A stretch of DNA of 64,000 nt from Candidatus Spongiisociaceae bacterium (GCA_965219685.1 CBDCOH010000002.1:4064001-4128000), one strand, 5' to 3'; numbered from the stretch's first letter, positions 1-64,000 are shown. Notes: a model not told the origin generated them from the letters alone. Numbers and translations are program-made.

Positions 1-335
1 GGATAGCGGTGGGCGAAGTCGAGCGCCAGCGTCGCCCCGGTGTGGGAGCCGTAGAGATCCACCCGGTCGAGTCCCATCCATCCCAGCGTCTCGTCCAGGG
101 CATCGGAATAGTCGGCACAGGTCGGCGCCGGGAGTTCCAGTCCTGCCGATTCGCCGGCGCCGGGCGTGTCGAGGGCGATGACTGTCCTATCCAACGCCAA
201 CTGCTCGATGAGAGGCTCGAGAGAGAAGGAACTGCCGGGGGCAGGATGGAGAAGGACCAGCGCCGGACCTTGGCCTGCCCTCCGGAAGTGAACCTCCCGC
301 CCTTCCACATACCCGAAGTGCTTGAAAGTCTTCAA
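1..335 (-). CDS. alpha/beta-fold hydrolase, N-terminal part (runs off window start)
   Basis: Not in the ORF track. Manual minus-strand translation gives MKTFKHFGYVEGREVHFRRAGQGPALVLLHPAPGSS...VIALDTPGAGES...DLYGSHTGATLA, a paralog of 34121..35872. Start is TTG 335 or GTG 359. Confidence 0.85.
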   Translation of the reverse strand, partial: MKTFKHFGYVEGREVHFRRAGQGPALVLLHPAPGSSFSLEPLIEQLALDRTVIALDTPGAGESAGLELPAPTCADYSDALDETLGWMGLDRVDLYGSHTGATLALDFAHRY

Positions 336-365
336 GCGTGACTGCTCGACCAAGACCACACCCGA

Positions 366-2729
366 CTATGCCGGTGAGTCGCGAACGCAGGCGAGGTCCA
401 CGGCGGCCCTGGAGAAGAACGCCCAGGCACCGTCGAGGTCGAAGAGCCGCGTGCCGGCCGCTTCACACGAAAGCGCGTCGTCGAGCACCCAGTCCCACTT
501 GTCGATCTCCCGATTGTTGACCGCTTGCGCCAGCTCGAAGCCGGTCGGGGGTGATTCGTAGACGAGGTCGAGAATCTTTGCTGTGAGTTCCCTCACGCCG
601 GTCCTCGAGACCCGGATCGACGGACCCTCGACGGACGCCCTGACGCCCCGACCGAGCAGGGCGATCGCGGCGGTGTGGAGGGCGCGGTCGCCGATCCATG
701 GGAACAGAAGGATTCCTGAAGGCAGGGGGACCACCATGGTTCGGTCCAACCCTAGTCGGTGATAGGCGGCTCGACCCTCGGTGAGCAGGCGCTGCGCGCT
801 GCCGTCCAGCCACGCCGGGGTGTCTGGCGACCGGTAGACGATGGACATCTCCTCACGAACCCGATCGGATACTCCGACGGACTCGCCACCGAGGAAACAA
901 GGCGTCCCGTCGCCGGATCGTACCAATTCCACTACTCGCGCCGAGCGGTCCGCGCCGACCACCTTCCAGCGCTTTCCGGCGAAGATCAGAAGCATTCCTT
1001 CCCGGAGGGGCTGGTAGATCGGGATCGTACCGAGAGTCCTGCCCGCGGTAACGACCCGCCACTCGATGGCGGTCTGGAACGCCGTGTAGAAGTGGTGGTG
1101 GTTCACCTGGCGTTCGCCGGCGACGCCGAGCAACAGCAGCCCGTCGGAGGTCTGGACGAGCAGGTCGTGGGAGGCCATCGCCCGGAGGAGGCGCGCGAAA
1201 CGCTGCTGGTCGACGAGTCGGAACGGGCCGGGCCCGCACAGCGCATGGTGGAGATCGTCTGCAGTGGCGCCGCCATGCTGGGCGATCACCGACATGATCT
1301 GCTGGATCAGCGTCGAGTAGTTGAATCCCGGATCGTCGGTGGTCTCCAGCCAGCGGTCCAGCATCAGCCGAACCATCGCGGTCGTCTGGACGATGCCGCA
1401 ACGCAACCCGTCGGAGACGGAGAGGTCTGGTCTGGCAATGGGTTGTTCGCTCACATACAGGCGCAGTACGGCCGGGTCGCCGCGGCGTCCTGACCGGCCC
1501 AGCCGCTGCCATAGGGACGCGACGGATGGCGGTGGTCCTATCTGGGCGACGTTGGAAACCGAGCCGATGTCGATTCCCAGTTCCAGTGTGCTGGTACTGA
1601 CCGCGGTCGCCGGTCGGGACGGGTCCTTCAGGTAGGTCTCGACGGTTTCGCGGAGATCTCTGGAGAGGTTGCCATGATGCGGCCAGAACTCGTTGGGAAC
1701 CCCGGCCCTCCTGCTGTACCGGGCCAGCAGGTCGGCGTAGATCTCCACGCCGTTGCGCGTGTTGGCGAACACCAGGTTGTCTCGGCCGCGAAGATGACCG
1801 AACAGGTGCCCGGCTATCTCTTGTCTGGCATCGTCGAGCGATCCATCCCCCGCCGATTCCCGCCGGTCCTCACGCCTGTCGCGCCCGTTCTCGTCGGCCA
1901 TGGCGGATACCGGGGCGGCTCCGTATCCGCGCAGCTGGAGCATCAACCCCCGTCCGTCAGCCTTCGACTCGACTATGAAGACCCGATCCGGGTTGTCCGG
2001 GCGTAGAAAGGCCGCGGCCCGCCCGATGTCGCCGAGAGTGGCGGATAGCCCGATACGCGGTGGGCGCCTTCGCACCGCGAGGCCGACCCGGTTCATCAAC
2101 GACTGCACCTGGGCGCCCCGCTGGGTGGTGAGAAAGGAGTGGAGTTCGTCGATCACGATGTAGCGCAACCCGGCGAACAGTCCCGGGACGAGGGGACCCC
2201 GGTTCACGAAGATCGCCTCCAGCGACTCGGGCGTGATCAGGAGCACGCCGGACGGATCGGTCGCCAGCCTCTGCCTCTCCCCGGCCGGGATGTCTCCATG
2301 GCGGCGATGCAAGGGAACATCCACTCGCTCGCACATCTGTAGGAGACGCCGGTACTGATCGTCGATCAGCGATTTGAGCGGCGAAAGGCACAGAACCTGC
2401 ACGCCGGCCGATGGCGTCGTACGTGGTTCCTCCCACGGATCGAAGGCGGTCCACGGCTCGGGTAGCGCGGCCTCGTTTCTCCCGGCGTCGCCTGCGAGAT
2501 TCGAGAGAATGGGGAGGAAGGCGGCTTCGGTCTTGCCGGTGGCGGTGGCCGCGGCGATCAGCACATCACGGTCGCCGCCCAGGATCGGGCCGATGGAGCG
2601 TTCCTGGGAGTCGTGCAGAGACGTCCATCCCTGATCGTATATCCAGCGCTGCATGCGGGGATGCAGCCGGCCGAACGCCGACGACGGGGCGGCTTCAGAG
2701 CCGGAAGTGGACGAGGCCGTCATCATCAC
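366..2729 (-). CDS. sngC: Lhr-like DEAD/DEAH-box helicase, Shango SngC-like
   Basis: Motif I AATATGKT, motif II DELH, motif III LSAT, TSTLELGIDIG, motif VI QRLGRSGR. Last gene of a TerB-ATPase-helicase operon. Confidence 0.85.
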   Translation of the reverse strand: MMMTASSTSGSEAAPSSAFGRLHPRMQRWIYDQGWTSLHDSQERSIGPILGGDRDVLIAAATATGKTEAAFLPILSNLAGDAGRNEAALPEPWTAFDPWEEPRTTPSAGVQVLCLSPLKSLIDDQYRRLLQMCERVDVPLHRRHGDIPAGERQRLATDPSGVLLITPESLEAIFVNRGPLVPGLFAGLRYIVIDELHSFLTTQRGAQVQSLMNRVGLAVRRRPPRIGLSATLGDIGRAAAFLRPDNPDRVFIVESKADGRGLMLQLRGYGAAPVSAMADENGRDRREDRRESAGDGSLDDARQEIAGHLFGHLRGRDNLVFANTRNGVEIYADLLARYSRRAGVPNEFWPHHGNLSRDLRETVETYLKDPSRPATAVSTSTLELGIDIGSVSNVAQIGPPPSVASLWQRLGRSGRRGDPAVLRLYVSEQPIARPDLSVSDGLRCGIVQTTAMVRLMLDRWLETTDDPGFNYSTLIQQIMSVIAQHGGATADDLHHALCGPGPFRLVDQQRFARLLRAMASHDLLVQTSDGLLLLGVAGERQVNHHHFYTAFQTAIEWRVVTAGRTLGTIPIYQPLREGMLLIFAGKRWKVVGADRSARVVELVRSGDGTPCFLGGESVGVSDRVREEMSIVYRSPDTPAWLDGSAQRLLTEGRAAYHRLGLDRTMVVPLPSGILLFPWIGDRALHTAAIALLGRGVRASVEGPSIRVSRTGVRELTAKILDLVYESPPTGFELAQAVNNREIDKWDWVLDDALSCEAAGTRLFDLDGAWAFFSRAAVDLACVRDSPA

Positions 2730-4053
2730 CGGACGGAGCTTCCGGGCTGGACGCCGGTCTTGCGCCGCCGTTTGCGAGAGGCAGGAGGTCCGGGTTGGTC
2801 TCCCGTGGGATTTCCACCCGGGCGATCAAGTCGGACCAGCTGACGGAAGGGTTCTGGTCGAGCACCGCCAGCAGGTTCACGAACTCCTTGATGGTGGTGC
2901 GCGGCGTCCGGAAGTAGGCGTCGCCGACCCGCGCCGCGCAGTGGTTCATGAACGCGGTCAAGGCCTCGTCGGGTACCAGGTATGCGTCAGGGTCGCCTCC
3001 GGCGAAGACGTGCCGGAGTTTGGTGAGGAGCACGTACATGTCCTCGGGCGCCAGGTTGGCCAGCCGCAGGACCGGTCCCGAGAAGTCCACCAGTCCCTGC
3101 CGAGCGAAGGTGTTCTCGGCGAGACGGGACTGCAGGGCCGGGTACGAGTAGAGGCCGCGTCGGGTGTCGAACAGCAGGTCGGGGGTCCCGGCGAACACGA
3201 ACCCGAGCCCGGCGGCCGAACCCTGCAGGCAGTCGTTCAGTATGCGCAACACCTGCTCGTAGTTGGAGTTGCGGGCCCGGGTGTGTGACATCTTGTACAG
3301 GTTCACCATCTCGTCCAGGCAGACCAGGAGGCCGGAGAACCCGGCGAGGCGGACGAACCGTGCGAACAGCTTGAGATGGTCGTAGAAGCTGCGGTCGTCG
3401 ATGATGGTGCGCACCCCGAGCGCCTTCCGCGAGTCGGTGCGGGTCGAGAACTCGGCGCGCAGCCATCGGACCACATCGGCGCGGAGCCGGTCGTCGCCGC
3501 TGTCATGGGAGCGCCAGTAGGCGGCGATCACTTCGGCGAAGTCGTACCCGCCGACCATCTCGCTGAGATCGGCGAGCCGTTCGCGAATCACTGCCTCGGG
3601 GCTGATGCCTCGGGACCGGGCGGCGCCGAGAGCAGTGGTGATGAACCGTTCCACCAACGTGGGCATGGCGCCGCCCTCAGGCTTTGTACGGGTCGAAAGG
3701 TTGCGCATCAACTCGGCGTAGAGGCCGCGGGCCTGGCCCCCGGTTGCATACAGGCGGCGCTCGGGCGACAGATCGGCGTGAACGGTTACGAGCTTGCGCT
3801 CCAGGGCGATCGAACGGACCAGGTTGAGGAAGAAGGACTTGCCCGCCCCGTACTCCCCGATCACCAGGCGGATCGCCGAGCCTCCATCGCGGATCCGGTC
3901 GATGTCCGCCAGGAGAGCGCCGACCTCGTCGGCGCGTCCCACCTGGATGTGCTGCTGGCCGACCCGAGGCACGACCCCCGCCCTTAGTGACTGGATGATC
4001 GCGTCGCGGTCCCTCGGGCGGATACGGCCTGGGCGGAGGCTGGTGGTTGTCAA
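2695..4053 (-). CDS. sngB: P-loop ATPase, DUF2791/BrxD family, Shango SngB-like
   Basis: N-terminal IIQSLRAGVVPR, Walker A GEYGAGKS, Walker B VCLDE, GLYSYPALQSRL. Overlaps both neighbours. Confidence 0.87.
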   Translation of the reverse strand: MTTTSLRPGRIRPRDRDAIIQSLRAGVVPRVGQQHIQVGRADEVGALLADIDRIRDGGSAIRLVIGEYGAGKSFFLNLVRSIALERKLVTVHADLSPERRLYATGGQARGLYAELMRNLSTRTKPEGGAMPTLVERFITTALGAARSRGISPEAVIRERLADLSEMVGGYDFAEVIAAYWRSHDSGDDRLRADVVRWLRAEFSTRTDSRKALGVRTIIDDRSFYDHLKLFARFVRLAGFSGLLVCLDEMVNLYKMSHTRARNSNYEQVLRILNDCLQGSAAGLGFVFAGTPDLLFDTRRGLYSYPALQSRLAENTFARQGLVDFSGPVLRLANLAPEDMYVLLTKLRHVFAGGDPDAYLVPDEALTAFMNHCAARVGDAYFRTPRTTIKEFVNLLAVLDQNPSVSWSDLIARVEIPRETNPDLLPLANGGARPASSPEAPSGDDDGLVHFRL

Positions 4054-6410
4054 GTCATCTCCTTAACAGCGTAGGTATTGAGTACCACGGGGTCGTGACA
4101 TTCGATCATCGGTTCACCGCTGATCTCGATGGCGACCTCGTCAATGACGTCGAGAGCGCTGTCTGTGAACGGCAACCCGAACGAGCGGGCCAGCTCGTCG
4201 ACCGAGCCGCGGTCCCACTGCGGGCGGGCGGCGAGCGCCCTCACCAGCTGCGAGTGCGGTTCGTCGAGACCTTCGACGAACGAGTGGGTTCCCCCTCCGT
4301 TCGGCGCAGATGCCGGCTCGGGAGGCGCGTCTTCGTCCGTGAAGATGTCGGTAAGCAGAGCCGACACCCGGGCTGTATCGGCCAGACGCGCCCGGACCTT
4401 CGCCGGGTCGAGGGCCACTGCAGGGCCCGGCTCAGCGTCCGCATCCGCGTCGGGGAGCGTCCCGCGGGCTTCGGATGTCGTGCCCCTGGCGAGCGCTGGC
4501 ACCTGTTCGCCGATGTCGAGCCCGTGCAGATGGCGGTAGACGTCGGATTCATCCAGGCCGAGGTACCCGAACATCGTCTCCAGCGCGGTGACCTCCTCGC
4601 GGGTTGCCGCCCCGCCGGCGGTGGCGACCCCGATGAGGAACGTACCGAGATCCGCCCGGCCTTCGGTGGGAATCGCCTCAACCTTGCGTTTCACGCCGTA
4701 CATACCGAGCCTGCCGGTGGTCAGGAACTCGATGTGGGCCACCAGCCTGCGACGCTCGGCGGCGTCGAGGCCGGGAACCCGTTCGAGGCGGTCGGCGACG
4801 AACCTCTGTTGGTCGGGCCTTATGCTTCCGTCCGCGGCAGCAACCACCGCGGAGAGGTGGACGAGCGGTTTGGCCGCCATGTAGGCGGGTGACGGCTCGT
4901 CAGCCGCTCCGGCCGGTAACCGGAAGAGGACGGCGGAGGTACCCGGCCTGGGTATCGGTGCGCCGAACCGCACGTCGGGCTCCATACCGACGCCGATCTT
5001 GCCGAGGAGGGACGCCATGTAGCCGGCCTCCCGCTTGGTGAGTTTGCCGTTGTGCCCGGGTGACCACCTTTCCACCAGCTCGTTCAGCGGAACGACGGCG
5101 GTTCGCCCGCCATCGAGCATCTCGGACGTCCAGATGCGCAGGCCGTCGAGGATCGAGCCTCCCCGGGATACGAGCAGGGCCTCGGGCAGCAGCGACACGG
5201 CCGCGGCGGTCTGCGCGCCGTCGGGGTTCCTGCCGATGAACCGGCTATAGGTGTCGAGTTCGTCGGTGCACTCCTCGGCGAGGCGCCACAGCTTGCGGAT
5301 CAAGCTCGGGGTGGTCGTGATGTCGGGGATCGAATCGAGGTTGATGGTCACCTCGCCGCCATAGCCGAGCTCGAAGCCATCGGCGAGGCCCGGCGTGTCG
5401 GGGAACGTCGGGAAAACCATCATCCCCTTGAACCCGTGCGACTCTGCCTGGTAACGGAGAGTGAGGCTGCGTGCGGGTCGCCGTGCCCTGATCCCGTCGC
5501 CGAACCTGGCGTGGTAGAGCGCTACGAACAGTTCGTCGAATTCATCCGGGCAGCGTTCGGCGGCGGTGCGCAGCCGCGTCTCCGGGTGATGGCGGAGATA
5601 GCCGAGCGCGCCCTGGGCAGGGATCCCCGAGCCGTCCCGGACGTGCTTCCCGATACCGATGACAACCGCGAGAGGATTGTCCGACCCCATCCGGTCCGGA
5701 TACCAGGGGAAGGACTCGAAGTCCTCTCGCGCGTATATCAACGCGTCGACAAGAGCCAGAAGGTTCATGGCGGATCCGTAGAACGAGTCGTCGACGCCGT
5801 AGATCATCAGGAGGCGCACGATCTCTCCGGCGATGACCGGGTAGTCCGGATTGTCGAACTCGTGACCGATGTCTACCAAGAGGCGCCTCTCGAGCCCGTA
5901 GAGGAACAGGAACACGTATCCGATGTGGGCAAGCTCGTCCATGCGTCCCCCGGCCAGCCAGGCAAGGTAGCCGGCGCGGCCGCGCGGGTCCATATCGTGG
6001 TAGGAGGGCCAGTCGGCGAGCGTCAGCCCGTCCCGGTCCGGTCGCTTCCAGTCGACCGCAAGATCCGGATCGATCAGGGAGGGTTCGGTCCAGTACCCGC
6101 TCGCCGATGGCGCTTCCCTGCCCACGTAGACCATCCCGCCCGCAATCGAGCGTCCCTGCACGACGATTCTCCCGTCCGGGGGAACCCAGGTCGCCACGCC
6201 TCGCTCGGCACGTACCGGATCCGGCTCGGACGCCATCGGCTCCGGGAGTCGGGGTGGATGGGAGTCGCAGGCACAGGCAGTCTGAGCGGAACACGTGCCC
6301 CGCCTGGACCGGTGCCTGTTCCGCTTGGATCGCCGCTGCTGCTTGGCGTGCCGCCTCTGTCCGGCCCGCTGCTTCCGCTTCTTGGACCGCTTCTTCTTGC
6401 GCCGGCTCAC
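4050..6410 (-). CDS. sngA: TerB-N/TerB/TerB-C domain protein, Shango SngA-like (copy 1)
   Basis: GGMVYVG, EPSLIDP, IGYVFLFLYGLERR (TerB-N), VAAADG (TerB), LDPAKVRARLADTARVSALLTDIF (TerB-C). RBS GGAGG upstream of GTG. Confidence 0.85.
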   Translation of the reverse strand: MSRRKKKRSKKRKQRAGQRRHAKQQRRSKRNRHRSRRGTCSAQTACACDSHPPRLPEPMASEPDPVRAERGVATWVPPDGRIVVQGRSIAGGMVYVGREAPSASGYWTEPSLIDPDLAVDWKRPDRDGLTLADWPSYHDMDPRGRAGYLAWLAGGRMDELAHIGYVFLFLYGLERRLLVDIGHEFDNPDYPVIAGEIVRLLMIYGVDDSFYGSAMNLLALVDALIYAREDFESFPWYPDRMGSDNPLAVVIGIGKHVRDGSGIPAQGALGYLRHHPETRLRTAAERCPDEFDELFVALYHARFGDGIRARRPARSLTLRYQAESHGFKGMMVFPTFPDTPGLADGFELGYGGEVTINLDSIPDITTTPSLIRKLWRLAEECTDELDTYSRFIGRNPDGAQTAAAVSLLPEALLVSRGGSILDGLRIWTSEMLDGGRTAVVPLNELVERWSPGHNGKLTKREAGYMASLLGKIGVGMEPDVRFGAPIPRPGTSAVLFRLPAGAADEPSPAYMAAKPLVHLSAVVAAADGSIRPDQQRFVADRLERVPGLDAAERRRLVAHIEFLTTGRLGMYGVKRKVEAIPTEGRADLGTFLIGVATAGGAATREEVTALETMFGYLGLDESDVYRHLHGLDIGEQVPALARGTTSEARGTLPDADADAEPGPAVALDPAKVRARLADTARVSALLTDIFTDEDAPPEPASAPNGGGTHSFVEGLDEPHSQLVRALAARPQWDRGSVDELARSFGLPFTDSALDVIDEVAIEISGEPMIECHDPVVLNTYAVKEMT

Positions 6411-6572
6411 AACCTCCCTCTCAGGTACCGCCTGCCGGTCAGAGGGGGGAGTGCACCGATTGACATACCGCTACGACAGTGACCTCATCATGATACAAGG
6501 AACGGCGGACATGCAAGGTGTTTGTAGCCTGCCATGCGGTGTTCACACGGCCGCTCGCGATCCGGCGGGCGG

Positions 6573-8798
6573 CTACGGCAGCTGCCGGCGGTCAGGGAAC
6601 CGAATCAACTCCTCCAAGGCATACGCGTTGAGCACGATGGGATCGTCCCCCTCGACGATCCCATCGCCGCAGGATTCGTAGGCGGCTTGGTTGATGACGT
6701 CGAGCGCGCCGTCGAGGAACGGTAGCCCGAGCGAGCGCGCCAGTTCCTCGACGGACCCACGATCCCATTCGGATCGCGAGACGAGCGCGTCGAGCAGGTG
6801 TGAATGCGGTCCGTCAAGACCCTTGATGAGCGACCCCGGTTCCGGACCGGGCGCCGGCGACTCCATCCCCGGTTGTGGCTCGTCGTCCGCGAAGATGCCG
6901 GTCAGCAGGTTCGCCACCCGGTCCGTCTCGGCCATACGGGCCCGGACCTTTGCAGGGTCCAGCGCGACAGGACGGTCCGGCGCGGCGGCCGCGCCGGGAT
7001 CGGGAAGCGCCCAACGACTGGTGGGCGCCCCCTCTCGAACGGTGACCGGGCCGGTCTTCTCCAAGTCGAGAGTGTGCGCTCGGCTGTATAGGTGCGCCTC
7101 GTCGAGGCCCATGTGGTCGAACAACTTTTCCAGAACGGCGATCTCCTCGTAGTTGACGGCCCCGTCGGCGGCCGCAAGCTCGATCAGAAGGCTTCCGACG
7201 TTCAGCAGATCGCCGGGTTCCATCGCCTCCACCTTGCGCTTGATGCCGTACATGCGAAGCTTCCGCATGGCGAGCAACTCCAGATGTGTCTGTAGCCTGA
7301 CCCGGTCGGAGGGGTCCAGTCCGGGGATCCCTTCCAGTCGTTGCGCTACGAACCGGTGCTCGTGGGAGTTGATCCTCCCGTCCGCCGCGGCCACCAAGGC
7401 GCTCAGATGCACGAGCGAAAGAGCGGCGCGGTACAGGGGAGTGGGTTTCGCCCGCGCCTCCTCGGGAAGCGGGAACAGGATCGTCTTCGTACCCGGACTC
7501 GGAGTGTTCGCACCGAAGCGGACGTCCGGTTCGATCCCCACGCCGACGCTGGCGAGCATGGACGCCAGCGCGACCGTCTCGGCCCTGGTGAGCTTCGAGG
7601 TGTGGCCGGGCGACCACTGCTCGGCCAGGTCTCTGAAGGAAACCACCGCCCTCGATCTGCCGTCCATCACTTCCGATGTCCAGGCGCGGAGAGCCTCGAG
7701 GATCGGGCCACAGTGCTCGGCGAGCAGCACGCCGGGGAGCAGCCCGACCGCGATCGGGGTCCCGGCCGAATCGGGTCGGCGCCCGATCAGACGGCTGTAT
7801 GCGTCGAGTTCCCCGTCGCATTGCTTGGCCAACTCGTTCAGATCGGTGATCAGCGCCGGCTCCATCGTTACGTCAGGGATCCCGTCGAGGGCCATGAACA
7901 CACCTCCGTCGAATCCGGAGGAAGCGGCCCGGTAGGAGAGCTTGATCTTCCTGGGCGGCTCTTGCACCCTGAAACCCGGTCCGAACCGCGCGCCGTAGTA
8001 GATGCCGAACAGCTCGTCGAACTCGGCTGCAACGCGCTTGGCCGGTGTTCGCAGCCGTCCCTCGGGATGGTGACGGAGGTAGCTGAGGGCCCATTCGACT
8101 GGGATGGCGGACCCTTTCGCAACGTACTTACCGATCTCGACCCGGACCGCGGCCGGGACGCCGACCTTGACGTGCTCCGGAACCGGCGATACCGGCTTCG
8201 ACCCGGACTTCACCGACCGCACCCCTTCCACGAAGTCCAGCAACCGGCCGGCGCTCCACGGGAACGGGTGCGCCTCCCGGTAGATGCGTAGGAGACGTTC
8301 GACCTCGGCAAGGATGACCGCCACCTCGGGATGGTGAAGGTCGGCGCCCAGGTCGGCGAACAGCCGCCGTTCGAGCCCGTAGAAGAACAGGAGCACGTAA
8401 CCGATGTGGGCGGACCCGTCCATGCGTCCTCCGGCCAGCCACTCGAGATAGGCGGCGCGGGCGCGCGGGTTGGCTCCCCTGTAGGACGGGTTGCGTGGCA
8501 CGGAAGCTCCGGTACGGTCCGGGCTCCTCCAGCTGACCGGTAGGCGAGGATCGATGAGGCTGGGCTCGGGTCCGAGACCGTTCGCCGCCAGGGCGCCGTT
8601 ACCGACGTACACCATCCCGCCCTCTATCGATCGGCCGGCCACTTCGATCTTCCCACCGGGCGGTATCCAGGTCGCCGGACCTCGCTTGGCTCGCCGTACT
8701 GACCACGGAAGCGTGCCGCTCTCCCACCAGTAGAGCGCCGGCGGGCGGGGCTTCCTCTTCCGTCGGGGACGGTTCGTCCCGCGCTCGGCTTGGCTCAC
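6573..8798 (-). CDS. sngA: TerB-N/TerB/TerB-C domain protein, Shango SngA-like (copy 2)
   Basis: Collinear paralog of 4050..6410 (IGYVLLFFYGLERR, VAAADG, LDPAKVRARMAETDRV). RBS GGAGG upstream of GTG. Confidence 0.85.
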   Translation of the reverse strand: MSQAERGTNRPRRKRKPRPPALYWWESGTLPWSVRRAKRGPATWIPPGGKIEVAGRSIEGGMVYVGNGALAANGLGPEPSLIDPRLPVSWRSPDRTGASVPRNPSYRGANPRARAAYLEWLAGGRMDGSAHIGYVLLFFYGLERRLFADLGADLHHPEVAVILAEVERLLRIYREAHPFPWSAGRLLDFVEGVRSVKSGSKPVSPVPEHVKVGVPAAVRVEIGKYVAKGSAIPVEWALSYLRHHPEGRLRTPAKRVAAEFDELFGIYYGARFGPGFRVQEPPRKIKLSYRAASSGFDGGVFMALDGIPDVTMEPALITDLNELAKQCDGELDAYSRLIGRRPDSAGTPIAVGLLPGVLLAEHCGPILEALRAWTSEVMDGRSRAVVSFRDLAEQWSPGHTSKLTRAETVALASMLASVGVGIEPDVRFGANTPSPGTKTILFPLPEEARAKPTPLYRAALSLVHLSALVAAADGRINSHEHRFVAQRLEGIPGLDPSDRVRLQTHLELLAMRKLRMYGIKRKVEAMEPGDLLNVGSLLIELAAADGAVNYEEIAVLEKLFDHMGLDEAHLYSRAHTLDLEKTGPVTVREGAPTSRWALPDPGAAAAPDRPVALDPAKVRARMAETDRVANLLTGIFADDEPQPGMESPAPGPEPGSLIKGLDGPHSHLLDALVSRSEWDRGSVEELARSLGLPFLDGALDVINQAAYESCGDGIVEGDDPIVLNAYALEELIRFPDRRQLP

Positions 8799-9015
8799 GA
8801 CCTCCCTTTCTCAGGTTGCTCCTGCCGGGGCCACAGGAGGCGTGCTCTCAGGATACGGCGTCTCCGACAGTCCGCTCAGCGTGCCACCGGCCGGGCGGGT
8901 TCTGGAGAGTCGGAACCACTTGTACGATAGATGGGTATGACCGGGGTGCCGGCTTCCGATCTCTACCTCGCCGCAGCGACCTTGGTCGAGACGCGACCGC
9001 CCCGGTGATCCACCC

Positions 9016-9828
9016 GTGACCGGACTCACCAGGGAAATCGGCCTTTGCATCGAATCGATGGACGTGGGCTCGATCGACAGCGGCGCGCGTGACGTCGTCG
9101 CCGGCCTCGTAGCCCTGGCACTGGAGGCCGTGAGCGGAGAGTTGGGTTCCGGGCGTGCCCCATCGGAGAGCGATCCTCTCACTCTTGCTTCCGGGTTGGG
9201 GGCGGCTGTTCACGCCGGTGGCACTCCGGGCGCAGGTGTGGATCTCATGGACCTTGCCGTCCCGGTCGTGGCGGCTTCGCTGGCCACCGCCACTTGCCGT
9301 CCCGGCTCCGGCGCCTCGCTCGGTGCCGCGATCCTGGCCGGTTGCGAGTTAGGTCTTCTGCTGGCCGAGATGGCGGGCGCGGGTGATGCCGCTCCGCTCG
9401 CTCCGTTGGCGGCTACCTGTGCCGCGGCGGCGGGTGCCCGCGTTCTCGACCTGCGCGGTGACCGGCTCGTCTCGGCTATCGGGATCGGCGCCAGCAGTTC
9501 GGTGGGCGCCGGTATCAGCGCCGATGCCTCCTGGCAGGCGGGGAGATCGGCTTCCAACGGGGTGCTGGCCGCTCTACTCGCCCGGGCGGGTTTCACCGGA
9601 CCCCCGGACGCTTTGGAGCATCCCCGCGGCCTCCTGGGCGTCATGTTCGGTGTCCGCCTACAGGTCTGGAGAACAGAGCGGTTCGGCAACCGGATAGATG
9701 CACTGAGGCCGTTGGTCACCTCGCCACGACCCGCGGACGAACCCGAGGAGAGGGCGACCGGGCTATGGCAGATGGAGAGGAGTTCCGATCTGTTCACAGA
9801 GTTGATTCAGGACCGGGGGCGGCGATGA
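9016..9828 (+). CDS. MmgE/PrpD-like protein, degenerate N-terminal domain only
   Basis: AGRSASNGVLAALLARAGFTGPPDALEHPRG is typical of the end of the PrpD N-domain. No DxDDxH motif and no C-domain. ATGA overlap with the next gene. Confidence 0.6.
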   Translation: MTGLTREIGLCIESMDVGSIDSGARDVVAGLVALALEAVSGELGSGRAPSESDPLTLASGLGAAVHAGGTPGAGVDLMDLAVPVVAASLATATCRPGSGASLGAAILAGCELGLLLAEMAGAGDAAPLAPLAATCAAAAGARVLDLRGDRLVSAIGIGASSSVGAGISADASWQAGRSASNGVLAALLARAGFTGPPDALEHPRGLLGVMFGVRLQVWRTERFGNRIDALRPLVTSPRPADEPEERATGLWQMERSSDLFTELIQDRGRR

Positions 9829-11159
9829 TAGAGACCGCCGTCCTCACGCGGCTGGCGGGCTTCTCGGTCGGTCCCCTCGATCTGCCCGAGGAGGTGGCGC
9901 AGGCCGGTCGGCGTACCCTGCTCAACGCGCTGGCGCTGGCGGTGGGTGCGGCTCGGCATCCCGCGGTCGAGGCGGCCTGCGAAGTCGTCTCGCGCCTGAC
10001 GCGGCGTCCTGAAGCATCGATCCCCGGCCGGCCGCTCCGGGTGGAGGCGGAGTGGGCCGCTTTCGTAGCAGGCATCGCGGTCCACGCCGAGGACTACGAC
10101 GACACTCACCTGGCAACCGTGGTGCATCCGGGCGCCCCGGTCGTTCCTGCGGCCCTCGCCGTGGCCGAGATGTACGGGCGGACCGGACGCGACCTGCTGG
10201 AGGCCGTGGTGGTGGGGGTGGAGGTTGCGTGCCGGATGGGCCTCGGTCTGGGGCCGGGTCACTTCGACCGCGGATGGCACCTCACGGGGTCGACCGGCCG
10301 GTACGGGGCTGCTGCTGCCGCCGCCCGCCTGGCCGGCCTGGACGCGGCCGCCCTGGCGGCGGTGTGGGCCCGCTCCGCAGCGGAGACGGCGGGTATACAG
10401 GCGGCGTTCGGCACCATGACCAAGCCGTACCATCCGGGCAAGGCCGCATACGACGGGATCCTGGCGGTCCGGGACGCCTTGGAAGGGCGCTGCCCGGCTC
10501 CCCTCACCAAAGAGCAGGAGACGACCGTGTTCCACGCTCTGGGTCCCGACCCCGATCCTCCGAGGGTCACCAGCGAACTTGGCGTGCAGTGGGAGACCAC
10601 CCTGAACACCTTCAAGCCGTATGCCTGTGGGATCGTCAGCCATCCGGTCATAGATGCGGCGGTCGAGGCGTGGATCAGCGTCACGGACGGCATAGCCCGG
10701 ATCACGGTTACCGTCAATCCCATCGTGCTTGACGTGATGGGTGTCGAAGAACCGGCCAACGGCCTCGAGTCGAAGTTCAGCGTGTACCACTGTGCGGCCA
10801 TCGGTTTCCTGGACGGGATGGGAGGCCCGGCCCAGTTCTCGGACGAGCGCGTGAGTTCACCCGATGCCACCGCGCTGCGTCGCAAGGTCGAGGTTGTCAC
10901 CGATCCGAGACTGGCCCGGGACGCAGCTCGTCTAGCGGTTGATCTGGAGGACGGGCGGCGGATCGAAGTGGGCGTCGACCATGCGAGGGGAAGTGTCGAG
11001 CGGCCCATGACGGACGAGGACCTCGCCTTCAAGGCCCGCGCCGCCATGCAGCCGGTCATCGGTGACGGCGCCGATGACCTCATAGGCATGGCGTATGCCC
11101 TCGAAGCTCACGGAGCCCGGGACATCATGCGGGTGGCTACAGGAGGGGCCACACCATGA
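9825..11159 (+). CDS. MmgE/PrpD family protein
   Basis: DYDDTH..VVHPG, TMTKPYHPG, FKPYACG, ESKFS, RGS..RPM. Start reassigned to ATG 9825. Confidence 0.9.
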   Translation: MIETAVLTRLAGFSVGPLDLPEEVAQAGRRTLLNALALAVGAARHPAVEAACEVVSRLTRRPEASIPGRPLRVEAEWAAFVAGIAVHAEDYDDTHLATVVHPGAPVVPAALAVAEMYGRTGRDLLEAVVVGVEVACRMGLGLGPGHFDRGWHLTGSTGRYGAAAAAARLAGLDAAALAAVWARSAAETAGIQAAFGTMTKPYHPGKAAYDGILAVRDALEGRCPAPLTKEQETTVFHALGPDPDPPRVTSELGVQWETTLNTFKPYACGIVSHPVIDAAVEAWISVTDGIARITVTVNPIVLDVMGVEEPANGLESKFSVYHCAAIGFLDGMGGPAQFSDERVSSPDATALRRKVEVVTDPRLARDAARLAVDLEDGRRIEVGVDHARGSVERPMTDEDLAFKARAAMQPVIGDGADDLIGMAYALEAHGARDIMRVATGGATP

Positions 11160-11815
11160 AGGGAAGGATCCGTGTCCGGTCGAGCCTCGCCGACAAGTGC
11201 TCACCCGCGTTGGCGGCCCTGGTGATAGTGGACATGGTGAACGACTTCGTCCATCCGCAGGGTCTGACCGTCGCCGGGAACGGGCGTGCGGTAGATGCGG
11301 CTCGTTCCACGATAGAGCCGATCGGTTCCCTGGCCACCGCGGCGCGCGCCGCGGGTGTCCCGGTCGTGTACGTGCAGCATTCGACGCTGCCGGACGGGGC
11401 CAGCCACTCGGGCCCCTGGGTGGATGCCCGGGGGCGAGCCACCTACAGCTCCCTCGACATCTGCCTCGACGGGAGCTGGGGACAGCAGGTCGTGGACGAA
11501 CTGGCGCCCCGAGAGGGTGACCTGGTGGTCAAGAAGCACCGCTACAGCGGGTTCGCGCGCACCGAACTGGATACCGTCCTCCGGGAGCGAGGGAGGGAGA
11601 CGATCGTCGTGTGTGGAGTCTCCACCAACGTCTGCGTAGAGGCGACCGCTCGGCAGGGTTTCGATCTCGACTACTACGTGGTGATTCCCCATGACGCCTG
11701 CGCTTCCTGGCACTCCGGCCTCCACGAGGCCGCCCTGGCTACGGCGCGCCATCGCTATGCGGTCGTCTGCTCGACTTCGGAGGTGATCTCCATATGGGAG
11801 GATTACGCCCCATGA
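11156..11815 (+). CDS. isochorismatase-like cysteine hydrolase (RutB-like amidohydrolase)
   Basis: VIVDMVNDF, KHRYSGF, GVSTNVCVEATAR (Asp-Lys-Cys triad). Confidence 0.9.
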   Translation: MKGRIRVRSSLADKCSPALAALVIVDMVNDFVHPQGLTVAGNGRAVDAARSTIEPIGSLATAARAAGVPVVYVQHSTLPDGASHSGPWVDARGRATYSSLDICLDGSWGQQVVDELAPREGDLVVKKHRYSGFARTELDTVLRERGRETIVVCGVSTNVCVEATARQGFDLDYYVVIPHDACASWHSGLHEAALATARHRYAVVCSTSEVISIWEDYAP

Positions 11816-12693
11816 CCCGGTCCCGGATCTCCTTCGCCCAGTCCTGGGACAGGGCCGCGCCGTCACCCCCCGACGGCAGGCCGATCATCGTCCAGATCGT
11901 GGTCAACCTGGAGTTGTGGCGATTCGATGCAGCCCTGCCGAGGTCGCTGCTGCCCGCCCCGCACGGCGAGCCCCGCATACCGGACGTTCCCAACTACTCC
12001 TGGGTGGAGTACGGGTTGCGCAGCGGGTTGCCCCGTATCCTGCGCCTCTTCGAGTCGCTCGGCGTACCGGCCTCCGCGTCGGTGAACGCACTCCTCTTCC
12101 GGGAAGAGCCGGCCATCGGGGAGCGGGTCGTGGAAGCCGGCTGGGAGATGGTGGGTCACGGGACCGAGCAGCGGGCCCTGGCGGCCGGCACCGAGCGGCA
12201 GACCGTTCGCGACACCCTGGACATGCTCGAGGAGTTCTCGGGATCCCGGCCGAGGGGATGGTTGGGTCCGGGGCTGCAGGAGACGTTCGACACGCCGGAC
12301 GTCCTCGCCGAAGCCGGTCTCGACTACGTGCTCGACTGGGCGGTGGACGACCTCCCGGTGTGGATGGACACCCGCCACGGACCGCTCCTGGCGGTCCCCT
12401 ACAACCTCGAGATCAACGACAGCCTGCTGTTCGGAGTCGAGCGGCACTCTTCGCGGGAGTTCGCAGACCGCGTGGAGGACACTCTCAGGACCTACGAGCA
12501 GGAGACCGGGTCCGCATCCCGGATCCTCACACTCGGCCTGCATCCCCACCTCATCGGCATCCCCCATCGATTCGTGTACCTGCGGAAGGTGCTGGAGGAT
12601 CTGTCCGCACGGGCCGACACGGTATTCATGACCGGCTCGGCTATCACCGACTGGTACCGGGCCGAGGTGCCTCCGGAAGGGAGTAATCCATGA
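11812..12693 (+). CDS. polysaccharide deacetylase family (CE4, PuuE-like) hydrolase
   Basis: VVNLE, NYSWVEYGLR.G, WEMVGHG, PRGWLGPG, LHPHLIG.PHR. Confidence 0.87.
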   Translation: MTRSRISFAQSWDRAAPSPPDGRPIIVQIVVNLELWRFDAALPRSLLPAPHGEPRIPDVPNYSWVEYGLRSGLPRILRLFESLGVPASASVNALLFREEPAIGERVVEAGWEMVGHGTEQRALAAGTERQTVRDTLDMLEEFSGSRPRGWLGPGLQETFDTPDVLAEAGLDYVLDWAVDDLPVWMDTRHGPLLAVPYNLEINDSLLFGVERHSSREFADRVEDTLRTYEQETGSASRILTLGLHPHLIGIPHRFVYLRKVLEDLSARADTVFMTGSAITDWYRAEVPPEGSNP

Positions 12694-13034
12694 GCGTCGT
12701 GAAGATCAACGCCATCACCGTGCCGGGGGGAATGGGCGGCCAACTGGAGGAGCGATTCGCCAAGCGGGCGCATCAGGTCGAGGGCATGGAAGGCTTCGAG
12801 GGCTTCGAGCTACTCCGGCCGGTCAGCGGTGAGACCCGCTACTTCGTGTACACGAGGTGGCGGTCGGAGGAGGACTTCCAACGCTGGGTGAGTGGCCGGG
12901 AATTCAAGAAGGGCCACACGCAGCCCGATCCTGCTTCCGGGAGCAGACCCGTAGGAGTCGCAGCCGAGTTGTTGTCTTTCGAGGTTGTTGAGCAGGTAGG
13001 GCACGGGGACACGGAAGACCCGAGCCAACGCTAA
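12690..13034 (+). CDS. mhuD: ABM-family monooxygenase, MhuD-like heme-degrading enzyme
   Basis: MSVVKINAITVP...LEERFAKRAH.VE...GFEGFELLRPV.GE.RYFV.T.W closely matches mycobacterial MhuD as recalled, including Asn7 and a C-terminal His. Confidence 0.75.
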   Translation: MSVVKINAITVPGGMGGQLEERFAKRAHQVEGMEGFEGFELLRPVSGETRYFVYTRWRSEEDFQRWVSGREFKKGHTQPDPASGSRPVGVAAELLSFEVVEQVGHGDTEDPSQR

Positions 13035-13181
13035 CCACCGATCACATCTAATAACGAACATCTAGTACGGTGATTCCGGTGGGTCCTACCACTTTAGGAT
13101 GGCGCTTACATGATCCGAGGCGAGATTCTGGTGATGGCGGCGCTACGACGGTCAGCGCCTGCGGCCCACGGTCGGCACGCG

Positions 13182-14072
13182 ATGCGGTGGCTACCCCTAG
13201 CCGCGTTGTCGGTGGTAGTGCTCGTGGCAGGGTGCGGATCCAGCGATCCACCCGTAGAGTCGGCTGCGCCCGAGACAACCATGGCTGGGACGAGTGTTCC
13301 CGTTGCGCCTGAGACGACCGTGGCTGGGACGAGCGTTCCGGCTGCGCCTGAGACGACGATGGCTGGGACGACTGTTCCGGCTGCGCCTGAGACGAGTGTG
13401 GCGGACGGCAGCGAGATAAGGCCTGGGCCCGCCGCCAGGCCTATCGAGTTCAGCTTCTCACTCGAGGCTGACGCTGAGGGCTGGGTGTTCGACTTCGCGG
13501 ACCTGCCGGAGGACTACGACCAGTCGATCTATGAGTTGGATGCCGGTCACCGCCCTCTACCCGGCGGTCTCGATGGCGCCGGATTCTGTGTGCAGGGCCA
13601 TAACCGCAGCGACGACCTGTTCATGTATCTCAAGCGACAGGTGGACGGTCTGGTTCCGGGAGAGTCCTATTCCGTCTCGGTGACCGTCGATCTGGCTACG
13701 AACGTCCCGACGGGAATGGTCGGGATCGGTGGCTCCCCCGGCGAGAGCGTGTATGTAAAGGCAGGAGCCTCCACTGTGGAGCCGGAGGCGTCACCCGACC
13801 GCACCGGCCATCTCCGGATGAACATAGACAAGGGCAACCAGTCCCGAGGCGGCTCGCAAATGGTGGTGATCGGCGATGTGGCACACGCCGACGTTGCGGG
13901 GGAGGAGTTCCAGATCAAGACCCTGGCCAACTCGGGCCGTCCCGTGACCGTCGATGCGGATGCCTCGGGGAATGCGTGGCTGATCGTGGGTACCGACTCG
14001 GGATTTGAGGGTCTCACCCTCCTCTGTTACGACCGGATCTCCTACACGTTCTCGCCGGTCGAGGCAGGGTGA
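13182..14072 (+). CDS. putative lipoprotein with Thr/Pro-rich repeat linker
   Basis: Signal peptide with lipobox LVAG-C, then APETT repeats, then a globular domain (NRSDDLFM, GIGGSPGESV, NIDKGNQ, GTDSGFEG). Confidence 0.75.
   Translation: MRWLPLAALSVVVLVAGCGSSDPPVESAAPETTMAGTSVPVAPETTVAGTSVPAAPETTMAGTTVPAAPETSVADGSEIRPGPAARPIEFSFSLEADAEGWVFDFADLPEDYDQSIYELDAGHRPLPGGLDGAGFCVQGHNRSDDLFMYLKRQVDGLVPGESYSVSVTVDLATNVPTGMVGIGGSPGESVYVKAGASTVEPEASPDRTGHLRMNIDKGNQSRGGSQMVVIGDVAHADVAGEEFQIKTLANSGRPVTVDADASGNAWLIVGTDSGFEGLTLLCYDRISYTFSPVEAG
13263..13402 (+). repeat. 39-bp coding tandem repeat (~3.5 copies, APETTxAGTxVPx)
   Basis: Unit gcgcctgagacgacsrtggctgggacgas.gttccsg is visible repeatedly. Confidence 0.9.
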
Positions 14073-14104
14073 TCGTCGGCCTCGGACTAACCGCCTAGAA
14101 ACAT

Positions 14105-14767
14105 CTAAGGCTTGGCTATGCCCAGCAGGGCGAGCAGGGCCACCAGTGTCCAGATGGTGAACACGAACGGATAGCTGCGTCGCATCGCGGAGCGCAGGGT
14201 GTCGTTGACCTCGGGGCTGGGGCCGTCGGACATGAGCTGGGCGAAGGCAGGTCCGAACGGTTTGAGGGTGAGGCGGATTCCTGCTCCCGACGCGACGATG
14301 ATCCCGAATAGTCCGATCTTCAGGGCGAGCCAGTTCTCGCTGAACGGCGCGTCCGTGATGAGCGAGACGAGCCCGGTGACGATCAGCGCCACCACCAGCA
14401 CCGCCCTGAACCACACGTCGAACCGTTCAGCGGTCCGGCCCGGCACCGTGCCCGTCTTGAAGCGGATGTACCAGGTGAGAGCCAGCCAGGCCAGCCCTAT
14501 CACCCAAACGAGCCCGAGCCATATGCCGTCGATCGGGGAGATCCCGGCAGCGGCAGCCAGGGAGAAGCCGATCGGGAGCATCATCACGTGCGATGTGCGA
14601 GGCGCCATGTCGATCGTGAAGAGGATCTTCGCCGCTATGGCGCGGCCGGGTACCGGTATCTGCTCGTTGATCAGAGAACGGGCCGATATGAACACTCCGA
14701 TGTCCGCGCCCAGCCAGTAGACGAACAGCAGGACATGAACCCAGAGGAGTACTTCGTAGCCGCTCAT
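14105..14767 (-). CDS. uncharacterised multi-pass membrane protein
   Basis: MSGYEVLLWVHVLLFVYWLGADIGVF...LGIAKP with about six hydrophobic segments. ATGA-coupled to the ferredoxin gene. Confidence 0.8.
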   Translation of the reverse strand: MSGYEVLLWVHVLLFVYWLGADIGVFISARSLINEQIPVPGRAIAAKILFTIDMAPRTSHVMMLPIGFSLAAAAGISPIDGIWLGLVWVIGLAWLALTWYIRFKTGTVPGRTAERFDVWFRAVLVVALIVTGLVSLITDAPFSENWLALKIGLFGIIVASGAGIRLTLKPFGPAFAQLMSDGPSPEVNDTLRSAMRRSYPFVFTIWTLVALLALLGIAKP

Positions 14768-15003
14768 CGTCTGGTGGGAACGTTCAGGCGGGTGAGATGG
14801 ATGGCGTCGTAGTGGCAGAAGAAGCTGCAGTAGCCGCAGGCGTCGCAGTCGGCGGTGAAGCGGGCATCCCAGCGGCCTTCCTGCGCGTCGTCGGGTTGGA
14901 TGTCGATGAATGCCATCACCGGATTGAACTCCTGGAACTTCACCCACGAGCAGGCGATCTGGCAGAGTTGGCAACCGGTGCAGTTATCGGAGATGGCCAG
15001 CAT
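14764..15003 (-). CDS. small 4Fe-4S dicluster ferredoxin-like protein
   Basis: CTGCQLCQIAC and CDACGYCSFFC motifs. ATG at 15003. Confidence 0.85.
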   Translation of the reverse strand: MLAISDNCTGCQLCQIACSWVKFQEFNPVMAFIDIQPDDAQEGRWDARFTADCDACGYCSFFCHYDAIHLTRLNVPTRR

Positions 15004-15053
15004 GTGCTTGCCGCCCAGGGTCACCTCGGCCGACTTGGGTCCTTCGTGGGCCC

Positions 15054-17048
15054 TTACCGGCATACCAGCTCCGGTTCCCTGCCGGATGCCGGAGCACCGT
15101 CCGGGACGGGTTGGCCGTCCAGGTAGGACAGGTATTCGTCCACGACCCAGCCGAGGCCTAGCTGGTCCAGCAACTCGAGGGTCGGTCGGCCGGTGTCCGG
15201 ATCCCAGCCGTGGGACCGGTAGTAGCGGGCGAGCATCCGTTCGTAGGTCTCCCGAGGGAACGACGGGTACTCCACGGGAGACCGGCCCGGTCGCATGAAT
15301 TCCACGGTCTCGTCGAAGAACCGCGGCGGCGGGTAGTCGTCCGCCTTGGTCTGGCCCTGCATGGTCACCCACACCTTCTCGAGGTTCCAGACCCGGCGAC
15401 CCGCCTCGATCAGCTGCTCGCTGGTCACGCCGAGGCCGGTGGACTCGTTGTGGAACTCGGTCATGCGTTCGATCGGTAGCGCGTTGAGAACCACTGCCCG
15501 GTCGCAGAACCCCAGCGCGTACGCCACCGTGTTGTAGGCCTGGATGTGCCGCATGGCGGCGGGGACGATCTCCTCGTCGGACTCACCGAGGCGGTAGACC
15601 TCGTCGAGTGGGATTCCAAGGTGGGGGGCCTTCTCGAGCACCGTCTCCACGTTGCCCTTCTTCTGGTCGGGCCGCCCGCCCATCGACGGGTAGCGGTGGC
15701 GGTCGCCATGGCCCCGGTAGTTGACCGACCAGGCGAACAGGGGAGTGGACACGCCCAGGCGCATGTCCCCTCCGGCGTGGGCGTTGAGCGCGCGGCCCAT
15801 GCCCTTGAACGAGACCCGGTAGGGCTCGGCGGCTTCGCCGAGGCTGCGGACCATGGGCGCCACGCCCTCCGCCAGCCAGTCTCCCACACCTTCCCGATGG
15901 GCGATCTTCTCCATCAGGCGCAGGGCGAGATCGTGATCGCCCCAGCGCAGATCCAGGTAGTCGACCTGCCGCTCGTCGACCACTCCGTTGAGACCCATCT
16001 CGATCAGCATTGAGATGACGCCGGCGGTCACCTCGGAGTCCATGCCGAGGCGCTGGACCCACTCGCCGCACTTCATGGTGTCCTCGATGTTCTGCAGGCC
16101 CAGTCCCAGCCCGAACGGTCCGTTCATGGTGGAGAAGGTGCAGCCGATCGTCAGCTCCAGGCCCTCGTACCTGTAGCCGGGCCGGATCCTGAGCGCGTGC
16201 TTGCATCCGACCGGGCACCCGGGGCAGGCGACCGGATGGTGCTCGATCTTCTCATCCATGGTCTCCTGTACCCACAGGTCCGAGTCGGGGTTCAGGGCCG
16301 GCTTGGGGAAGTCCCAGTAGATCTTCCAGGTGCCACCCTCCCGCCACGTCTCGATGGACTTCGTATCGCCCACCAGATCCCGCGTGGTCTTGCGGGACAG
16401 GCCGAGTAGCTTGACCGGCTGGGCGGCCGGGATGCCGCCGGTCCCGTATGCAGCGATCGCTTTGAGGTTCTTGGATCCCATGACCGCGCCCATCCCGGTG
16501 CGACCCCAGGCCACGTGGCGGTTGCCGATGATGCAGGCACACCGCACCAGGTTCTCTCCCGCCGGTCCGATGGCTGCCACGTCGAAGTGGGGCCCCAACT
16601 CCGACCACAGGGCCTCGGATGTTTCGAAGGTGTCCAGGCCCCAGAGGTTGCGCGCGTCCCTGATCCTCACGGTGCCGTCCGTCACCTCCAGGTAGACGGG
16701 CCTCTCCGCCCTCCCCAGCACGACGAGCAGGTCGATCCCGGCCTGGCGGAGCTGGATCATGGATCCGCCGTTGGACATCCCCAGATAGCAACCGTCGGTG
16801 GGGGACTTGCTCATGAAGGTGGACCGGGACGCCGACGGTATGGAGGTTCCGGTGAGCGATCCGGGCGCGAGGATGAGGGCGTTGGCTGGTGACAGAGCAT
16901 CGACGCCGGGCTTGACGAACCGGTACAGCAGGTAGGCGCCGATTCCCTGGCCGCCTATGTAGTCGAGGGCCAGTTGGGGTGTCACCGGCTCGTAGGTGAC
17001 CGACCCGGCGCTCAGGTCGACGATGGCGATGTCCTGCAGACCGTTCAC
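15054..17048 (-). CDS. aldehyde:ferredoxin oxidoreductase family protein (copy 2)
   Basis: YIGGQGIG, AAIGPAGENLVR, GRTGMGAVMGSKNLKAI, CPGCPVGC, LGMD, GWD..TGRPT. GTGA overlap with copy 1. Confidence 0.9.
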   Translation of the reverse strand: MNGLQDIAIVDLSAGSVTYEPVTPQLALDYIGGQGIGAYLLYRFVKPGVDALSPANALILAPGSLTGTSIPSASRSTFMSKSPTDGCYLGMSNGGSMIQLRQAGIDLLVVLGRAERPVYLEVTDGTVRIRDARNLWGLDTFETSEALWSELGPHFDVAAIGPAGENLVRCACIIGNRHVAWGRTGMGAVMGSKNLKAIAAYGTGGIPAAQPVKLLGLSRKTTRDLVGDTKSIETWREGGTWKIYWDFPKPALNPDSDLWVQETMDEKIEHHPVACPGCPVGCKHALRIRPGYRYEGLELTIGCTFSTMNGPFGLGLGLQNIEDTMKCGEWVQRLGMDSEVTAGVISMLIEMGLNGVVDERQVDYLDLRWGDHDLALRLMEKIAHREGVGDWLAEGVAPMVRSLGEAAEPYRVSFKGMGRALNAHAGGDMRLGVSTPLFAWSVNYRGHGDRHRYPSMGGRPDQKKGNVETVLEKAPHLGIPLDEVYRLGESDEEIVPAAMRHIQAYNTVAYALGFCDRAVVLNALPIERMTEFHNESTGLGVTSEQLIEAGRRVWNLEKVWVTMQGQTKADDYPPPRFFDETVEFMRPGRSPVEYPSFPRETYERMLARYYRSHGWDPDTGRPTLELLDQLGLGWVVDEYLSYLDGQPVPDGAPASGREPELVCR

Positions 17049-18997
17049 GACGCGCCCACCAGAGCCCCGTCCCTGAAGTGCGAAGGAACCCAGTCCAGGC
17101 CCAGTCCTCGCAGCGTCTCGTCGGTCGGGAGGCCGGTGGCCGTGTCCCAACCGTGCGACTCGTAGTAGCGGTCGAGCATCCGTTCGTAGGCCTCGAGGGG
17201 GAACGGGGGATAGCGTTTCATGGGTCCGCCCGGCTTCTTGTATTCCACCGCCTCGTCGAAGAACCGCGACGGTGGGTAGTCATCGGCCTTGGACTGCCCC
17301 TGCGACGTCACCCACACCTTCTCCAGGTTCCAGATCCGCCGGCCTGCCCTCAGCAGGTGCTGCGGGGTCACGCCAAGCCCGGTCGCCTCGTTGTAGAGAT
17401 CGGCCATCCGCTGGACGGGGATGGCGTTGAGGATCACCGGCCGGTCGCAGAATCCGAGTGCGTAGGCCACCGTGTTGTAGTCCTGGATGTACTTCATAAC
17501 CCGGGGAACGATCTCCTCGTAGGTCTCGCCGATGCCGACCAGTTCCTCGGGCGGGATGCCGAAATGGTCGGCCCGGTCGAGCAGGAACTCGATGTTCGCC
17601 TTCTTCTGGTCGGGCGTTCCTCCGGAGAACGGGTAGCGGTGGCGGTCGCCGTGACCCCGGTAGTTGACCGACCAGGCGAAACAGGAGGTGGCCAGGGACT
17701 TGCGTACATCGCCTCCGCCGTGGGCCGTCAGGGCTCTGCCCATTCCCTTGAAGGACACCCGGTAGGGCTCGGCGGCCTCGCCCAGGCTGCGCACCATGGG
17801 GTTTACGCCCTCGGCCAGCCAGTCGCCCACGCCTTCCCGGTAGGCGATCTTCTGCATCAACGTGAAGGCCAGTTCCGGGTTGCCCCAACCGAGCTCGAGG
17901 CCGTCGGTGTACTCGTCGCCCACCACCCCGTTCTCGTGCATCTCGATGAGCATCGATATGACTCCGGCGGTGACCTCGGAGTCCATGCCGAGGCGCTGGA
18001 CCCACTCGCCGCACTTCATCATGTCCTCCATGTCCTGGAGCCCGAGCCCGAGCCCGAACGGGCCGTTCATGGTGGCGTACGTGCAGCCGACCACCAGTTC
18101 GAGTCCCTCGTACTTGTATCCCGGGGCGATCTTGAGGGCGTGCTTGCAGCCCACCGGGCAGCCGGGGCAGGCCTCGGGCCGGTGAAGGAGCTTGGCGTCG
18201 TAGCGGTCGAGATCCCACAGGTCCGACTGCGGGTTCCGGGCCGGCTTTTCCGAGTCCCACAGCCATTTCCAGGTGCCCCCGTCGCGCCACAGCTGGATCG
18301 ACTCCTCGTCGGCCACCAGCTCCCGGGCGGTCCTCTTGGAGAGGCCCAGCAGCTTGACCGGATACTCGGCATACGTCCCCCGCGAACCGTAGGCGGCGAT
18401 GGCCTTGAGGTTCTTGGAGCCCATCACGGCCCCCATGCCCGTGCGCCCCCAGGCCACGTGGCGGTTGCCGATGATGCAGGCGCATCGCACCAGGTTCTCC
18501 CCGGCGGGTCCGATGGCGGCCACGTCGAAGTGGGATCCCAACTCGGACCAGAGCGCCTCTGACGTCTCGAAGGTGTCCAATCCCCAGAGGTGGCGTCCGT
18601 CCCTGATCCGGACCTCTCCATCGGTGATCTCCAGATACACGGGACGCTCGGCCCGGCCCCGGACCACCAGCAGGTCGAATCCGGCTTGGCGGAGTTGGAT
18701 CATCGACCCGCCGTTGGACATGCCGAGATAGCAACCGTCGGTGGGTGACTTGCTCATGAAGGTGGACCGGGATGCCGACGGCACCGAGGTCCCGGTGAGC
18801 GAGCCGGGGGCGAGGATCAGGGCGTTATCGGGCGAGAGCGCGCCGACTCCTGGCTTGACGAAGCGGTACAGGAGGTAGGAGCCGATGCCCTGGCCGCCGA
18901 TGTACTCGAGGGCCAACTCAGTGGTGACCGGCTCACAAGCCACTGTCCCGGTACTCAGGTCGACGATGGCAATGTCCTGTAACCCGCCTCGTGACAT
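17045..18997 (-). CDS. aldehyde:ferredoxin oxidoreductase family protein (copy 1)
   Basis: Same motifs as copy 2. GGAGG RBS before ATG 18997. Confidence 0.9.
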   Translation of the reverse strand: MSRGGLQDIAIVDLSTGTVACEPVTTELALEYIGGQGIGSYLLYRFVKPGVGALSPDNALILAPGSLTGTSVPSASRSTFMSKSPTDGCYLGMSNGGSMIQLRQAGFDLLVVRGRAERPVYLEITDGEVRIRDGRHLWGLDTFETSEALWSELGSHFDVAAIGPAGENLVRCACIIGNRHVAWGRTGMGAVMGSKNLKAIAAYGSRGTYAEYPVKLLGLSKRTARELVADEESIQLWRDGGTWKWLWDSEKPARNPQSDLWDLDRYDAKLLHRPEACPGCPVGCKHALKIAPGYKYEGLELVVGCTYATMNGPFGLGLGLQDMEDMMKCGEWVQRLGMDSEVTAGVISMLIEMHENGVVGDEYTDGLELGWGNPELAFTLMQKIAYREGVGDWLAEGVNPMVRSLGEAAEPYRVSFKGMGRALTAHGGGDVRKSLATSCFAWSVNYRGHGDRHRYPFSGGTPDQKKANIEFLLDRADHFGIPPEELVGIGETYEEIVPRVMKYIQDYNTVAYALGFCDRPVILNAIPVQRMADLYNEATGLGVTPQHLLRAGRRIWNLEKVWVTSQGQSKADDYPPSRFFDEAVEYKKPGGPMKRYPPFPLEAYERMLDRYYESHGWDTATGLPTDETLRGLGLDWVPSHFRDGALVGAS

Positions 18998-19298
18998 GTC
19001 ACCTCCCGATTGCTCTCCGACCGTCGTCGGTCGGGGGAGCACCCTGAATGTACCACCCGTCGCCGTCCCCGCGCGGGCCGCGGGTTGCAAGCGCGCCCGG
19101 CATCGGACTCCGCGTGTGACTGTGTTTCTTGAGACTAACGAAAAATTACGTTGTCATCCTATGGCATAGCATGAGAATGTAGTAGAGTGATGGTGGTTCG
19201 CGTGAAGCATCCCTGACACGCACCTAGCCGTGGGCTACGGGGGAAGCAGTGGATCGCTTGCCGAGCGCGTCGAATGCACGGAGAGAGGAACGGATCGG

Positions 19299-19730
19299 AT
19301 GCCAGCCGATGTCTTGGTGGATCTGAGTACCGCAATGGCGATCATCGGGGTGATGATTGCGCTATTCCTGCGTGCTGACCGCAGGATCGACGAGGTGGAG
19401 GCGAGGTCCGAGTCTCGTTTCGGAGAGATGGATGCCCGGTTGGAATCCCGGATGGACGAGGTGGATGCGCGGTTCGATAGGGTGGATGCCCGGTTGGAGT
19501 CCCGGTTGGACGAGGTGGATGCGCGGTTCGATAGGGTGGATGCGCGGTTCGATGTGGTGGATGCTCGGTTCGAGTCCATGGCGCGGGATATCGTGGAGGT
19601 CAAGGTTTCGGTTGCCCGGATAGAGGGCTACCTGCAGGCTGGTGAAGGCTTCAGACCCGCCGGGAGGGACCAGCCCGTCTCCCAGGCGGACGTCGATCAG
19701 CCTCCAACCAGCTATCGCCAGGCTGGATAG
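19299..19730 (+). CDS. membrane-anchored coiled-coil repeat protein (DUF1640/CCDC90-like)
   Basis: N-terminal hydrophobic helix, then 7/11-residue repeats (RFDRVDA, RLESRLDEVDA), ending VARIEG. Confidence 0.7.
   Translation: MPADVLVDLSTAMAIIGVMIALFLRADRRIDEVEARSESRFGEMDARLESRMDEVDARFDRVDARLESRLDEVDARFDRVDARFDVVDARFESMARDIVEVKVSVARIEGYLQAGEGFRPAGRDQPVSQADVDQPPTSYRQAG
19430..19575 (+). repeat. nested 21/33/54-bp coding tandem repeats
   Basis: gatgcccggttggartcccgg and gtggatgcgcggttcgat each recur. Confidence 0.85.
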
Positions 19731-19764
19731 CCTGCCATCTCCCAGGTCCCTTTACCTTCCGGCG

Positions 19765-21096
19765 TCAGAAGAGTTCCGCGAGGTCGTTGGCGTTGCTGAT
19801 CGAGGTGAGGTTGTAGAGGGCTTCCAGGAGTACTGCCGCGCGGTCATGGCGGATTGCAGGATCGGTGAGCCGGTGGAACTTTTCATCGAGCATGGCCTTT
19901 GGCATGGGTCGGCCGGGGCTTCCCAGGACTTCGTACATCAGTGCCGTCTTCGTATAGGTCCGGCCTCCCACCCGCAGTTCGACGGTGTTGGGAACCTCGT
20001 GGAAGCGACGGGCGGCGAACACCTTTGAACCTTCCGGATCCTCCACGATCTCGATGCGGCGGGCCATCTCACGCGCCACCGGGTCGGCGAACTGGTCCTC
20101 CGTGAACCACTCGTGCCCGGGTTCGACTCCGAGTATGCCGAGCGCCGTTCCCCACTGGACGCTGTAGATCCCCTCCCAGAAACTCCGAGGCGCCGGATCG
20201 TACTGGTGGGGGCGTAGATAGATGTCCGGCAGGTGGACCGTGACCTGGTCGATGTCCTCGACGGAGAGGCCGTGTTCGTCCATCAGTTCGAGGCTCAGTT
20301 GGATTCCTCCCTGCGACAGCCGACTCGATGGCCACGGCTTCAACTGGATCTCGCCGGCGGTGTAGCCGAAGGGTCCCGGCGAGGTTGCCATCGAGTCGAT
20401 GTCGTACTCCTTCGTGCGCCGCTCCAACTCGTCCGGCATCTCTCCGTAGCCGATCGAGGCGAGCAGCGCGGCCTGGATACCGTCGTGGCAGAGGAACAGG
20501 TTGCCCATCCCAACATGGCTGATCCGCTTGGGCTCGGGAGGGTTGAGCAACTGGGACTGGCGAACCGGGTATCCCCAGCACAGTCCCATGGCGAGGTTGG
20601 TGGTCTCGGCGTCCAGGCCGAGCAGGCGGCATGTGGCCATCGCCAGGCACAGGTTTATGTGGCGCTGGATGTCGCCGTCGTAGCGGGCGTAGTGGAATCG
20701 GCCGTTGATCTCGTAGGTCACGCAGGCGGTTGCAAGCATCTCAGCCCCGGTAGCTCCCACCCTTTGGCCGATCGCGAGGATCGTGTGCACGAGTGAGGGG
20801 CCGATGTGGATGCCGGGCCCGGTCTCCTCGAAGTCGAGGGACCGCGCCAGCTGTGCGTTGATCCCCGCCGCCAGCTGGCTGGAAGTCCGAAAGCCACCCC
20901 CGAGTACGACCGCTTCGGGCGTGCCGCCCACGTCGTGGGCATACGCGATGAACTCCTGACCCGATACAGGCAGGCCGCCGTAGGTGGTTCCGACCGTGTC
21001 TATGAACAGCCGTTGCATCCGTTCCCGAGCCTGCGCCGGTATGTCCGCGAGGTCCGCGCCGAGCAACTCCTCGACCAGTCGGTTGGTTATGCCCAT
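19765..21096 (-). CDS. MmgE/PrpD family protein, divergent DFEETGPG clade
   Basis: AAGINAQLARSLDFEETGPGIH, LKPWPS, GSPGRPM..EKF. Start MGITNRL. Confidence 0.85.
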   Translation of the reverse strand: MGITNRLVEELLGADLADIPAQARERMQRLFIDTVGTTYGGLPVSGQEFIAYAHDVGGTPEAVVLGGGFRTSSQLAAGINAQLARSLDFEETGPGIHIGPSLVHTILAIGQRVGATGAEMLATACVTYEINGRFHYARYDGDIQRHINLCLAMATCRLLGLDAETTNLAMGLCWGYPVRQSQLLNPPEPKRISHVGMGNLFLCHDGIQAALLASIGYGEMPDELERRTKEYDIDSMATSPGPFGYTAGEIQLKPWPSSRLSQGGIQLSLELMDEHGLSVEDIDQVTVHLPDIYLRPHQYDPAPRSFWEGIYSVQWGTALGILGVEPGHEWFTEDQFADPVAREMARRIEIVEDPEGSKVFAARRFHEVPNTVELRVGGRTYTKTALMYEVLGSPGRPMPKAMLDEKFHRLTDPAIRHDRAAVLLEALYNLTSISNANDLAELF

Positions 21097-21167
21097 GGAT
21101 GCGACTCCCTGCCGTCTAGCTGCGACCATACCGCAACACGTATCCGGCGGTTCGATCGCTACCAGAG

Positions 21168-21420
21168 GAGTAGTTCCAAGGGATCTGACCAGAAACGACC
21201 GCACTCTGATCGCTGCACAACTCTGTACAACGCATCTGTAACTCGTATATCCCCGTTCTTGGACTCGGACTCCGGAGCTGCCATTTCGCGAAGAGCCATC
21301 CGCGGGTGCAAGCGCGTGATCCAAACAGTGCTAGGAGGATGGTAAATTATCCCAGGTAACGTTACCCTCTGCTTGCCAACTAGAGACTATAGACTACCGA
21401 CTAGGAACTAATCATCTAGG
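21168..21420. repeat. unannotated ~253-nt dispersed intergenic element, copy 1
   Basis: Collinear similarity to 29413..29666 over its full length. Imperfect terminal inverted repeat tagttccaag...ctaggaacta. Confidence 0.85.
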
Positions 21421-21460
21421 TTGCTTACCCGTAGCGGCTATGGGGTTGGAGGGCCTGGTC

Positions 21461-22822
21461 ATGGCGTCGTACGAGCTTCTGGTCAAGAACGGCATTCTCG
21501 TGGGATCACGAGCGGACCCGCGGAGAGCCGATCTGGCCGCCGACCGAGGCCGGATCGTGGCAATCGAGGAGCCGGGAAGGTTGGGTCCCGGTGTCCGGAC
21601 GATCGACGCCGACGGCCTCTACGTGATGCCGGGCGCCATCGATCCCCATGTGCATCTGGGTATGGGGGGTGGTTTCGGGTCGTTCCAGGCCGACACGGGG
21701 GCCGCGACGATCGGCGGTGTGTCCAGCCTGTTCACGATACTGATCGACAGCGGCCCGTACGATCCGGTGATCGCCGAGCACAGCGAGGTTCTCGACCGGG
21801 TCAGCCATGTGGACTTCGGGTTCCACGTGACACTGATGACCGACGACCACGTGGACGCACTGGCCGGACTGGCTGAGCGGTGGGGTGTCAACTCATACAA
21901 GTACTTCATGAGCTTCCGGGGTGACGAGGGAGCATATCTGGGGATCGATGGCACCGACGACGGCGCCTTCCATAATATCCTCTCCGGCGTCGCGGCGGTG
22001 GGCGGGACCCTCCAGATACACCCTGAGAACATCGAGGTCGTGTGGCGCCTCCGTGACAAGGTGAGGGCATCGGGCCGGGATGATCTCCGCGCCTGGGACG
22101 AGAGCCGGCCTGATTTCGTTGAGGCCGAGAGCATCTGGAGGGCGTCCTTCTTCGCCGAACTCGTGGGGACCAGGGTCTACTTCGTCCACCTGAGTTCCGG
22201 CTACGCTCTGGCCGCCGTTCGAGGCGCGCGGGCAGCTTTTCCGGGGGCCACCCTGTTCGCCGAGACCTGTCCTCACTACCTCACCCACACCCACGACTCG
22301 GAACTCGGTGTGGTGGGAAAGATCAACCCGCCCCTTCGGAGCGACGACGACGTGAGCGCGGTATGGGACGCCGTTGGGGATGGAACCATGGACACCGTCG
22401 GATCTGATCATGTGGGCAGGCGTCTGGAAGTGAAGCGAGGATCGATCTGGACCGCTTCCGCAGGCTTCCCGGGTCTGCCGACGGTGCTACCGGTGCTGCT
22501 ATCGGAGGGCCATCACCGTCGTGGACTCCCGCTGCCCGAGATAGCGCGCCTGGCGTCCGGGCGCGCGGCGGAGATCTTCGGCTGCGCCGACCGGAAGGGG
22601 GACCTGCGGGTCGGGATGGACGCCGACCTCGCCATCGTCGACCTCGACTGGACCAGGGAGGTCAGTTCCTCCATGCTGGGTACCTGGTCCGACTACAGCA
22701 TCTACGACGGCTGGTCTCTCACCGGTTGGCCGAGGTACACCGTGGTAAGGGGCGAAGTGGTTCAAGAAAACGGCGACCTGGTCGGCCCCCCGGGCTGGGG
22801 GCAGCACATTCGGCGGGGGTGA
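21461..22822 (+). CDS. cyclic amidohydrolase (dihydropyrimidinase/allantoinase/imidase family)
   Basis: MPGAIDPHVH, SYKYFM, IHPEN, VHLS, ETCPHYL, KINPPLR, GSDH. Confidence 0.92.
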   Translation: MASYELLVKNGILVGSRADPRRADLAADRGRIVAIEEPGRLGPGVRTIDADGLYVMPGAIDPHVHLGMGGGFGSFQADTGAATIGGVSSLFTILIDSGPYDPVIAEHSEVLDRVSHVDFGFHVTLMTDDHVDALAGLAERWGVNSYKYFMSFRGDEGAYLGIDGTDDGAFHNILSGVAAVGGTLQIHPENIEVVWRLRDKVRASGRDDLRAWDESRPDFVEAESIWRASFFAELVGTRVYFVHLSSGYALAAVRGARAAFPGATLFAETCPHYLTHTHDSELGVVGKINPPLRSDDDVSAVWDAVGDGTMDTVGSDHVGRRLEVKRGSIWTASAGFPGLPTVLPVLLSEGHHRRGLPLPEIARLASGRAAEIFGCADRKGDLRVGMDADLAIVDLDWTREVSSSMLGTWSDYSIYDGWSLTGWPRYTVVRGEVVQENGDLVGPPGWGQHIRRG

Positions 22823-22824
22823 GG

Positions 22825-22920
22825 GGTGAGTGGTGAGTGGTGGAGTGGTGAATGGTGGAGTGGTGAGTGGTGAGTGGTGAATGGTGAATGGTGAATGGTG
22901 AATGGTGAATGGTGAATGGT
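22825..22920 (+). repeat. heptamer tandem array (TGGTGAG/TGGTGAA)
   Basis: Directly visible right after the stop codon at 22822. Confidence 0.95.
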
Positions 22921-23135
22921 GCCAACTCTTGACGGTACTCGACCCGAGCTTACCTTCGCTCATCCATTTATAACATGAGGGGCGGCATACGGGAACCCCA
23001 TATATTCTTAGACAACGAGTCGATTGGAGTTGAGGGGGTTGGTGGCTGGTGGATGGTGGATGACTCTCAAGAGTATTCGACTACCGACACTGCGCTCTCG
23101 GCAGCCCCACCTAACACCAAACACCCACCTGACCT

Positions 23136-23825
23136 CTACCCGCCGAGAGATCGCAGGTAGGCGATGACGTCGTTGACGGGTACCACGTCGGCGTACTTTG
23201 CATCCATGTCGAAAAGGCTGATGTCGTGGCTGATCCGGATGCGGTCGAACACGCACTCCTCGACGACGATCGTGTGGAAGTTGTAGGAGAATGCGTCGGC
23301 AACCGTGGCGCGAACACAGCCGCCGGTGGTGGCGCCGGTGACCAGAAGCGTGTCGGCCCTGAAGTCGACCAGATAGCTGGCCAGGGCGGTTCCGAAGAAA
23401 GCGCTGGCGTGCCGTTTCGGGAGCAACACGTCGCCTTCCTGCGGGGCGATCTCCTCGATGAACTGGTATCCGCGTTCGGGGATGGTGGTGATGAGGGGGT
23501 TGATCTGGCCGAACCGCCCCGCGTCGACGGCTCGCTTGGGGGCGACGTACGGATAGATGATCGGCGCTCCGGCAGCCCGGGCAGCCTCCAGCAGCCGGGC
23601 TACGTGGCCGACCGCCTCCCATGCCTGCGCGCCGCAGGCGGTGGGGTACATGGTGGTGATCGCCTCCTCGATCGGGGCAGGATGGTCCCCGGCGGTCCGG
23701 TACTGCAGGTCGATGACGAGCACAGCCGGCCGCTCCCCGAACCCGACCCGGTTGGCGAAACCGGCCAACCGGTACACACCCCGATCTGCCTCGGGTACCG
23801 AGGCCATCCATGCAGGGTCGCTCAT
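23136..23825 (-). CDS. isochorismatase family amidase (maleamate amidohydrolase/N-carbamoylsarcosine amidase-like)
   Basis: GFGERPAVLVID, KRHASAFFGT, GATTGGCVRATVAD, FDMDAKYADV. Confidence 0.88.
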   Translation of the reverse strand: MSDPAWMASVPEADRGVYRLAGFANRVGFGERPAVLVIDLQYRTAGDHPAPIEEAITTMYPTACGAQAWEAVGHVARLLEAARAAGAPIIYPYVAPKRAVDAGRFGQINPLITTIPERGYQFIEEIAPQEGDVLLPKRHASAFFGTALASYLVDFRADTLLVTGATTGGCVRATVADAFSYNFHTIVVEECVFDRIRISHDISLFDMDAKYADVVPVNDVIAYLRSLGG

Positions 23826-24748
23826 ACCGTCCCTCCCCGTTCCGTCCGGATTTCGTCGGCCAGGGAGTCGAACTCATCCAGCATCACCAACTCCTGGCGT
23901 TCCTCCCAGGAGAGCATACGGTCCTCGATGGCCGGGTCGGCCTCGTCGGCTGCCAGCAATGCCAGCGCTTCGCGGGCCGCAGTGACCATGGTGCGGAGCA
24001 GAAGGCTGGCTCGCAGAATGATGCTGAAGCCGAGTTCCTCGAGCCGGGCGGTGGGCAGCAGAGGCGTCTTCCCGCCCTCCACCAGGTTCGCCACCAGAGG
24101 GACACCCGGAAACGCTGATCCCACCACGGCCAACTCGGCCTCCGACCGGGGCGCCTCCACGAACAGGGCGTCGGCGCCTGCCGCCAGATATGCCTCGGCA
24201 CGGGAGATGGCCTCGGCGAGGCCCACGACGTTGCGAGCGTCGGTTCGAGCGATGAGCATCAGATCGGGACTCGATCGAGCCCGGGTGGCAGCCTCGATCT
24301 TCTCTGCCATCTCGGTCGGGGTCACCAGCCGCTGGCCTTCGAAGTGCCCGCACCGTTTTGGATCCTGCTGATCCTCGATCTGGACCGCCGCCGCCCCGGC
24401 TCGCTCCAACTGGTACACGGATCTCATCACCGATAGGGGACCGCCGAACCCGGTGTCGGCGTCGACGATGAGGGGCAGGCGGCTGGCTTCCCGGATCCTC
24501 CCCACATGGTCGATCAGTTCGGTCCGGCTGACCAGCCCTACGTCCGGGAGTCCGAAGACGGAGTTGGCGAGTCCCGCGCCGGTGACATACGCCGCAGGGA
24601 AGCCGGCCTGCTCCACCATCCGGGCGCCGAGAGCATCGGTGACGCCCGGCACTACGATGCTTCCGCCGGTGAGGATCCGGCGGAGGGTGCGGGACGACAA
24701 TGCGGAGGCGGCACCCCCGAGCCCTGGCGGGATTTCCTTATCTGGCAT
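23822..24748 (-). CDS. isocitrate lyase/PEP mutase family C-C lyase (PrpB/2,3-dimethylmalate lyase-like)
   Basis: GLPDVGL, VDADTGFG, QIEDQ..PKRCGH, IARTDA. Start codon uncertain. Confidence 0.88.
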   Translation of the reverse strand: MPDKEIPPGLGGAASALSSRTLRRILTGGSIVVPGVTDALGARMVEQAGFPAAYVTGAGLANSVFGLPDVGLVSRTELIDHVGRIREASRLPLIVDADTGFGGPLSVMRSVYQLERAGAAAVQIEDQQDPKRCGHFEGQRLVTPTEMAEKIEAATRARSSPDLMLIARTDARNVVGLAEAISRAEAYLAAGADALFVEAPRSEAELAVVGSAFPGVPLVANLVEGGKTPLLPTARLEELGFSIILRASLLLRTMVTAAREALALLAADEADPAIEDRMLSWEERQELVMLDEFDSLADEIRTERGGTV

Positions 24749-24830
24749 CCTGGTGGAACTTAGCGCCGCCTGACCGTCACGGTCGTCTCGAAGGCTATAG
24801 GCTTCGAGACACGTACAGAGGGAGGAATCC

Positions 24831-25634
24831 GTGTCCGTGGTGACGAACGTCAGCCCCCGCGAGCACATCGAGTTCGTACGGGAACGGGACGTGGCTTGGA
24901 CGAGTTTCGATCCGCACGGCGCACCATCCGGGCGCCGGGTCAAGTATCTGACCAGGGGAGTCGACAGTGCTGCCTTCAGCGGTCTCGTACGTCTCCCGGC
25001 CGGGTACCAGGCACCGTTCGGCGCCCACGAACGGCAGACCGAACTCTTCGTGCTGGATGGGGAACTCGGTGTGGGCGACGCGGGCTGCGGTCCCAACACC
25101 TACCTGTTCGTTCCCGCAGGGGTCGGGTATGGCCCGGTCGTTGCGCGTGAGGAGACCACGATCCTGGCCCACTACGAAGGATCGGCCGATCTGGTCGAGC
25201 CCTCGAGCGGCGCCGAGCCTACGATCATCGACACCGATTCATGGGAGTGGACCTGGGGAGCCGGGGTGGGGCTGCCGAAGGGCCTGTGCCACAAGACCGT
25301 GCGCTACGACGAGACGACCGGGGAGCGCACCTTCCTGCTGGGGGTGGTTCCGTGGTGGGACTCGCCCCTCCTAGAGTTCCACCCGTGTGTCGAGGAGTGT
25401 TACGTCATCCAGGGCGACATGTTCATGGACAACGTGGCCGAACTCGGCGCCATGGGTCCTGGCGACTACTTCTGGCGCGATCCCTGGGTCAGTCATGGCC
25501 CGATGCGGACCAGGGAGGGGTTCATCGCCCTACTGCGACATGACCGTCACCATGTGAACTACTTCATCGATCGGACCGGTACCAGCCCCGAGGAAAACAT
25601 GGCCCTCGTGGAGAGCGGCCACTTCGACGAGTAA
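24831..25634 (+). CDS. bicupin protein (DUF4437/ChrR-like)
   Basis: REHIEF, H...ELFVLDG, EFHPCVEECYVIQG, PGDYFWR.P...HGP. Confidence 0.72.
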   Translation: MSVVTNVSPREHIEFVRERDVAWTSFDPHGAPSGRRVKYLTRGVDSAAFSGLVRLPAGYQAPFGAHERQTELFVLDGELGVGDAGCGPNTYLFVPAGVGYGPVVAREETTILAHYEGSADLVEPSSGAEPTIIDTDSWEWTWGAGVGLPKGLCHKTVRYDETTGERTFLLGVVPWWDSPLLEFHPCVEECYVIQGDMFMDNVAELGAMGPGDYFWRDPWVSHGPMRTREGFIALLRHDRHHVNYFIDRTGTSPEENMALVESGHFDE

Positions 25635-25670
25635 CGTTCGGACCGGCTCACCCAGTCGAGAGGAGACAAA

Positions 25671-26315
25671 GTGGATGTGTTCGAGGCGATGCGCACCCAG
25701 CGCAGTGTCAAGCGCTTCAAGCCGGAACCGGTATCGGACGACGACATACGGAGGATTCTGACGGCGGCCACCTGGGCTCCCAACGGCGCAAATGCGCAGC
25801 CCTGGGAGTTCATCGTCATCAAGGATCCCGAACTGAAGCGCAAGATCGCCGACATCTACCGGGACGGCTGGGACTTCCTGCGTGATCACCCACGACGCCA
25901 AGGTAGGAAAGCGTACGACAGCAGGACGGGCCAGAAGACCATGATCAAGATGTCGTACTACTTGCGGGACCACCTCGAGGAGAGTCCGGTTCTCATCGTC
26001 GTCGCGATGAACATCACCAAGAACAATTATCCCCGGTACGGAGTACTCAAGGCCTTCCGAGCGGAGGTCAACTACACGTCGACCGTGCCCTGCATCCAGA
26101 ACCTGATGCTTGCGGCCAGGGCTCTCGGTGTCGGAACATGCTTCACCACCGCGATGAACATCGTCGAGGAAGACGCCAAGATCTTGCTGGGAATGCCCGA
26201 AGAGACACAGATCATCGCGCTGATACCCATGGGTTATCCCACCGACGAGTTCAAGCCCCTAAAGCGGATCCCCGCCGAGGAGTTCACGCATTGGGACGGG
26301 TGGCAGGGAGACTGA
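25671..26315 (+). CDS. nitroreductase family protein
   Basis: RSVKRF, APNGANAQPWEF, QNLMLAARALGVG, IPMGYP. Confidence 0.92.
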   Translation: MDVFEAMRTQRSVKRFKPEPVSDDDIRRILTAATWAPNGANAQPWEFIVIKDPELKRKIADIYRDGWDFLRDHPRRQGRKAYDSRTGQKTMIKMSYYLRDHLEESPVLIVVAMNITKNNYPRYGVLKAFRAEVNYTSTVPCIQNLMLAARALGVGTCFTTAMNIVEEDAKILLGMPEETQIIALIPMGYPTDEFKPLKRIPAEEFTHWDGWQGD

Positions 26316-26318
26316 GCC

Positions 26319-27350
26319 TTGGTGAGCAGTAGCGGGGTTCGGGGCGCGGCCGGCACAACGGGGTCCAGAGGGTCTGCCGAGCCGGTACTGCGCGTCGAAG
26401 GTCTCAACACGACGTTCAGAACCCACGACGGCCCGGTGCCCGCGGTCCGTGACGTCTCCTTCGAACTCCGCAAGGGCGAGTTCCTGGGCCTGGTCGGGGA
26501 GTCCGGGTGCGGGAAGTCCACCGTGCTGATGTCGATACTGCGATTGCTCCCGGAGAACGCCGATATGAGCGCCCGGTCGCTGGTGTTCGAGGATCGCGAC
26601 ATGCTCGGTCTGTCGGACGAGGGGATCCGGCTGTTGAGGGGTCGCCGGATCAGCTTGATCCCCCAGCGACCGATGAGTTCGTTGAGTCCCGTCGCCACCA
26701 TCGAGAGGCAGCTCAAGTGGTACCTCCAGCGGGACGGAGCGAGGAGACCCGAAGAGTTGACCGGAGCTATGGAGTCGATGCTCGACCGGGTGGGACTGCG
26801 AGCGGCGGTCGAGCGCCTCTCCGGATACCCGTACCAGTTCTCCGGAGGCCAGTTGCAGCGGATGCTCATCGCCATCGCCGCGCTGGTCGGTGAGCCGGAC
26901 GTACTGATGGCCGATGAGCCCACCACCACACTGGATGTGACGGTTCAGGCGCAGGTGCTGAGCCTCCTTCTGGAAGCGAGGGACAGGCTGGGGCTGTCGG
27001 TGATCATCGTCACTCACGACCTGGGTGTGATCGCCCAGACCTGTGACCGGGTGGCGGTCATGTACGGCGGGAGGCTGGTGGAGATGGCCGATGTGAACAC
27101 GCTGTTCCACGAGCCGCGCCATCCCTACACCATCGCCTTGCTGGATTCGCTGCCCAGCCGGCACCGGCGAGGGGAGCCGTTGACCTCGATCGAGGGAAGC
27201 GCCATCGGTTCCAACCTCCTCGACGGGTGCCCCTTCGCCCCACGGTGCCCCAGCGTCATGGATAACTGCCATACCGACGTGCCGGAGGAGCGAACCGTCG
27301 GGGAGACCTTCGTACGCTGCCATCTCTACTCGGGTGCGGATCATGGCTGA
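26319..27350 (+). CDS. peptide/nickel ABC transporter ATP-binding subunit (OppD/DppD-like)
   Basis: GESGCGKS, FSGGQLQR, ADEPTT, HPYT, Cys-rich C-terminus. Confidence 0.93.
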   Translation: MVSSSGVRGAAGTTGSRGSAEPVLRVEGLNTTFRTHDGPVPAVRDVSFELRKGEFLGLVGESGCGKSTVLMSILRLLPENADMSARSLVFEDRDMLGLSDEGIRLLRGRRISLIPQRPMSSLSPVATIERQLKWYLQRDGARRPEELTGAMESMLDRVGLRAAVERLSGYPYQFSGGQLQRMLIAIAALVGEPDVLMADEPTTTLDVTVQAQVLSLLLEARDRLGLSVIIVTHDLGVIAQTCDRVAVMYGGRLVEMADVNTLFHEPRHPYTIALLDSLPSRHRRGEPLTSIEGSAIGSNLLDGCPFAPRCPSVMDNCHTDVPEERTVGETFVRCHLYSGADHG

Positions 27351-28320
27351 AGTCCCGAGGTTGGAGGTACGCGATCTCGTGAAGCACTTCCCGGTACGGC
27401 GGGGTACGTTCGCCAAGGCCCGGGAGTTCGTCAAGGCCGTGAACGGCGTCTCCCTGGACATCCGCGACGGCGAGACCGTGGCCATCGTCGGCGAGTCGGG
27501 CTGCGGCAAGTCGACCATCGCCCGGTTGATCCTCCGGCTGGAGCGTCCCACATCGGGGAGCATCCGCCTCGACGGCGAGGACCTGCTCGCGATGGAGGAC
27601 ACGACCGCGGCTCGCCGAGCGGTCCAACTCGTGTCGCAGAACCCCTGGTCGGCGTTGAACCGCCGCAAGACCATCAAGCACACTCTCACCCAGCCGCTCA
27701 AGGTCCACAACCTGGTGGATACCCGGGCTGGTCGGACTGTGCGGGCAGCGCAGCTACTGGAGGAGGTCGGCCTGTCACCGGAATACCTCTACCGGTTCCC
27801 GAGCGGGATCAGCGGAGGTGAGTTGCAGAGGGTCACCATCGCCAGGGCATTGGCGGTCTCGCCCGGGGTGCTCATCCTCGACGAGCCGACCGCCAGCCTC
27901 GACGTGAGCGTGAAGGCCAGCATCATCAACCTGCTGATCGACCTCCGGGATCTGGAGAAGCTGACCTACCTCTTCATCACCCACGAGATCGACATCGCCA
28001 AGCACGTGAGCGACCGGATCGCGGTCATGTACCTCGGACGGATCGTCGAACAGGGCCCCACCGAGGAGATATTCGAGAACCCGCAACATCCCTACACGCA
28101 ATCACTGCTCGGGTCGGTACCTGTCCCGGATCCCCAACTGCGGGCCGAGCTGAAGCCCATCTCCGGGGAAGTTCCATCCGCTATCGACCTACCCTCCGGA
28201 TGTACCTTCCACACGCGTTGCCCCTACGTCTTCGACCGCTGCCCGGAGGAGATCCCCGAACTGTCGATGGTCGATTCCCTGCATCTGGCCGCCTGCCACC
28301 TGATGGAGCAGGGCAGGTAG
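27343..28320 (+). CDS. peptide/nickel ABC transporter ATP-binding subunit (OppF/DppF-like)
   Basis: GESGCGKS, ISGGELQR, LDEPT, HPYT, GC.FHTRCP. Confidence 0.93.
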   Translation: MAEVPRLEVRDLVKHFPVRRGTFAKAREFVKAVNGVSLDIRDGETVAIVGESGCGKSTIARLILRLERPTSGSIRLDGEDLLAMEDTTAARRAVQLVSQNPWSALNRRKTIKHTLTQPLKVHNLVDTRAGRTVRAAQLLEEVGLSPEYLYRFPSGISGGELQRVTIARALAVSPGVLILDEPTASLDVSVKASIINLLIDLRDLEKLTYLFITHEIDIAKHVSDRIAVMYLGRIVEQGPTEEIFENPQHPYTQSLLGSVPVPDPQLRAELKPISGEVPSAIDLPSGCTFHTRCPYVFDRCPEEIPELSMVDSLHLAACHLMEQGR

Positions 28321-28422
28321 CATCCTGGCTCGGTTCGGGGATTCGCGGTCGACAGCCGAGAGTAGAAGTGGCTCCAGTCCGGTGGCCGCGACTGCCCCAT
28401 ACCGCAGCCGAGCGACCTGACC

Positions 28423-29409
28423 GTGTCCTCCCCTTCGCTGGGTGTTGCCTTCTTCAGCCTCGGCAACCGTGGTCCGACCCAGATCGCCGCACTCGGGTCC
28501 GAGCTCGAGGACGTCGGGATGGATCATCTGTTCGTCACCGAGTCGAACAACGACGCGATGACGACGATGGCAGTGATGGCGGGCGTCACGTCGACCGCCA
28601 CGATCGGATCGGCCATTGCCAACATCTACCTGCGCCATCCCCTTCAGATGGCCCAGGCGGCGGCGGGTGTGGAGGAGGTGTCGGCCGGCCGGATGCTTCT
28701 CGGTCTCGGGGTGGGGCATCAGATGGTCAACGTCGACAGCCTGGAGTTGGACATGTCGAGGCCGGTACGGGACATGCGCGAGTACGTGGAGTTGGTGCGG
28801 GCGGGCCTCGGCTCGGGTGGCGGCCCGATCGACTACGAGGGGTCCCGCTTCACCGCCAGGGGCCCGCGGGCGACCGTGGCCTGGGCGCCGGAACGCCGGG
28901 TACCCATCGTGGTCGCCGCTCACGGACCGAACATGGTCCGTATGGCGGTGGAGGTGGCGGACGGTATCTTCACCTCGGTGGTCAGCCGGGCCCAGATAGC
29001 TCGGCTGCGCGCCCTGATGGACGAGCACTGCACGACTATCGGCCGGGATCCGTCCGAGCTGCGGATCTACACGATGGTCTACGCCTGCATTGACGACGAT
29101 CCGGTCCTGGCGCGACGCCGCCTCAGGGAGAGGGTCGAGTTGACCCTGATCCAGGTCAACTACCGGCGCCAGCTCCGGAGGGAGGGGAAGCTACTCGCGG
29201 GCGCGTCCCTGACCGGCGCCCAAGTGGCGGAGTTGGGGATTGCGGGATCCGTGGAGCATGCTCGCCACCTCTTGGGCGAGTACCGGGCAGCAGGAGTGGA
29301 TGTCCCGATCCTGGCGCCGTTCACCCGTGACCCGGCTGATGTGGATACGGGATACCGCTCGTTCTCGGTAGATGCCTACCTGGCCCTCGAAGACCTCGTC
29401 GGCTACTGA
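28423..29409 (+). CDS. LLM-class flavin/F420-dependent oxidoreductase
   Basis: FVTESNNDA, IANIYLRHP, GRMLLGLGVG, AAHGPNM, ADG. Confidence 0.88.
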   Translation: MSSPSLGVAFFSLGNRGPTQIAALGSELEDVGMDHLFVTESNNDAMTTMAVMAGVTSTATIGSAIANIYLRHPLQMAQAAAGVEEVSAGRMLLGLGVGHQMVNVDSLELDMSRPVRDMREYVELVRAGLGSGGGPIDYEGSRFTARGPRATVAWAPERRVPIVVAAHGPNMVRMAVEVADGIFTSVVSRAQIARLRALMDEHCTTIGRDPSELRIYTMVYACIDDDPVLARRRLRERVELTLIQVNYRRQLRREGKLLAGASLTGAQVAELGIAGSVEHARHLLGEYRAAGVDVPILAPFTRDPADVDTGYRSFSVDAYLALEDLVGY

Positions 29410-29412
29410 GAC

Positions 29413-29666
29413 GAGTAGTTCGAAGGGATCTGATCATTAGCGACCGTACTCTACGTTCGCTACACAACGCTGTACAACACATCATCACTGGTGTACCGCT
29501 GTTCCTGGACACGGACCACATGCTGCCATCTCGTGAAGAGCCACCCGCGCGCAAACGCGACAACTGAACAGTGCCAGTGAGGATGGTAACTGATGTAATC
29601 CAACGTTAACCATCGGACACCGAACTAAAAACTATAGAATACTGACTAGGAACTAGTCATCTGAGG
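29413..29666. repeat. unannotated ~253-nt dispersed intergenic element, copy 2
   Basis: Diverged copy of 21168..21420 in the same orientation. Its right end overlaps the SDR stop codon. Confidence 0.85.
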
Positions 29667-30377
29667 GTTCATCTGGCCGACCACTATCTGGCTGATGGCA
29701 ACGGTGGGGGCGAAGGACGCCACTGCCAGGACGGTCTCCGCGAAGTCCTCCGGCTCGATCTTCGGGACGTCGCGTCCTGCTGACATGCCGCTGCGCACCG
29801 TCGACGCTATCACCACTTCGGTTACCTTGACACCCCGATCGAGGACCTCGCCGCGCAGGGACTCGGCCAGCCCGATCATTCCCCACTTGGCAGCCGAATA
29901 GGACGCTCCCGTCGGGAAACCACGGATCCCCGCACCCGAGTTCATCCCGATCACGTGCCCGCGGACCCCGTCCACAGGCGTCTGGCCGGTCATCTGCCTG
30001 ACGGCGGCGCGCGCGCAGTAGAACACACCGTTGAGATCGGTCGCGATGACTTTGTCCCAGTCCTCCGGCGCCATCTCCTCCACCCGACCGCGGATGAAGT
30101 TGCCGGCGTTGTTGACGAGGATGTCGAGCCGCCCGAATTCCTCTACCGTGCTGGCGACTGCCGAGGTGGCTGCGGAAGGATCTGTCACGTCGAGGCGACA
30201 GGCCGCCGCGATACCCCCGCGGACCCGGATGGTGGAGGCGACCGACTCTGCTGCGCCCATCGACCTGGCAGTGCACATCACCCGCGAGCCGGCTTGTCCG
30301 AACAACTCGGCGATGGATCTGCCGATGCCGCGACCGGCGCCGGTGATGAGGCTCACCTTGCCGTTGAGGTGGCTCAC
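29646..30377 (-). CDS. short-chain dehydrogenase/reductase
   Basis: TGAGRGIG, NNAG, YSAAK. Confidence 0.93.
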   Translation of the reverse strand: MSHLNGKVSLITGAGRGIGRSIAELFGQAGSRVMCTARSMGAAESVASTIRVRGGIAAACRLDVTDPSAATSAVASTVEEFGRLDILVNNAGNFIRGRVEEMAPEDWDKVIATDLNGVFYCARAAVRQMTGQTPVDGVRGHVIGMNSGAGIRGFPTGASYSAAKWGMIGLAESLRGEVLDRGVKVTEVVIASTVRSGMSAGRDVPKIEPEDFAETVLAVASFAPTVAISQIVVGQMNPQMTSS

Positions 30378-31363
30378 GGCGCCGTTTCGTACAGGTGGTA
30401 CCGGGCGCCGGACCCGGGGGCTCGGACCACCGCGCCACGCAGTACACCGAGATGGGGCAGGTCCAGATCCCGCGGGTCGGCGAGGATTTCCGTTCCGATG
30501 TCGCGGGCCATCGTGACAGCCTTATCGATGTCCGGCACGTCGAATCCCATCGCCAGGTAGCCGATGTTGGGGGCTTCTGCCCGGCCGACCAGGTCTTCGC
30601 ACTCGTAGTTGAGCGGGGAGCACAGTGCCACCTTTCCGAACATGTGCCCACCCTTCACGAACAGCACATGGGTCCGGGCGCCTTCGGGCAGGCTCAGGAA
30701 GTCGTTCTGCTCGGGCCGGTCCAGGATCTCGTCGATCAGGGGTTCCATTCCGAGGACCCGGCGGTGGAAGTCGACCGCTGCGCCCATGTCCCGCACGTAA
30801 TGGGCCGAGGTCACCACCTGCGTGAACCCGGTGGGGGTCATGCCGTGGGAATCCAGGAAGGTCGCCATCTCGCCCGTCTGCGTATGGGTACCCCGGATCA
30901 GTTGCACCAGATTGACCGGAACGGAGTCGGTCGCCTCGAACACGACCTCGGTGGGCGACCCGACCGCCTTGCTCATCTCGTATGTGGTCGGCAGGCTCCA
31001 GAACCGATACCCGGCCTCGCTCAGCCTGCGCGCCGTCTCGTGGATATGGTTGTTGTAGAAGTTGAGGTTCCCGAGACCGATCCACCTCGTCTGGCGCTCC
31101 GCCCTCACTTCCTGGCGGGATTCGGCATGGAACTCGACCAGCATGACCCGGCCCACCCGGCTGCCCGGATAGGTGGCCAGGACTGCTTTCGCCTCCATGC
31201 CCGGCGCCGACTGCCATTGCGCCGCGAGGGATTCCCCTGACCAGGTCTGGGGTTCGGTGACCGTGAGACCGATCACGTCCCGGTAGAACTCCAGCGACCG
31301 TTCCATGTCCGAAACGCCGATGAACGAGATGCCGAGAGCGGATCCGGTCCTCTGCTTCGCCAA
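30374..31363 (-). CDS. two-domain VOC (glyoxalase-like) protein
   Basis: IGVSDMERSLEFYRDVIGL and a second module HYVRDMGAAVDFHRRVLGM. Confidence 0.82.
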   Translation of the reverse strand: MAKQRTGSALGISFIGVSDMERSLEFYRDVIGLTVTEPQTWSGESLAAQWQSAPGMEAKAVLATYPGSRVGRVMLVEFHAESRQEVRAERQTRWIGLGNLNFYNNHIHETARRLSEAGYRFWSLPTTYEMSKAVGSPTEVVFEATDSVPVNLVQLIRGTHTQTGEMATFLDSHGMTPTGFTQVVTSAHYVRDMGAAVDFHRRVLGMEPLIDEILDRPEQNDFLSLPEGARTHVLFVKGGHMFGKVALCSPLNYECEDLVGRAEAPNIGYLAMGFDVPDIDKAVTMARDIGTEILADPRDLDLPHLGVLRGAVVRAPGSGARYHLYETAP

Positions 31364-31386
31364 AGTGATGCTCCTGGTTTTTTTAA

Positions 31387-31448
31387 TGGTGGATGGTGGA
31401 TGGTGGATGGTGGATGGTGGATGGTGGATGGTGGATGGTGGATGGTAA
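31387..31448 (+). repeat. heptamer tandem array (TGGTGGA)x8
   Basis: Perfect tandem array. Confidence 0.97.
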
Positions 31449-31495
31449 CCCTATGGATCTTGACGGGCTTGGCATACCGCTGTGTTCGGTCACCA

Positions 31496-31837
31496 TTACT
31501 GGATGTTGAGGATCAGCCCCAGTCTGTCCCGTATCAGGGCCAGAGTGACTGACCCTACGTTGCCTCGTACCCTGCTGATGCGCGCGATCGATATCGCTCG
31601 TATGTGTTGGGCTTGGGCGACACAGGGCCTCTCCACTCCGTTGTGACGATCCGGTTCGACTTCGATCTCGGACTTGAACCCTCGGTTGGTACTGGTCAAT
31701 GGCACGATGTGGACGATCGTGGGTCCTCGCTTGAGTATGTCCTGAGCCGTTACGACAACCGCTGGATGGCGGAAGCCGGCCTCTCTCGCGACAGGTATGC
31801 CCAAGTCGAGATCAACCACGTCACCGGAAGTCAGCAT
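31496..31837 (-). CDS. mazF: type II toxin, PemK/MazF family
   Basis: GDVV..DLG.P..REAG..HPAVVV, VPLTS, IRAIS..R. Confidence 0.85.
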   Translation of the reverse strand: MLTSGDVVDLDLGIPVAREAGFRHPAVVVTAQDILKRGPTIVHIVPLTSTNRGFKSEIEVEPDRHNGVERPCVAQAQHIRAISIARISRVRGNVGSVTLALIRDRLGLILNIQ

Positions 31838-32015
31838 CGAGCCAAGCTTGCTCGTCAGACGTGAGGGGCGCCCTGAGTTCCTCCCCTATCTGTTCCTGCC
31901 GGAGTTTCCGGATAGCCAGGGCAATGGTCTCTCCGAGGGTGGCATCCAGTTCAGCCGCGAGGCGGCTGAGTTCTCGGTGTGTTGCCTTGTCAATGCGAAC
32001 GCTTGTGCTCTGCAT
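31821..32015 (-). CDS. cognate RHH-type antitoxin
   Basis: MQSTSVRIDKATHRELSRLA, overlapping the toxin start. TATACT lies 7 nt before the ATG (leaderless). Confidence 0.75.
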   Translation of the reverse strand: MQSTSVRIDKATHRELSRLAAELDATLGETIALAIRKLRQEQIGEELRAPLTSDEQAWLDADFR

Positions 32016-32080
32016 AACAGAGAGTATACAGGAAAGTATGCACCCGAACTCCACTAAGTGGCCGGATGATGACGGCCGGA

Positions 32081-32127
32081 CACCATTCACCATTCACCAT
32101 TCACCACTCACCACTCACCACTCACCA
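32081..32127 (+). repeat. heptamer tandem array (CACCATT/CACCACT)
   Basis: Three plus three copies. Approximate reverse complement of the 31387 array. Confidence 0.95.
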
Positions 32128-32143
32128 ACTACCCTGCCCGCTC

Positions 32144-33157
32144 ATGGCCTCCCGGTCCCATATCGGCTTGTCGCGAGCGCTGGCTCCTTCCACCGGATCC
32201 TGGGCGCGGTTGGTCAGGAGGGCTGAGGCTGCCGGCCTGGGTCAGGTGAACAGCGCCGATACGGCGGGCGCCGACTGCTTCGTGGACGGTGGCGTCGCGT
32301 TGGCCGTTACGTCGTCGATCAGCCTTGCCGTGTCGGTGGCTTTACCCACGCGTTCGCCGTTGCAGACGGCCATCGCTGCGGGATCGTTGGCGGATCTGGC
32401 GCCCGGTCGGGTGACTCTCGGGTTGGGTATCGGCAGCCTGGACACCAACGAGGTCCGGCATGGCGCGGGATACGCCCCTCCGATGCCGAGGATGAAGGAC
32501 TTCCTGCGCGCGGTCAGCGCCCTGCTCCGGCATCCGACCGGCGAACCGGTGACGCACGAAGGGCCCTATTACCGGGCGGTCGGGACGGGAATGGGTTTCG
32601 AGCCGGACGCGCTTCCCATTGTCTTGGGTGCCCACGGGCCTCGGATGACCGAGTTGGCAGCCGAGGAGACAGACGGGGTGATCGTTCACATCTTCACTCC
32701 CCTGCAGACTCTCGCGGAGCGGTTAGCGCTAGCGGCGCGCATTCGCCCGGATCCCTTCCGGGTCGGAGTCGGGCGCCCGGTCGCCGTTCACGAAGACCTC
32801 GACCGAGCCATGGAACTGGCCCGCCTGGAGTTGGCCGGTGTGCTTTCGATTCCAAGATTCCAGCCGCGGCTTGTCGAACTGCGAGGGGAGGAGGGGGCCG
32901 CCGAACCGCTCAGCCTCCTGCGCGAGGGCAGGGCGGCTGCTGCGGTCGGCGCCATCGACGACGACCTGGTCCACGAGTTCGTCACCGTGGCCGAGCCAGG
33001 CCGCATCGTTGGCGAACTCGCCGAGATCGCCAGTGTGGACACCGTGGTACCGGTTCCTGCCGGTATCTTTGCTCCTATCGTGGCGGCGGGGCTGGGATTC
33101 GACATGGGTGGCTTCGAGGAGTCGCGGGCGGCCCTGGTGGAGGCTCTCCTCGGGTGA
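32144..33157 (+). CDS. LLM-class oxidoreductase
   Basis: AEAAG, TRSP, PGRVTLGLGIG, HEGPYY, GAHGPRM, DG. Confidence 0.85.
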   Translation: MASRSHIGLSRALAPSTGSWARLVRRAEAAGLGQVNSADTAGADCFVDGGVALAVTSSISLAVSVALPTRSPLQTAIAAGSLADLAPGRVTLGLGIGSLDTNEVRHGAGYAPPMPRMKDFLRAVSALLRHPTGEPVTHEGPYYRAVGTGMGFEPDALPIVLGAHGPRMTELAAEETDGVIVHIFTPLQTLAERLALAARIRPDPFRVGVGRPVAVHEDLDRAMELARLELAGVLSIPRFQPRLVELRGEEGAAEPLSLLREGRAAAAVGAIDDDLVHEFVTVAEPGRIVGELAEIASVDTVVPVPAGIFAPIVAAGLGFDMGGFEESRAALVEALLG

Positions 33158-33167
33158 AGGAGGAAAC

Positions 33168-34124
33168 GTGGTAGGAGCCATGGAATACGTCACCGTCGGC
33201 GTTTCCGACCTGGACGAGTCGGTCCGGCTCTTCCGAGATGTGATGGAACTCGACGTGGAATCGGAGTACGTTCCGTCTGTACAGCTGCTGTCCCTGTGGG
33301 GGGTGGAGGGCATCGAGGGGGCACGGGTAGTGGAGTTGTCGTGTTCCGGCTATCCGGTGGGACGGCTTCGCCTGCTTGCCACAACCCCGCCCCGCACCGT
33401 CCGCGTACGCGACGATCACGGCGGCCCCGACACAGCCACCGATGTGGGGGTCAAGGCGATCGACTTCTACGTGCGGCCACCGATCAGGCACTGGATCGAC
33501 ACGCTTGAGAACGCCGGCTGCCGGGCGCGTTCGGAGCCCATACGCTGGGAGATCGGGACGGTGGAGAGCGAGGAGATCAACATCTCCGGTCCGGACGGTT
33601 ACCCGATGCTGCTGATGGTGGCCTGGCGCCATCCGGAGGCCTTCCGTCGCAGGTTCGACGCGGCAAAGCCGTTCAGCGAGGTAGCCACCACCTCGGTGGT
33701 GTGCGGAGACCTGGACGCCAGCCGGCACTTCTACGGCGAGGTGCTCGGACTCACCAAGTTCACCGACGACGAGGTCGAGGACGAGTACCGGGAACTGGCC
33801 GACACGCTGACCGGCGTGCCTTCCGGGACCCGCGTCCGTTTGATCCTCTACGGGGCCGAAGGCGAACCGAGCGGGAAACTTCTCCTCGTCCACTTCTACG
33901 AGGCGTCGGTGCGGAGGCTGGAAGGCCGGATGCGTCCCTATCATCTGGGGGTGGCGATGTTCACCCATACGACGGGCGATCTCGAGGCTCTGCATCGTCG
34001 GGTTCTCGCTTCGGGGTACCCGGTACTCGCGGGTCCTGCCGAGGTTCCTGAGTACCGGGGTCGGGTGATGGTCATGGCCGGACCCAACGACGAGTTGTTC
34101 GAGATCATCGAAGCGGCCGGTTGA
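33168..34124 (+). CDS. two-domain VOC protein
   Basis: VTVGVSDLDESVRLFRDVM, LWG, DLDASRHFYGEVLGL. AGGAGG RBS. Confidence 0.82.
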   Translation: MVGAMEYVTVGVSDLDESVRLFRDVMELDVESEYVPSVQLLSLWGVEGIEGARVVELSCSGYPVGRLRLLATTPPRTVRVRDDHGGPDTATDVGVKAIDFYVRPPIRHWIDTLENAGCRARSEPIRWEIGTVESEEINISGPDGYPMLLMVAWRHPEAFRRRFDAAKPFSEVATTSVVCGDLDASRHFYGEVLGLTKFTDDEVEDEYRELADTLTGVPSGTRVRLILYGAEGEPSGKLLLVHFYEASVRRLEGRMRPYHLGVAMFTHTTGDLEALHRRVLASGYPVLAGPAEVPEYRGRVMVMAGPNDELFEIIEAAG

Positions 34125-35872
34125 CAGCCATTTCGCAGCCGGGAAGGAGCCTCCGACAGATGGAAATCAAACGCCGTTACGTCTACGCAGGAGACCGCAG
34201 GGTGCACTACCGCCGGGCCGGCTCCGGACCGCCGCTCGTGATGCTGCATGCCTCGCCGGGCAGTTCCTACGTGCTCGAACCGTTGATCGCTCTGCTGGCC
34301 GGTTCGAGGACCGTCATCGCCATAGACACGCCCGGATACGGGGAGTCGGAGGGCCTGGGGATCGACGAACCCGAGATCGACGCCTTTGCAGTTGCTCTGG
34401 TCGACACCCTGGACGCCCTTGGGCTTGGAAGGTTCGACCTCTACGGAACGCATACCGGCTCGAAGATCGCGGTCGAGTTCGCGGGCAACAACCCCGGACG
34501 GGTGCGGCGCCTGGTGCTGGACGGGATCGGCGCCTACACGCCCGAGGAGAGAGCCGACCTGCTCGCCAACTACACCATCGACCTCTCGCCCGAATGGGAC
34601 GGCACGCACCTGATCCGGGCCTGGGCGATGCGGCGCGACATGCACATGTTCTGGCCCTGGTTCAGCAGGGACGGTGACCACCGCATGCCGATGGACATCC
34701 CGTCCGCCGACGAGATGCACGACCACTTCGTCGACTTCCTGAGGGCCATCCCCGACTACGGGAAGGCCTATCGAGCCTCGTTCCGCTACAACGTCCCGCA
34801 AGGAATGGGCCGCCTCACCATGCCTACGCTCATGATCGCCCTCCCCGCCGATCCCCTTTACCAGTACCTGGCGGGCGGCGCCGATCTCGGGGACCACGTG
34901 ACCGTGGAGACAAGCGCAACCGACGTGGGGAGGCTTGCCGAACTCACCGCCCACTTCCTGGGCGAGGGTGGCCAACTCCCGGACGCGTCCCCGGAGACCG
35001 AGCCCGAGGCGGTGCCGGGCTCCCTGCGGCGGCGCTTCGTCGAGGTATCGATAGGGGCTCTCCACGTCCACTGGAGCAGTGGGGAAGGCCGACCCCTCGT
35101 GATGCTTCATGCCTCCCCGACTTCGGCGCGGAATCTGGATCCGCTGACCGCGCGCTTTGCCGCCATGCGACCGGTGATTGCATTCGACAATCCCGGCAAC
35201 GGGGACTCGTCGGCGGTACCGGGCGAGCCGGAGATCGCCGATCTCGCCGAGGTGCTCGTGGAAGGGCTCGACGCGCTGGGAGTGGGAGACTTCGACCTGT
35301 ACGGTTCGCACACCGGGGCGCACATCGCCATCGAGATGGCGATCAGCCAGGGTTCCCGCGTCTCAGGCCTGATCCTCGACGGGATCATCCCCTACGAGGA
35401 GTCCCAGGCCCGGGAGTGGCTTGACCGGTACCCGCCGCCCATGGTTCCGGACCGCCACGGGAGCCACCTGGTTTGGGCGTGGAACTTCATGCGGGACCAG
35501 GTGGTCTTCTGGCCGTGGTTCTCCCAGAAGGCTGAGAATGTCCGCCACGGTGCCTCCATGCCCGACCCGGAAGTGCTCCACGACCGGGTTCTCGAGATGC
35601 TGAAGGGGGGCCGCACCTATCACCATCAGTACGCGGCCGCCTTCCGCTACCGAACCCAGGAGAGACTCCCGCTGGTCGGCGTTCCGACGCTGGTTTGCGC
35701 CGGCCCCACCGACCCGCTGCTGGAGCACCTCGCGGCGGTTCCCGACATCCTGCCCGAGGCCGAGGTGCTGGCCCACCCGGGGCTGGCGACCGCGACCGAT
35801 GCGGACGACACCGTTTTCGAGTTCGTCCGGTTCCTCTCTCCGGAGCGGCTGGTCGTTGACCATGTCGGATAG
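34121..35872 (+). CDS. tandem double alpha/beta-hydrolase-domain protein
   Basis: Two repeats of PLVMLHASP...D(T/N)PG.G.S...FDLYG(T/S)HTG...DG.HL..AW..RD...FWPWF. Confidence 0.88.
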   Translation: MTAISQPGRSLRQMEIKRRYVYAGDRRVHYRRAGSGPPLVMLHASPGSSYVLEPLIALLAGSRTVIAIDTPGYGESEGLGIDEPEIDAFAVALVDTLDALGLGRFDLYGTHTGSKIAVEFAGNNPGRVRRLVLDGIGAYTPEERADLLANYTIDLSPEWDGTHLIRAWAMRRDMHMFWPWFSRDGDHRMPMDIPSADEMHDHFVDFLRAIPDYGKAYRASFRYNVPQGMGRLTMPTLMIALPADPLYQYLAGGADLGDHVTVETSATDVGRLAELTAHFLGEGGQLPDASPETEPEAVPGSLRRRFVEVSIGALHVHWSSGEGRPLVMLHASPTSARNLDPLTARFAAMRPVIAFDNPGNGDSSAVPGEPEIADLAEVLVEGLDALGVGDFDLYGSHTGAHIAIEMAISQGSRVSGLILDGIIPYEESQAREWLDRYPPPMVPDRHGSHLVWAWNFMRDQVVFWPWFSQKAENVRHGASMPDPEVLHDRVLEMLKGGRTYHHQYAAAFRYRTQERLPLVGVPTLVCAGPTDPLLEHLAAVPDILPEAEVLAHPGLATATDADDTVFEFVRFLSPERLVVDHVG

Positions 35873-36806
35873 GGGCACCCGACTGGTCGCGGCGATGATC
35901 AGCACATCGGAGGCGGATCGCCACGTCGAACTGTTTCGTGATGTGCTCGGCATGGACGTGGTGTCAGAACAGGTCCTGTCGGGTAGCGAGGCGAGATCGC
36001 TCTGGGCGGTGGATGTGCGCTCGGCCCGGGTCACGATGCTCACCACCCCGCCAAGCTACGCGGGCGTGGCCCTCGTGGAGTTCGATCCGGCCTCCGAGGT
36101 CGTGATCCGCGAAGGCATGCAGGGGATCGACATTGAGGCCTTGAAGGTCATCGATGTCGTGACCTCCGATGCGGGGGCCGGCTTCGCCCGGTTCGAGGAA
36201 GCCGGCTTCGTGGTGTCGGATGTGAGGTCCAGTTACGAGATCGAGGATGGGGCGGTTACCGAGACCCACGCGTACGGTCCCGAGGGGGTCGTGATCGGCA
36301 TCCTCGACTTCCACACCATCGACGCGTCCAGGTTCGTGGAGTTGACCGATCGCCTGTTCTCGGAGGCGATGAGCATCTCGGTGCCGGTCGACGACCTGGA
36401 TCCCGTTGTCGAGTGGTACGACCGGGTTCTGGACCTCGAAGTGGTGCACCGCTACGGCTTTGACGCCGAGAGCTTCAAGGACCTGGTCGGAACCGATTCT
36501 GCCGCCTGGAACGTCAGGGGCACCAACATCGGCCGTACGACCCAGGAGTTCTACTTCGGGGTCATCGACTACGGAACCGGGGACACGACTCGGCGGTCGC
36601 TGCGGGACAGGGCCCGGCCTCCCAACCGGGGGATCGCCGGCGCGGTGTGCACGGTCGCCGATCTCGGCAGGGTCGTGTCGGCGGCCAAACCGGACGAGAT
36701 GATCGCGGGGCCGGTTGAACTCGCGCTCGGGCCTTGGGGCCGTGCCCCGGCGACAACCCTTGTGGCCCCACACGGCATCGTCCACACGGTCGTGGAGGCC
36801 CCTTGA
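35862..36806 (+). CDS. two-domain VOC protein
   Basis: LFRDVLGM, LW, VDDLD....WYDRVLDL. Confidence 0.78.
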   Translation: MSDRGTRLVAAMISTSEADRHVELFRDVLGMDVVSEQVLSGSEARSLWAVDVRSARVTMLTTPPSYAGVALVEFDPASEVVIREGMQGIDIEALKVIDVVTSDAGAGFARFEEAGFVVSDVRSSYEIEDGAVTETHAYGPEGVVIGILDFHTIDASRFVELTDRLFSEAMSISVPVDDLDPVVEWYDRVLDLEVVHRYGFDAESFKDLVGTDSAAWNVRGTNIGRTTQEFYFGVIDYGTGDTTRRSLRDRARPPNRGIAGAVCTVADLGRVVSAAKPDEMIAGPVELALGPWGRAPATTLVAPHGIVHTVVEAP

Positions 36807-37720
36807 GCCGGGGCTTCTCTCATGCGATCGTCGGCGTCGCCGGTATGGGCGATGCACTGGACCTGTGGGTGACCACGTTCGGTCTGTCGGTGATTCGCCA
36901 GGTCGAGGGTGCAGATCCCGGCTTGGAGACCCTGTGGGAGTTGCCTAACGGCAGCATCCGGCGTCAAGCGCTGGTGGGGATGCCCGGAGCGGAGACCGGC
37001 CGGCTGCACCTCGTCGAGTTCACGGACCCGAAAGCGGCGGTGCGTGAAGGGGCCCGTCCCTTCGACCTCTGCCCGAAGAACCTGGATGTCAGGCTCACCG
37101 GCATGCGGGACCGCTACGAAGAACTGGTGAGGGCCGGCTGGGCGATGGGCTCGGCTCCCGTCCGGATGCCGGTCGACACGATGCAGATATACGAGGTTCA
37201 GCTCAAGGGACCGGACGTGACCAACCTGTCGCTCGTGGAGGTGGTCGGGGATGGTCTCCCGTACACGCCTCAGGGATACGTGGCGGTCACCCAGGTGGTC
37301 GGCACCAACTCGGACAACCCCGCCGAGAGAGCGTTCTTTGAGGACGTGTTCGAACTGGAGCACCTCGACTACCACCTGTTCGAGGGCCCGGAGGTGGAAC
37401 GCATGGTCGGTCTCCCGGCCGGGGCCAAACTCGACATGCACATTCTCGGTGACCCGCGTGACGAGTTGGGCAAGATCGAAATCGTGCAGTACGTGGGTGT
37501 CCGCGGGACCGACCTCTATCCGGTTGCCCGCCCACCCGCGTGCGGGTTCCTCGGAGTCGCTTTCGACACCGCCGACATCGACGCGCTGGCGGCCCGGGCC
37601 GAAGCCGGGGGTCACCCGATCGAGTCGCTGCCGACGGTGGAGACCGTGATCGGTGGAGGCCGCCGCCTTGCGGTCACCAGCCCCGCCGGGTGGCGGGTCG
37701 AAGTGAGTGGTGAGTGGTGA
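36803..37720 (+). CDS. two-domain VOC protein
   Basis: HAIVGVAGM..AL.LW...FGL, LW, FFEDVF, SPAG..VE. Confidence 0.78.
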   Translation: MSRGFSHAIVGVAGMGDALDLWVTTFGLSVIRQVEGADPGLETLWELPNGSIRRQALVGMPGAETGRLHLVEFTDPKAAVREGARPFDLCPKNLDVRLTGMRDRYEELVRAGWAMGSAPVRMPVDTMQIYEVQLKGPDVTNLSLVEVVGDGLPYTPQGYVAVTQVVGTNSDNPAERAFFEDVFELEHLDYHLFEGPEVERMVGLPAGAKLDMHILGDPRDELGKIEIVQYVGVRGTDLYPVARPPACGFLGVAFDTADIDALAARAEAGGHPIESLPTVETVIGGGRRLAVTSPAGWRVEVSGEW

Positions 37721-37733
37721 GTGGTGAGTGGTG
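37703..37733 (+). repeat. heptamer tandem array (GTGAGTG)x4 spanning the VOC stop codon
   Basis: Directly visible. Confidence 0.9.
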
Positions 37734-37805
37734 CCATTGAGAGGTGGTGTGCCTCCGGCATCCAACGTGATAGCGTGATCGAGACTTCCGGCTAGGTGGT
37801 GCGAA

Positions 37806-38213
37806 GTGGATCCTGAACTGAGAGAAGCGATCGAGAAGATCCATACTCCGGCCGGGTGGGTCCATCTGGCCACGATCGGTCCCGACGGCAGTCCACATGT
37901 TGCGCCGATGATGATGGGACTGGGCGACGGGTGCCTCCTGTTCAGCCTCACGGGCAAGCAGAAGAAGCGCAATCTCGAGCGCGACCCGCGGGCCACGGTG
38001 TCGCTGGCTCAGACCGGCACGCTGGCGCATGTGATCGCCTGGGGTTCTGTCGAGATGCGCCACGATGACGAGGCCCACGGTCTCTGGGCGGACATGATCA
38101 AGGACGCCTTCGGTGACTCCGGCTACGTCGACCGGAAGCGTCCGTTGAGCCTGGAGGGAACCAGTCTGGGCGTCATGACGGTGGCCCGTCACCGGGTGTA
38201 CGGCATCGAGTGA
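37806..38213 (+). CDS. pyridoxamine 5'-phosphate oxidase-like (PPOX/FDOR, possibly F420-dependent) protein
   Basis: LATIGPDGSPH..P, K.RNLERDPRA. Confidence 0.85.
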   Translation: MDPELREAIEKIHTPAGWVHLATIGPDGSPHVAPMMMGLGDGCLLFSLTGKQKKRNLERDPRATVSLAQTGTLAHVIAWGSVEMRHDDEAHGLWADMIKDAFGDSGYVDRKRPLSLEGTSLGVMTVARHRVYGIE

Positions 38214-39013
38214 CCGTCGCGGTTCGCAGGGCATACGCGGACTCCCGCCACGGGCAACTGCACTATCGAGTCGCCGGAGCGAAAGGCACCGACGGTACTC
38301 CCCTGATGTGTTTCCACCTGAGTCCCGTGTCCGGCATCATCTACGAGAGGCTGCTGTCCGAGATCGGGAAGGACCGGCTGGCGGTGGCGCCCGACAATCC
38401 CGGCTTCGGAGGCTCCGATCCACCCTGCTCGCCTCCCACGATCGGTGACTATGCCGCGGTGATGGGGGAGTTCGCCGACTCGTTGGGGCTGGGATCGGTG
38501 GACGTGATCGGCTACCACACGGGTGCCAAGATCGGCATCGAACTCTCGCTGCAGCGGCCCGAGTTGGTGCGCAAGCTGGTCCTGGTCTCGACTCCCGTCT
38601 ACACCGAGGAGGAACTGGCCCGCCAGCACGCGACGCTCGGCAAGCCGAGTTGGTTCGACGAGGGAGGCGCCCACCTTCTGGAGGTGTGGGACGGTCACTG
38701 GGAGTGGCGCGGACCCGGCCAGACCATCGAGATGGTCCACCAGACGGTGGCCGAGGTCTTCCGGGCCGGTAGCAGGACCTGGTGGGGCCATCGGGCGGCC
38801 TTCGAGTACCGGATGGGCGACCGGCTCCCGCTGGTCACCCACCCGACCTTGGTCCTGTGCCCGCACGACGACCTTCTCGAGCCCACGAGACGTTCCGAGC
38901 CGCTCATCCGCAACGGACGCCTCCTCGAACTGCCAGGTTGGGGTCACGGCATGATGGACGTCCACACCGAGGACTTCGCCTCCATTGTCAGGGGGTTTTT
39001 GGACAACGGCTAA
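38210..39013 (+). CDS. alpha/beta-fold hydrolase
   Basis: GQLHYR, FHLSP.SG, PDNPGFGGSD, IGYHTGA, GHG. Confidence 0.9.
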   Translation: MTVAVRRAYADSRHGQLHYRVAGAKGTDGTPLMCFHLSPVSGIIYERLLSEIGKDRLAVAPDNPGFGGSDPPCSPPTIGDYAAVMGEFADSLGLGSVDVIGYHTGAKIGIELSLQRPELVRKLVLVSTPVYTEEELARQHATLGKPSWFDEGGAHLLEVWDGHWEWRGPGQTIEMVHQTVAEVFRAGSRTWWGHRAAFEYRMGDRLPLVTHPTLVLCPHDDLLEPTRRSEPLIRNGRLLELPGWGHGMMDVHTEDFASIVRGFLDNG

Positions 39014-39105
39014 TGATCTGAGGAGGCTCGGTTCTGCACGTCGTGTCGAGGCTCGTACTCCCCTGTCTGGATATACTGCGCGCTTTTCGTATATATACTC
39101 GCCGT

Positions 39106-39300
39106 ATGGGAAAGCACTTGGTAGACATAGATGAGAAGGCCTTGAGCGCGGCTCGCGCCGAGATGGGAACGGTAACGATCAAGGAAACGGTGAACAGGGC
39201 ACTGCGCCTCGCTGTCTCGGCCCGTGACGCCCGGGTGGCAAGCGCTCTCGATGTCCTCGCTGATGCCGAGTACCAGGAACGTTCTCAGGCGTGGCGTTGA
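39106..39300 (+). CDS. vapB: VapB antitoxin (DUF2191-like)
   Basis: KHLVDIDE.AL..A..E.GT.TIKETVNRAL. TATACT at 39094-39099 precedes a leaderless ATG. Confidence 0.82.
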   Translation: MGKHLVDIDEKALSAARAEMGTVTIKETVNRALRLAVSARDARVASALDVLADAEYQERSQAWR

Positions 39301-39704
39301 GCCATCTCCTGGATACAAGCGTTTTGACCCGCCTCAAGCAGCCGCTGGTGAGAGCGGTTGTCGAACCGCTCGTCGCCAGTGGCCGAGGCGCCCGTGCCGC
39401 CATCAGCGATCTCGAGATCGGATTCATGGCGCGCAACGAGGCCGAGTGGGACAGCCGTATGCGTGCGCTCGAGGTTCTGGTACGCGTCGAGACCACGGCT
39501 CAGCACGTTCGAAGGGCACAACAGGTCCAGCGCATGCTGGCCTCCAGAAGTCAGAGAGGTCGCAAGATTCCCGACTTGCTCGTAGCAGCCGCAGCGGAAG
39601 AGGTGGGCTATACGATATTGCACTACGACCGGGACTTTGACCTGATCTCCTCGGTTACCGGACAGTCTTGTGAGTGGGTATCCCCGCCGGGAACGATCGA
39701 CTAA
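39291..39704 (+). CDS. vapC: VapC PIN-domain toxin
   Basis: LLDTS, LEIG..ARN, PDLLVAA.A, LHYDRDFD. Confidence 0.9.
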   Translation: MALSHLLDTSVLTRLKQPLVRAVVEPLVASGRGARAAISDLEIGFMARNEAEWDSRMRALEVLVRVETTAQHVRRAQQVQRMLASRSQRGRKIPDLLVAAAAEEVGYTILHYDRDFDLISSVTGQSCEWVSPPGTID

Positions 39705-39723
39705 ACGTGTATAGCATCTGTCT

Positions 39724-39975
39724 GTGACCTTCATCATCACCGAGGCTTGTATCGACGAGAAGGACGCCTCGTGTGTCGACGTCTGTCCCGTGGACTGCAT
39801 CCACGAGGGTGACGACCAGTTTTACATCGACCCCATCGAGTGCGTCGACTGCTACGCCTGCGTGCCCGTGTGCCCCGTCAAGGCGATCTATCCCGAGGAC
39901 GAGGTCCCGGAGCGCGACGCCGCGTACATCGACAAGAACTACCTGTACTTCGACGTTTCGCCGCCACATCGCTGA
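39724..39975 (+). CDS. fdxA: ferredoxin (7Fe/8Fe FdxA-like)
   Basis: ACIDEKDASCVDVCPVDCI...YIDP.ECVDC.AC.PVCPV.AI. Confidence 0.9.
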   Translation: MTFIITEACIDEKDASCVDVCPVDCIHEGDDQFYIDPIECVDCYACVPVCPVKAIYPEDEVPERDAAYIDKNYLYFDVSPPHR

Positions 39976-39984
39976 CCTGCCGAC

Positions 39985-40656
39985 GTGAAGCACCGGACCG
40001 TCACAGGACGCATCGCCTACCGGCGGTTCGACGGCTTGGTCCGGGGGCACGAGAGTTTCCACCTCACCGTCCACACCGACGGCGACCGGACCATCCGAGC
40101 CGTATCGGAAATCTACGACTCGGGCATCCTTCGGGATGTCACCTACACGGTGGACCGGAACTGGCGTCCGAAGGACGCGGCGATCCGGCTTAGGATCCAC
40201 GACCGGTTCGTCGGGTCGAGTTGGTTCCGTTTCGATGGGCGGGATGCGGAGTGCGAGGCGTTCCTGGCCGACGGAGGGCGGATCAGCCAGCACGTAGTCC
40301 TCGACGTCCCGCCCGACAGCTTCAACCCCCATCCCGTACAGGCCGATATGTGGCACTTCGCGGCCTACCGCCACGACGACGAACGGGTGCAGACCATGAG
40401 AGTGCTCACCGCCTCGCCGCTCTACGACGGTGGGTCTGGACCGTTGCTCGCCACCCTTGATGTTCCGATCGAGTACGTGGGCCCGGAGGAGGTGACCGTT
40501 GCGGCGGGGTCCTTTCAGGCTGAGCACTTCCGGTTCATCCACGCCAACGACTGGCCTCCCCAGGATGCGTGGTGCTGGGGGGACGACCTGATCCTGGTGC
40601 GGATGGACTGGGATTACACCGAAACGACCTACGAACTGTTAGTTGTTAGTGGGTAG
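39985..40656 (+). CDS. conserved hypothetical beta-rich protein (paralog A)
   Basis: Collinear with 41612..42319 (RDVTYTVD, WFRF, AECE, GRISQ, PHPV, VTV.AG.F). Confidence 0.75.
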   Translation: MKHRTVTGRIAYRRFDGLVRGHESFHLTVHTDGDRTIRAVSEIYDSGILRDVTYTVDRNWRPKDAAIRLRIHDRFVGSSWFRFDGRDAECEAFLADGGRISQHVVLDVPPDSFNPHPVQADMWHFAAYRHDDERVQTMRVLTASPLYDGGSGPLLATLDVPIEYVGPEEVTVAAGSFQAEHFRFIHANDWPPQDAWCWGDDLILVRMDWDYTETTYELLVVSG

Positions 40657-40682
40657 TTTTTAGTTGTCAGCTGGTGGCAAGG

Positions 40683-41615
40683 TTAGGGTCCGACCTTGAG
40701 CGGGAGGTCGGGGTTACGGCCCCACTCGCTCATCGAACCGTCGTAAACGGCTACACCCTCGTGGCCGAGAAGCAGCAGGGCGAATGCGTTGGTCGTGGCT
40801 GATATGCCCCCGCCGCAATAGGTAATAATCCGTTCCGACTCAAGGACGCCCGCCTCCTCGAAATGGGCGCGCAGCTCATCGGCGGGCTTGAAGGTCCGTT
40901 TGTCGGGATCGGCCAGGTCGGCGGCATATACGTTCACGCTGCCTTCTATGTGCCCTCGCCGGTGATAGTTGGGTATCAGGCGCTCGCCCGAGTGCACCGC
41001 AGGCGCGAGAGCATTGACGAGGCTCGTCCGGGGGTCGTCCAGGGCGCCCAACACCTCATCCAAGCCGACTATGAACGGAGTCCCTTCTGCCGCAACGAAC
41101 CGGGCGCGAGGATGGGACACCCTCTCAGCCGTCAGCGGTCGTCCCTCCTGGCTCCACTTGTCGAAACCGCCGTTGAGCACCCGCACGTTGTCGAATCCGA
41201 AGCAGTGGAACATCAAGAAGATGCGGGTCGCCCAATAGTTGATCCCCCGGCTGTAGACGACGACGTCGTGCTCGTTGCCAACACCCTTCCCGGCCATCAC
41301 GCGTTCGAAACGGGACGGCGTTGGCAGCATGAATCTCAGGTAGGGGTGGTCACCCGCCAACTCATCCGAAAGGTCCACGTACACGGATCCCGGAATGTGT
41401 GCTTCGAGATACGCGTCCAACCCCGACCGGACGATGTATCCGCCATCGGGCTGCCGGTCCAGGATGATGTCGCAGTCGATGATGCGGAGGCCGGGTTCGC
41501 CCAGGCGGGCTTCAAGTTCCGCGGTCTCGATCAGGAGTTCAGGCCGGACATAGCCGTGAGATTCGGGGACTGTGGCCGGGCTCGTCTCGCCTCCGGGTTG
41601 CGTCGCCGCGTTCAA
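40683..41615 (-). CDS. two-domain rhodanese/sulfurtransferase (SseA-like)
   Basis: HIPGS, LNGGF..W, GHIEG, YCGGGISA, YDGSMSEW. Confidence 0.9.
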   Translation of the reverse strand: MNAATQPGGETSPATVPESHGYVRPELLIETAELEARLGEPGLRIIDCDIILDRQPDGGYIVRSGLDAYLEAHIPGSVYVDLSDELAGDHPYLRFMLPTPSRFERVMAGKGVGNEHDVVVYSRGINYWATRIFLMFHCFGFDNVRVLNGGFDKWSQEGRPLTAERVSHPRARFVAAEGTPFIVGLDEVLGALDDPRTSLVNALAPAVHSGERLIPNYHRRGHIEGSVNVYAADLADPDKRTFKPADELRAHFEEAGVLESERIITYCGGGISATTNAFALLLLGHEGVAVYDGSMSEWGRNPDLPLKVGP

Positions 41616-42319
41616 CGTTCCAACTCGACGAGTTCGTAGGTGGTGGCCATCACGTCGAAACGGACCTTGACGATTATCAGGTCTCCCGGAATGCACCAGA
41701 TGTCCTCGGGAATCGATTCCTCGCCGAGCAGGAACCTGAAGTGTTCCGTCTCGAAGGTTCCGGCGTCCACCGTGACCGTTTCCGGTCCCACGTGTTCGAT
41801 GCGGAACTCGTCCGTGCTGACTCCAGCCGTCTCGAGCACGGTCCTGCTCAGGATGGGACCCGAAGCGCCGTCCGGTCGCGGCGAGCTCATCAGCGTCCCC
41901 TTGATGGTCTGGATCCTGGCCTCGCTGCCCATGTCGAAGGCGCCGATGTGCCAGACGTCGCATGCCACGGGGTGCGGGCCGAATGAGGGCGGGAGGCCGT
42001 TCAGCCTCATCCGTTGGGAGATGCGTCCGGCATCGGCGGTGTAGGTCTCGCACTCGGCGTACTCGTCGGTGAAGCGGAACCATCCACTCCCCATGAACTT
42101 GTCGTTCTCGGTGAGCCTGACGAATGCGTCCACCGGCTGCCAATTGACGTCGACGGTGTAGGTCACGTCCCGCACGAGGCCGGTGTTGAGCACCTCCACG
42201 AAGGAGCGGATCGTCCGGTGGCCGTCGCCGTGCTTCGTTACGGTGAACCACTCACGGCCCCGCTCACCCAGGGTGTCGCTGCGGTACACCACCTTGCCGC
42301 GGTAGGTCTGATGCTTCAT
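41612..42319 (-). CDS. conserved hypothetical beta-rich protein (paralog B)
   Basis: MKHQTYRG..., paralog of 39985..40656. GGAGG RBS. Confidence 0.75.
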   Translation of the reverse strand: MKHQTYRGKVVYRSDTLGERGREWFTVTKHGDGHRTIRSFVEVLNTGLVRDVTYTVDVNWQPVDAFVRLTENDKFMGSGWFRFTDEYAECETYTADAGRISQRMRLNGLPPSFGPHPVACDVWHIGAFDMGSEARIQTIKGTLMSSPRPDGASGPILSRTVLETAGVSTDEFRIEHVGPETVTVDAGTFETEHFRFLLGEESIPEDIWCIPGDLIIVKVRFDVMATTYELVELER

Positions 42320-43260
42320 GGATCCTCCTTCCGTTCGATCAGTTCGATCTTCTCCCCGAGTTCCCCGGTGAACACGGCACATCGTCCTCCGTCGTAGGGG
42401 GGTGTGTAGACGGCCGAGACCGGACCCGCGGCCGGGTATCCGGCCCGTCCCATCGCCTCTACGGCGGTGTCGAACTCGCTGGTATAAAAGGACACGAGCC
42501 CGAAGCCCGGCGGGAGTTCGCCCGCGGGGCAAGTCCTCACCGGCCGGTCCGGCGGGAACCGATCGACCTCGACCCTGGTCCGACCCCGGGGCGCCAGCAC
42601 GATGAACTCGTAGGAATGGTCGAGCGGTAGGCCGGCCTTCCTCGAGATCACTTCCACTGCGGCTTCGAACCGCCAGGCCGGCTCCATCCCAAGACCGGAA
42701 ACGTAAGGCCCGAGTTGTCGGTCGGGGTCGGTGCACAGCAGCACCGCTACGAACAACGCCCCGACATCGCATCCGGGCGGGGGCCGGACATGGCTCGTGC
42801 CTGTCGCGAGGACCTGCGTGAGGTACACCTGCTCGCCGGCTGGACCGATGGCCTGGGACGCCCGGATTGCCGGCGGCAGGCCCCCGAAGCCGAAGTCGGC
42901 GGCCTCGCCGTGGACATGGAAGTAGCCCGAGGAACGAACCCGCTCGGTGAGCGCGTCGACATCTCGCACCGTTATCTCGAGGGCGGTCCACCCCTGAGTC
43001 GCGTAGGGAGCCGGTGACGGAGTCGGACCGCTTACGAAGCGCACCAGGCCGCGGTCCTCGCCCTCGGCGCCCAGCACCACCACCGACCGGTCGGGATCGG
43101 CGGTGCCCCACGCCAGCGCCAGCCCTTCGCCGAGCCGGCCCTTGTAACGGACCTCGTACCCGAACAGGCTCCGGTATGCCCCCACTGCATCGTCCAGAAG
43201 GTCCTCGGCCACCGTGACCGTTCCCGTCGCGAGGTCATCCACCAGTGGTTGCTGTGTCAT
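42316..43260 (-). CDS. two-domain VOC-like protein
   Basis: Y..LFG, AWG, GWTALEITVRDVD, GPAGE..YLT, G..GE.IELIE. Confidence 0.72.
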   Translation of the reverse strand: MTQQPLVDDLATGTVTVAEDLLDDAVGAYRSLFGYEVRYKGRLGEGLALAWGTADPDRSVVVLGAEGEDRGLVRFVSGPTPSPAPYATQGWTALEITVRDVDALTERVRSSGYFHVHGEAADFGFGGLPPAIRASQAIGPAGEQVYLTQVLATGTSHVRPPPGCDVGALFVAVLLCTDPDRQLGPYVSGLGMEPAWRFEAAVEVISRKAGLPLDHSYEFIVLAPRGRTRVEVDRFPPDRPVRTCPAGELPPGFGLVSFYTSEFDTAVEAMGRAGYPAAGPVSAVYTPPYDGGRCAVFTGELGEKIELIERKEDP

Positions 43261-44209
43261 ATCCCTCCGCGAGTCTCGCTCTGGTGCGCTCGTCAGCCAT
43301 TAGTTTCTTCCCCGACGGGCTGACGATCGCGCATATCACTCCCGCCAGGGCCAGGCCTCCACCAACCAGGTGTAGCCAGGTGATCGGCTCCGAGAGTAAC
43401 CACCAGGCCAGTCCGCTTGCCACCACGGGCTCGGCGCGCAGGACCAGGGGCGGGATGTTGGCCGGCAGCCAGCGGAACGCCCAGGTCATCAACAGGAGCC
43501 CCACGCCTCCCGGAAGGACTGTCATGTACGCCAGCAGGATCCAGTCCCGGTTGGAGACCGTACCGATGTTCCAGCCTGTAACCGCCACGTAGGTCGTGAC
43601 CACAACCCCGGCTATGGCGAAGATGCTCCAGAGCAGCGTCAACGCGTCGAGGTGAGTCCTGGCGATCTTCAGGAACACCATGTAGAAGGCCCACGCGATC
43701 AGGCTGACGGCCGCCATCGCAATACCCAGGGGATTGCCCTCGATCCCGGTGGATCCCCCGTACGCGACCATCGCGGCGCCCGCCACCGCCAGCAAGGACC
43801 AGGCGAGGAAGCGCCCGCCCGGGCGTTCCCCCAGTATCGGGAAGGCGACCAGGCTGACGAGCAACGGCATCAGGGAGGTCAGCAGCACGACATCGGTGAC
43901 CGAGGTCCACTTCATCCCGGTGAACATCAACGGTTGGGCAACACCGGCGAACAGCCCCGGCCAGATGGCCCACTTGAAGGAGGCCAGCGGCGGTCGGATG
44001 CCGAACCAGATGGCGCGGACGGCCACGAGGAGACCGACGGCTACGACGAGGCACCAGAGGCGCCAGAAGGAGAACTGGACACCACTCAGGTCGGAAGCCT
44101 GGATCGCGACCAGCCCGGTGCCCATGATCAGGACCGCGATGCACATCCCGACCATCGGAGTGTTCAGGCGAACGGCGCCAGGTGCCTTGTCCAATGGGAT
44201 ACCGGTCAA
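43235..44209 (-). CDS. DMT/EamA family transporter
   Basis: About ten hydrophobic segments, LGERP, EPV.A......LL.E. Confidence 0.88.
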   Translation of the reverse strand: MTGIPLDKAPGAVRLNTPMVGMCIAVLIMGTGLVAIQASDLSGVQFSFWRLWCLVVAVGLLVAVRAIWFGIRPPLASFKWAIWPGLFAGVAQPLMFTGMKWTSVTDVVLLTSLMPLLVSLVAFPILGERPGGRFLAWSLLAVAGAAMVAYGGSTGIEGNPLGIAMAAVSLIAWAFYMVFLKIARTHLDALTLLWSIFAIAGVVVTTYVAVTGWNIGTVSNRDWILLAYMTVLPGGVGLLLMTWAFRWLPANIPPLVLRAEPVVASGLAWWLLSEPITWLHLVGGGLALAGVICAIVSPSGKKLMADERTRARLAEGYDTATTGG

Positions 44210-44350
44210 CCAGCAGTCCTCTCTCGAGGTGGCCAGAACGGTCCCGACCTCCGGAAAAGAGGATAGCTGCGCTCATGATTCTTCCGCATCGGAGGCGGTG
44301 GTCCTCACGTGTGCTGTGATTATACTGCTAATACAGCTAAAATAGCTGCC

Positions 44351-44584
44351 ATGCCTACGATTACGATTCGCAACGTCCCCACCCAGACCCGCAACGAACT
44401 CGCTGCGAGGGCCGCTCTCGCCGGGAGGTCCCTGCAGGAGCATCTCCGCTTGGCGCTGATTGCTCTTGCCGACCGCCCCGAACCGGAGGTCCTCATGGCT
44501 GCGGTACGGCGGCGCAAGCAGGGGGCCGCCGGTTCCCTTACCACCGAGGACATTCTCAAGTTCCGTGATGAAGGGCGCCGGTGA
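44351..44584 (+). CDS. vapB: FitA-like RHH antitoxin
   Basis: MPTITIRNVP......L..RAA..GRSL. TAAAAT lies 7 nt before the ATG. Confidence 0.82.
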   Translation: MPTITIRNVPTQTRNELAARAALAGRSLQEHLRLALIALADRPEPEVLMAAVRRRKQGAAGSLTTEDILKFRDEGRR

Positions 44585-44979
44585 CGCTGGTCGTCGACGC
44601 CTCGGTCGTGGTCGCCGGTCTCGCGGGAGGGGGTGCTGACGGTTCCTGGGCCGAGGAAGTGCTGGTCACCGACGATCTGGCGGCGCCGCATCTGATGCCC
44701 GTTGAGGCAGCCCATGTTCTGCGGCGCGCTGTCCTCTCGAGCCGCCTCTCCGCGGATGTCGCCTCGTTGGCCCACCAGGATCTCCTGGCACTGCGTGTGG
44801 CCCTGTTCGACTACGTTCCGGTGGCCCACCGGGTTTGGGAACTCCGATCGAACGTCACAGCCTACGATGCCTGGTATGTCGCTCTCGCCGAGATGCTCGG
44901 CGCGCCGCTCGCCACTCTGGATAAGCGTCTGGCCGAGGCGACGGGCCCCCGCTGTCCGTTCCTGACGCCGTCCACGTGA
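44581..44979 (+). CDS. vapC: VapC PIN-domain toxin
   Basis: VVDAS, AP.L...E, YDA.YVALAE, TLD.RL. Confidence 0.9.
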   Translation: MTLVVDASVVVAGLAGGGADGSWAEEVLVTDDLAAPHLMPVEAAHVLRRAVLSSRLSADVASLAHQDLLALRVALFDYVPVAHRVWELRSNVTAYDAWYVALAEMLGAPLATLDKRLAEATGPRCPFLTPST

Positions 44980-45030
44980 ACCCGCACAGCACTACCGAGA
45001 CCGGAAAACCACCCGATCCAACGTAACCAC

Positions 45031-45066
45031 CACCCAACCCCCAACACCCAACACCCAACACCTAAC
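45031..45066 (+). repeat. heptamer tandem array (CACCCAA-type)
   Basis: Abuts the stop codon of the minus-strand hydrolase. Confidence 0.88.
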
Positions 45067-45895
45067 TATTCCGGATGAACCTGTCGACGATCTCCACGAA
45101 TTCCACGGGATATTCGTCCGCCACGTCGACCCCCGCTCCGAGCATGGGAGCGAAATGGCCGTCGGCGAACAGTCCGGCCCCCGTCGTACGGTTGTCCTCC
45201 CAGAAGTGATCCCGGTTGCCGCAGATCACCAGGGTCGGAGCAGTCACTCGTTTTGCGACCTCGACCTCGTCGGTCCTGCCGATGACGTGGTACGCGTGGT
45301 ACCACTCGGGTCCTACCTGGAGCCGTGCTATCAAGGTGCGGCGGGCGATGTCGCTGTTGTAGGCCAAGCGATCCCCGGGCTCGGCAAGCATCTCGCTCAT
45401 GTCCCAGCGGGTGATCCAGGCCCGCAGCACCTCCTTGCCTTCCCGGTCGTAGGTGCGGGGCTTGGCGTTGCTCATGTATTGGCGGTTGATGAAGTCGAAG
45501 TGCTCGTTCTTCTCCGGGATCTGGGGGAAGCCGTAGAAGAGCAGGTGGGTTACCCGGTCCGGGTAGTCGGCAGCCATCCAGAGAGCCACGGTTGCGCCGA
45601 AGTGATGGCCCAGCACGGCATAGCGGTCCATTCCGAGGAGGCGGGTGACCTCGTCGACGCGGCGCGCGAACTCGGGCCCGTCGGGCTGGGTGGGGGCCGG
45701 GTCCGACTGGCCGTGACCCGGTATGTCGATGGCCACGGCCCGGTAGCCGACCCGTGCGAACAGGGGAAGCACGGCTTCCCACATGCTGGCCGCGTCCGAA
45801 GTCTGGTGGAGCAGTATGAGCGGTGTTCCCTCTCCGCTCGCCAGGTAGTGAACCTGTCCCTGGTCGGTGTCTACGTAGCCCTTCCGCATGCCCAT
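45062..45895 (-). CDS. alpha/beta-fold hydrolase
   Basis: GQVHY, LLHQT, DIPGHGQSD, LGHHFGA. Confidence 0.9.
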   Translation of the reverse strand: MGMRKGYVDTDQGQVHYLASGEGTPLILLHQTSDAASMWEAVLPLFARVGYRAVAIDIPGHGQSDPAPTQPDGPEFARRVDEVTRLLGMDRYAVLGHHFGATVALWMAADYPDRVTHLLFYGFPQIPEKNEHFDFINRQYMSNAKPRTYDREGKEVLRAWITRWDMSEMLAEPGDRLAYNSDIARRTLIARLQVGPEWYHAYHVIGRTDEVEVAKRVTAPTLVICGNRDHFWEDNRTTGAGLFADGHFAPMLGAGVDVADEYPVEFVEIVDRFIRNS

Positions 45896-45986
45896 GGCCA
45901 CCCCGTCACATCGCTGCGAACAACCCTACTGAATCTCGGGGTGGGTAGCCTTTGATCGCACCGGCGGCGAGCGTGAGGAGGATCGG

Positions 45987-46949
45987 ATGGCCGATCTCGG
46001 AGTGGCGTATTTCTTCAAGGGGGTGACCGGACCGGGGCCGCTTGTCGACTACGCGAAGCGGCTCGAGGACACGGGGCTCTCGCACCTGTTCGTCACCGAA
46101 TCCAACAACGACGCCATGACTCTCCTGGCCGCGCTGGCCGTGGAGACCGGCCGGCTTACCCTGGGCTCGGGCATCGTCAACATCTATGCCCGGCACCCCT
46201 ACCAACTGGCCAACGAGACGGCGGTGGTCCAGCAACTCTCCGGGGGCAGGTTCATCCTCGGTCTCGGAACCGGGCACCAAGAGGTGAACGTTGACGGGTG
46301 GGGCATGGAGATGGCCAAGCCCCTGTCGAGAATGCGCGACTACCTTGCCACGGTCCGCCAGGCGCTCGATTCGGACGGCGGTCCCCTGGACATCCGGACC
46401 GACCGCTACCGGATCACCGGTCCCTCGGTGGCCTGGGCGCCTCCCCAGCGGGTCCCCATCTACCTGGCCGCTCTCGGACCCAAGATGTTCGAGTTGGCCG
46501 GCCAGGCTGCCGACGGTGTGATCCTCTCGATGGCGCCCCTGCCCTACATCAGGAGGATGCGCAAGCTCCTCGACGACACCGCTCGGGCGAACGGCCGCGA
46601 CCCCGGCGCGATCAAGATCTACGCCTTCGTGAACACGCTCCTCCGGCCCACCCGTGAGGAGGCGATCCCGCTCCTTCACTACTCGATCAAGAGCTATTAC
46701 CGGTTCCCCTACTACCAGTACCAGCTGAAGGTGGCGGGTGTCGAGTTGGGCTCCGGCGGGATCAGCGACGCTGCGCTCGACTCCCTGGCGATAGGAGGAC
46801 CGCCCGAATACGCTCGCGAGCGGCTCGACGAGTACCGGGAGGCCGGAGTCGACGTACCCATCCTCGCTCCGATCGGCACCCTGCCGCGACCGACGCCGGC
46901 CGATCCCGACCTGTTCGCGGCGTTCGACGGCTTGGCCGCGCTCGCGTGA
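45987..46949 (+). CDS. LLM-class flavin/F420-dependent oxidoreductase
   Basis: FVTESNNDA, NIYARHP, GRFILGLG, AALGPKM. Paralog of 28423..29409. Confidence 0.9.
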   Translation: MADLGVAYFFKGVTGPGPLVDYAKRLEDTGLSHLFVTESNNDAMTLLAALAVETGRLTLGSGIVNIYARHPYQLANETAVVQQLSGGRFILGLGTGHQEVNVDGWGMEMAKPLSRMRDYLATVRQALDSDGGPLDIRTDRYRITGPSVAWAPPQRVPIYLAALGPKMFELAGQAADGVILSMAPLPYIRRMRKLLDDTARANGRDPGAIKIYAFVNTLLRPTREEAIPLLHYSIKSYYRFPYYQYQLKVAGVELGSGGISDAALDSLAIGGPPEYARERLDEYREAGVDVPILAPIGTLPRPTPADPDLFAAFDGLAALA

Positions 46950-46960
46950 TCGGGTGGTCA

Positions 46961-47045
46961 GGTGTTAGGTGTTAGGTGTTAGGTGTTAGGTGTTAGTTTA
47001 GGTAGGTTAAGGTACCATTCACCATTCACCATTCACCATTCACCA
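46961..47045 (+). repeat. two opposed heptamer arrays, (GGTGTTA)x5 and (ACCATTC)x4, between convergent genes
   Basis: Directly visible. Confidence 0.95.
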
Positions 47046-47046
47046 G

Positions 47047-48015
47047 CTACCTGCGTCGCGTGCTCAGATAGAGTTCGCGGATCTTCGGGTTGAAGTAGGC
47101 GTAGAGGATGTCGACCGCGAAATTCAGCACTAGGAAGAACACCGCGGTGAACAGGGTGGCGCCCACCGCCACCGGGATGTCCTGCTTGCGGAAGGAGTCC
47201 ACCATTAGCTGGCCCACGCCCGGGATGGTGAACACGGTCTCCACGATCACCGATCCGCTGACCAGGAACCCGACGAGCAGCCCGATCACGGTGGTGGTCG
47301 GGATGATCGCGTTGGGCAGGGCCACCCGGCCCACCACCCGCCGCTCCTGCAAGCCCATCGATCGGGCGAATGTGACGTAATCGCGCTGGAGAGTGTCGAG
47401 CATCGAGGCCCGCAGCGTCTTGGTCACGATGGCGATCGTTGCCAGACCGAGCACGAACGAGGGCAGGATCAGATGCGCCAGATTCTGTCCCGGGTCCTCC
47501 GAGAAGTGAATCCAGCCGCCCGCAGGCAGGACATCTGTGATGTACAGACCGAACACCATCAGCAGGAGCAGGCCCAGCCAGAAGTTCGGGATCGAGATGG
47601 CGACCACCGAGACCACCCGGATGAGGCCGTCGAGGAATCCTCCGTACCTGGCCGCGGCGACAAGTCCCAGCACCATCGCCACCAGGGTCGCCACGATGCC
47701 CGTGGAGAGGGCCAGTTGCAGGGTCGGGATCGCCCGGTCGGCGATGAGCTCGGTAACGGGTGTGAGGCTCAGGTTGGACTGGCCCAGATCACCCTGCAGG
47801 ACATTCACCAGGTAGCGCCAGTACTGGACGAGCAGCGGCTGGTCAAGACCCAACCTCGCCATGACCTCGGCGCGTTGCTCAGGAGTGGCGTCCGTACCGG
47901 TGAAGAGCAACACGATGTTGCCCGGAGTCAACTGGATGAACATGAACACCAGCGTCAGGACGGCCCAGAACACGATGACCGTTGCGACCAAGCGACGAAC
48001 GACGTAGCTCCGCAA
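47047..48015 (-). CDS. peptide ABC transporter permease (OppB/DppB-like)
   Basis: LGLDQPL.VQY..Y, SIPNFWLG, DYV.FARS.GL, ETVF..PG.G. Confidence 0.92.
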   Translation of the reverse strand: MRSYVVRRLVATVIVFWAVLTLVFMFIQLTPGNIVLLFTGTDATPEQRAEVMARLGLDQPLLVQYWRYLVNVLQGDLGQSNLSLTPVTELIADRAIPTLQLALSTGIVATLVAMVLGLVAAARYGGFLDGLIRVVSVVAISIPNFWLGLLLLMVFGLYITDVLPAGGWIHFSEDPGQNLAHLILPSFVLGLATIAIVTKTLRASMLDTLQRDYVTFARSMGLQERRVVGRVALPNAIIPTTTVIGLLVGFLVSGSVIVETVFTIPGVGQLMVDSFRKQDIPVAVGATLFTAVFFLVLNFAVDILYAYFNPKIRELYLSTRRR

Positions 48016-48157
48016 TTCACCCCCACGAAGGTTTCCGGTGTGCTTCTACAGTCCGATCTTACGCCTGCAGTGCCGCCAGCGCTGATTTAGCAGCATTTCC
48101 CTGCGGTGGATCGCGCGGTTCTAGTAATGTCGTTTTGCCACTATCACGGGAGGGTTT

Positions 48158-49924
48158 ATGGCACGGAGCACGCCCGAGGGTGCAGGGATCGTGGAGCCGG
48201 ACGACGGCCGGAAGCTGATCACCCGGCGTCGATTCATAACGATGTCGGCGGTCGCCGCAGCCGGAGGTGTGCTGGCCGCCTGCGGTCAGGACGCCGAAGA
48301 GGTGGCTACCACCCCGGCGGCGACATCCCCACCGGCGACGACGGCCGCGACGACCGCGACCACGGAAGCCATGGCGGATGAGGCGGCGCCGGCCACAACC
48401 GAGGCACCGCTGACCACCACCGTCGCCACGACCGCCCCGACGACGACGCAACCGGCTCAGGTCGGAGGTGTTGTCGTGGTCGATCAGGCCACAGAGCCGC
48501 CTGCCCTGAACCCGTGGCAGTTCAACTTCCAGTACGTGATCTGGATGTCCGATCTGGTCGAGGAGCCCCTCTACCGGTACGACGATGACCTCAAGATCAT
48601 CCCCTGGCTGGCCTCCGAACTGCCCGCCGCAAGTGACGACGGACTCACCTGGGACATCCCCATCAGGGAGGGCATCCAGTTCCACAACGGCGACACGCTG
48701 ACCGCCCACCATGTGGTCGACCTGTTCGCCAAGGGCGCCGAGTCGGGCATCTGGAGGAGCCGCTTCGCGTTCGGAATTGACAGCACCGAGGCCCTTGAGG
48801 ACAACCTGCTGCGGGTCAACTTCAGCAAGCCGTTCTCGATCTTCCTGGACAAGCTGGCCCTCATGGCGATACGGCATCCCGACAACTTCGAGGCGACGGA
48901 CAAGTTCCTCGGAACCGGTCCCTTCGTCCATACGGCTTACGACCAGGGTTCCTCGGCGACCTTCGCCCGGAACGACAACTACTGGGGCACCCAGCCGTCG
49001 ATCGAGGGCGTCGAGTTCCGGTTCGTGGCGGACAACGGCGCCCGACTGGTGAACCTGATTCGGGCCGATTCCACCGTCTACCCGGAAACGGAACCGAATT
49101 CCGTGCCGCTGCTGGAAGCGGAGCCGGACATCACGGTCCTGAACCAGCAGTCCCCCTTCGAGATCTTGTGGTGGAACAACGTCGGGCGGGAGCCGTTCAG
49201 CGACAAGCGCATCGTGGAGGCCATGGCCCGTTCCATGGACCGCCAGGCTGTGAACGACATCGTGTTCGGTGGGTTGGGAACCATCGCCCAGGGCATGCTC
49301 GGACCGGCCACCGGCGGTTACGACCCGAACTTCAAGCCCTTCACCGACACCGCCGACCTGGCGACGGCCAGGGCGCTCATGTCGGAGGCCACCAACCTGG
49401 TGTTCGATGAGGACGGGAACATCGCCGAGGGAGACCCGGTCGAGTTCGACGTGATGTTCATCAACTCGCCGACGGTGCGCGATCTTGGAGCAGTGCTGCA
49501 GCAGCAGTGGTTGGCGGTGGGCCTTCGAGCCAACCTCGCCTTCCTGGAGATCGCAGCCTGGGTAGCCAGGTTCTTCGATTCCGACTACGACATCGGGGTC
49601 AGCGTGTCGACCGACGGGCCCTCGCAGGGAGCCACCGCGTGGAGTTCGCTGGGGACGGCTCGGTCGGATCACTTCTTCAACACGATGATGTACTACAACG
49701 ACGAGTACACGCAGCTCATCAGCGACTCGTTCGGCGAGCCGGACGACGCGACCCGGTTCGCCATGTGGAGGCGCGCCAACGAGATCCTGACCCTGGACTT
49801 CGTGATGACGCCGCCGGTGTACCCGCCGTTCGTCGTGTCGACACATGCCAGCCTGCAGGGCAACCTGCTCGGCCCGATGCGGACCAACCGTCTCGCGCTC
49901 GAGAACACCAGTTTCGTCGCCTGA
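48158..49924 (+). CDS. family 5 ABC substrate-binding lipoprotein (Tat signal)
   Basis: TRRRF, LAACG lipobox, Thr/Ala linker, DGLTW...IREG..FHNG, GTGPF, N.NYWG. Confidence 0.92.
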   Translation: MARSTPEGAGIVEPDDGRKLITRRRFITMSAVAAAGGVLAACGQDAEEVATTPAATSPPATTAATTATTEAMADEAAPATTEAPLTTTVATTAPTTTQPAQVGGVVVVDQATEPPALNPWQFNFQYVIWMSDLVEEPLYRYDDDLKIIPWLASELPAASDDGLTWDIPIREGIQFHNGDTLTAHHVVDLFAKGAESGIWRSRFAFGIDSTEALEDNLLRVNFSKPFSIFLDKLALMAIRHPDNFEATDKFLGTGPFVHTAYDQGSSATFARNDNYWGTQPSIEGVEFRFVADNGARLVNLIRADSTVYPETEPNSVPLLEAEPDITVLNQQSPFEILWWNNVGREPFSDKRIVEAMARSMDRQAVNDIVFGGLGTIAQGMLGPATGGYDPNFKPFTDTADLATARALMSEATNLVFDEDGNIAEGDPVEFDVMFINSPTVRDLGAVLQQQWLAVGLRANLAFLEIAAWVARFFDSDYDIGVSVSTDGPSQGATAWSSLGTARSDHFFNTMMYYNDEYTQLISDSFGEPDDATRFAMWRRANEILTLDFVMTPPVYPPFVVSTHASLQGNLLGPMRTNRLALENTSFVA

Positions 49925-49956
49925 TCGCAGGGACCTATGAGTAGACGGGCGCCGTC

Positions 49957-51303
49957 GTGACGGTCACGGCGGCGCTCGTTCGCGAGGTCATCGACACGTC
50001 CTTCCGGGAGATTCCCCGAGCCGCTGTCGACCGGATAAGGCGCCTCATCGTCGACTCCGTCGCCAACTGCTTCATGGGCTACGAGGTGACCGGTCGGCAG
50101 TTGGCGGCATACGCGGCGGAACTCGGCGGACCTGAGGAAGCCGTGCTTGTAGCGGACGGCCGCCGGGTTCCGGCGGAGGTGGCGGCTGCTGTAAACGCGC
50201 AGGTCGCTCGGGATACCGACTTCGAGGAGACCGGTCCCGGTCTTCATGCCGGACCGGCCATGGTCCACACCGCTCTGGCCGTCGGCCAGCGCGTAGGCGC
50301 CTCCGGCGCCGACGTGGTGGCCGCCGCAACCATCGGGTACGAGGTGAACGCTCGCTTCCATCACGCGAGGCGCGACGGTGACATCATCCGCCACCACGCC
50401 ACCTGCGTCGCCATCGTGGCCGGCAAGCTCCTGGGTCTGGGCGGAGAGGCGCTGAATCGGGCCATCGGATTCTCCTGGGAACTACCTACGAGCGACATCC
50501 TCCGCTACTGGCCTCCTCAGGCCAAGCGGGTGAGCCGCCTGGGGATCGGGAATCTCTGGGTTTGCCGCTTGGGCGTGCAAGCTGCTCTGCTGGCCAGTCA
50601 CGGTTACGGGGGCCTGCCCGACGAACTCGACTTCCAGGCTGCGGATTACGACCTCCAAGGGATAGCCGCACCGACCGGGTTCGCTCACACCGCCAACGAA
50701 CTGGAACTCAAGCCCTACCCGGCCAGCCGGGGCTGCAACGGGGCTCTCGACCTGGTCGGCCGGATCGTCCGGCGGGAGTCTCTGCGGATCGACGAGATCG
50801 AGCGCATTACGGCCCGGCTGCCGAGTATCTACCTGGATGCCCACCAGTTCGAACCCGAGCCCGAGAACTACTGGGAGGCGATCTACAGCACGCATTGGGG
50901 CATCACCATGCAGGCGATGCAGGTGCCCCCAGGTCGGCAGTGGTTCACACCCGAACGCCTGGGCGACGCTCGTTCGAGGGGGCTATGCGCCAAGGTCGAG
51001 ATCGTCGAGGATCCGGAGGCTACGCGGGCTCGTGACGAGAAGCGTCGTGGGGAGATGGCGAACACGGTGGAGATCGAGGCCAGGGGACAGGTGTTCACCG
51101 AGTCGATACTGATGCGCGACGTGCCCGGAAGCGCGCGTATGCCGATGACCGAGGATGTGTTCAGGGGAAAGTTCCTGTCGCTCGCCGAACCCGGCATCGG
51201 CTCCGCCCAAGCCGCCACGTTGTACGACGCTCTCTCCGAAGTCGAAGCGCTTCCGGACGTGAGGTCGCTCGCACCCATTATGGCTCCACCGGTTCGGGGG
51301 TAA
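49957..51303 (+). CDS. MmgE/PrpD family protein, divergent DFEETGPG clade
   Basis: NAQVARDTDFEETGPGLH, GYEV, LKPYP, GS...PM...KF. Confidence 0.86.
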   Translation: MTVTAALVREVIDTSFREIPRAAVDRIRRLIVDSVANCFMGYEVTGRQLAAYAAELGGPEEAVLVADGRRVPAEVAAAVNAQVARDTDFEETGPGLHAGPAMVHTALAVGQRVGASGADVVAAATIGYEVNARFHHARRDGDIIRHHATCVAIVAGKLLGLGGEALNRAIGFSWELPTSDILRYWPPQAKRVSRLGIGNLWVCRLGVQAALLASHGYGGLPDELDFQAADYDLQGIAAPTGFAHTANELELKPYPASRGCNGALDLVGRIVRRESLRIDEIERITARLPSIYLDAHQFEPEPENYWEAIYSTHWGITMQAMQVPPGRQWFTPERLGDARSRGLCAKVEIVEDPEATRARDEKRRGEMANTVEIEARGQVFTESILMRDVPGSARMPMTEDVFRGKFLSLAEPGIGSAQAATLYDALSEVEALPDVRSLAPIMAPPVRG

Positions 51304-51347
51304 CATCGGGCCAACGCGATCGGGTGCCGGAGCGTAGGGAGGGAATC

Positions 51348-52190
51348 ATGGAGCCGGTGATGCTTACCGATGTCTCCGGGATGGACTGGACCGCCCAGAT
51401 GTTCGGTGGGCGATCGAAGCGGCTCTTCGAAGGAGCCGACGGGAGCCATCTCGACTACGTCGACTTCTCGGGCAACGCCGCCTGGGACCGCAACGATCCG
51501 GGAAAAGGTCCCCACTACCACACCTACCACGAGTGGGCCTACTGCCTGTCGGGCCATTTCGTCATCTACGAGTTCGTCCATCCACGCCAGATCGAGGGTG
51601 AACTGGTCCACTTTCGCGAGGGAACCTTCATGAGCAGGCCGGCCTACAGCCTGCACGCAGGGCAGGGCTACCCGCGTTCGGCGTTCCGCCAGGGACCGTG
51701 TGTCCTGCTCAACTACGAGGAGGGTCCGTCGGAGGTGCTGCTGGCCGGACCGGACAACGTTCCTGACGATGTGGTCGACTGGCCCGATAACTTCATTCGT
51801 CAGAGCGCCACGACCCTCGAGTGGGAGGTTGATCCGGAGCTCGGGGGCGCCAGCATGAAGTGGCTCCGTGAGGATCCGATCGGTGGGTTCCGGGCCAAAC
51901 TACGCCACGTGCCGCCCGGATGGGTGGCACCCGCAGAGATGCGGGCCACCTACCACGAACGGGCACACCGCTTCGCCTACGTGATCGCGGGAGACATGAC
52001 GTTGCTGGCAGGGGATGGTGGTACCGCGGTCGGGCCCGACTGGTTCATCGAACAGCCGCCGGGAACAGTGTGGGCCTGGCAGAGCGGCTCGGCGTCCGAG
52101 ACAGGGTGCATGTGGCTCGAAGCGACCTACGCATCCGGCACGACATTGAGCAACGGCGGGGTGGAGGACCCGATCGCGGCCGGGAACTGA
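51348..52190 (+). CDS. cupin-like hypothetical protein
   Basis: HYHTYHEWAY.L.G...RP..S.H putative metal-binding cupin motifs and a degenerate second cupin. Confidence 0.65.
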   Translation: MEPVMLTDVSGMDWTAQMFGGRSKRLFEGADGSHLDYVDFSGNAAWDRNDPGKGPHYHTYHEWAYCLSGHFVIYEFVHPRQIEGELVHFREGTFMSRPAYSLHAGQGYPRSAFRQGPCVLLNYEEGPSEVLLAGPDNVPDDVVDWPDNFIRQSATTLEWEVDPELGGASMKWLREDPIGGFRAKLRHVPPGWVAPAEMRATYHERAHRFAYVIAGDMTLLAGDGGTAVGPDWFIEQPPGTVWAWQSGSASETGCMWLEATYASGTTLSNGGVEDPIAAGN

Positions 52191-52203
52191 GGCCGGCCCG
52201 CTC

Positions 52204-53142
52204 CTACTGGCGGAGTTGGGGGTCGAGGAGGTCGTTCAGCCCGTCGCCCACGAGGTTGAAGCCGACCGTGGCGACCAAGAGCACCATTCCGGGGAACAGG
52301 GAATACCACCAGGCCCCCAGAAGCATGAAGGCGGTGGCGTCGAACAGGATGTTGCCGATGGTGGGAGCAGGGGGCTGGATGCCCAATCCGAGGAAGCTGA
52401 GAGCCGCTTCGGCGAAGATGGCTATCGCGATCCAGAGGAATGCCTGGACGAGCACGGGTGGCGCGACGTTGACGATGACCTCCCGGAACAGGATCCGGCG
52501 GCGGGGCACGCCCACCACCCTCAGGGCATCTACGTAGTCCTCGTGAACCTCCACCAGGGTGGCGGCCCGGGCAACTCGAGCGAAGAACGGGGTGGCGGCA
52601 AGGGCGATGAGCATCACCACCTTCCAGGCGCCAGGGATCTGGATGGGTCCGACCTGGGTGGGTCCGATCCCGGTGAGGCCTAGAACGAACATTCCCAAGA
52701 CGAACAGGGGCAATGCCAGGATGACGTCGACGGCGCGCATGATCACCTCGTCGATCATGGTGCCCCCGCGGTACCCGGCCAGCATCCCCGCCGGCACCGC
52801 GATGATCAGGCCCAGCAGTACGCTCATCACTGCCACAAGGAGGGAGATGCGGGCCCCGTCGGCCGATCGGGCCAGCATGTCCCGTCCCAGATGATCCGTC
52901 CCGAAGAGGCTCTCCCCGCTCGGTGAGCCCAGGCGATCGGTCGACAGTTCGAGAGGGTCGCCCGTGAGGATCGGTCCGAAGATGGAGAAAAGTAGGTAGA
53001 TCAAGACCAGGACGGCGCCTGCCCTGGTCGCCCAGTTGTGGTTGATCATGCTGGTGAAGCTGCGCAGGGCGCGCAGTACGGGCGATGTAGCCTGAGCCGG
53101 GCCGGGGAGCGGCGCCGGATCCCGTTGTACGGCTGAAGTCAC
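52204..53142 (-). CDS. peptide ABC transporter permease (OppC/DppC-like)
   Basis: FGTDHLGRD, DYVDA.R..G, EAALSFLGLG, FNL.GDGL.D.LDP. Confidence 0.92.
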   Translation of the reverse strand: MTSAVQRDPAPLPGPAQATSPVLRALRSFTSMINHNWATRAGAVLVLIYLLFSIFGPILTGDPLELSTDRLGSPSGESLFGTDHLGRDMLARSADGARISLLVAVMSVLLGLIIAVPAGMLAGYRGGTMIDEVIMRAVDVILALPLFVLGMFVLGLTGIGPTQVGPIQIPGAWKVVMLIALAATPFFARVARAATLVEVHEDYVDALRVVGVPRRRILFREVIVNVAPPVLVQAFLWIAIAIFAEAALSFLGLGIQPPAPTIGNILFDATAFMLLGAWWYSLFPGMVLLVATVGFNLVGDGLNDLLDPQLRQ

Positions 53143-53281
53143 GCTGACACCTCGGCTTGACTGCTGGAATCAGGTTAGGGGAGAGCATAAGCGGCCGCCA
53201 TCGCCGATGGGCCGCGCCAACCCGCCCGATAGCCGACGGCCCGCCCGCAGTCCCTATAGGCTCCGACTACCGACTACTCCC

Positions 53282-54625
53282 ATGACCATTACCCAACGCC
53301 TGGCAGAAGAAGTCGCCCGATCCGAGTACGACGACCTCCCCGTGGAGGCAGTCTCGATCGTCAAACAGGCTCTGATGGACGACATCGGAGTGGCGATGCT
53401 CGCCCACGAGTACCTAGACCAGCCTCTGGTGCGGTTCGCCCGCGCGATCGGCGGGAATACGGAGGCGACCCTGGTGGGCGACGGATCCCTTGTCTCGGCC
53501 GGGCTGGCGGCCGGCGTCAACGCGGAGATGGCCTCCCACTCCGACTTCGAGGAGTCGGGTCCCGGAGTTCATGCCTTCTCGCCGATCGGCCAGACAGCCG
53601 TGGCCATGGCCGAGCGGGAGGGGGCCTCGGGCCGCGACGTGATCGCCGCCATCGCGGTGAGCTACGAGATCAACGGCCGATTCGCTCGGAACCTCGCCGA
53701 CACGAGTCCCCTCATACACCTTTTCCCGGCCCACTTCCGGAGGCATCTGATCGTCAACCCGGCCCTGGCAGCTGCAAGGATGCTGCGCCTGGACGCAGAC
53801 GCCATCAACAGGGTGATCGGCCTCGCTTGGACGATGGTGCCGCCCGATATGAAACACATCTACCTGACCCCCCGGCTGGACTGGCCCAACAGCCAGCACA
53901 ATCTGTGGAGTTGCCAGATCGGCATCCAGTCGGCTCTGCTGGTCGCATCGGGTACCGGCGGTCCCCCCGACATTCTCGACCACGGAGCGGCTGACATCTA
54001 CTGCCTCAGCCGTCTCGGCGAGTCTCCCGCGCCCTTCCACTACCTGACGAACGAACTCAACTTCAAGCCCTGGATCGGCAGCTACGGCTTCATGGGAGGC
54101 ATGCAGATCGCCGGCCGCTTGGTGGCGGAACACCGGATCGATCCATCCGCGATCGACCATGTGACCTTCCGCGGCAGCGCTGTCTACAACGACCCGGACA
54201 GCGTTTTCGTCGATCCGGAGCCGGACACGGCCTGGAAGGCACTCGGATGTGTCCCGTGGGCCATCGCCAACGTCATCCTCGGCCACCCCGCCGGCCCGGA
54301 CTGGCTGGCGCCCGAGAGCCTGGCCGATCCGGAGCGCCGCGCCCTTACCCGCAGGGTGAGGCTCGAGACCTCCGAGAGTCCGTATGTCAACGAGGTGGAG
54401 ATTGCGGCCGCCGGTGAGGTCTACCAAGGCCGGATCCGGCGGGAAGACTATCTCGGCAGCCCGCGCAACCCGATGTCCTTGGAGCAGTTGGAAGCCAAGT
54501 TCGTGCGCAACGCTTCGGTGGTGGTCGGCGAGCCCAGGGCGAGAGAGATGGTCGATTTACTCAGCGCCCTGGAGGAGGTGGCCGACATTCGCGAGTTGAC
54601 TCGACTCTTCTCGAGTCAGTTCTGA
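53282..54625 (+). CDS. MmgE/PrpD family protein, divergent DFEESGPG clade
   Basis: NAEMASHSDFEESGPGVH, SYEI, FKPW, GSPRNPM...KF. Confidence 0.86.
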   Translation: MTITQRLAEEVARSEYDDLPVEAVSIVKQALMDDIGVAMLAHEYLDQPLVRFARAIGGNTEATLVGDGSLVSAGLAAGVNAEMASHSDFEESGPGVHAFSPIGQTAVAMAEREGASGRDVIAAIAVSYEINGRFARNLADTSPLIHLFPAHFRRHLIVNPALAAARMLRLDADAINRVIGLAWTMVPPDMKHIYLTPRLDWPNSQHNLWSCQIGIQSALLVASGTGGPPDILDHGAADIYCLSRLGESPAPFHYLTNELNFKPWIGSYGFMGGMQIAGRLVAEHRIDPSAIDHVTFRGSAVYNDPDSVFVDPEPDTAWKALGCVPWAIANVILGHPAGPDWLAPESLADPERRALTRRVRLETSESPYVNEVEIAAAGEVYQGRIRREDYLGSPRNPMSLEQLEAKFVRNASVVVGEPRAREMVDLLSALEEVADIRELTRLFSSQF

Positions 54626-54680
54626 ACGGTTGCCGGTTGTCCGTCGTGACCACTTGTTTGGGTCTGGTTCGGGGTGTTTA

Positions 54681-54718
54681 TGTCACAGGCGGGTTGTACA
54701 ATGAGAACATATGTTCGA
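54681..54718 (+). promoter_or_regulatory. DNA-damage promoter: PafBC/RecA-NDp-like motif plus LexA (SOS) box
   Basis: TGTCAcag-N8-TACAAT (54681-54702) followed by GAACatatGTTCga (54705-54718), which overlaps the ATG. Confidence 0.75.
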
Positions 54719-56069
54719 TTACTTACTCGACTATCCCGACCGGGAAAACGTCCAGCCCACCACTGCCAACAGTGGAGGACCGGACGCTGACCTGTTCGCG
54801 AGCCGTTACCAGCAGGAACGGCAGCGGGTCTACGACCGGGCCCGGCACATGGCAGCCGATGGTGGCTACACCCACGCCGTTGTGGAGGACGCCAAAGCCG
54901 AAGCCGCCCTCGTCCGCGCGCAGGCCAAGGTCAGCCGGGCCCGCGGTGGGCAGATCGCATGGGTGCGGCACATGCTGCGGCGGGGCGCGGCGGCCAGGTT
55001 GGGGTACCGCAACCCCACAGAGATGGTCGCCTCCCGCCTCGATGTGCGCCGCTCCACAGCCCGCGACCTGGTCTATCTCGCCGGACGGTTGGGAGATCAT
55101 CGGATCGAGGCGATCCGCGCAGGTGCCGTCTCCTACGAACGGGCACTGGCCGAGGAACACCTAGCCGAGGCGGGCGCCTCGATGGAGGTGATCGAAGCCA
55201 GCCGGGACCTCGACCTCGAAGCCGTCAAACGGGTATTGCAGTCTCATCGCAGGATGAGCCGCCACGACGAACGGGCTGTGTTCGAAGGCCAGTACCTGAT
55301 GTTGCAGCCGTCGTTGGACGGCAGCCACATGCAGGTGAACGGACGGCTCGGCGCCCTCGAAGGAGACATATGCCGCCAAGGCTTGGACCGAAGAGGCGAA
55401 AAACTGGTACCCGCAGGCGAAACCCGTCCCAACGCCGGACAGAGACGAGCCCTCGCGCTCACCACCCTATGCCAAGACGAACTAGACCGCACCCCCCAAC
55501 CGCCCACAACGACCACCGAACGCTTCCGGGAAGCCCAAAGACGCCGCGAACCCTCCCTCATAGCCGTCGCCAACCAGCCCCAAGCCGACGACTCCGGCAA
55601 CGAACAAGGAGCAGCCATCCTCGCCGGAGCCAGGATAGGACCCGACAGCGTAGACCTCATCAACTGCGTCGCCACCACCGAGATCATCACCGTCTCCGGA
55701 CAGAACATCCTCCACCACGGAACCACCACCTCGATACGCCCATCCCTGCGCAGAGCCGTCCTCGCCCGCGACGACGGATGCACCATCGACGGATGCACCT
55801 CCACCTACCGGCTCGAAGCACACCACATCACCCCCAGATCCCAAGGCGGCACCAACACAGCAGAGAACCTCACCACCCTGTGCTGGTGGCACCACCACGT
55901 CGCCGTACACCGCCGAGGCATGCGCATAGACCCCCAATCCCCACCCCGACGCCGACGCCTCACCCCACCAAGAACACGAACCTGCGACCACCAGCCACCC
56001 GAACCCGACCCCCACACCCACGCCGTACTCAAAGCCATACACACACCCACCAACCGCGCCCCGCCGTGA
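54711..56069 (+). CDS. DUF222/13E12-like HNH endonuclease
   Basis: RRAVLARDDGC...GC.....LEAHHI....GG....NL..LC..HH. Strongly C/A-skewed 3' half. Confidence 0.88.
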   Translation: MFDYLLDYPDRENVQPTTANSGGPDADLFASRYQQERQRVYDRARHMAADGGYTHAVVEDAKAEAALVRAQAKVSRARGGQIAWVRHMLRRGAAARLGYRNPTEMVASRLDVRRSTARDLVYLAGRLGDHRIEAIRAGAVSYERALAEEHLAEAGASMEVIEASRDLDLEAVKRVLQSHRRMSRHDERAVFEGQYLMLQPSLDGSHMQVNGRLGALEGDICRQGLDRRGEKLVPAGETRPNAGQRRALALTTLCQDELDRTPQPPTTTTERFREAQRRREPSLIAVANQPQADDSGNEQGAAILAGARIGPDSVDLINCVATTEIITVSGQNILHHGTTTSIRPSLRRAVLARDDGCTIDGCTSTYRLEAHHITPRSQGGTNTAENLTTLCWWHHHVAVHRRGMRIDPQSPPRRRRLTPPRTRTCDHQPPEPDPHTHAVLKAIHTPTNRAPP

Positions 56070-56133
56070 CGGTGGCTGTCGGGAGGGTCCAATGCCCGTG
56101 CCAACCACAGACTGTCCACTAGCCTGCGCGGCT

Positions 56134-56793
56134 ATGGAACCGACCAGACTTCCCCCCGTCGGTCACTACCTGGCCTATGAGGTGGGACAACTCGCAGGGG
56201 TATCCGGTGGCCGTATCGGCCAGTGGGCCCGACACGGCTACATATGCTCGTCGCAGTCCGAGGGTCCGCCCCGCATCTACTCCTACCAAGACGTGGCGGA
56301 GGCGATGGTTGTCCATGCGCTGATTCAAGACGGTATGTCGCTGAGGAACATTCGAACCGCCGTCCAGAATCTGCGGGATGAGTTCGGGCCCTGGCCGCTT
56401 CAGGACGCGCCGCTGTATGCGGAATCTGACCGCCGGATCCTGCTCATGGACTCAGGAGAGCTTTTCGAGGCGGATACCGCGAAGATGCCGGGTAGCGGGG
56501 TGATCTACCAAACGGTGGAGCGGAACCTCAAACAGATCGCCGCCGATCTCCGCAGAGGAGGATGGGCGGCCCGCGAACTTCCCGACCTCGAACACATAGA
56601 GGTCAACCCCAAGCGGCTGTCCGGCCGACCCACTATAAGAGGACGACGCATACCGGCTCGATTCGTTGCTGAGACGGCCCGAACGGCGGGTGGCCGAGAT
56701 CTCCTACAGGCAGACTTCGATCTCGAACCTGCACAGATCGATGACGCGGTCTCCTGGCTTGAATCCGTCGATGTATATCTCGCCGCTGCATAG
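56134..56793 (+). CDS. MerR-like HTH plus DUF433 antitoxin (VapB45-like)
   Basis: EVGQLAGVS...I.QW, YSYQDV.E, NP....GRPTIRGRRI. Confidence 0.82.
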   Translation: MEPTRLPPVGHYLAYEVGQLAGVSGGRIGQWARHGYICSSQSEGPPRIYSYQDVAEAMVVHALIQDGMSLRNIRTAVQNLRDEFGPWPLQDAPLYAESDRRILLMDSGELFEADTAKMPGSGVIYQTVERNLKQIAADLRRGGWAARELPDLEHIEVNPKRLSGRPTIRGRRIPARFVAETARTAGGRDLLQADFDLEPAQIDDAVSWLESVDVYLAAA

Positions 56794-56796
56794 TTC

Positions 56797-57215
56797 GTGC
56801 TGGAAATCGTTGTCGACGAGAGCTTGTCAACTCGCATCGCTACTGAGCTTGGCAATCGCGGGCGAAAATCCATCACGGTGGCAGCGCTCGATCTCAGAGG
56901 GCAGGAGGATGGCGATATAGTACGCCAACTGGCCGAACGGTCTGATCAGTGGGTATTGCTCACCGCTGATGATCGGCTACCTCTTGTCTGGCACGAGGTA
57001 ATCGCCCAGACGCCACCATCGCGACGATTCACCCGGTCTATCCCGTCTCATACACTGAGAACGAGTGGCACCACGATGTATCGCATCGCTGGGCACATGT
57101 GATCTGCGAACAGGGCCAAGGAACCGTAAGACGGTACTACTTGAAAACACACCGACTCTGGACTCCTCCCCGGTACCGTCGGAGATCGGCCGCGTCCGGT
57201 TCATGCGGTGGTTGA
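56797..57215 (+). pseudogene. PIN-like toxin (DUF5615/VapC45-like), frameshifted near 57011
   Basis: VVDESL, G.ED, WVLLTAD. A plausible C-terminus (ATIATIHP...HRWAHVI..Q..GTVRRY) continues in the -1 frame to TGA 57215. Confidence 0.6.
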
Positions 57216-57365
57216 TCCCGTAGAGGTTCGCAGCACCGGATCCTCACCCATTGGGTGATTGGAGCCCGCCCGATCCGCAGTCCGGTACCCCGGGAGCATT
57301 CCTCGGCGCTGTCATTAGCATGCAGTCCTAGTACGGTGGCCGGCATCGTCCAGGGGAGGTTGAGC

Positions 57366-57776
57366 ATGGAAGCGTTGTTGATCATCGGGCGGATTCTGTT
57401 CTCGCTGATATTCATCGGAGCCGGGATCGGCCATCTAGCCAAGCCCAAGGAGACCGCCGCGTACGCCGAGGTGCGAGGCATGCCGGCTGCCGAATGGCGG
57501 GTGCGCATCTCGGGTGTCTTGATCGCCGCGGGGGGTCTTGGCGTCATCCTCGGAGTCTGGATGGACCTCGCCGCGCTCGGGCTGACCGTCTACGTGCTGA
57601 TCGCGGCCTTCCTGATACACCACTTCTGGTCGGACGAAGAGCCCACGAGGACCACGGAAATGGCCATGTTCATGAAGAACCTCGCCATCGCGGGCGCCGG
57701 CCTGATCATCTTCGCCATGTCGGCCAACGGCGCGGATATGGGCTGGGAACTGGGAAGCAGCGCCTTCAACCTCTGA
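57366..57776 (+). CDS. DoxX family membrane protein
   Basis: GRILFS.IF...G..H, HHFW, FMKNLA..G. Confidence 0.9.
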   Translation: MEALLIIGRILFSLIFIGAGIGHLAKPKETAAYAEVRGMPAAEWRVRISGVLIAAGGLGVILGVWMDLAALGLTVYVLIAAFLIHHFWSDEEPTRTTEMAMFMKNLAIAGAGLIIFAMSANGADMGWELGSSAFNL

Positions 57777-57923
57777 GAATTGCCCGGCGATCGGTTCTCG
57801 TGACCGATCTGCACGGCTCACCTTGTGAATTCCGTCTGATGCCTCGGTCGGACTGAGGTCGCTACCGGCCACTGGTAGAGTCGCAGCGCTCGTCTGAGGA
57901 GGGTTCCGGCTATCGGAGGATCG

Positions 57924-59105
57924 TTGCCGCTCGAGGGGATACGCGTCATCGATGCGTCCACGCTGATCGCCGGGCCGTTGGCTGCCATGATCCTGGCCGA
58001 CTTCGGGGCCGACGTGATCAAGATCGAGCATCCCCGCGGGGACCCGATTCGCGATCATGGCCATGCCAGGGACGGGGTTCCGCTGTGGTGGAAGGTCGTG
58101 GGGCGCAACAAGCGGGCTGTCACCCTGAACCTGTCCAAGGAAGCCGGCCAGGAGGTCCTTCTCAAACTCGCCCGGCGCTCCGACGTGCTGATCGAGAACT
58201 TCAGACCCGGAACGTTCGAGCGATGGAACCTGAGCCCGGACCGCCTGCACTCCGTCAATCCGGGCCTGATCATCACCCGCGTCACGGGGTTCGGGCAGTT
58301 CGGGCCCTACTCATCGAGGCCCGGGTTCGGCACCCTTGCGGAGTCGATGAGCGGGTTCGCGCACATGACCGGGGAGCCCGATGGGCCTCCTACCTTGCCG
58401 CCCTTCGGGCTTGCCGACAGCATCGCCGCCCAGGCCACCGCGAACGCGATCCTCATGTGCCTCTACAACCGTGATGCGCGTGCCGGGGGAGGGCAGACCA
58501 TCGATGTGGCGATCATCGAACCGATACTCACCGTCCTCGGCTCCCAACCGACGGTATACGACCAACTGGGGATCGCCCAGAGACGGTCCGGCAACCGGTC
58601 GGTGAACAACGCTCCTCGCAACACCTACGAGACGAGCGACGGCCACTGGGTAGCGATCTCGACCAGCGCCCAGAGTGTGGCGGAACGGGTGATGCGACTG
58701 GTCGGGCGTCCTGAGTTGATCGACGAGCCGTGGTTCAAGTCGGGCCGCGAGCGCGCCAAGCATGCCGACCTGCTCGACGGGTGCGTAGGATCTTGGATCG
58801 GGGACCGCAACCTGGAGGAAGTCGTGGCTGCTTTCGAGCAGGCCGAGGCTGCCGTCGCTCCGATCTACGACGCCAAGGGGATCCTCGACGATCCGCAGTA
58901 CCAGGCTCTGGAGTCGATCGTCACCATCGACGACCCGGAATTGGGACGGGTCAGGATGCAGAACGTCATGTTCCGGCTCAGCGATACTCCCGGAGAGGTC
59001 CGTTGGGCGGGGAGAGCGCTGGGCGCGGACAATCGATCCGTTTACAGGGAGCTCGGGCTTTCGGGAACCGAGATCGACGACCTCGCCGAGGCCGGGGTGA
59101 TCTGA
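57924..59105 (+). CDS. CaiB/BaiF family III CoA transferase
   Basis: PLEGIRVID, AGP.A..ILADFGADVIKIE.P, RNKR, ENFRPG. Confidence 0.93.
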   Translation: MPLEGIRVIDASTLIAGPLAAMILADFGADVIKIEHPRGDPIRDHGHARDGVPLWWKVVGRNKRAVTLNLSKEAGQEVLLKLARRSDVLIENFRPGTFERWNLSPDRLHSVNPGLIITRVTGFGQFGPYSSRPGFGTLAESMSGFAHMTGEPDGPPTLPPFGLADSIAAQATANAILMCLYNRDARAGGGQTIDVAIIEPILTVLGSQPTVYDQLGIAQRRSGNRSVNNAPRNTYETSDGHWVAISTSAQSVAERVMRLVGRPELIDEPWFKSGRERAKHADLLDGCVGSWIGDRNLEEVVAAFEQAEAAVAPIYDAKGILDDPQYQALESIVTIDDPELGRVRMQNVMFRLSDTPGEVRWAGRALGADNRSVYRELGLSGTEIDDLAEAGVI

Positions 59106-59108
59106 GCC

Positions 59109-59909
59109 ATGGACCTTCGACATCTCGCGGGCGCTCGGGTTATCGACTTGGCCCAACCCATGGAACGCGGGATGCCGGTGTCGCCCAACCACCCCGCCTT
59201 CGAGATAGCGATGATGCGCCGGCACGGTGACGTGGTCCGGCCCGACGGCGGGTCCGCAGCCAACGACATAATCACCCTGGGTGGTCATGTCGGAACCCAC
59301 ATCGACGCGTTGGGCCATGTCTCCCAGGACGGCATGCTGCATGGAGGAGTCGAGGCGGCCGGCGTCCAGAGCAACCGAGGGCTGGCGGCGCTCGGGATCG
59401 ACACGGTGAAACCCATCGTGGGCCGGGGGATCCTGCTCGACGTGGCCGCCGCTCACGGAGTGGACTGTCTCCCGCCCGCCTACGAGATCACCGTCGAGGA
59501 CATGGAGGACGCGGAGCGGAGAGCAGGAGTAGAAGTCCGGGAAGGCGACTCGGTGCTGATCAGTACCGGTTGGGCGAAACACTGGGGCGATCCGGACATG
59601 TTCCGGGGCCAGATCGACGGCGCCCCGGGTCCCGGCGCCGCGGCCGCAAGCTGGCTGGCGGACCGGAGCGTGCGTTTGGCGGGCGGAGAGACCATCGCCT
59701 TCGAGGTGATCCGTCCCGGTGCCGGCCACGCGACCCTGCCCGTTCACCGCGTCCTGCTGGTGGAGGCCGGGATCCACATCATCGAGACCATGGATCTGAC
59801 CCGACTTGCGGCCGCCGGGTCGCCGGAGTTCGTACTCGTCGTAGCTCCGCTCAAGATCGTCGGGGGCACCGGGTCACCGATCCGCCCGATCGCGCTGGTA
59901 GATGCCTGA
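59109..59909 (+). CDS. cyclase family metal-dependent hydrolase (kynurenine formamidase-like)
   Basis: H.GTHIDA..H, GIHIIE, PLKI.GGTGSP.RP. Confidence 0.9.
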   Translation: MDLRHLAGARVIDLAQPMERGMPVSPNHPAFEIAMMRRHGDVVRPDGGSAANDIITLGGHVGTHIDALGHVSQDGMLHGGVEAAGVQSNRGLAALGIDTVKPIVGRGILLDVAAAHGVDCLPPAYEITVEDMEDAERRAGVEVREGDSVLISTGWAKHWGDPDMFRGQIDGAPGPGAAAASWLADRSVRLAGGETIAFEVIRPGAGHATLPVHRVLLVEAGIHIIETMDLTRLAAAGSPEFVLVVAPLKIVGGTGSPIRPIALVDA

Positions 59910-61308
59910 AGGCCTCGTAGTCCGCCTCGGGCATTTCGCGACGGCCCTACGGGATGCAGAAGTGACCGGCGCCGTCGCGGCCAATGTGCACGACCGTATC
60001 CTCGACGTGCTAGGTGTGGGTCTCGCCGCGCGAGGCGAGGATGCGGGGAAGGCCACGCTAGGCCTGGTGCGGAGCCAGGGCGGGATAGCGGAGTCGACGG
60101 TCTGGGGTGAGCAGGATCGGCTGCCGGCGGCTGCGGCAGCGCTCGTCAACGGCACCCATTGCCACGCCCTCGATTTCGATGACACCCACCTGCCGTCCGT
60201 GCTGCATCCATCTGCCTCCGTGGTCCCCGCGGCTCTGGCGACCGCCGAAGCAGTCGATGCGTCGGGCGCCGAGTTGATGGCCGCGGTGGCCGCGGGCACC
60301 GAGATATGCATAAGGCTGGGGATGGCCTCCTACGATCCCGACATCCGCAACTCGATCTTCTTCGAGAACGGTCTCCACGCCACCTCGATCTGCGGCGCCC
60401 TGGCGTCGGCTGCTGCTGCCGCTCTCCTCCTGGGCCTCGACGGAGACGGTGTCGCCCACGCCATGGGGATCGCCGCGAGCATGGGAGCCGGAATCATCGA
60501 GGCGAACCGCACGGGGGGCAGCGTGAAGCGCATCCACTGCGGATGGGCCGCCCATGCCGGTGTATCCGCTGGGCAGTTGGCCTATCACGGCCTGACGGGT
60601 CCTCCCACCGTCCTCGAGGGCCGCTTCGGGTTCTATCGCGCATACTCGGAGGGCCGGTTCGATGCCGAGGCGGTGGTCGGTGAACTGGGGGAACGGTGGG
60701 ATCTGCTCCGGGTCTGGTACAAGCCATACCCCACCAACCACTTCACCCACGCAGGTGTCGACGCCGCGCTGGCCATCATCGCTCAGGGCGTCGACCCGGC
60801 CGATGTCGAAACCATGGAGTTGGGCGTTCCCCAGCCCGTGCTGCGTACGATCGCCCAACCACCGGACCTGAAGGCCCGCCCGACCAGCCCCTACACCGCC
60901 CGGTTCAGCGGTCCGTTCTGCGTGGCGGCTGCCATGGTCGGGGGAGGCGGGCTGGGCGTCTACCTCGAGGACTTCACCGGCGACACGATCCAGGATCCCG
61001 AGCGGCTACGCCTGGCCGGAGCAGTGACCTGCTTTGCCGACGAGGAGGCCACCGAGGTCTTCCCTCACCAGTTTCCCGGCGTCCTGAGAGCAAGACTCAG
61101 AGACGGCTCTGTCGTTGAACATCGGGTACGGCACAACCGCGGCGGCCCGGAAAACCCTTTGTCGGCACAGGAATTGGGGCTGAAGTTCAGATTGAACGCC
61201 AACCTCTCCATGAACATGTCGTCCGTGACCACGATCCAGGAGGCGGTTGGTTCACTTGAGGACGTCCGGGCTCGAGACCTTGCGGGAACCCTCTCAGCAC
61301 CGTCCTAG
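59902..61308 (+). CDS. MmgE/PrpD family protein
   Basis: HALDFDDTH....HPS, GLHATS, KPYP..HF, ARFS, GGPENPL. Confidence 0.92.
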   Translation: MPEGLVVRLGHFATALRDAEVTGAVAANVHDRILDVLGVGLAARGEDAGKATLGLVRSQGGIAESTVWGEQDRLPAAAAALVNGTHCHALDFDDTHLPSVLHPSASVVPAALATAEAVDASGAELMAAVAAGTEICIRLGMASYDPDIRNSIFFENGLHATSICGALASAAAAALLLGLDGDGVAHAMGIAASMGAGIIEANRTGGSVKRIHCGWAAHAGVSAGQLAYHGLTGPPTVLEGRFGFYRAYSEGRFDAEAVVGELGERWDLLRVWYKPYPTNHFTHAGVDAALAIIAQGVDPADVETMELGVPQPVLRTIAQPPDLKARPTSPYTARFSGPFCVAAAMVGGGGLGVYLEDFTGDTIQDPERLRLAGAVTCFADEEATEVFPHQFPGVLRARLRDGSVVEHRVRHNRGGPENPLSAQELGLKFRLNANLSMNMSSVTTIQEAVGSLEDVRARDLAGTLSAPS

Positions 61309-61377
61309 GACGGTTTCGGTAGGTTACCCAACACACCCGGACAGGCCTGTGAAGACCCATGTCGTAGGATCATACCT

Positions 61378-61446
61378 GTCCAACCTGTAGGATGGAATCG
61401 GTCCAACCTGTAGGAGGGAATCTGTCCAACCTGTAGGATGGGATCG
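61378..61446 (+). repeat. 23-bp direct repeat x3 (gtccaacctgtaggakggratck) upstream of the AAA gene
   Basis: Three contiguous copies, with a degenerate fourth at about 61355-61377. Confidence 0.92.
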
Positions 61447-61472
61447 ATTACCTCAGGAAGCGGAGATTAGCA

Positions 61473-62744
61473 ATGGCCAGAAGGCTCACACCCAAGGGCT
61501 ATCTTCCACGGCTGGTCGACGCCCGAGTCCAGGCGGTGCTCGAAACCTCGGCAGCGCTGGTGATCGACGGTCCGAAGAGCTGCGGCAAGACATGGACAGG
61601 ACTACGTCACTCCCGCAGCGCCGTGATGTTCGATCGTGACCTCGATGCTCGCCTGTCCGCGTCCGTCAACCCGATCCGCCTACTCGAGGAGCCGTACCCC
61701 CGGCTACTGGACGAGTGGCAAACGGCTCCAGAGGTATGGAACGCGGTCCGAGGTGCCTGCGATGACGGGACAGGCCCAGGTCGCTTCATTCTCACAGGGT
61801 CGGCGGTCCCAGCGGAGGACACGACAAGACACTCCGGCGCCGGTCGCATACGACGGGTCCGGATGCGACCCATGTCGCTGCTGGAATCGGGTGAGTCGAG
61901 CGGCGAGGTCTCGGTCGGGCGGCTTCTCGACGGTGCCCGATGCGATGCGGCCAGGGCCCATCCGGACTTCCGTGGGGTTGTCGAGTCAGTATGTCGTGGC
62001 GGATGGCCCCGGCTCCTTCCGATCACCCCGAGCCAGGCCCAGGAGGAACTCCGGGCCTACCTGGACGAGATCTGCCGTACTGACATCTCCGCGGTCGACG
62101 CCACGCCTCGCGATCCGGTCGGTGTAAGCCGGCTGCTCTCGTCGCTGGCCCGGAATGTGGCCACAGAGGCATCGGTTTCCAAGCTCGCGGCCGACACGGG
62201 CGGGGACCGTCCGATCAACCGCACTACCGCGAAGGCCTACCTGCAGGCTCTTGAGAGGTTGTTCGTGGTGGAAGACCTCCCACGGTGGCCCATCCACCTT
62301 CGCTCCCGCAAGCCGCTCCGGGGTGCACCCAAGCGCCATCTGGTCGATCCCTCACTTGCAGCCGCCATGCTGAGGGCCACACCGGACCGATTGGCCGCTG
62401 AACTCAGCTACTTCGGGTTCCTCTTCGAATCACTGGTCGTACGCGACCTGCGCATCTATTGCCATGGCGCCGACTCGGTCGTGTGGCACTACCGGGACGC
62501 CGACAACATAGAAGCCGATGCCATCGTTGAGGCGGGTGACGGCCGCTGGATCGCCGTGGAGATCAAACTAGGCGGTGCCCAGCTCATCGATGCCGGCGCG
62601 GCTTCCCTCTTGAGGCTCCGCGCCAAGGCCGTGGCAGATGGTCTCCGACCACCGGCCAAGCTGCTCGTCGTTACGGCGACGGGTTACGGTTACGAACGCG
62701 CCGACGGTGTGGCGGTTGCGCCCGTAACCACCCTGGGTCCATGA
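61473..62744 (+). CDS. AAA_14 ATPase with DUF4143 (PD-(D/E)XK-like) C-terminus
   Basis: GPKSCGKT, LLDEWQ, FILTGS, HSGAGR, G.LFES.V.RDL, EADA.V, EIKLG. Confidence 0.9.
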   Translation: MARRLTPKGYLPRLVDARVQAVLETSAALVIDGPKSCGKTWTGLRHSRSAVMFDRDLDARLSASVNPIRLLEEPYPRLLDEWQTAPEVWNAVRGACDDGTGPGRFILTGSAVPAEDTTRHSGAGRIRRVRMRPMSLLESGESSGEVSVGRLLDGARCDAARAHPDFRGVVESVCRGGWPRLLPITPSQAQEELRAYLDEICRTDISAVDATPRDPVGVSRLLSSLARNVATEASVSKLAADTGGDRPINRTTAKAYLQALERLFVVEDLPRWPIHLRSRKPLRGAPKRHLVDPSLAAAMLRATPDRLAAELSYFGFLFESLVVRDLRIYCHGADSVVWHYRDADNIEADAIVEAGDGRWIAVEIKLGGAQLIDAGAASLLRLRAKAVADGLRPPAKLLVVTATGYGYERADGVAVAPVTTLGP

Positions 62745-62792
62745 CCTCCGGTCGGGATCAAGACGGCCATCGGGCAGGTGAGAAGAGCGGTC

Positions 62793-63743
62793 CTACACAG
62801 GTTCGTATATCTCCACGCATTCACGCTCGGGGCCGAGGAAGGTTGCCAGTTTGACGGGGCCCGTGCCGGGGACATCGGTTTCGACCGGGCCGGCGACGGT
62901 AGTGCCGCCCAGTCGGGTAATCATCCGGGTTGCCTGATCCAGGTCGGGAGTCGCCATCGATGCGGACAGGATCCCTCGGGCGGGAGGGACGGCCCGATCT
63001 GTAATGGAATCGGGCTCCGGAAGGGGCACGACACCGGTGTCGAGGAACTGGAACAACTCCACCCGGCCGGGCATTATGGCCACGTCGCGCACCAGGTTGG
63101 CGTCGTGGAGGGTTATTCCCTCAGGTATCTGGAGCATCCCCTCGAGGCCGGCGATGGTCCGCTCCCACAGGACCTCGAATCCGAGACCTTCGTAGAACAG
63201 CCGGGTCCGTGCCAGGTCGTGAACACACATGGCGATGGTCTGGAGGGCGCTGATCGGGCCCACGAGCTCTCCGCCGCGCAGTTCCGCCCCTCGCTCGTAG
63301 CTGTAGATGTCGAGATGGACGCCGTCGGGGTCGGTGCCGATCGAGTCCCACACCTCTACCTCGTCGGTGATCGACCAGTTCATCGCCTCCCCGGTGCCGG
63401 TGACGCCTGCGTCCATCATCCTGGGGAGCAGTTCCCTGATGTCGGGCACCCGGTAGTTGAGCGCCCAGAATCCGTTCCCGGAGAGTTGGTCGGCCTTGGT
63501 CCGGATCAGGCCTCCGGGTGCATCGAACTCCACCAGCCGCAACATCCCGGTGCGTTCCGAGCCGGCGGCCAGCAGGGCCATCTCCCCTCCCATGCCTGGA
63601 GGGATGCGCCACGGTGCCGAGAGTTCCGCCGATAGCCGGCCCCGGCCCACGACTTCCAGTCCCAGAACACCTGAATACAGGTGAAGAGCGTCTTCGAGGG
63701 ACGCGACCGACAGAGTCGCGATTCGAACTTCGGAAACGAGCAT
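62793..63743 (-). CDS. two-domain VOC protein
   Basis: TLSVASLE.A..LY..VLGL, PW, DPDG, V.DL.R...FY..LGF. Confidence 0.82.
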   Translation of the reverse strand: MLVSEVRIATLSVASLEDALHLYSGVLGLEVVGRGRLSAELSAPWRIPPGMGGEMALLAAGSERTGMLRLVEFDAPGGLIRTKADQLSGNGFWALNYRVPDIRELLPRMMDAGVTGTGEAMNWSITDEVEVWDSIGTDPDGVHLDIYSYERGAELRGGELVGPISALQTIAMCVHDLARTRLFYEGLGFEVLWERTIAGLEGMLQIPEGITLHDANLVRDVAIMPGRVELFQFLDTGVVPLPEPDSITDRAVPPARGILSASMATPDLDQATRMITRLGGTTVAGPVETDVPGTGPVKLATFLGPERECVEIYEPV

Positions 63744-63821
63744 GGTACCCACTCCAGACCGTCGATTCCGGGAATCCTAAGGGATCGACCTCCGCTCGGT
63801 GGTGGCTACCCTGCCAACACC

Positions 63822-64000
63822 ATGCCCGAATCCGCACACGTCGAAGATCTGTTGGTGGCCACCGCAACCGTCCCCATGGGCGAACTCGAGTCGACCACCG
63901 CCATCTACACGTCCGAATTCGACTGGGTGCCGCACTGGTCGGGAGAGGCGGGCATGCTCGGCGAGGCTTGGGGAATCGGCTCGGATCGCCGGATCGCCTA
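63822..64000 (+). CDS. probable VOC-like protein, N-terminal part (runs off window end)
   Basis: Manual translation MPESAHVEDLLVATATVP...AIYTSEFDW...AWG resembles the N-terminus of 42316..43260. Confidence 0.55.
   Translation, partial: MPESAHVEDLLVATATVPMGELESTTAIYTSEFDWVPHWSGEAGMLGEAWGIGSDRRIA

Follow-up and report, generated by a model that had tools for sequence, protein, structure and literature searches.

To our knowledge, only four reactions are known for the MmgE/PrpD family: those of 2-methylcitrate dehydratase, cis-aconitate decarboxylase (CAD), IDS epimerase and methylsuccinate isomerase. Passages of a recent paper describe the 50,344 family homologues in GTDB as 'mostly uncharacterized' and propose for the family a common enolate mechanism and a shared C4 dicarboxylate substructure of the substrates (PMC12290011). 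Human CAD (hCAD) is sensitive to mutation at D93, T97, H103, H159, K207, K272, H277 and Y318, and its Asp93, Thr97 and His103 sit in the active-site loop (PMC6789909), as do H85, D88 and H99 in IDS epimerase (PMC12290011). The newest characterised member, (S)-(R)-methylsuccinate isomerase (PA0881 and C. necator Q0K3E6), shows that cofactor-free isomerisation of free dicarboxylic acids via His, Lys and Tyr is possible in the family, and it sits in an itaconate cluster with Ict, Ich, Ccl and Mcd (PMC12290011).

In this study, we analysed a 64,000-nucleotide stretch of DNA (the window) from a Candidatus Spongiisociaceae bacterium, in which three MmgE/PrpD genes encode a shortened active-site loop and two paralogues encode a long one.

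Results

Gene 1 (19765..21096, minus strand, 443 aa; RSLDFEETGPGIHIGPS...DIQRHIN) contains DFEETGPGIH and IQRH, gene 2 (49957..51303, plus strand, 448 aa; RDTDFEETGPGLHAGPA...DIIRHHA) contains DFEETGPGLH and IRHH, and gene 3 (53282..54625, plus strand, 447 aa; SHSDFEESGPGVHAFSP...AHFRRHLI) contains DFEESGPGVH and RRH. The translations bear out the sequence-only reading, which had described DFEE(T/S)GPGxH and an R-H pair in these three genes and D(Y/F)DDTH...HP in the two long-loop paralogues, both on the plus strand. One of these comparators is located at 9825..11159 (DYDDTH...HP; translation 9765/9825, AEDYDDTHLATVVHPGAP) and the other at 59902..61308 (DFDDTH...HP; ALDFDDTHLPSVLHPSAS), downstream of genes for a family III CoA-transferase and a cyclase. 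For gene 1, the ORF 19765-21324 was rejected as over-long in favour of the ATG at 21096, which has GGGAG 8 nt upstream and yields 443 aa like the homologue P0020; for gene 3, the start at 53207 was replaced by 53282, matching 447-aa homologues. The three proteins are 35-42% identical pairwise over their full length, and therefore the common motif reflects common descent, not chance.

These proteins retain an intact PrpD fold, and their active site has been remodelled, not lost. All five window paralogues exceed the gathering scores of PF03972 and PF19305. Genes 1-3 score 87-98 bits in the N-domain (PF03972), compared with 178-207 bits for the 9825 and 59902 paralogues, and 53-85 bits in the C-domain, against a cut-off of 32.1. 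The gene 2 protein, the sole one modelled, gave an AF2 model with pLDDT 95.5 and pTM 0.95, for which Foldseek returned TM-scores of 0.85 (2HP0), 0.84 (6R6U) and 0.71-0.80 (PrpD/MmgE). The NCBIfam PrpD equivalogs TIGR02330, NF006943 and NF042438 gave no more than 38 bits, their cut-offs being 458-950, and Pfam found no DNA-binding or other added domains in the short-loop proteins.

The earlier proposal of a divergent sub-clade was confirmed, and its monophyly shown, by a tree of 80 rows (genes 1-3 and both comparators included), in which 45 rows formed one clade with SH-aLRT 100 and a stem length of 0.39. Gene 1 falls in the 32-row core of the clade and gene 3 in its basal grade. The hallmark of the clade is the contracted loop (T/S)-G-P-G-x-H; DFEE was discarded as a hallmark, since the acidic pair varies (DYEE, DFED, GMEN, DFHE, NFEE, GFES, GLEN) whereas G-P-G-x-H is nearly invariant. 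The motif is absent from every characterised or solved family member with a readable loop. The clade is rare: about 27 motif carriers or clade members were present among the best-scoring 150 of 15,240 family representatives, and the clade was found in three of 60 relatives; these three belong to the same genus, and one has copies interrupted by in-frame stops. The 69 aligned rows of the clade span at least three phyla. Our literature search on MmgE/PrpD together with SAR202, and together with sponge symbionts or paralogue expansion, returned no account of the short-loop clade and, among the papers listed, no co-mention of SAR202 with the family name. The clade is a small, monophyletic, uncharacterised MmgE/PrpD subfamily.

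All residue equivalences given below come from sequence alignment, by HMMER against hCAD and IDS epimerase and by hhalign against long-loop relatives, and conservation was counted over the 69 clade rows. The altered segment is indeed the active-site loop, as judged by the hCAD (PMC6789909) and IDS epimerase (PMC12290011) residues named in passages of those papers. DxDDTH...HP, named in the sequence-only reading as the form replaced, is not the rule among characterised enzymes, since E. coli PrpD (DFNDTWLAAEWGHP), hCAD (DFDDTWHPATHP) and IDS epimerase (DFDDSFPVMRGHP) all depart from it. Compared with the readable solved enzymes, the clade loop lacks 1 to 4 residues, and hhalign places a 2-residue deletion in it relative to long-loop relatives; the DDT-(H/W/F) turn is replaced by (E/D)-E-T-G-P-G. 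Within the loop, G93 is kept in 69 rows, P94 in 66, G95 in 67 and H97 in 68.

H97 aligns with the catalytic hCAD His103/IDS His99 in both HMMER and hhalign, and K252, which aligns with the small-domain lysine (hCAD Lys272/IDS Lys266), is present in 69/69 rows. D88 (hCAD Asp93/IDS Asp88) is found in all three window genes and in 54/69 rows, being otherwise G, N or E. The large-domain lysine, hCAD Lys207/IDS Lys198, is placed opposite K190 by hhalign and opposite S193 by HMMER; K190 occurs in 52/69 rows and the adjacent R191 in 57, the lysine is not conserved in the 53282 group, and five residues are inserted in the clade after the Lys207 equivalent. H146 (His in 53 rows, Gln in 16) follows a conserved Arg and caps the N-terminus of helix 147-159 in the gene 2 model; its pairing with the second substrate-binding His (hCAD His159/IDS His150) depends on the placing of a 7-residue gap. 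Of the eight hCAD residues, D93, T97, H103 and K272 are matched, H159, K207 and Y318 are probable or ambiguous by alignment, and H277 is replaced by Ser. The first carboxylate-binding histidine, at position -3 from the loop Asp (IDS His85, His88 in methylsuccinate isomerase), is Arg in 47/69 rows and His in 3/69 (R, R and S in the window genes), and Cys has changed to Ser at position 257 (61/69). Y231 (68 rows) and Y292 (64 rows) are two clade-specific tyrosines. The R-H pair is present in genes 1-3 as described; its standing as a new motif was not upheld, for it looks like a contracted R-G-(F/W)-H segment.

The clade profile scores 133 bits with IDS epimerase and CAD, and at most 49 bits with PrpD. 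The best match is IDS epimerase of Agrobacterium tumefaciens BY6 (2HP0/2HP3; 133.5 bits, E 7.5e-38), which also has the best TM-score to the gene 2 model (0.85, rmsd 3.0). In the alignment, its D88 falls on clade D88, its catalytic His99 on H97, its Lys266 on K252 and its loop Pro94 on P94. However, identity is only 19%, its loop has two more residues, and in 47/69 clade rows Arg takes the place of H85. The two bases of the epimerase are His99 and Tyr145; the segment Tyr145...His150 falls in a clade deletion, and the second base (Tyr145, five residues before His150) has no counterpart. From the alignment, the clade-specific Tyr231 and Tyr292 might substitute for it. No IDS-type gene context is known around the short-loop genes. 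Human and mouse CAD/ACOD1/IRG1 (6R6U, 6R6T, 7BR9) score 129-133 bits with a TM-score of 0.84; Asp93, Thr97, His103 and Lys272 have clade equivalents, Lys207 and His159 probably do, and clade Tyr292 lies within 1-4 residues of CAD Tyr318. CAD differs in its 19-20% identity, a loop one residue longer and His277 instead of Ser, and it serves itaconate synthesis whereas the setting of the short-loop genes is bacterial catabolism with uptake systems. PrpD/MmgE (E. coli b0334, 1SZQ, 5MUX, 5MVI, 6S62) share the superfamily and the fold (TM 0.71-0.80), but score 37-49 bits with an alignment confined to the region past the loop (from profile position 118), and the E. coli PrpD loop is four residues longer. 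For methylsuccinate isomerase, the published residue numbers (His88, Glu91, His102) imply a spacing of 11 residues compared with 9 in the clade (PMC12290011), and no cluster of Ict, Ich, Ccl and Mcd genes was found among the Pfam-scanned ORFs beside the three window genes.

The genome contains six short-loop genes, genes 1-3 and three just outside the window, and eleven other full-length family matches. All six lie within 92 kb of 4.42 Mb, for which the chance is about 2e-8. The earlier suggestion of a local triplication has to be abandoned: the copies are mutually 32-56% identical and form separate deep lineages in the tree, and for each of genes 1-3 the database cluster representatives include a counterpart of 80-83% identity. 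The six genes are old paralogues that have stayed together, rather than the products of recent local amplification.

Pfam supports the earlier observation that two of the three genes lie beside ABC transporter genes. A SBP_bac_5 solute-binding protein gene of NikA/GsiB/DppA-like type (48158..49924, plus strand), with PDB and NCBIfam matches all under equivalog cut-offs, ends 32 nt before gene 2, and a DppC-like Dpp-type permease gene (52204..53142, minus strand; BPD_transp_1) diverges from gene 3. A DppB-like permease gene (47047..48015, minus strand; BPD_transp_1 and BPD_transp_1_N) lies nearby, and two Dpp-type ATPase genes with an oligo_HPY C-terminus (26319..28320, plus strand) are some 20 kb away from the genes for the binding protein and the permeases. 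A ChrR-cupin/DUF4437-like gene (51324..52190, plus strand) starts 20 nt downstream of gene 2; it has a weak Cupin_2 match and no PDB or NCBIfam match, and its look-alikes in the Atlas are Cupin_7/DUF4437 clusters. The divergent partner of gene 1 encodes a cyclic amidohydrolase of the hydantoinase/dihydropyrimidinase/allantoinase type (21440..22822, plus strand; PDB 1gkr, E 2e-62; NCBIfam matches under cut-off), which is paired with a clade gene also in loci L004 and L006. It is followed by genes for an isochorismatase-family amidase resembling RutB and biuret hydrolase (23136..23825, minus strand; Pfam, NCBIfam), a PrpB-like lyase of the ICL/PEP-mutase family (23822..24760, start approximate, minus strand; PEP_mutase) and a ChrR-cupin/DUF4437 protein (24831..25634, plus strand; Pfam). 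Lying 2.7 kb away from gene 1, the lyase gene is also in keeping with a dehydratase role.

Genes for transporters and cupins are repeatedly found next to clade members. The order of binding-protein gene and gene 2 is repeated in L001 and L002, a cupin gene follows the clade gene in L001, L002 and L012, and a DctP gene is directly upstream of it in L003 and L007. A transporter component (ABC or TRAP) was found within 5 kb of 23 of 31 clade genes and at none of the other 8, a binding-protein gene at 17 and a ChrR-type cupin gene at 17, in 19 loci that are partly kin (synteny marks this genome, L001/L002, L004/L006 and L009/L010 as close relatives, and a single alphaproteobacterial MAG supplies five loci) and that under-sample variant motifs, the search patterns being DFEETGPG and one other. 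A metagenome scan gave 17 loci, mostly the same records as the MAG loci, with almost no new contexts.

Discussion

We favour the reading that a small monophyletic subfamily with a remodelled pocket applies the family chemistry to other, imported substrates, and give it a probability of roughly 0.55. The three window genes and the three nearby probably encode working enzymes acting on imported organic acids. Because the clade retains the catalytic His, the Lys272 equivalent and probably the Lys207 equivalent, the same proton-transfer chemistry would be expected on a different substrate. In such a reaction, the His would transfer a proton at C2 of a succinate-like (1,4-dicarboxylate) moiety, with a Lys-stabilised enolate as the intermediate. 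The substrates would differ from the compounds on which PrpD, CAD, IDS epimerase and methylsuccinate isomerase act, with each of the old paralogues probably using a related one of its own. They may be imported solutes that enter through Dpp-type ABC systems in this genome and through TRAP systems at two proteobacterial loci, and may be processed jointly with ChrR-type cupins inside an accessory catabolic island. The sequence-only reading had left a distinct 'reaction or substrate class' undivided; the alignments argue for a new substrate over new chemistry.

An isomerase/epimerase or decarboxylase reaction is favoured over PrpD-type dehydration. It is unlikely that the proteins are PrpD-type dehydratases or hydratases for substituted hydroxy-tricarboxylates, in a methylcitrate-cycle-like route ending in the PrpB-like lyase. 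Although the lyase gene lies close to gene 1 and has a homologue in the syntenic L006, its product is under its own cut-off (TIGR02317, 270 vs 354 bits), Pfam scans of the window ORFs found no prpC-like or citrate-synthase-type gene, and no lyase of this kind was found beside the remaining five copies among the genes annotated. The family namesake is a dehydratase, and the mechanism permits dehydration by the same residues (PMC12290011), but PrpD/MmgE are the most distant solved relatives by both profile and TM-score, and the PrpD equivalogs stay far below their cut-offs.

Loop length and sequence vary widely in the family, including among characterised enzymes and the other paralogues of this genome, so that the short loop could be functionally neutral drift, the proteins having the function of the long-loop paralogues or of known members. 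We regard this as quite improbable, since G-P-G-x-H persists in 66-69 of 69 rows across at least three phyla at 32-56% overall identity, the clade stem is long and fully supported, and the R-H contraction, the 5-residue insertion, Y231, Y292 and the Cys-to-Ser change at 257 are coordinated; moreover, six copies are kept beside eleven other full-length matches in one genome. That the proteins descend from enzymes but have given up catalysis for a binding or regulatory role is hardly credible, as the catalytic His and the Lys272 equivalent are kept and no domain has been added, despite pocket replacements such as His to Arg at -3 and hCAD His277 to Ser.

A further-reaching reading is a long shot: the clade could be a functionally new class acting on N- or C-substituted succinates, either as cofactor-free epimerases/isomerases or as decarboxylases, with uptake by NikA/GsiB-like binding proteins, the six paralogues and ChrR-type cupins forming a modular toolkit for host- or seawater-derived polycarboxylates. 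Candidate substrates would then be opine- or aminopolycarboxylate-like N-(1,2-dicarboxyethyl) compounds, ring-opening products of the N-carbamoyl-aspartate type from the adjacent hydantoinase, or aconitate-like tricarboxylates from ring fission.

Nothing known is overturned by these findings, loop variation being the rule in the MmgE/PrpD family. With its compactness, clear delimitation, remodelled pocket, retained catalytic residues and several paralogues per genome, the clade is a good target in the search for a fifth substrate or reaction, and the dedicated binding protein encoded beside gene 2 could serve to fish out the ligand. The clade could clarify the use of unusual polycarboxylates by marine and sponge-associated bacteria.

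Results

The window (G000:C2:4064001-4128000) has a G+C content of about 65% throughout and contains five full-length MmgE/PrpD genes, all five matching PF03972 and PF19305 above the gathering cut-offs. Three of them encode a contracted loop and, later, an R-H motif: 19765-21096 (-), with DFEETGPGIH and IQRH; 49957-51303 (+), with DFEETGPGLH and IRHH; and 53282-54625 (+), with DFEESGPGVH and RRH. The paralogues at 9825-11159 and 59902-61308 carry the long loops DYDDTHLATVVHP and DFDDTHLPSVLHP, respectively. The translations thus confirm the sequence-only reading, which had assigned DFEE(T/S)GPGxH and R-H to the former three genes and another loop to the latter two. The N-domain model scores 87-98 bits for the short-loop genes of the window versus 178-207 bits for the two long-loop genes. 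NCBIfam has no model for the three short-loop genes; the PrpD equivalogs, with cut-offs of 458-950 bits, give them scores no higher than 38. Gene 19765 (genes are named by start coordinate) begins at the ATG at 21096, with GGGAG 8 nt upstream, to give a protein of 443 aa, the same as its homologues; the ORF 19765-21324 was rejected as over-long against this RBS-backed start and the homologue length. A 270-aa ORF at 9016-9828 (+) runs into the beginning of the long-loop paralogue 9765/9825-11159. Its match to the PrpD N-domain is confined to positions 99-237, and it lacks the Asp...His loop; it could be a remnant, or a partner consisting of the N-domain alone.

In the whole genome PF03972 has 18 matches, six of which have the short loop. 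The three copies outside the window are C2:4061237-4062616 (-; DFEEQGPGVH), 1.4 kb to its left, C2:4149547-4151076 (-; DFEEGGPGLH) and C2:4151936-4153327 (+; GMENTGPGLH). All six lie within 92 kb (C2:4061237-4153327); the chance of this for six genes placed at random in 4.42 Mb is about 2e-8. Identity is 32-56% among the six, and 26-29% between them and the two long-loop paralogues. Elsewhere, a single open frame of 1027 aa at G000:C2:2421420-2424503 (-) matches PF03972 at two separate places, and another gene of the family lies divergent beside it; the frame may represent two PrpD-family units fused in tandem, or two genes that share a reading frame.

The short-loop proteins form a real, rare and monophyletic subfamily. 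With the 49957 protein as query, a word-indexed search gave a list of 120 clusters, in which P0006-P0082 scored from 997 to 178 bits and the next 116. In a MAFFT alignment, (T/S/G/C)-G-P-(G/A/S)-x-H was found in every cluster above this gap that covers the loop, and the acidic part before GPG varied (DFEE, DYEE, DFED, GMEN, DFHE, NFEE, GFES, GLEN). A profile search of 1.84 billion representatives gave 15,240 family members at E <= 0.001. Among the best 150 of these, about 20 had the short loop or one much like it (GSG, GAG, GYG, GPA) by reading of the alignment, about 7 were further fragments without the loop region, and the full-length rows from rank 19 on carried longer loops such as DYDETSRNGH and DFDDTSITGHP. 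A tree of 80 rows (16 paralogues of this genome, 39 short-loop proteins from the searches and 25 long-loop representatives) was made by the 'quick' search of IQ-TREE with SH-aLRT support only; E. coli PrpD served as outgroup, and neither the PrpD_N fragment nor the double frame of 1027 aa was included. In this tree, in which several rows were flagged as long-branched or of odd composition, all 45 short-loop rows form a single clade (SH-aLRT 100, stem 0.39), and the other main cluster contains both long-loop paralogues of the window. Genes 49957 and 19765 fall within a 32-row core (SH-aLRT 100), and gene 53282 in a 5-row group (SH-aLRT 99) of a basal grade. Each of the six genomic copies has a separate deep lineage, and the nearest rows of the three window genes (P0009, P0020 and P0126) are 80-83% identical to them. 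The six copies are therefore old paralogues kept together, and the earlier proposal that the genes were triplicated locally does not hold.

The active site was compared with those of human cis-aconitate decarboxylase (hCAD) and iminodisuccinate (IDS) epimerase. One paper gives eight mutation-sensitive residues of hCAD, Asp93, Thr97, His103, His159, Lys207, Lys272, His277 and Tyr318 (PMC6789909), and another supplied H85, D88, H99, H150, K198 and K266 of IDS epimerase, with Tyr145 as second base (PMC12290011). HMMER alignments to both enzymes and hhalign of 28 clade sequences versus 24 long-loop relatives concur that D88 corresponds to Asp93/Asp88, T92 to Thr97 and H97 to the catalytic His. Asp and His are 9 positions apart in the clade, 10 in hCAD (DFDDTWHPATHP), 11 in IDS epimerase (DFDDSFPVMRGHP) and the long-loop paralogues of the window, and 13 in E. 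coli PrpD (DFNDTWLAAEWGHP). K252 aligns with Lys272; the counterpart of Lys207 is K190 by hhalign, with a 5-residue insertion after it, and S193 by HMMER. In hhalign the usual R-G-(F/W)-H is shortened to R-H next to a 7-residue deletion. Thus the simplest reading of the R-H motif noticed earlier is a contracted form of the His159/His150 segment. H146 caps helix 147-159 in the AF2 model.

Among 69 clade rows, G93 and K252 are invariant, and H97 (68), G95 (67) and P94 (66) are nearly so. Y231 is found in 68 rows, with Cys in 7 of 11 sister rows, and Y292 in 64, with Ile, Val or Leu in 8 of 11. S257, at the position of hCAD His277, is found in 61 rows and is Cys in sister rows. R85 (47 rows) gives way to His in IDS epimerase and the consensus of the long-loop proteins, and to Asn in 9 of 11 sister rows. 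The remaining positions are R191 (57), E90 (57), E91 (56), D88 (54), H146 (53, with Gln in 16) and K190 (52). As judged from these alignments, the clade keeps the catalytic His and Lys and has a set of coordinated pocket changes.

The modelled fold is intact. The AF2 model of the 49957 protein, from an 80-row alignment, has a pLDDT of 95.5 and a pTM of 0.95, and its confident Foldseek matches are family members only, at 16-20% sequence identity throughout. The TM-score is 0.85 for IDS epimerase, 0.81-0.84 for human and mouse CAD, 0.77-0.78 for B. subtilis IRG1 and 0.71-0.80 for MmgE/PrpD. Matches to the clade profile reach 129-133 bits for IDS epimerase and CAD, whereas those of PrpD and MmgE reach 37-49 bits and are confined to the region past the loop.

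The clade genes are physically linked to uptake genes and cupins. The sequence-only reading placed two of the three beside ABC transporter genes, and this is the case. A permease gene (47047-48015, -) is followed by an SBP_bac_5 gene (48158-49924, +), clade gene 49957 and a cupin gene (51324-52190, +), the last three separated by gaps of 32 and 20 nt; a second permease gene (52204-53142, -) then adjoins clade gene 53282. Two Dpp-type ATPase genes at 26319-28320 (+) match these components. The transporter appears split, its ATPases lying about 20 kb from the binding protein and permeases (47047-53142), and the permease genes are interleaved with PrpD-like and cupin genes in the same order in two loci of other genomes (L001, L002). 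Gene 19765 is divergent from a hydantoinase/dihydropyrimidinase-type amidohydrolase gene (1gkr, E 2e-62); nearby are genes for an isochorismatase-type amidase, a ChrR-type cupin, a nitroreductase and a PrpB-like lyase (270 bits, under the 354-bit cut-off). Right of the window, a plant-type small-molecule O-methyltransferase gene (Methyltransf_2 plus dimerisation domain; L021:2884-3978, -) lies between two divergent short-loop copies. The same arrangement is seen in related MAG loci (L009, L010), and such pairs are flanked by a SIMPL gene and by a gene for a protein of about 240 aa that has no annotation.

Between the copies, a Pfam scan of the window ORFs found several genes of the VOC/glyoxalase, luciferase-like, alpha/beta-hydrolase and toxin-antitoxin types. 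Genes for one MazF/PemK toxin and two PIN-domain proteins are dispersed in the island (31496-31837, -; 39291-39704, +; 44581-44979, +), which also holds an HNH protein (54711-56069) and a MerR/DUF433 gene (56092-56793). A co-directional run at 57924-61308 (+) encodes a family III CoA-transferase, a cyclase-family protein and a long-loop PrpD paralogue. The nearest models of the CoA-transferase, all under cut-off, are succinate-glutarate and succinyl-CoA:mesaconate transferases, and the run recalls the CoA-transferase and MmgE/PrpD pairing of itaconate/methylsuccinate clusters. Two adjacent aldehyde:ferredoxin oxidoreductase genes are at 15054-19090 (-). About 75 kb to their right is an SBP_bac_11 and permease pair (L021:8736-11344) that could import tungstate or molybdate, and in between is a small 4Fe-4S ferredoxin gene (39724-39975). 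Four genes at 366-8798 (-) make up a Shango anti-phage system; their matches to the PADLOC models score 807 bits for the helicase SngC, 598 bits for the ATPase SngB, and 225 and 237 bits for two TerB-domain SngA proteins in tandem.

Scanning one genome per species (185,579 species) with two patterns, DFEETGPG and one other, gave only 18 loci, from about 10 MAGs; variant motifs were therefore missed. Two of the MAGs are titled just 'bacterium', several are Alphaproteobacteria, and one each is Gammaproteobacteria, Rhodospirillales and Dehalococcoidia. The same patterns gave 17 loci in 241 million metagenome records. For the 18 genome loci and 115 kb of the own genome, genes were called and neighbours were clustered and named by Pfam, two cupin clusters being merged following an Atlas look-alike search. 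Within 5 kb of the 31 short-loop genes, and with counts inflated by relatedness (the own-genome locus is syntenic with L001 and L002, L004 with L006, and L009 with L010, and a single MAG supplied five loci), an ABC or TRAP component was found for 23, a binding-protein gene for 17 (SBP_bac_5 for 13), a ChrR-type cupin for 17, a methyltransferase for 12 and another family paralogue for 17. Counted by lineage, the binding-protein link holds in about 6 of 9 and the cupin link in about 5. In L003 and L007 the clade gene has a DctP gene immediately upstream.

With E <= 1e-60 to the clade profile, the clade was present in 3 of 60 relatives, all of the same genus. There are six matches in each of two of them and five in the third, three with an in-frame stop and a fourth that is a short piece. 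At this threshold the profile had no match in the remaining 4 same-genus, 21 other same-family and 32 same-order genomes searched. In the same-genus relative G002 (C1:1310816-1349991), short-loop copies bear in-frame TGA/TAG stops and lie with copy fragments, which suggests that the gene set is decaying there. Runs with the labels sponge, coral and marine metagenome contain partial matches to the window stretch.

Discussion

The sequence-only reading would have been refuted had the motif been common among characterised enzymes; it is absent from all three characterised loops read (0/3; hCAD, IDS epimerase and E. coli PrpD). However, the characterised members all differ in the length and sequence of the loop, and PMC12290011 describes the family as mostly uncharacterised, so a new loop variant is to be expected and the surprise is lowered. 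Odd loops in other paralogues of this genome lower it further.

Because the clade is present in only 3 of 60 relatives and scattered in Proteobacteria and Dehalococcoidia, its distribution fits an accessory, transferable and dispensable gene set.

A C4 1,4-dicarboxylate is common to all characterised substrates, and a shared enolate mechanism has been proposed, according to PMC12290011. We lean towards a predicted isomerase/epimerase or decarboxylase over PrpD-type dehydration, because the clade is more similar to IDS epimerase and CAD, is without a prpC/prpB operon, and has two clade-specific tyrosines that could provide a second base. The short-loop proteins would perform enolate-type proton-transfer chemistry, as in the rest of the family, on a succinate-like moiety of an imported compound, and each paralogue may have its own substrate.
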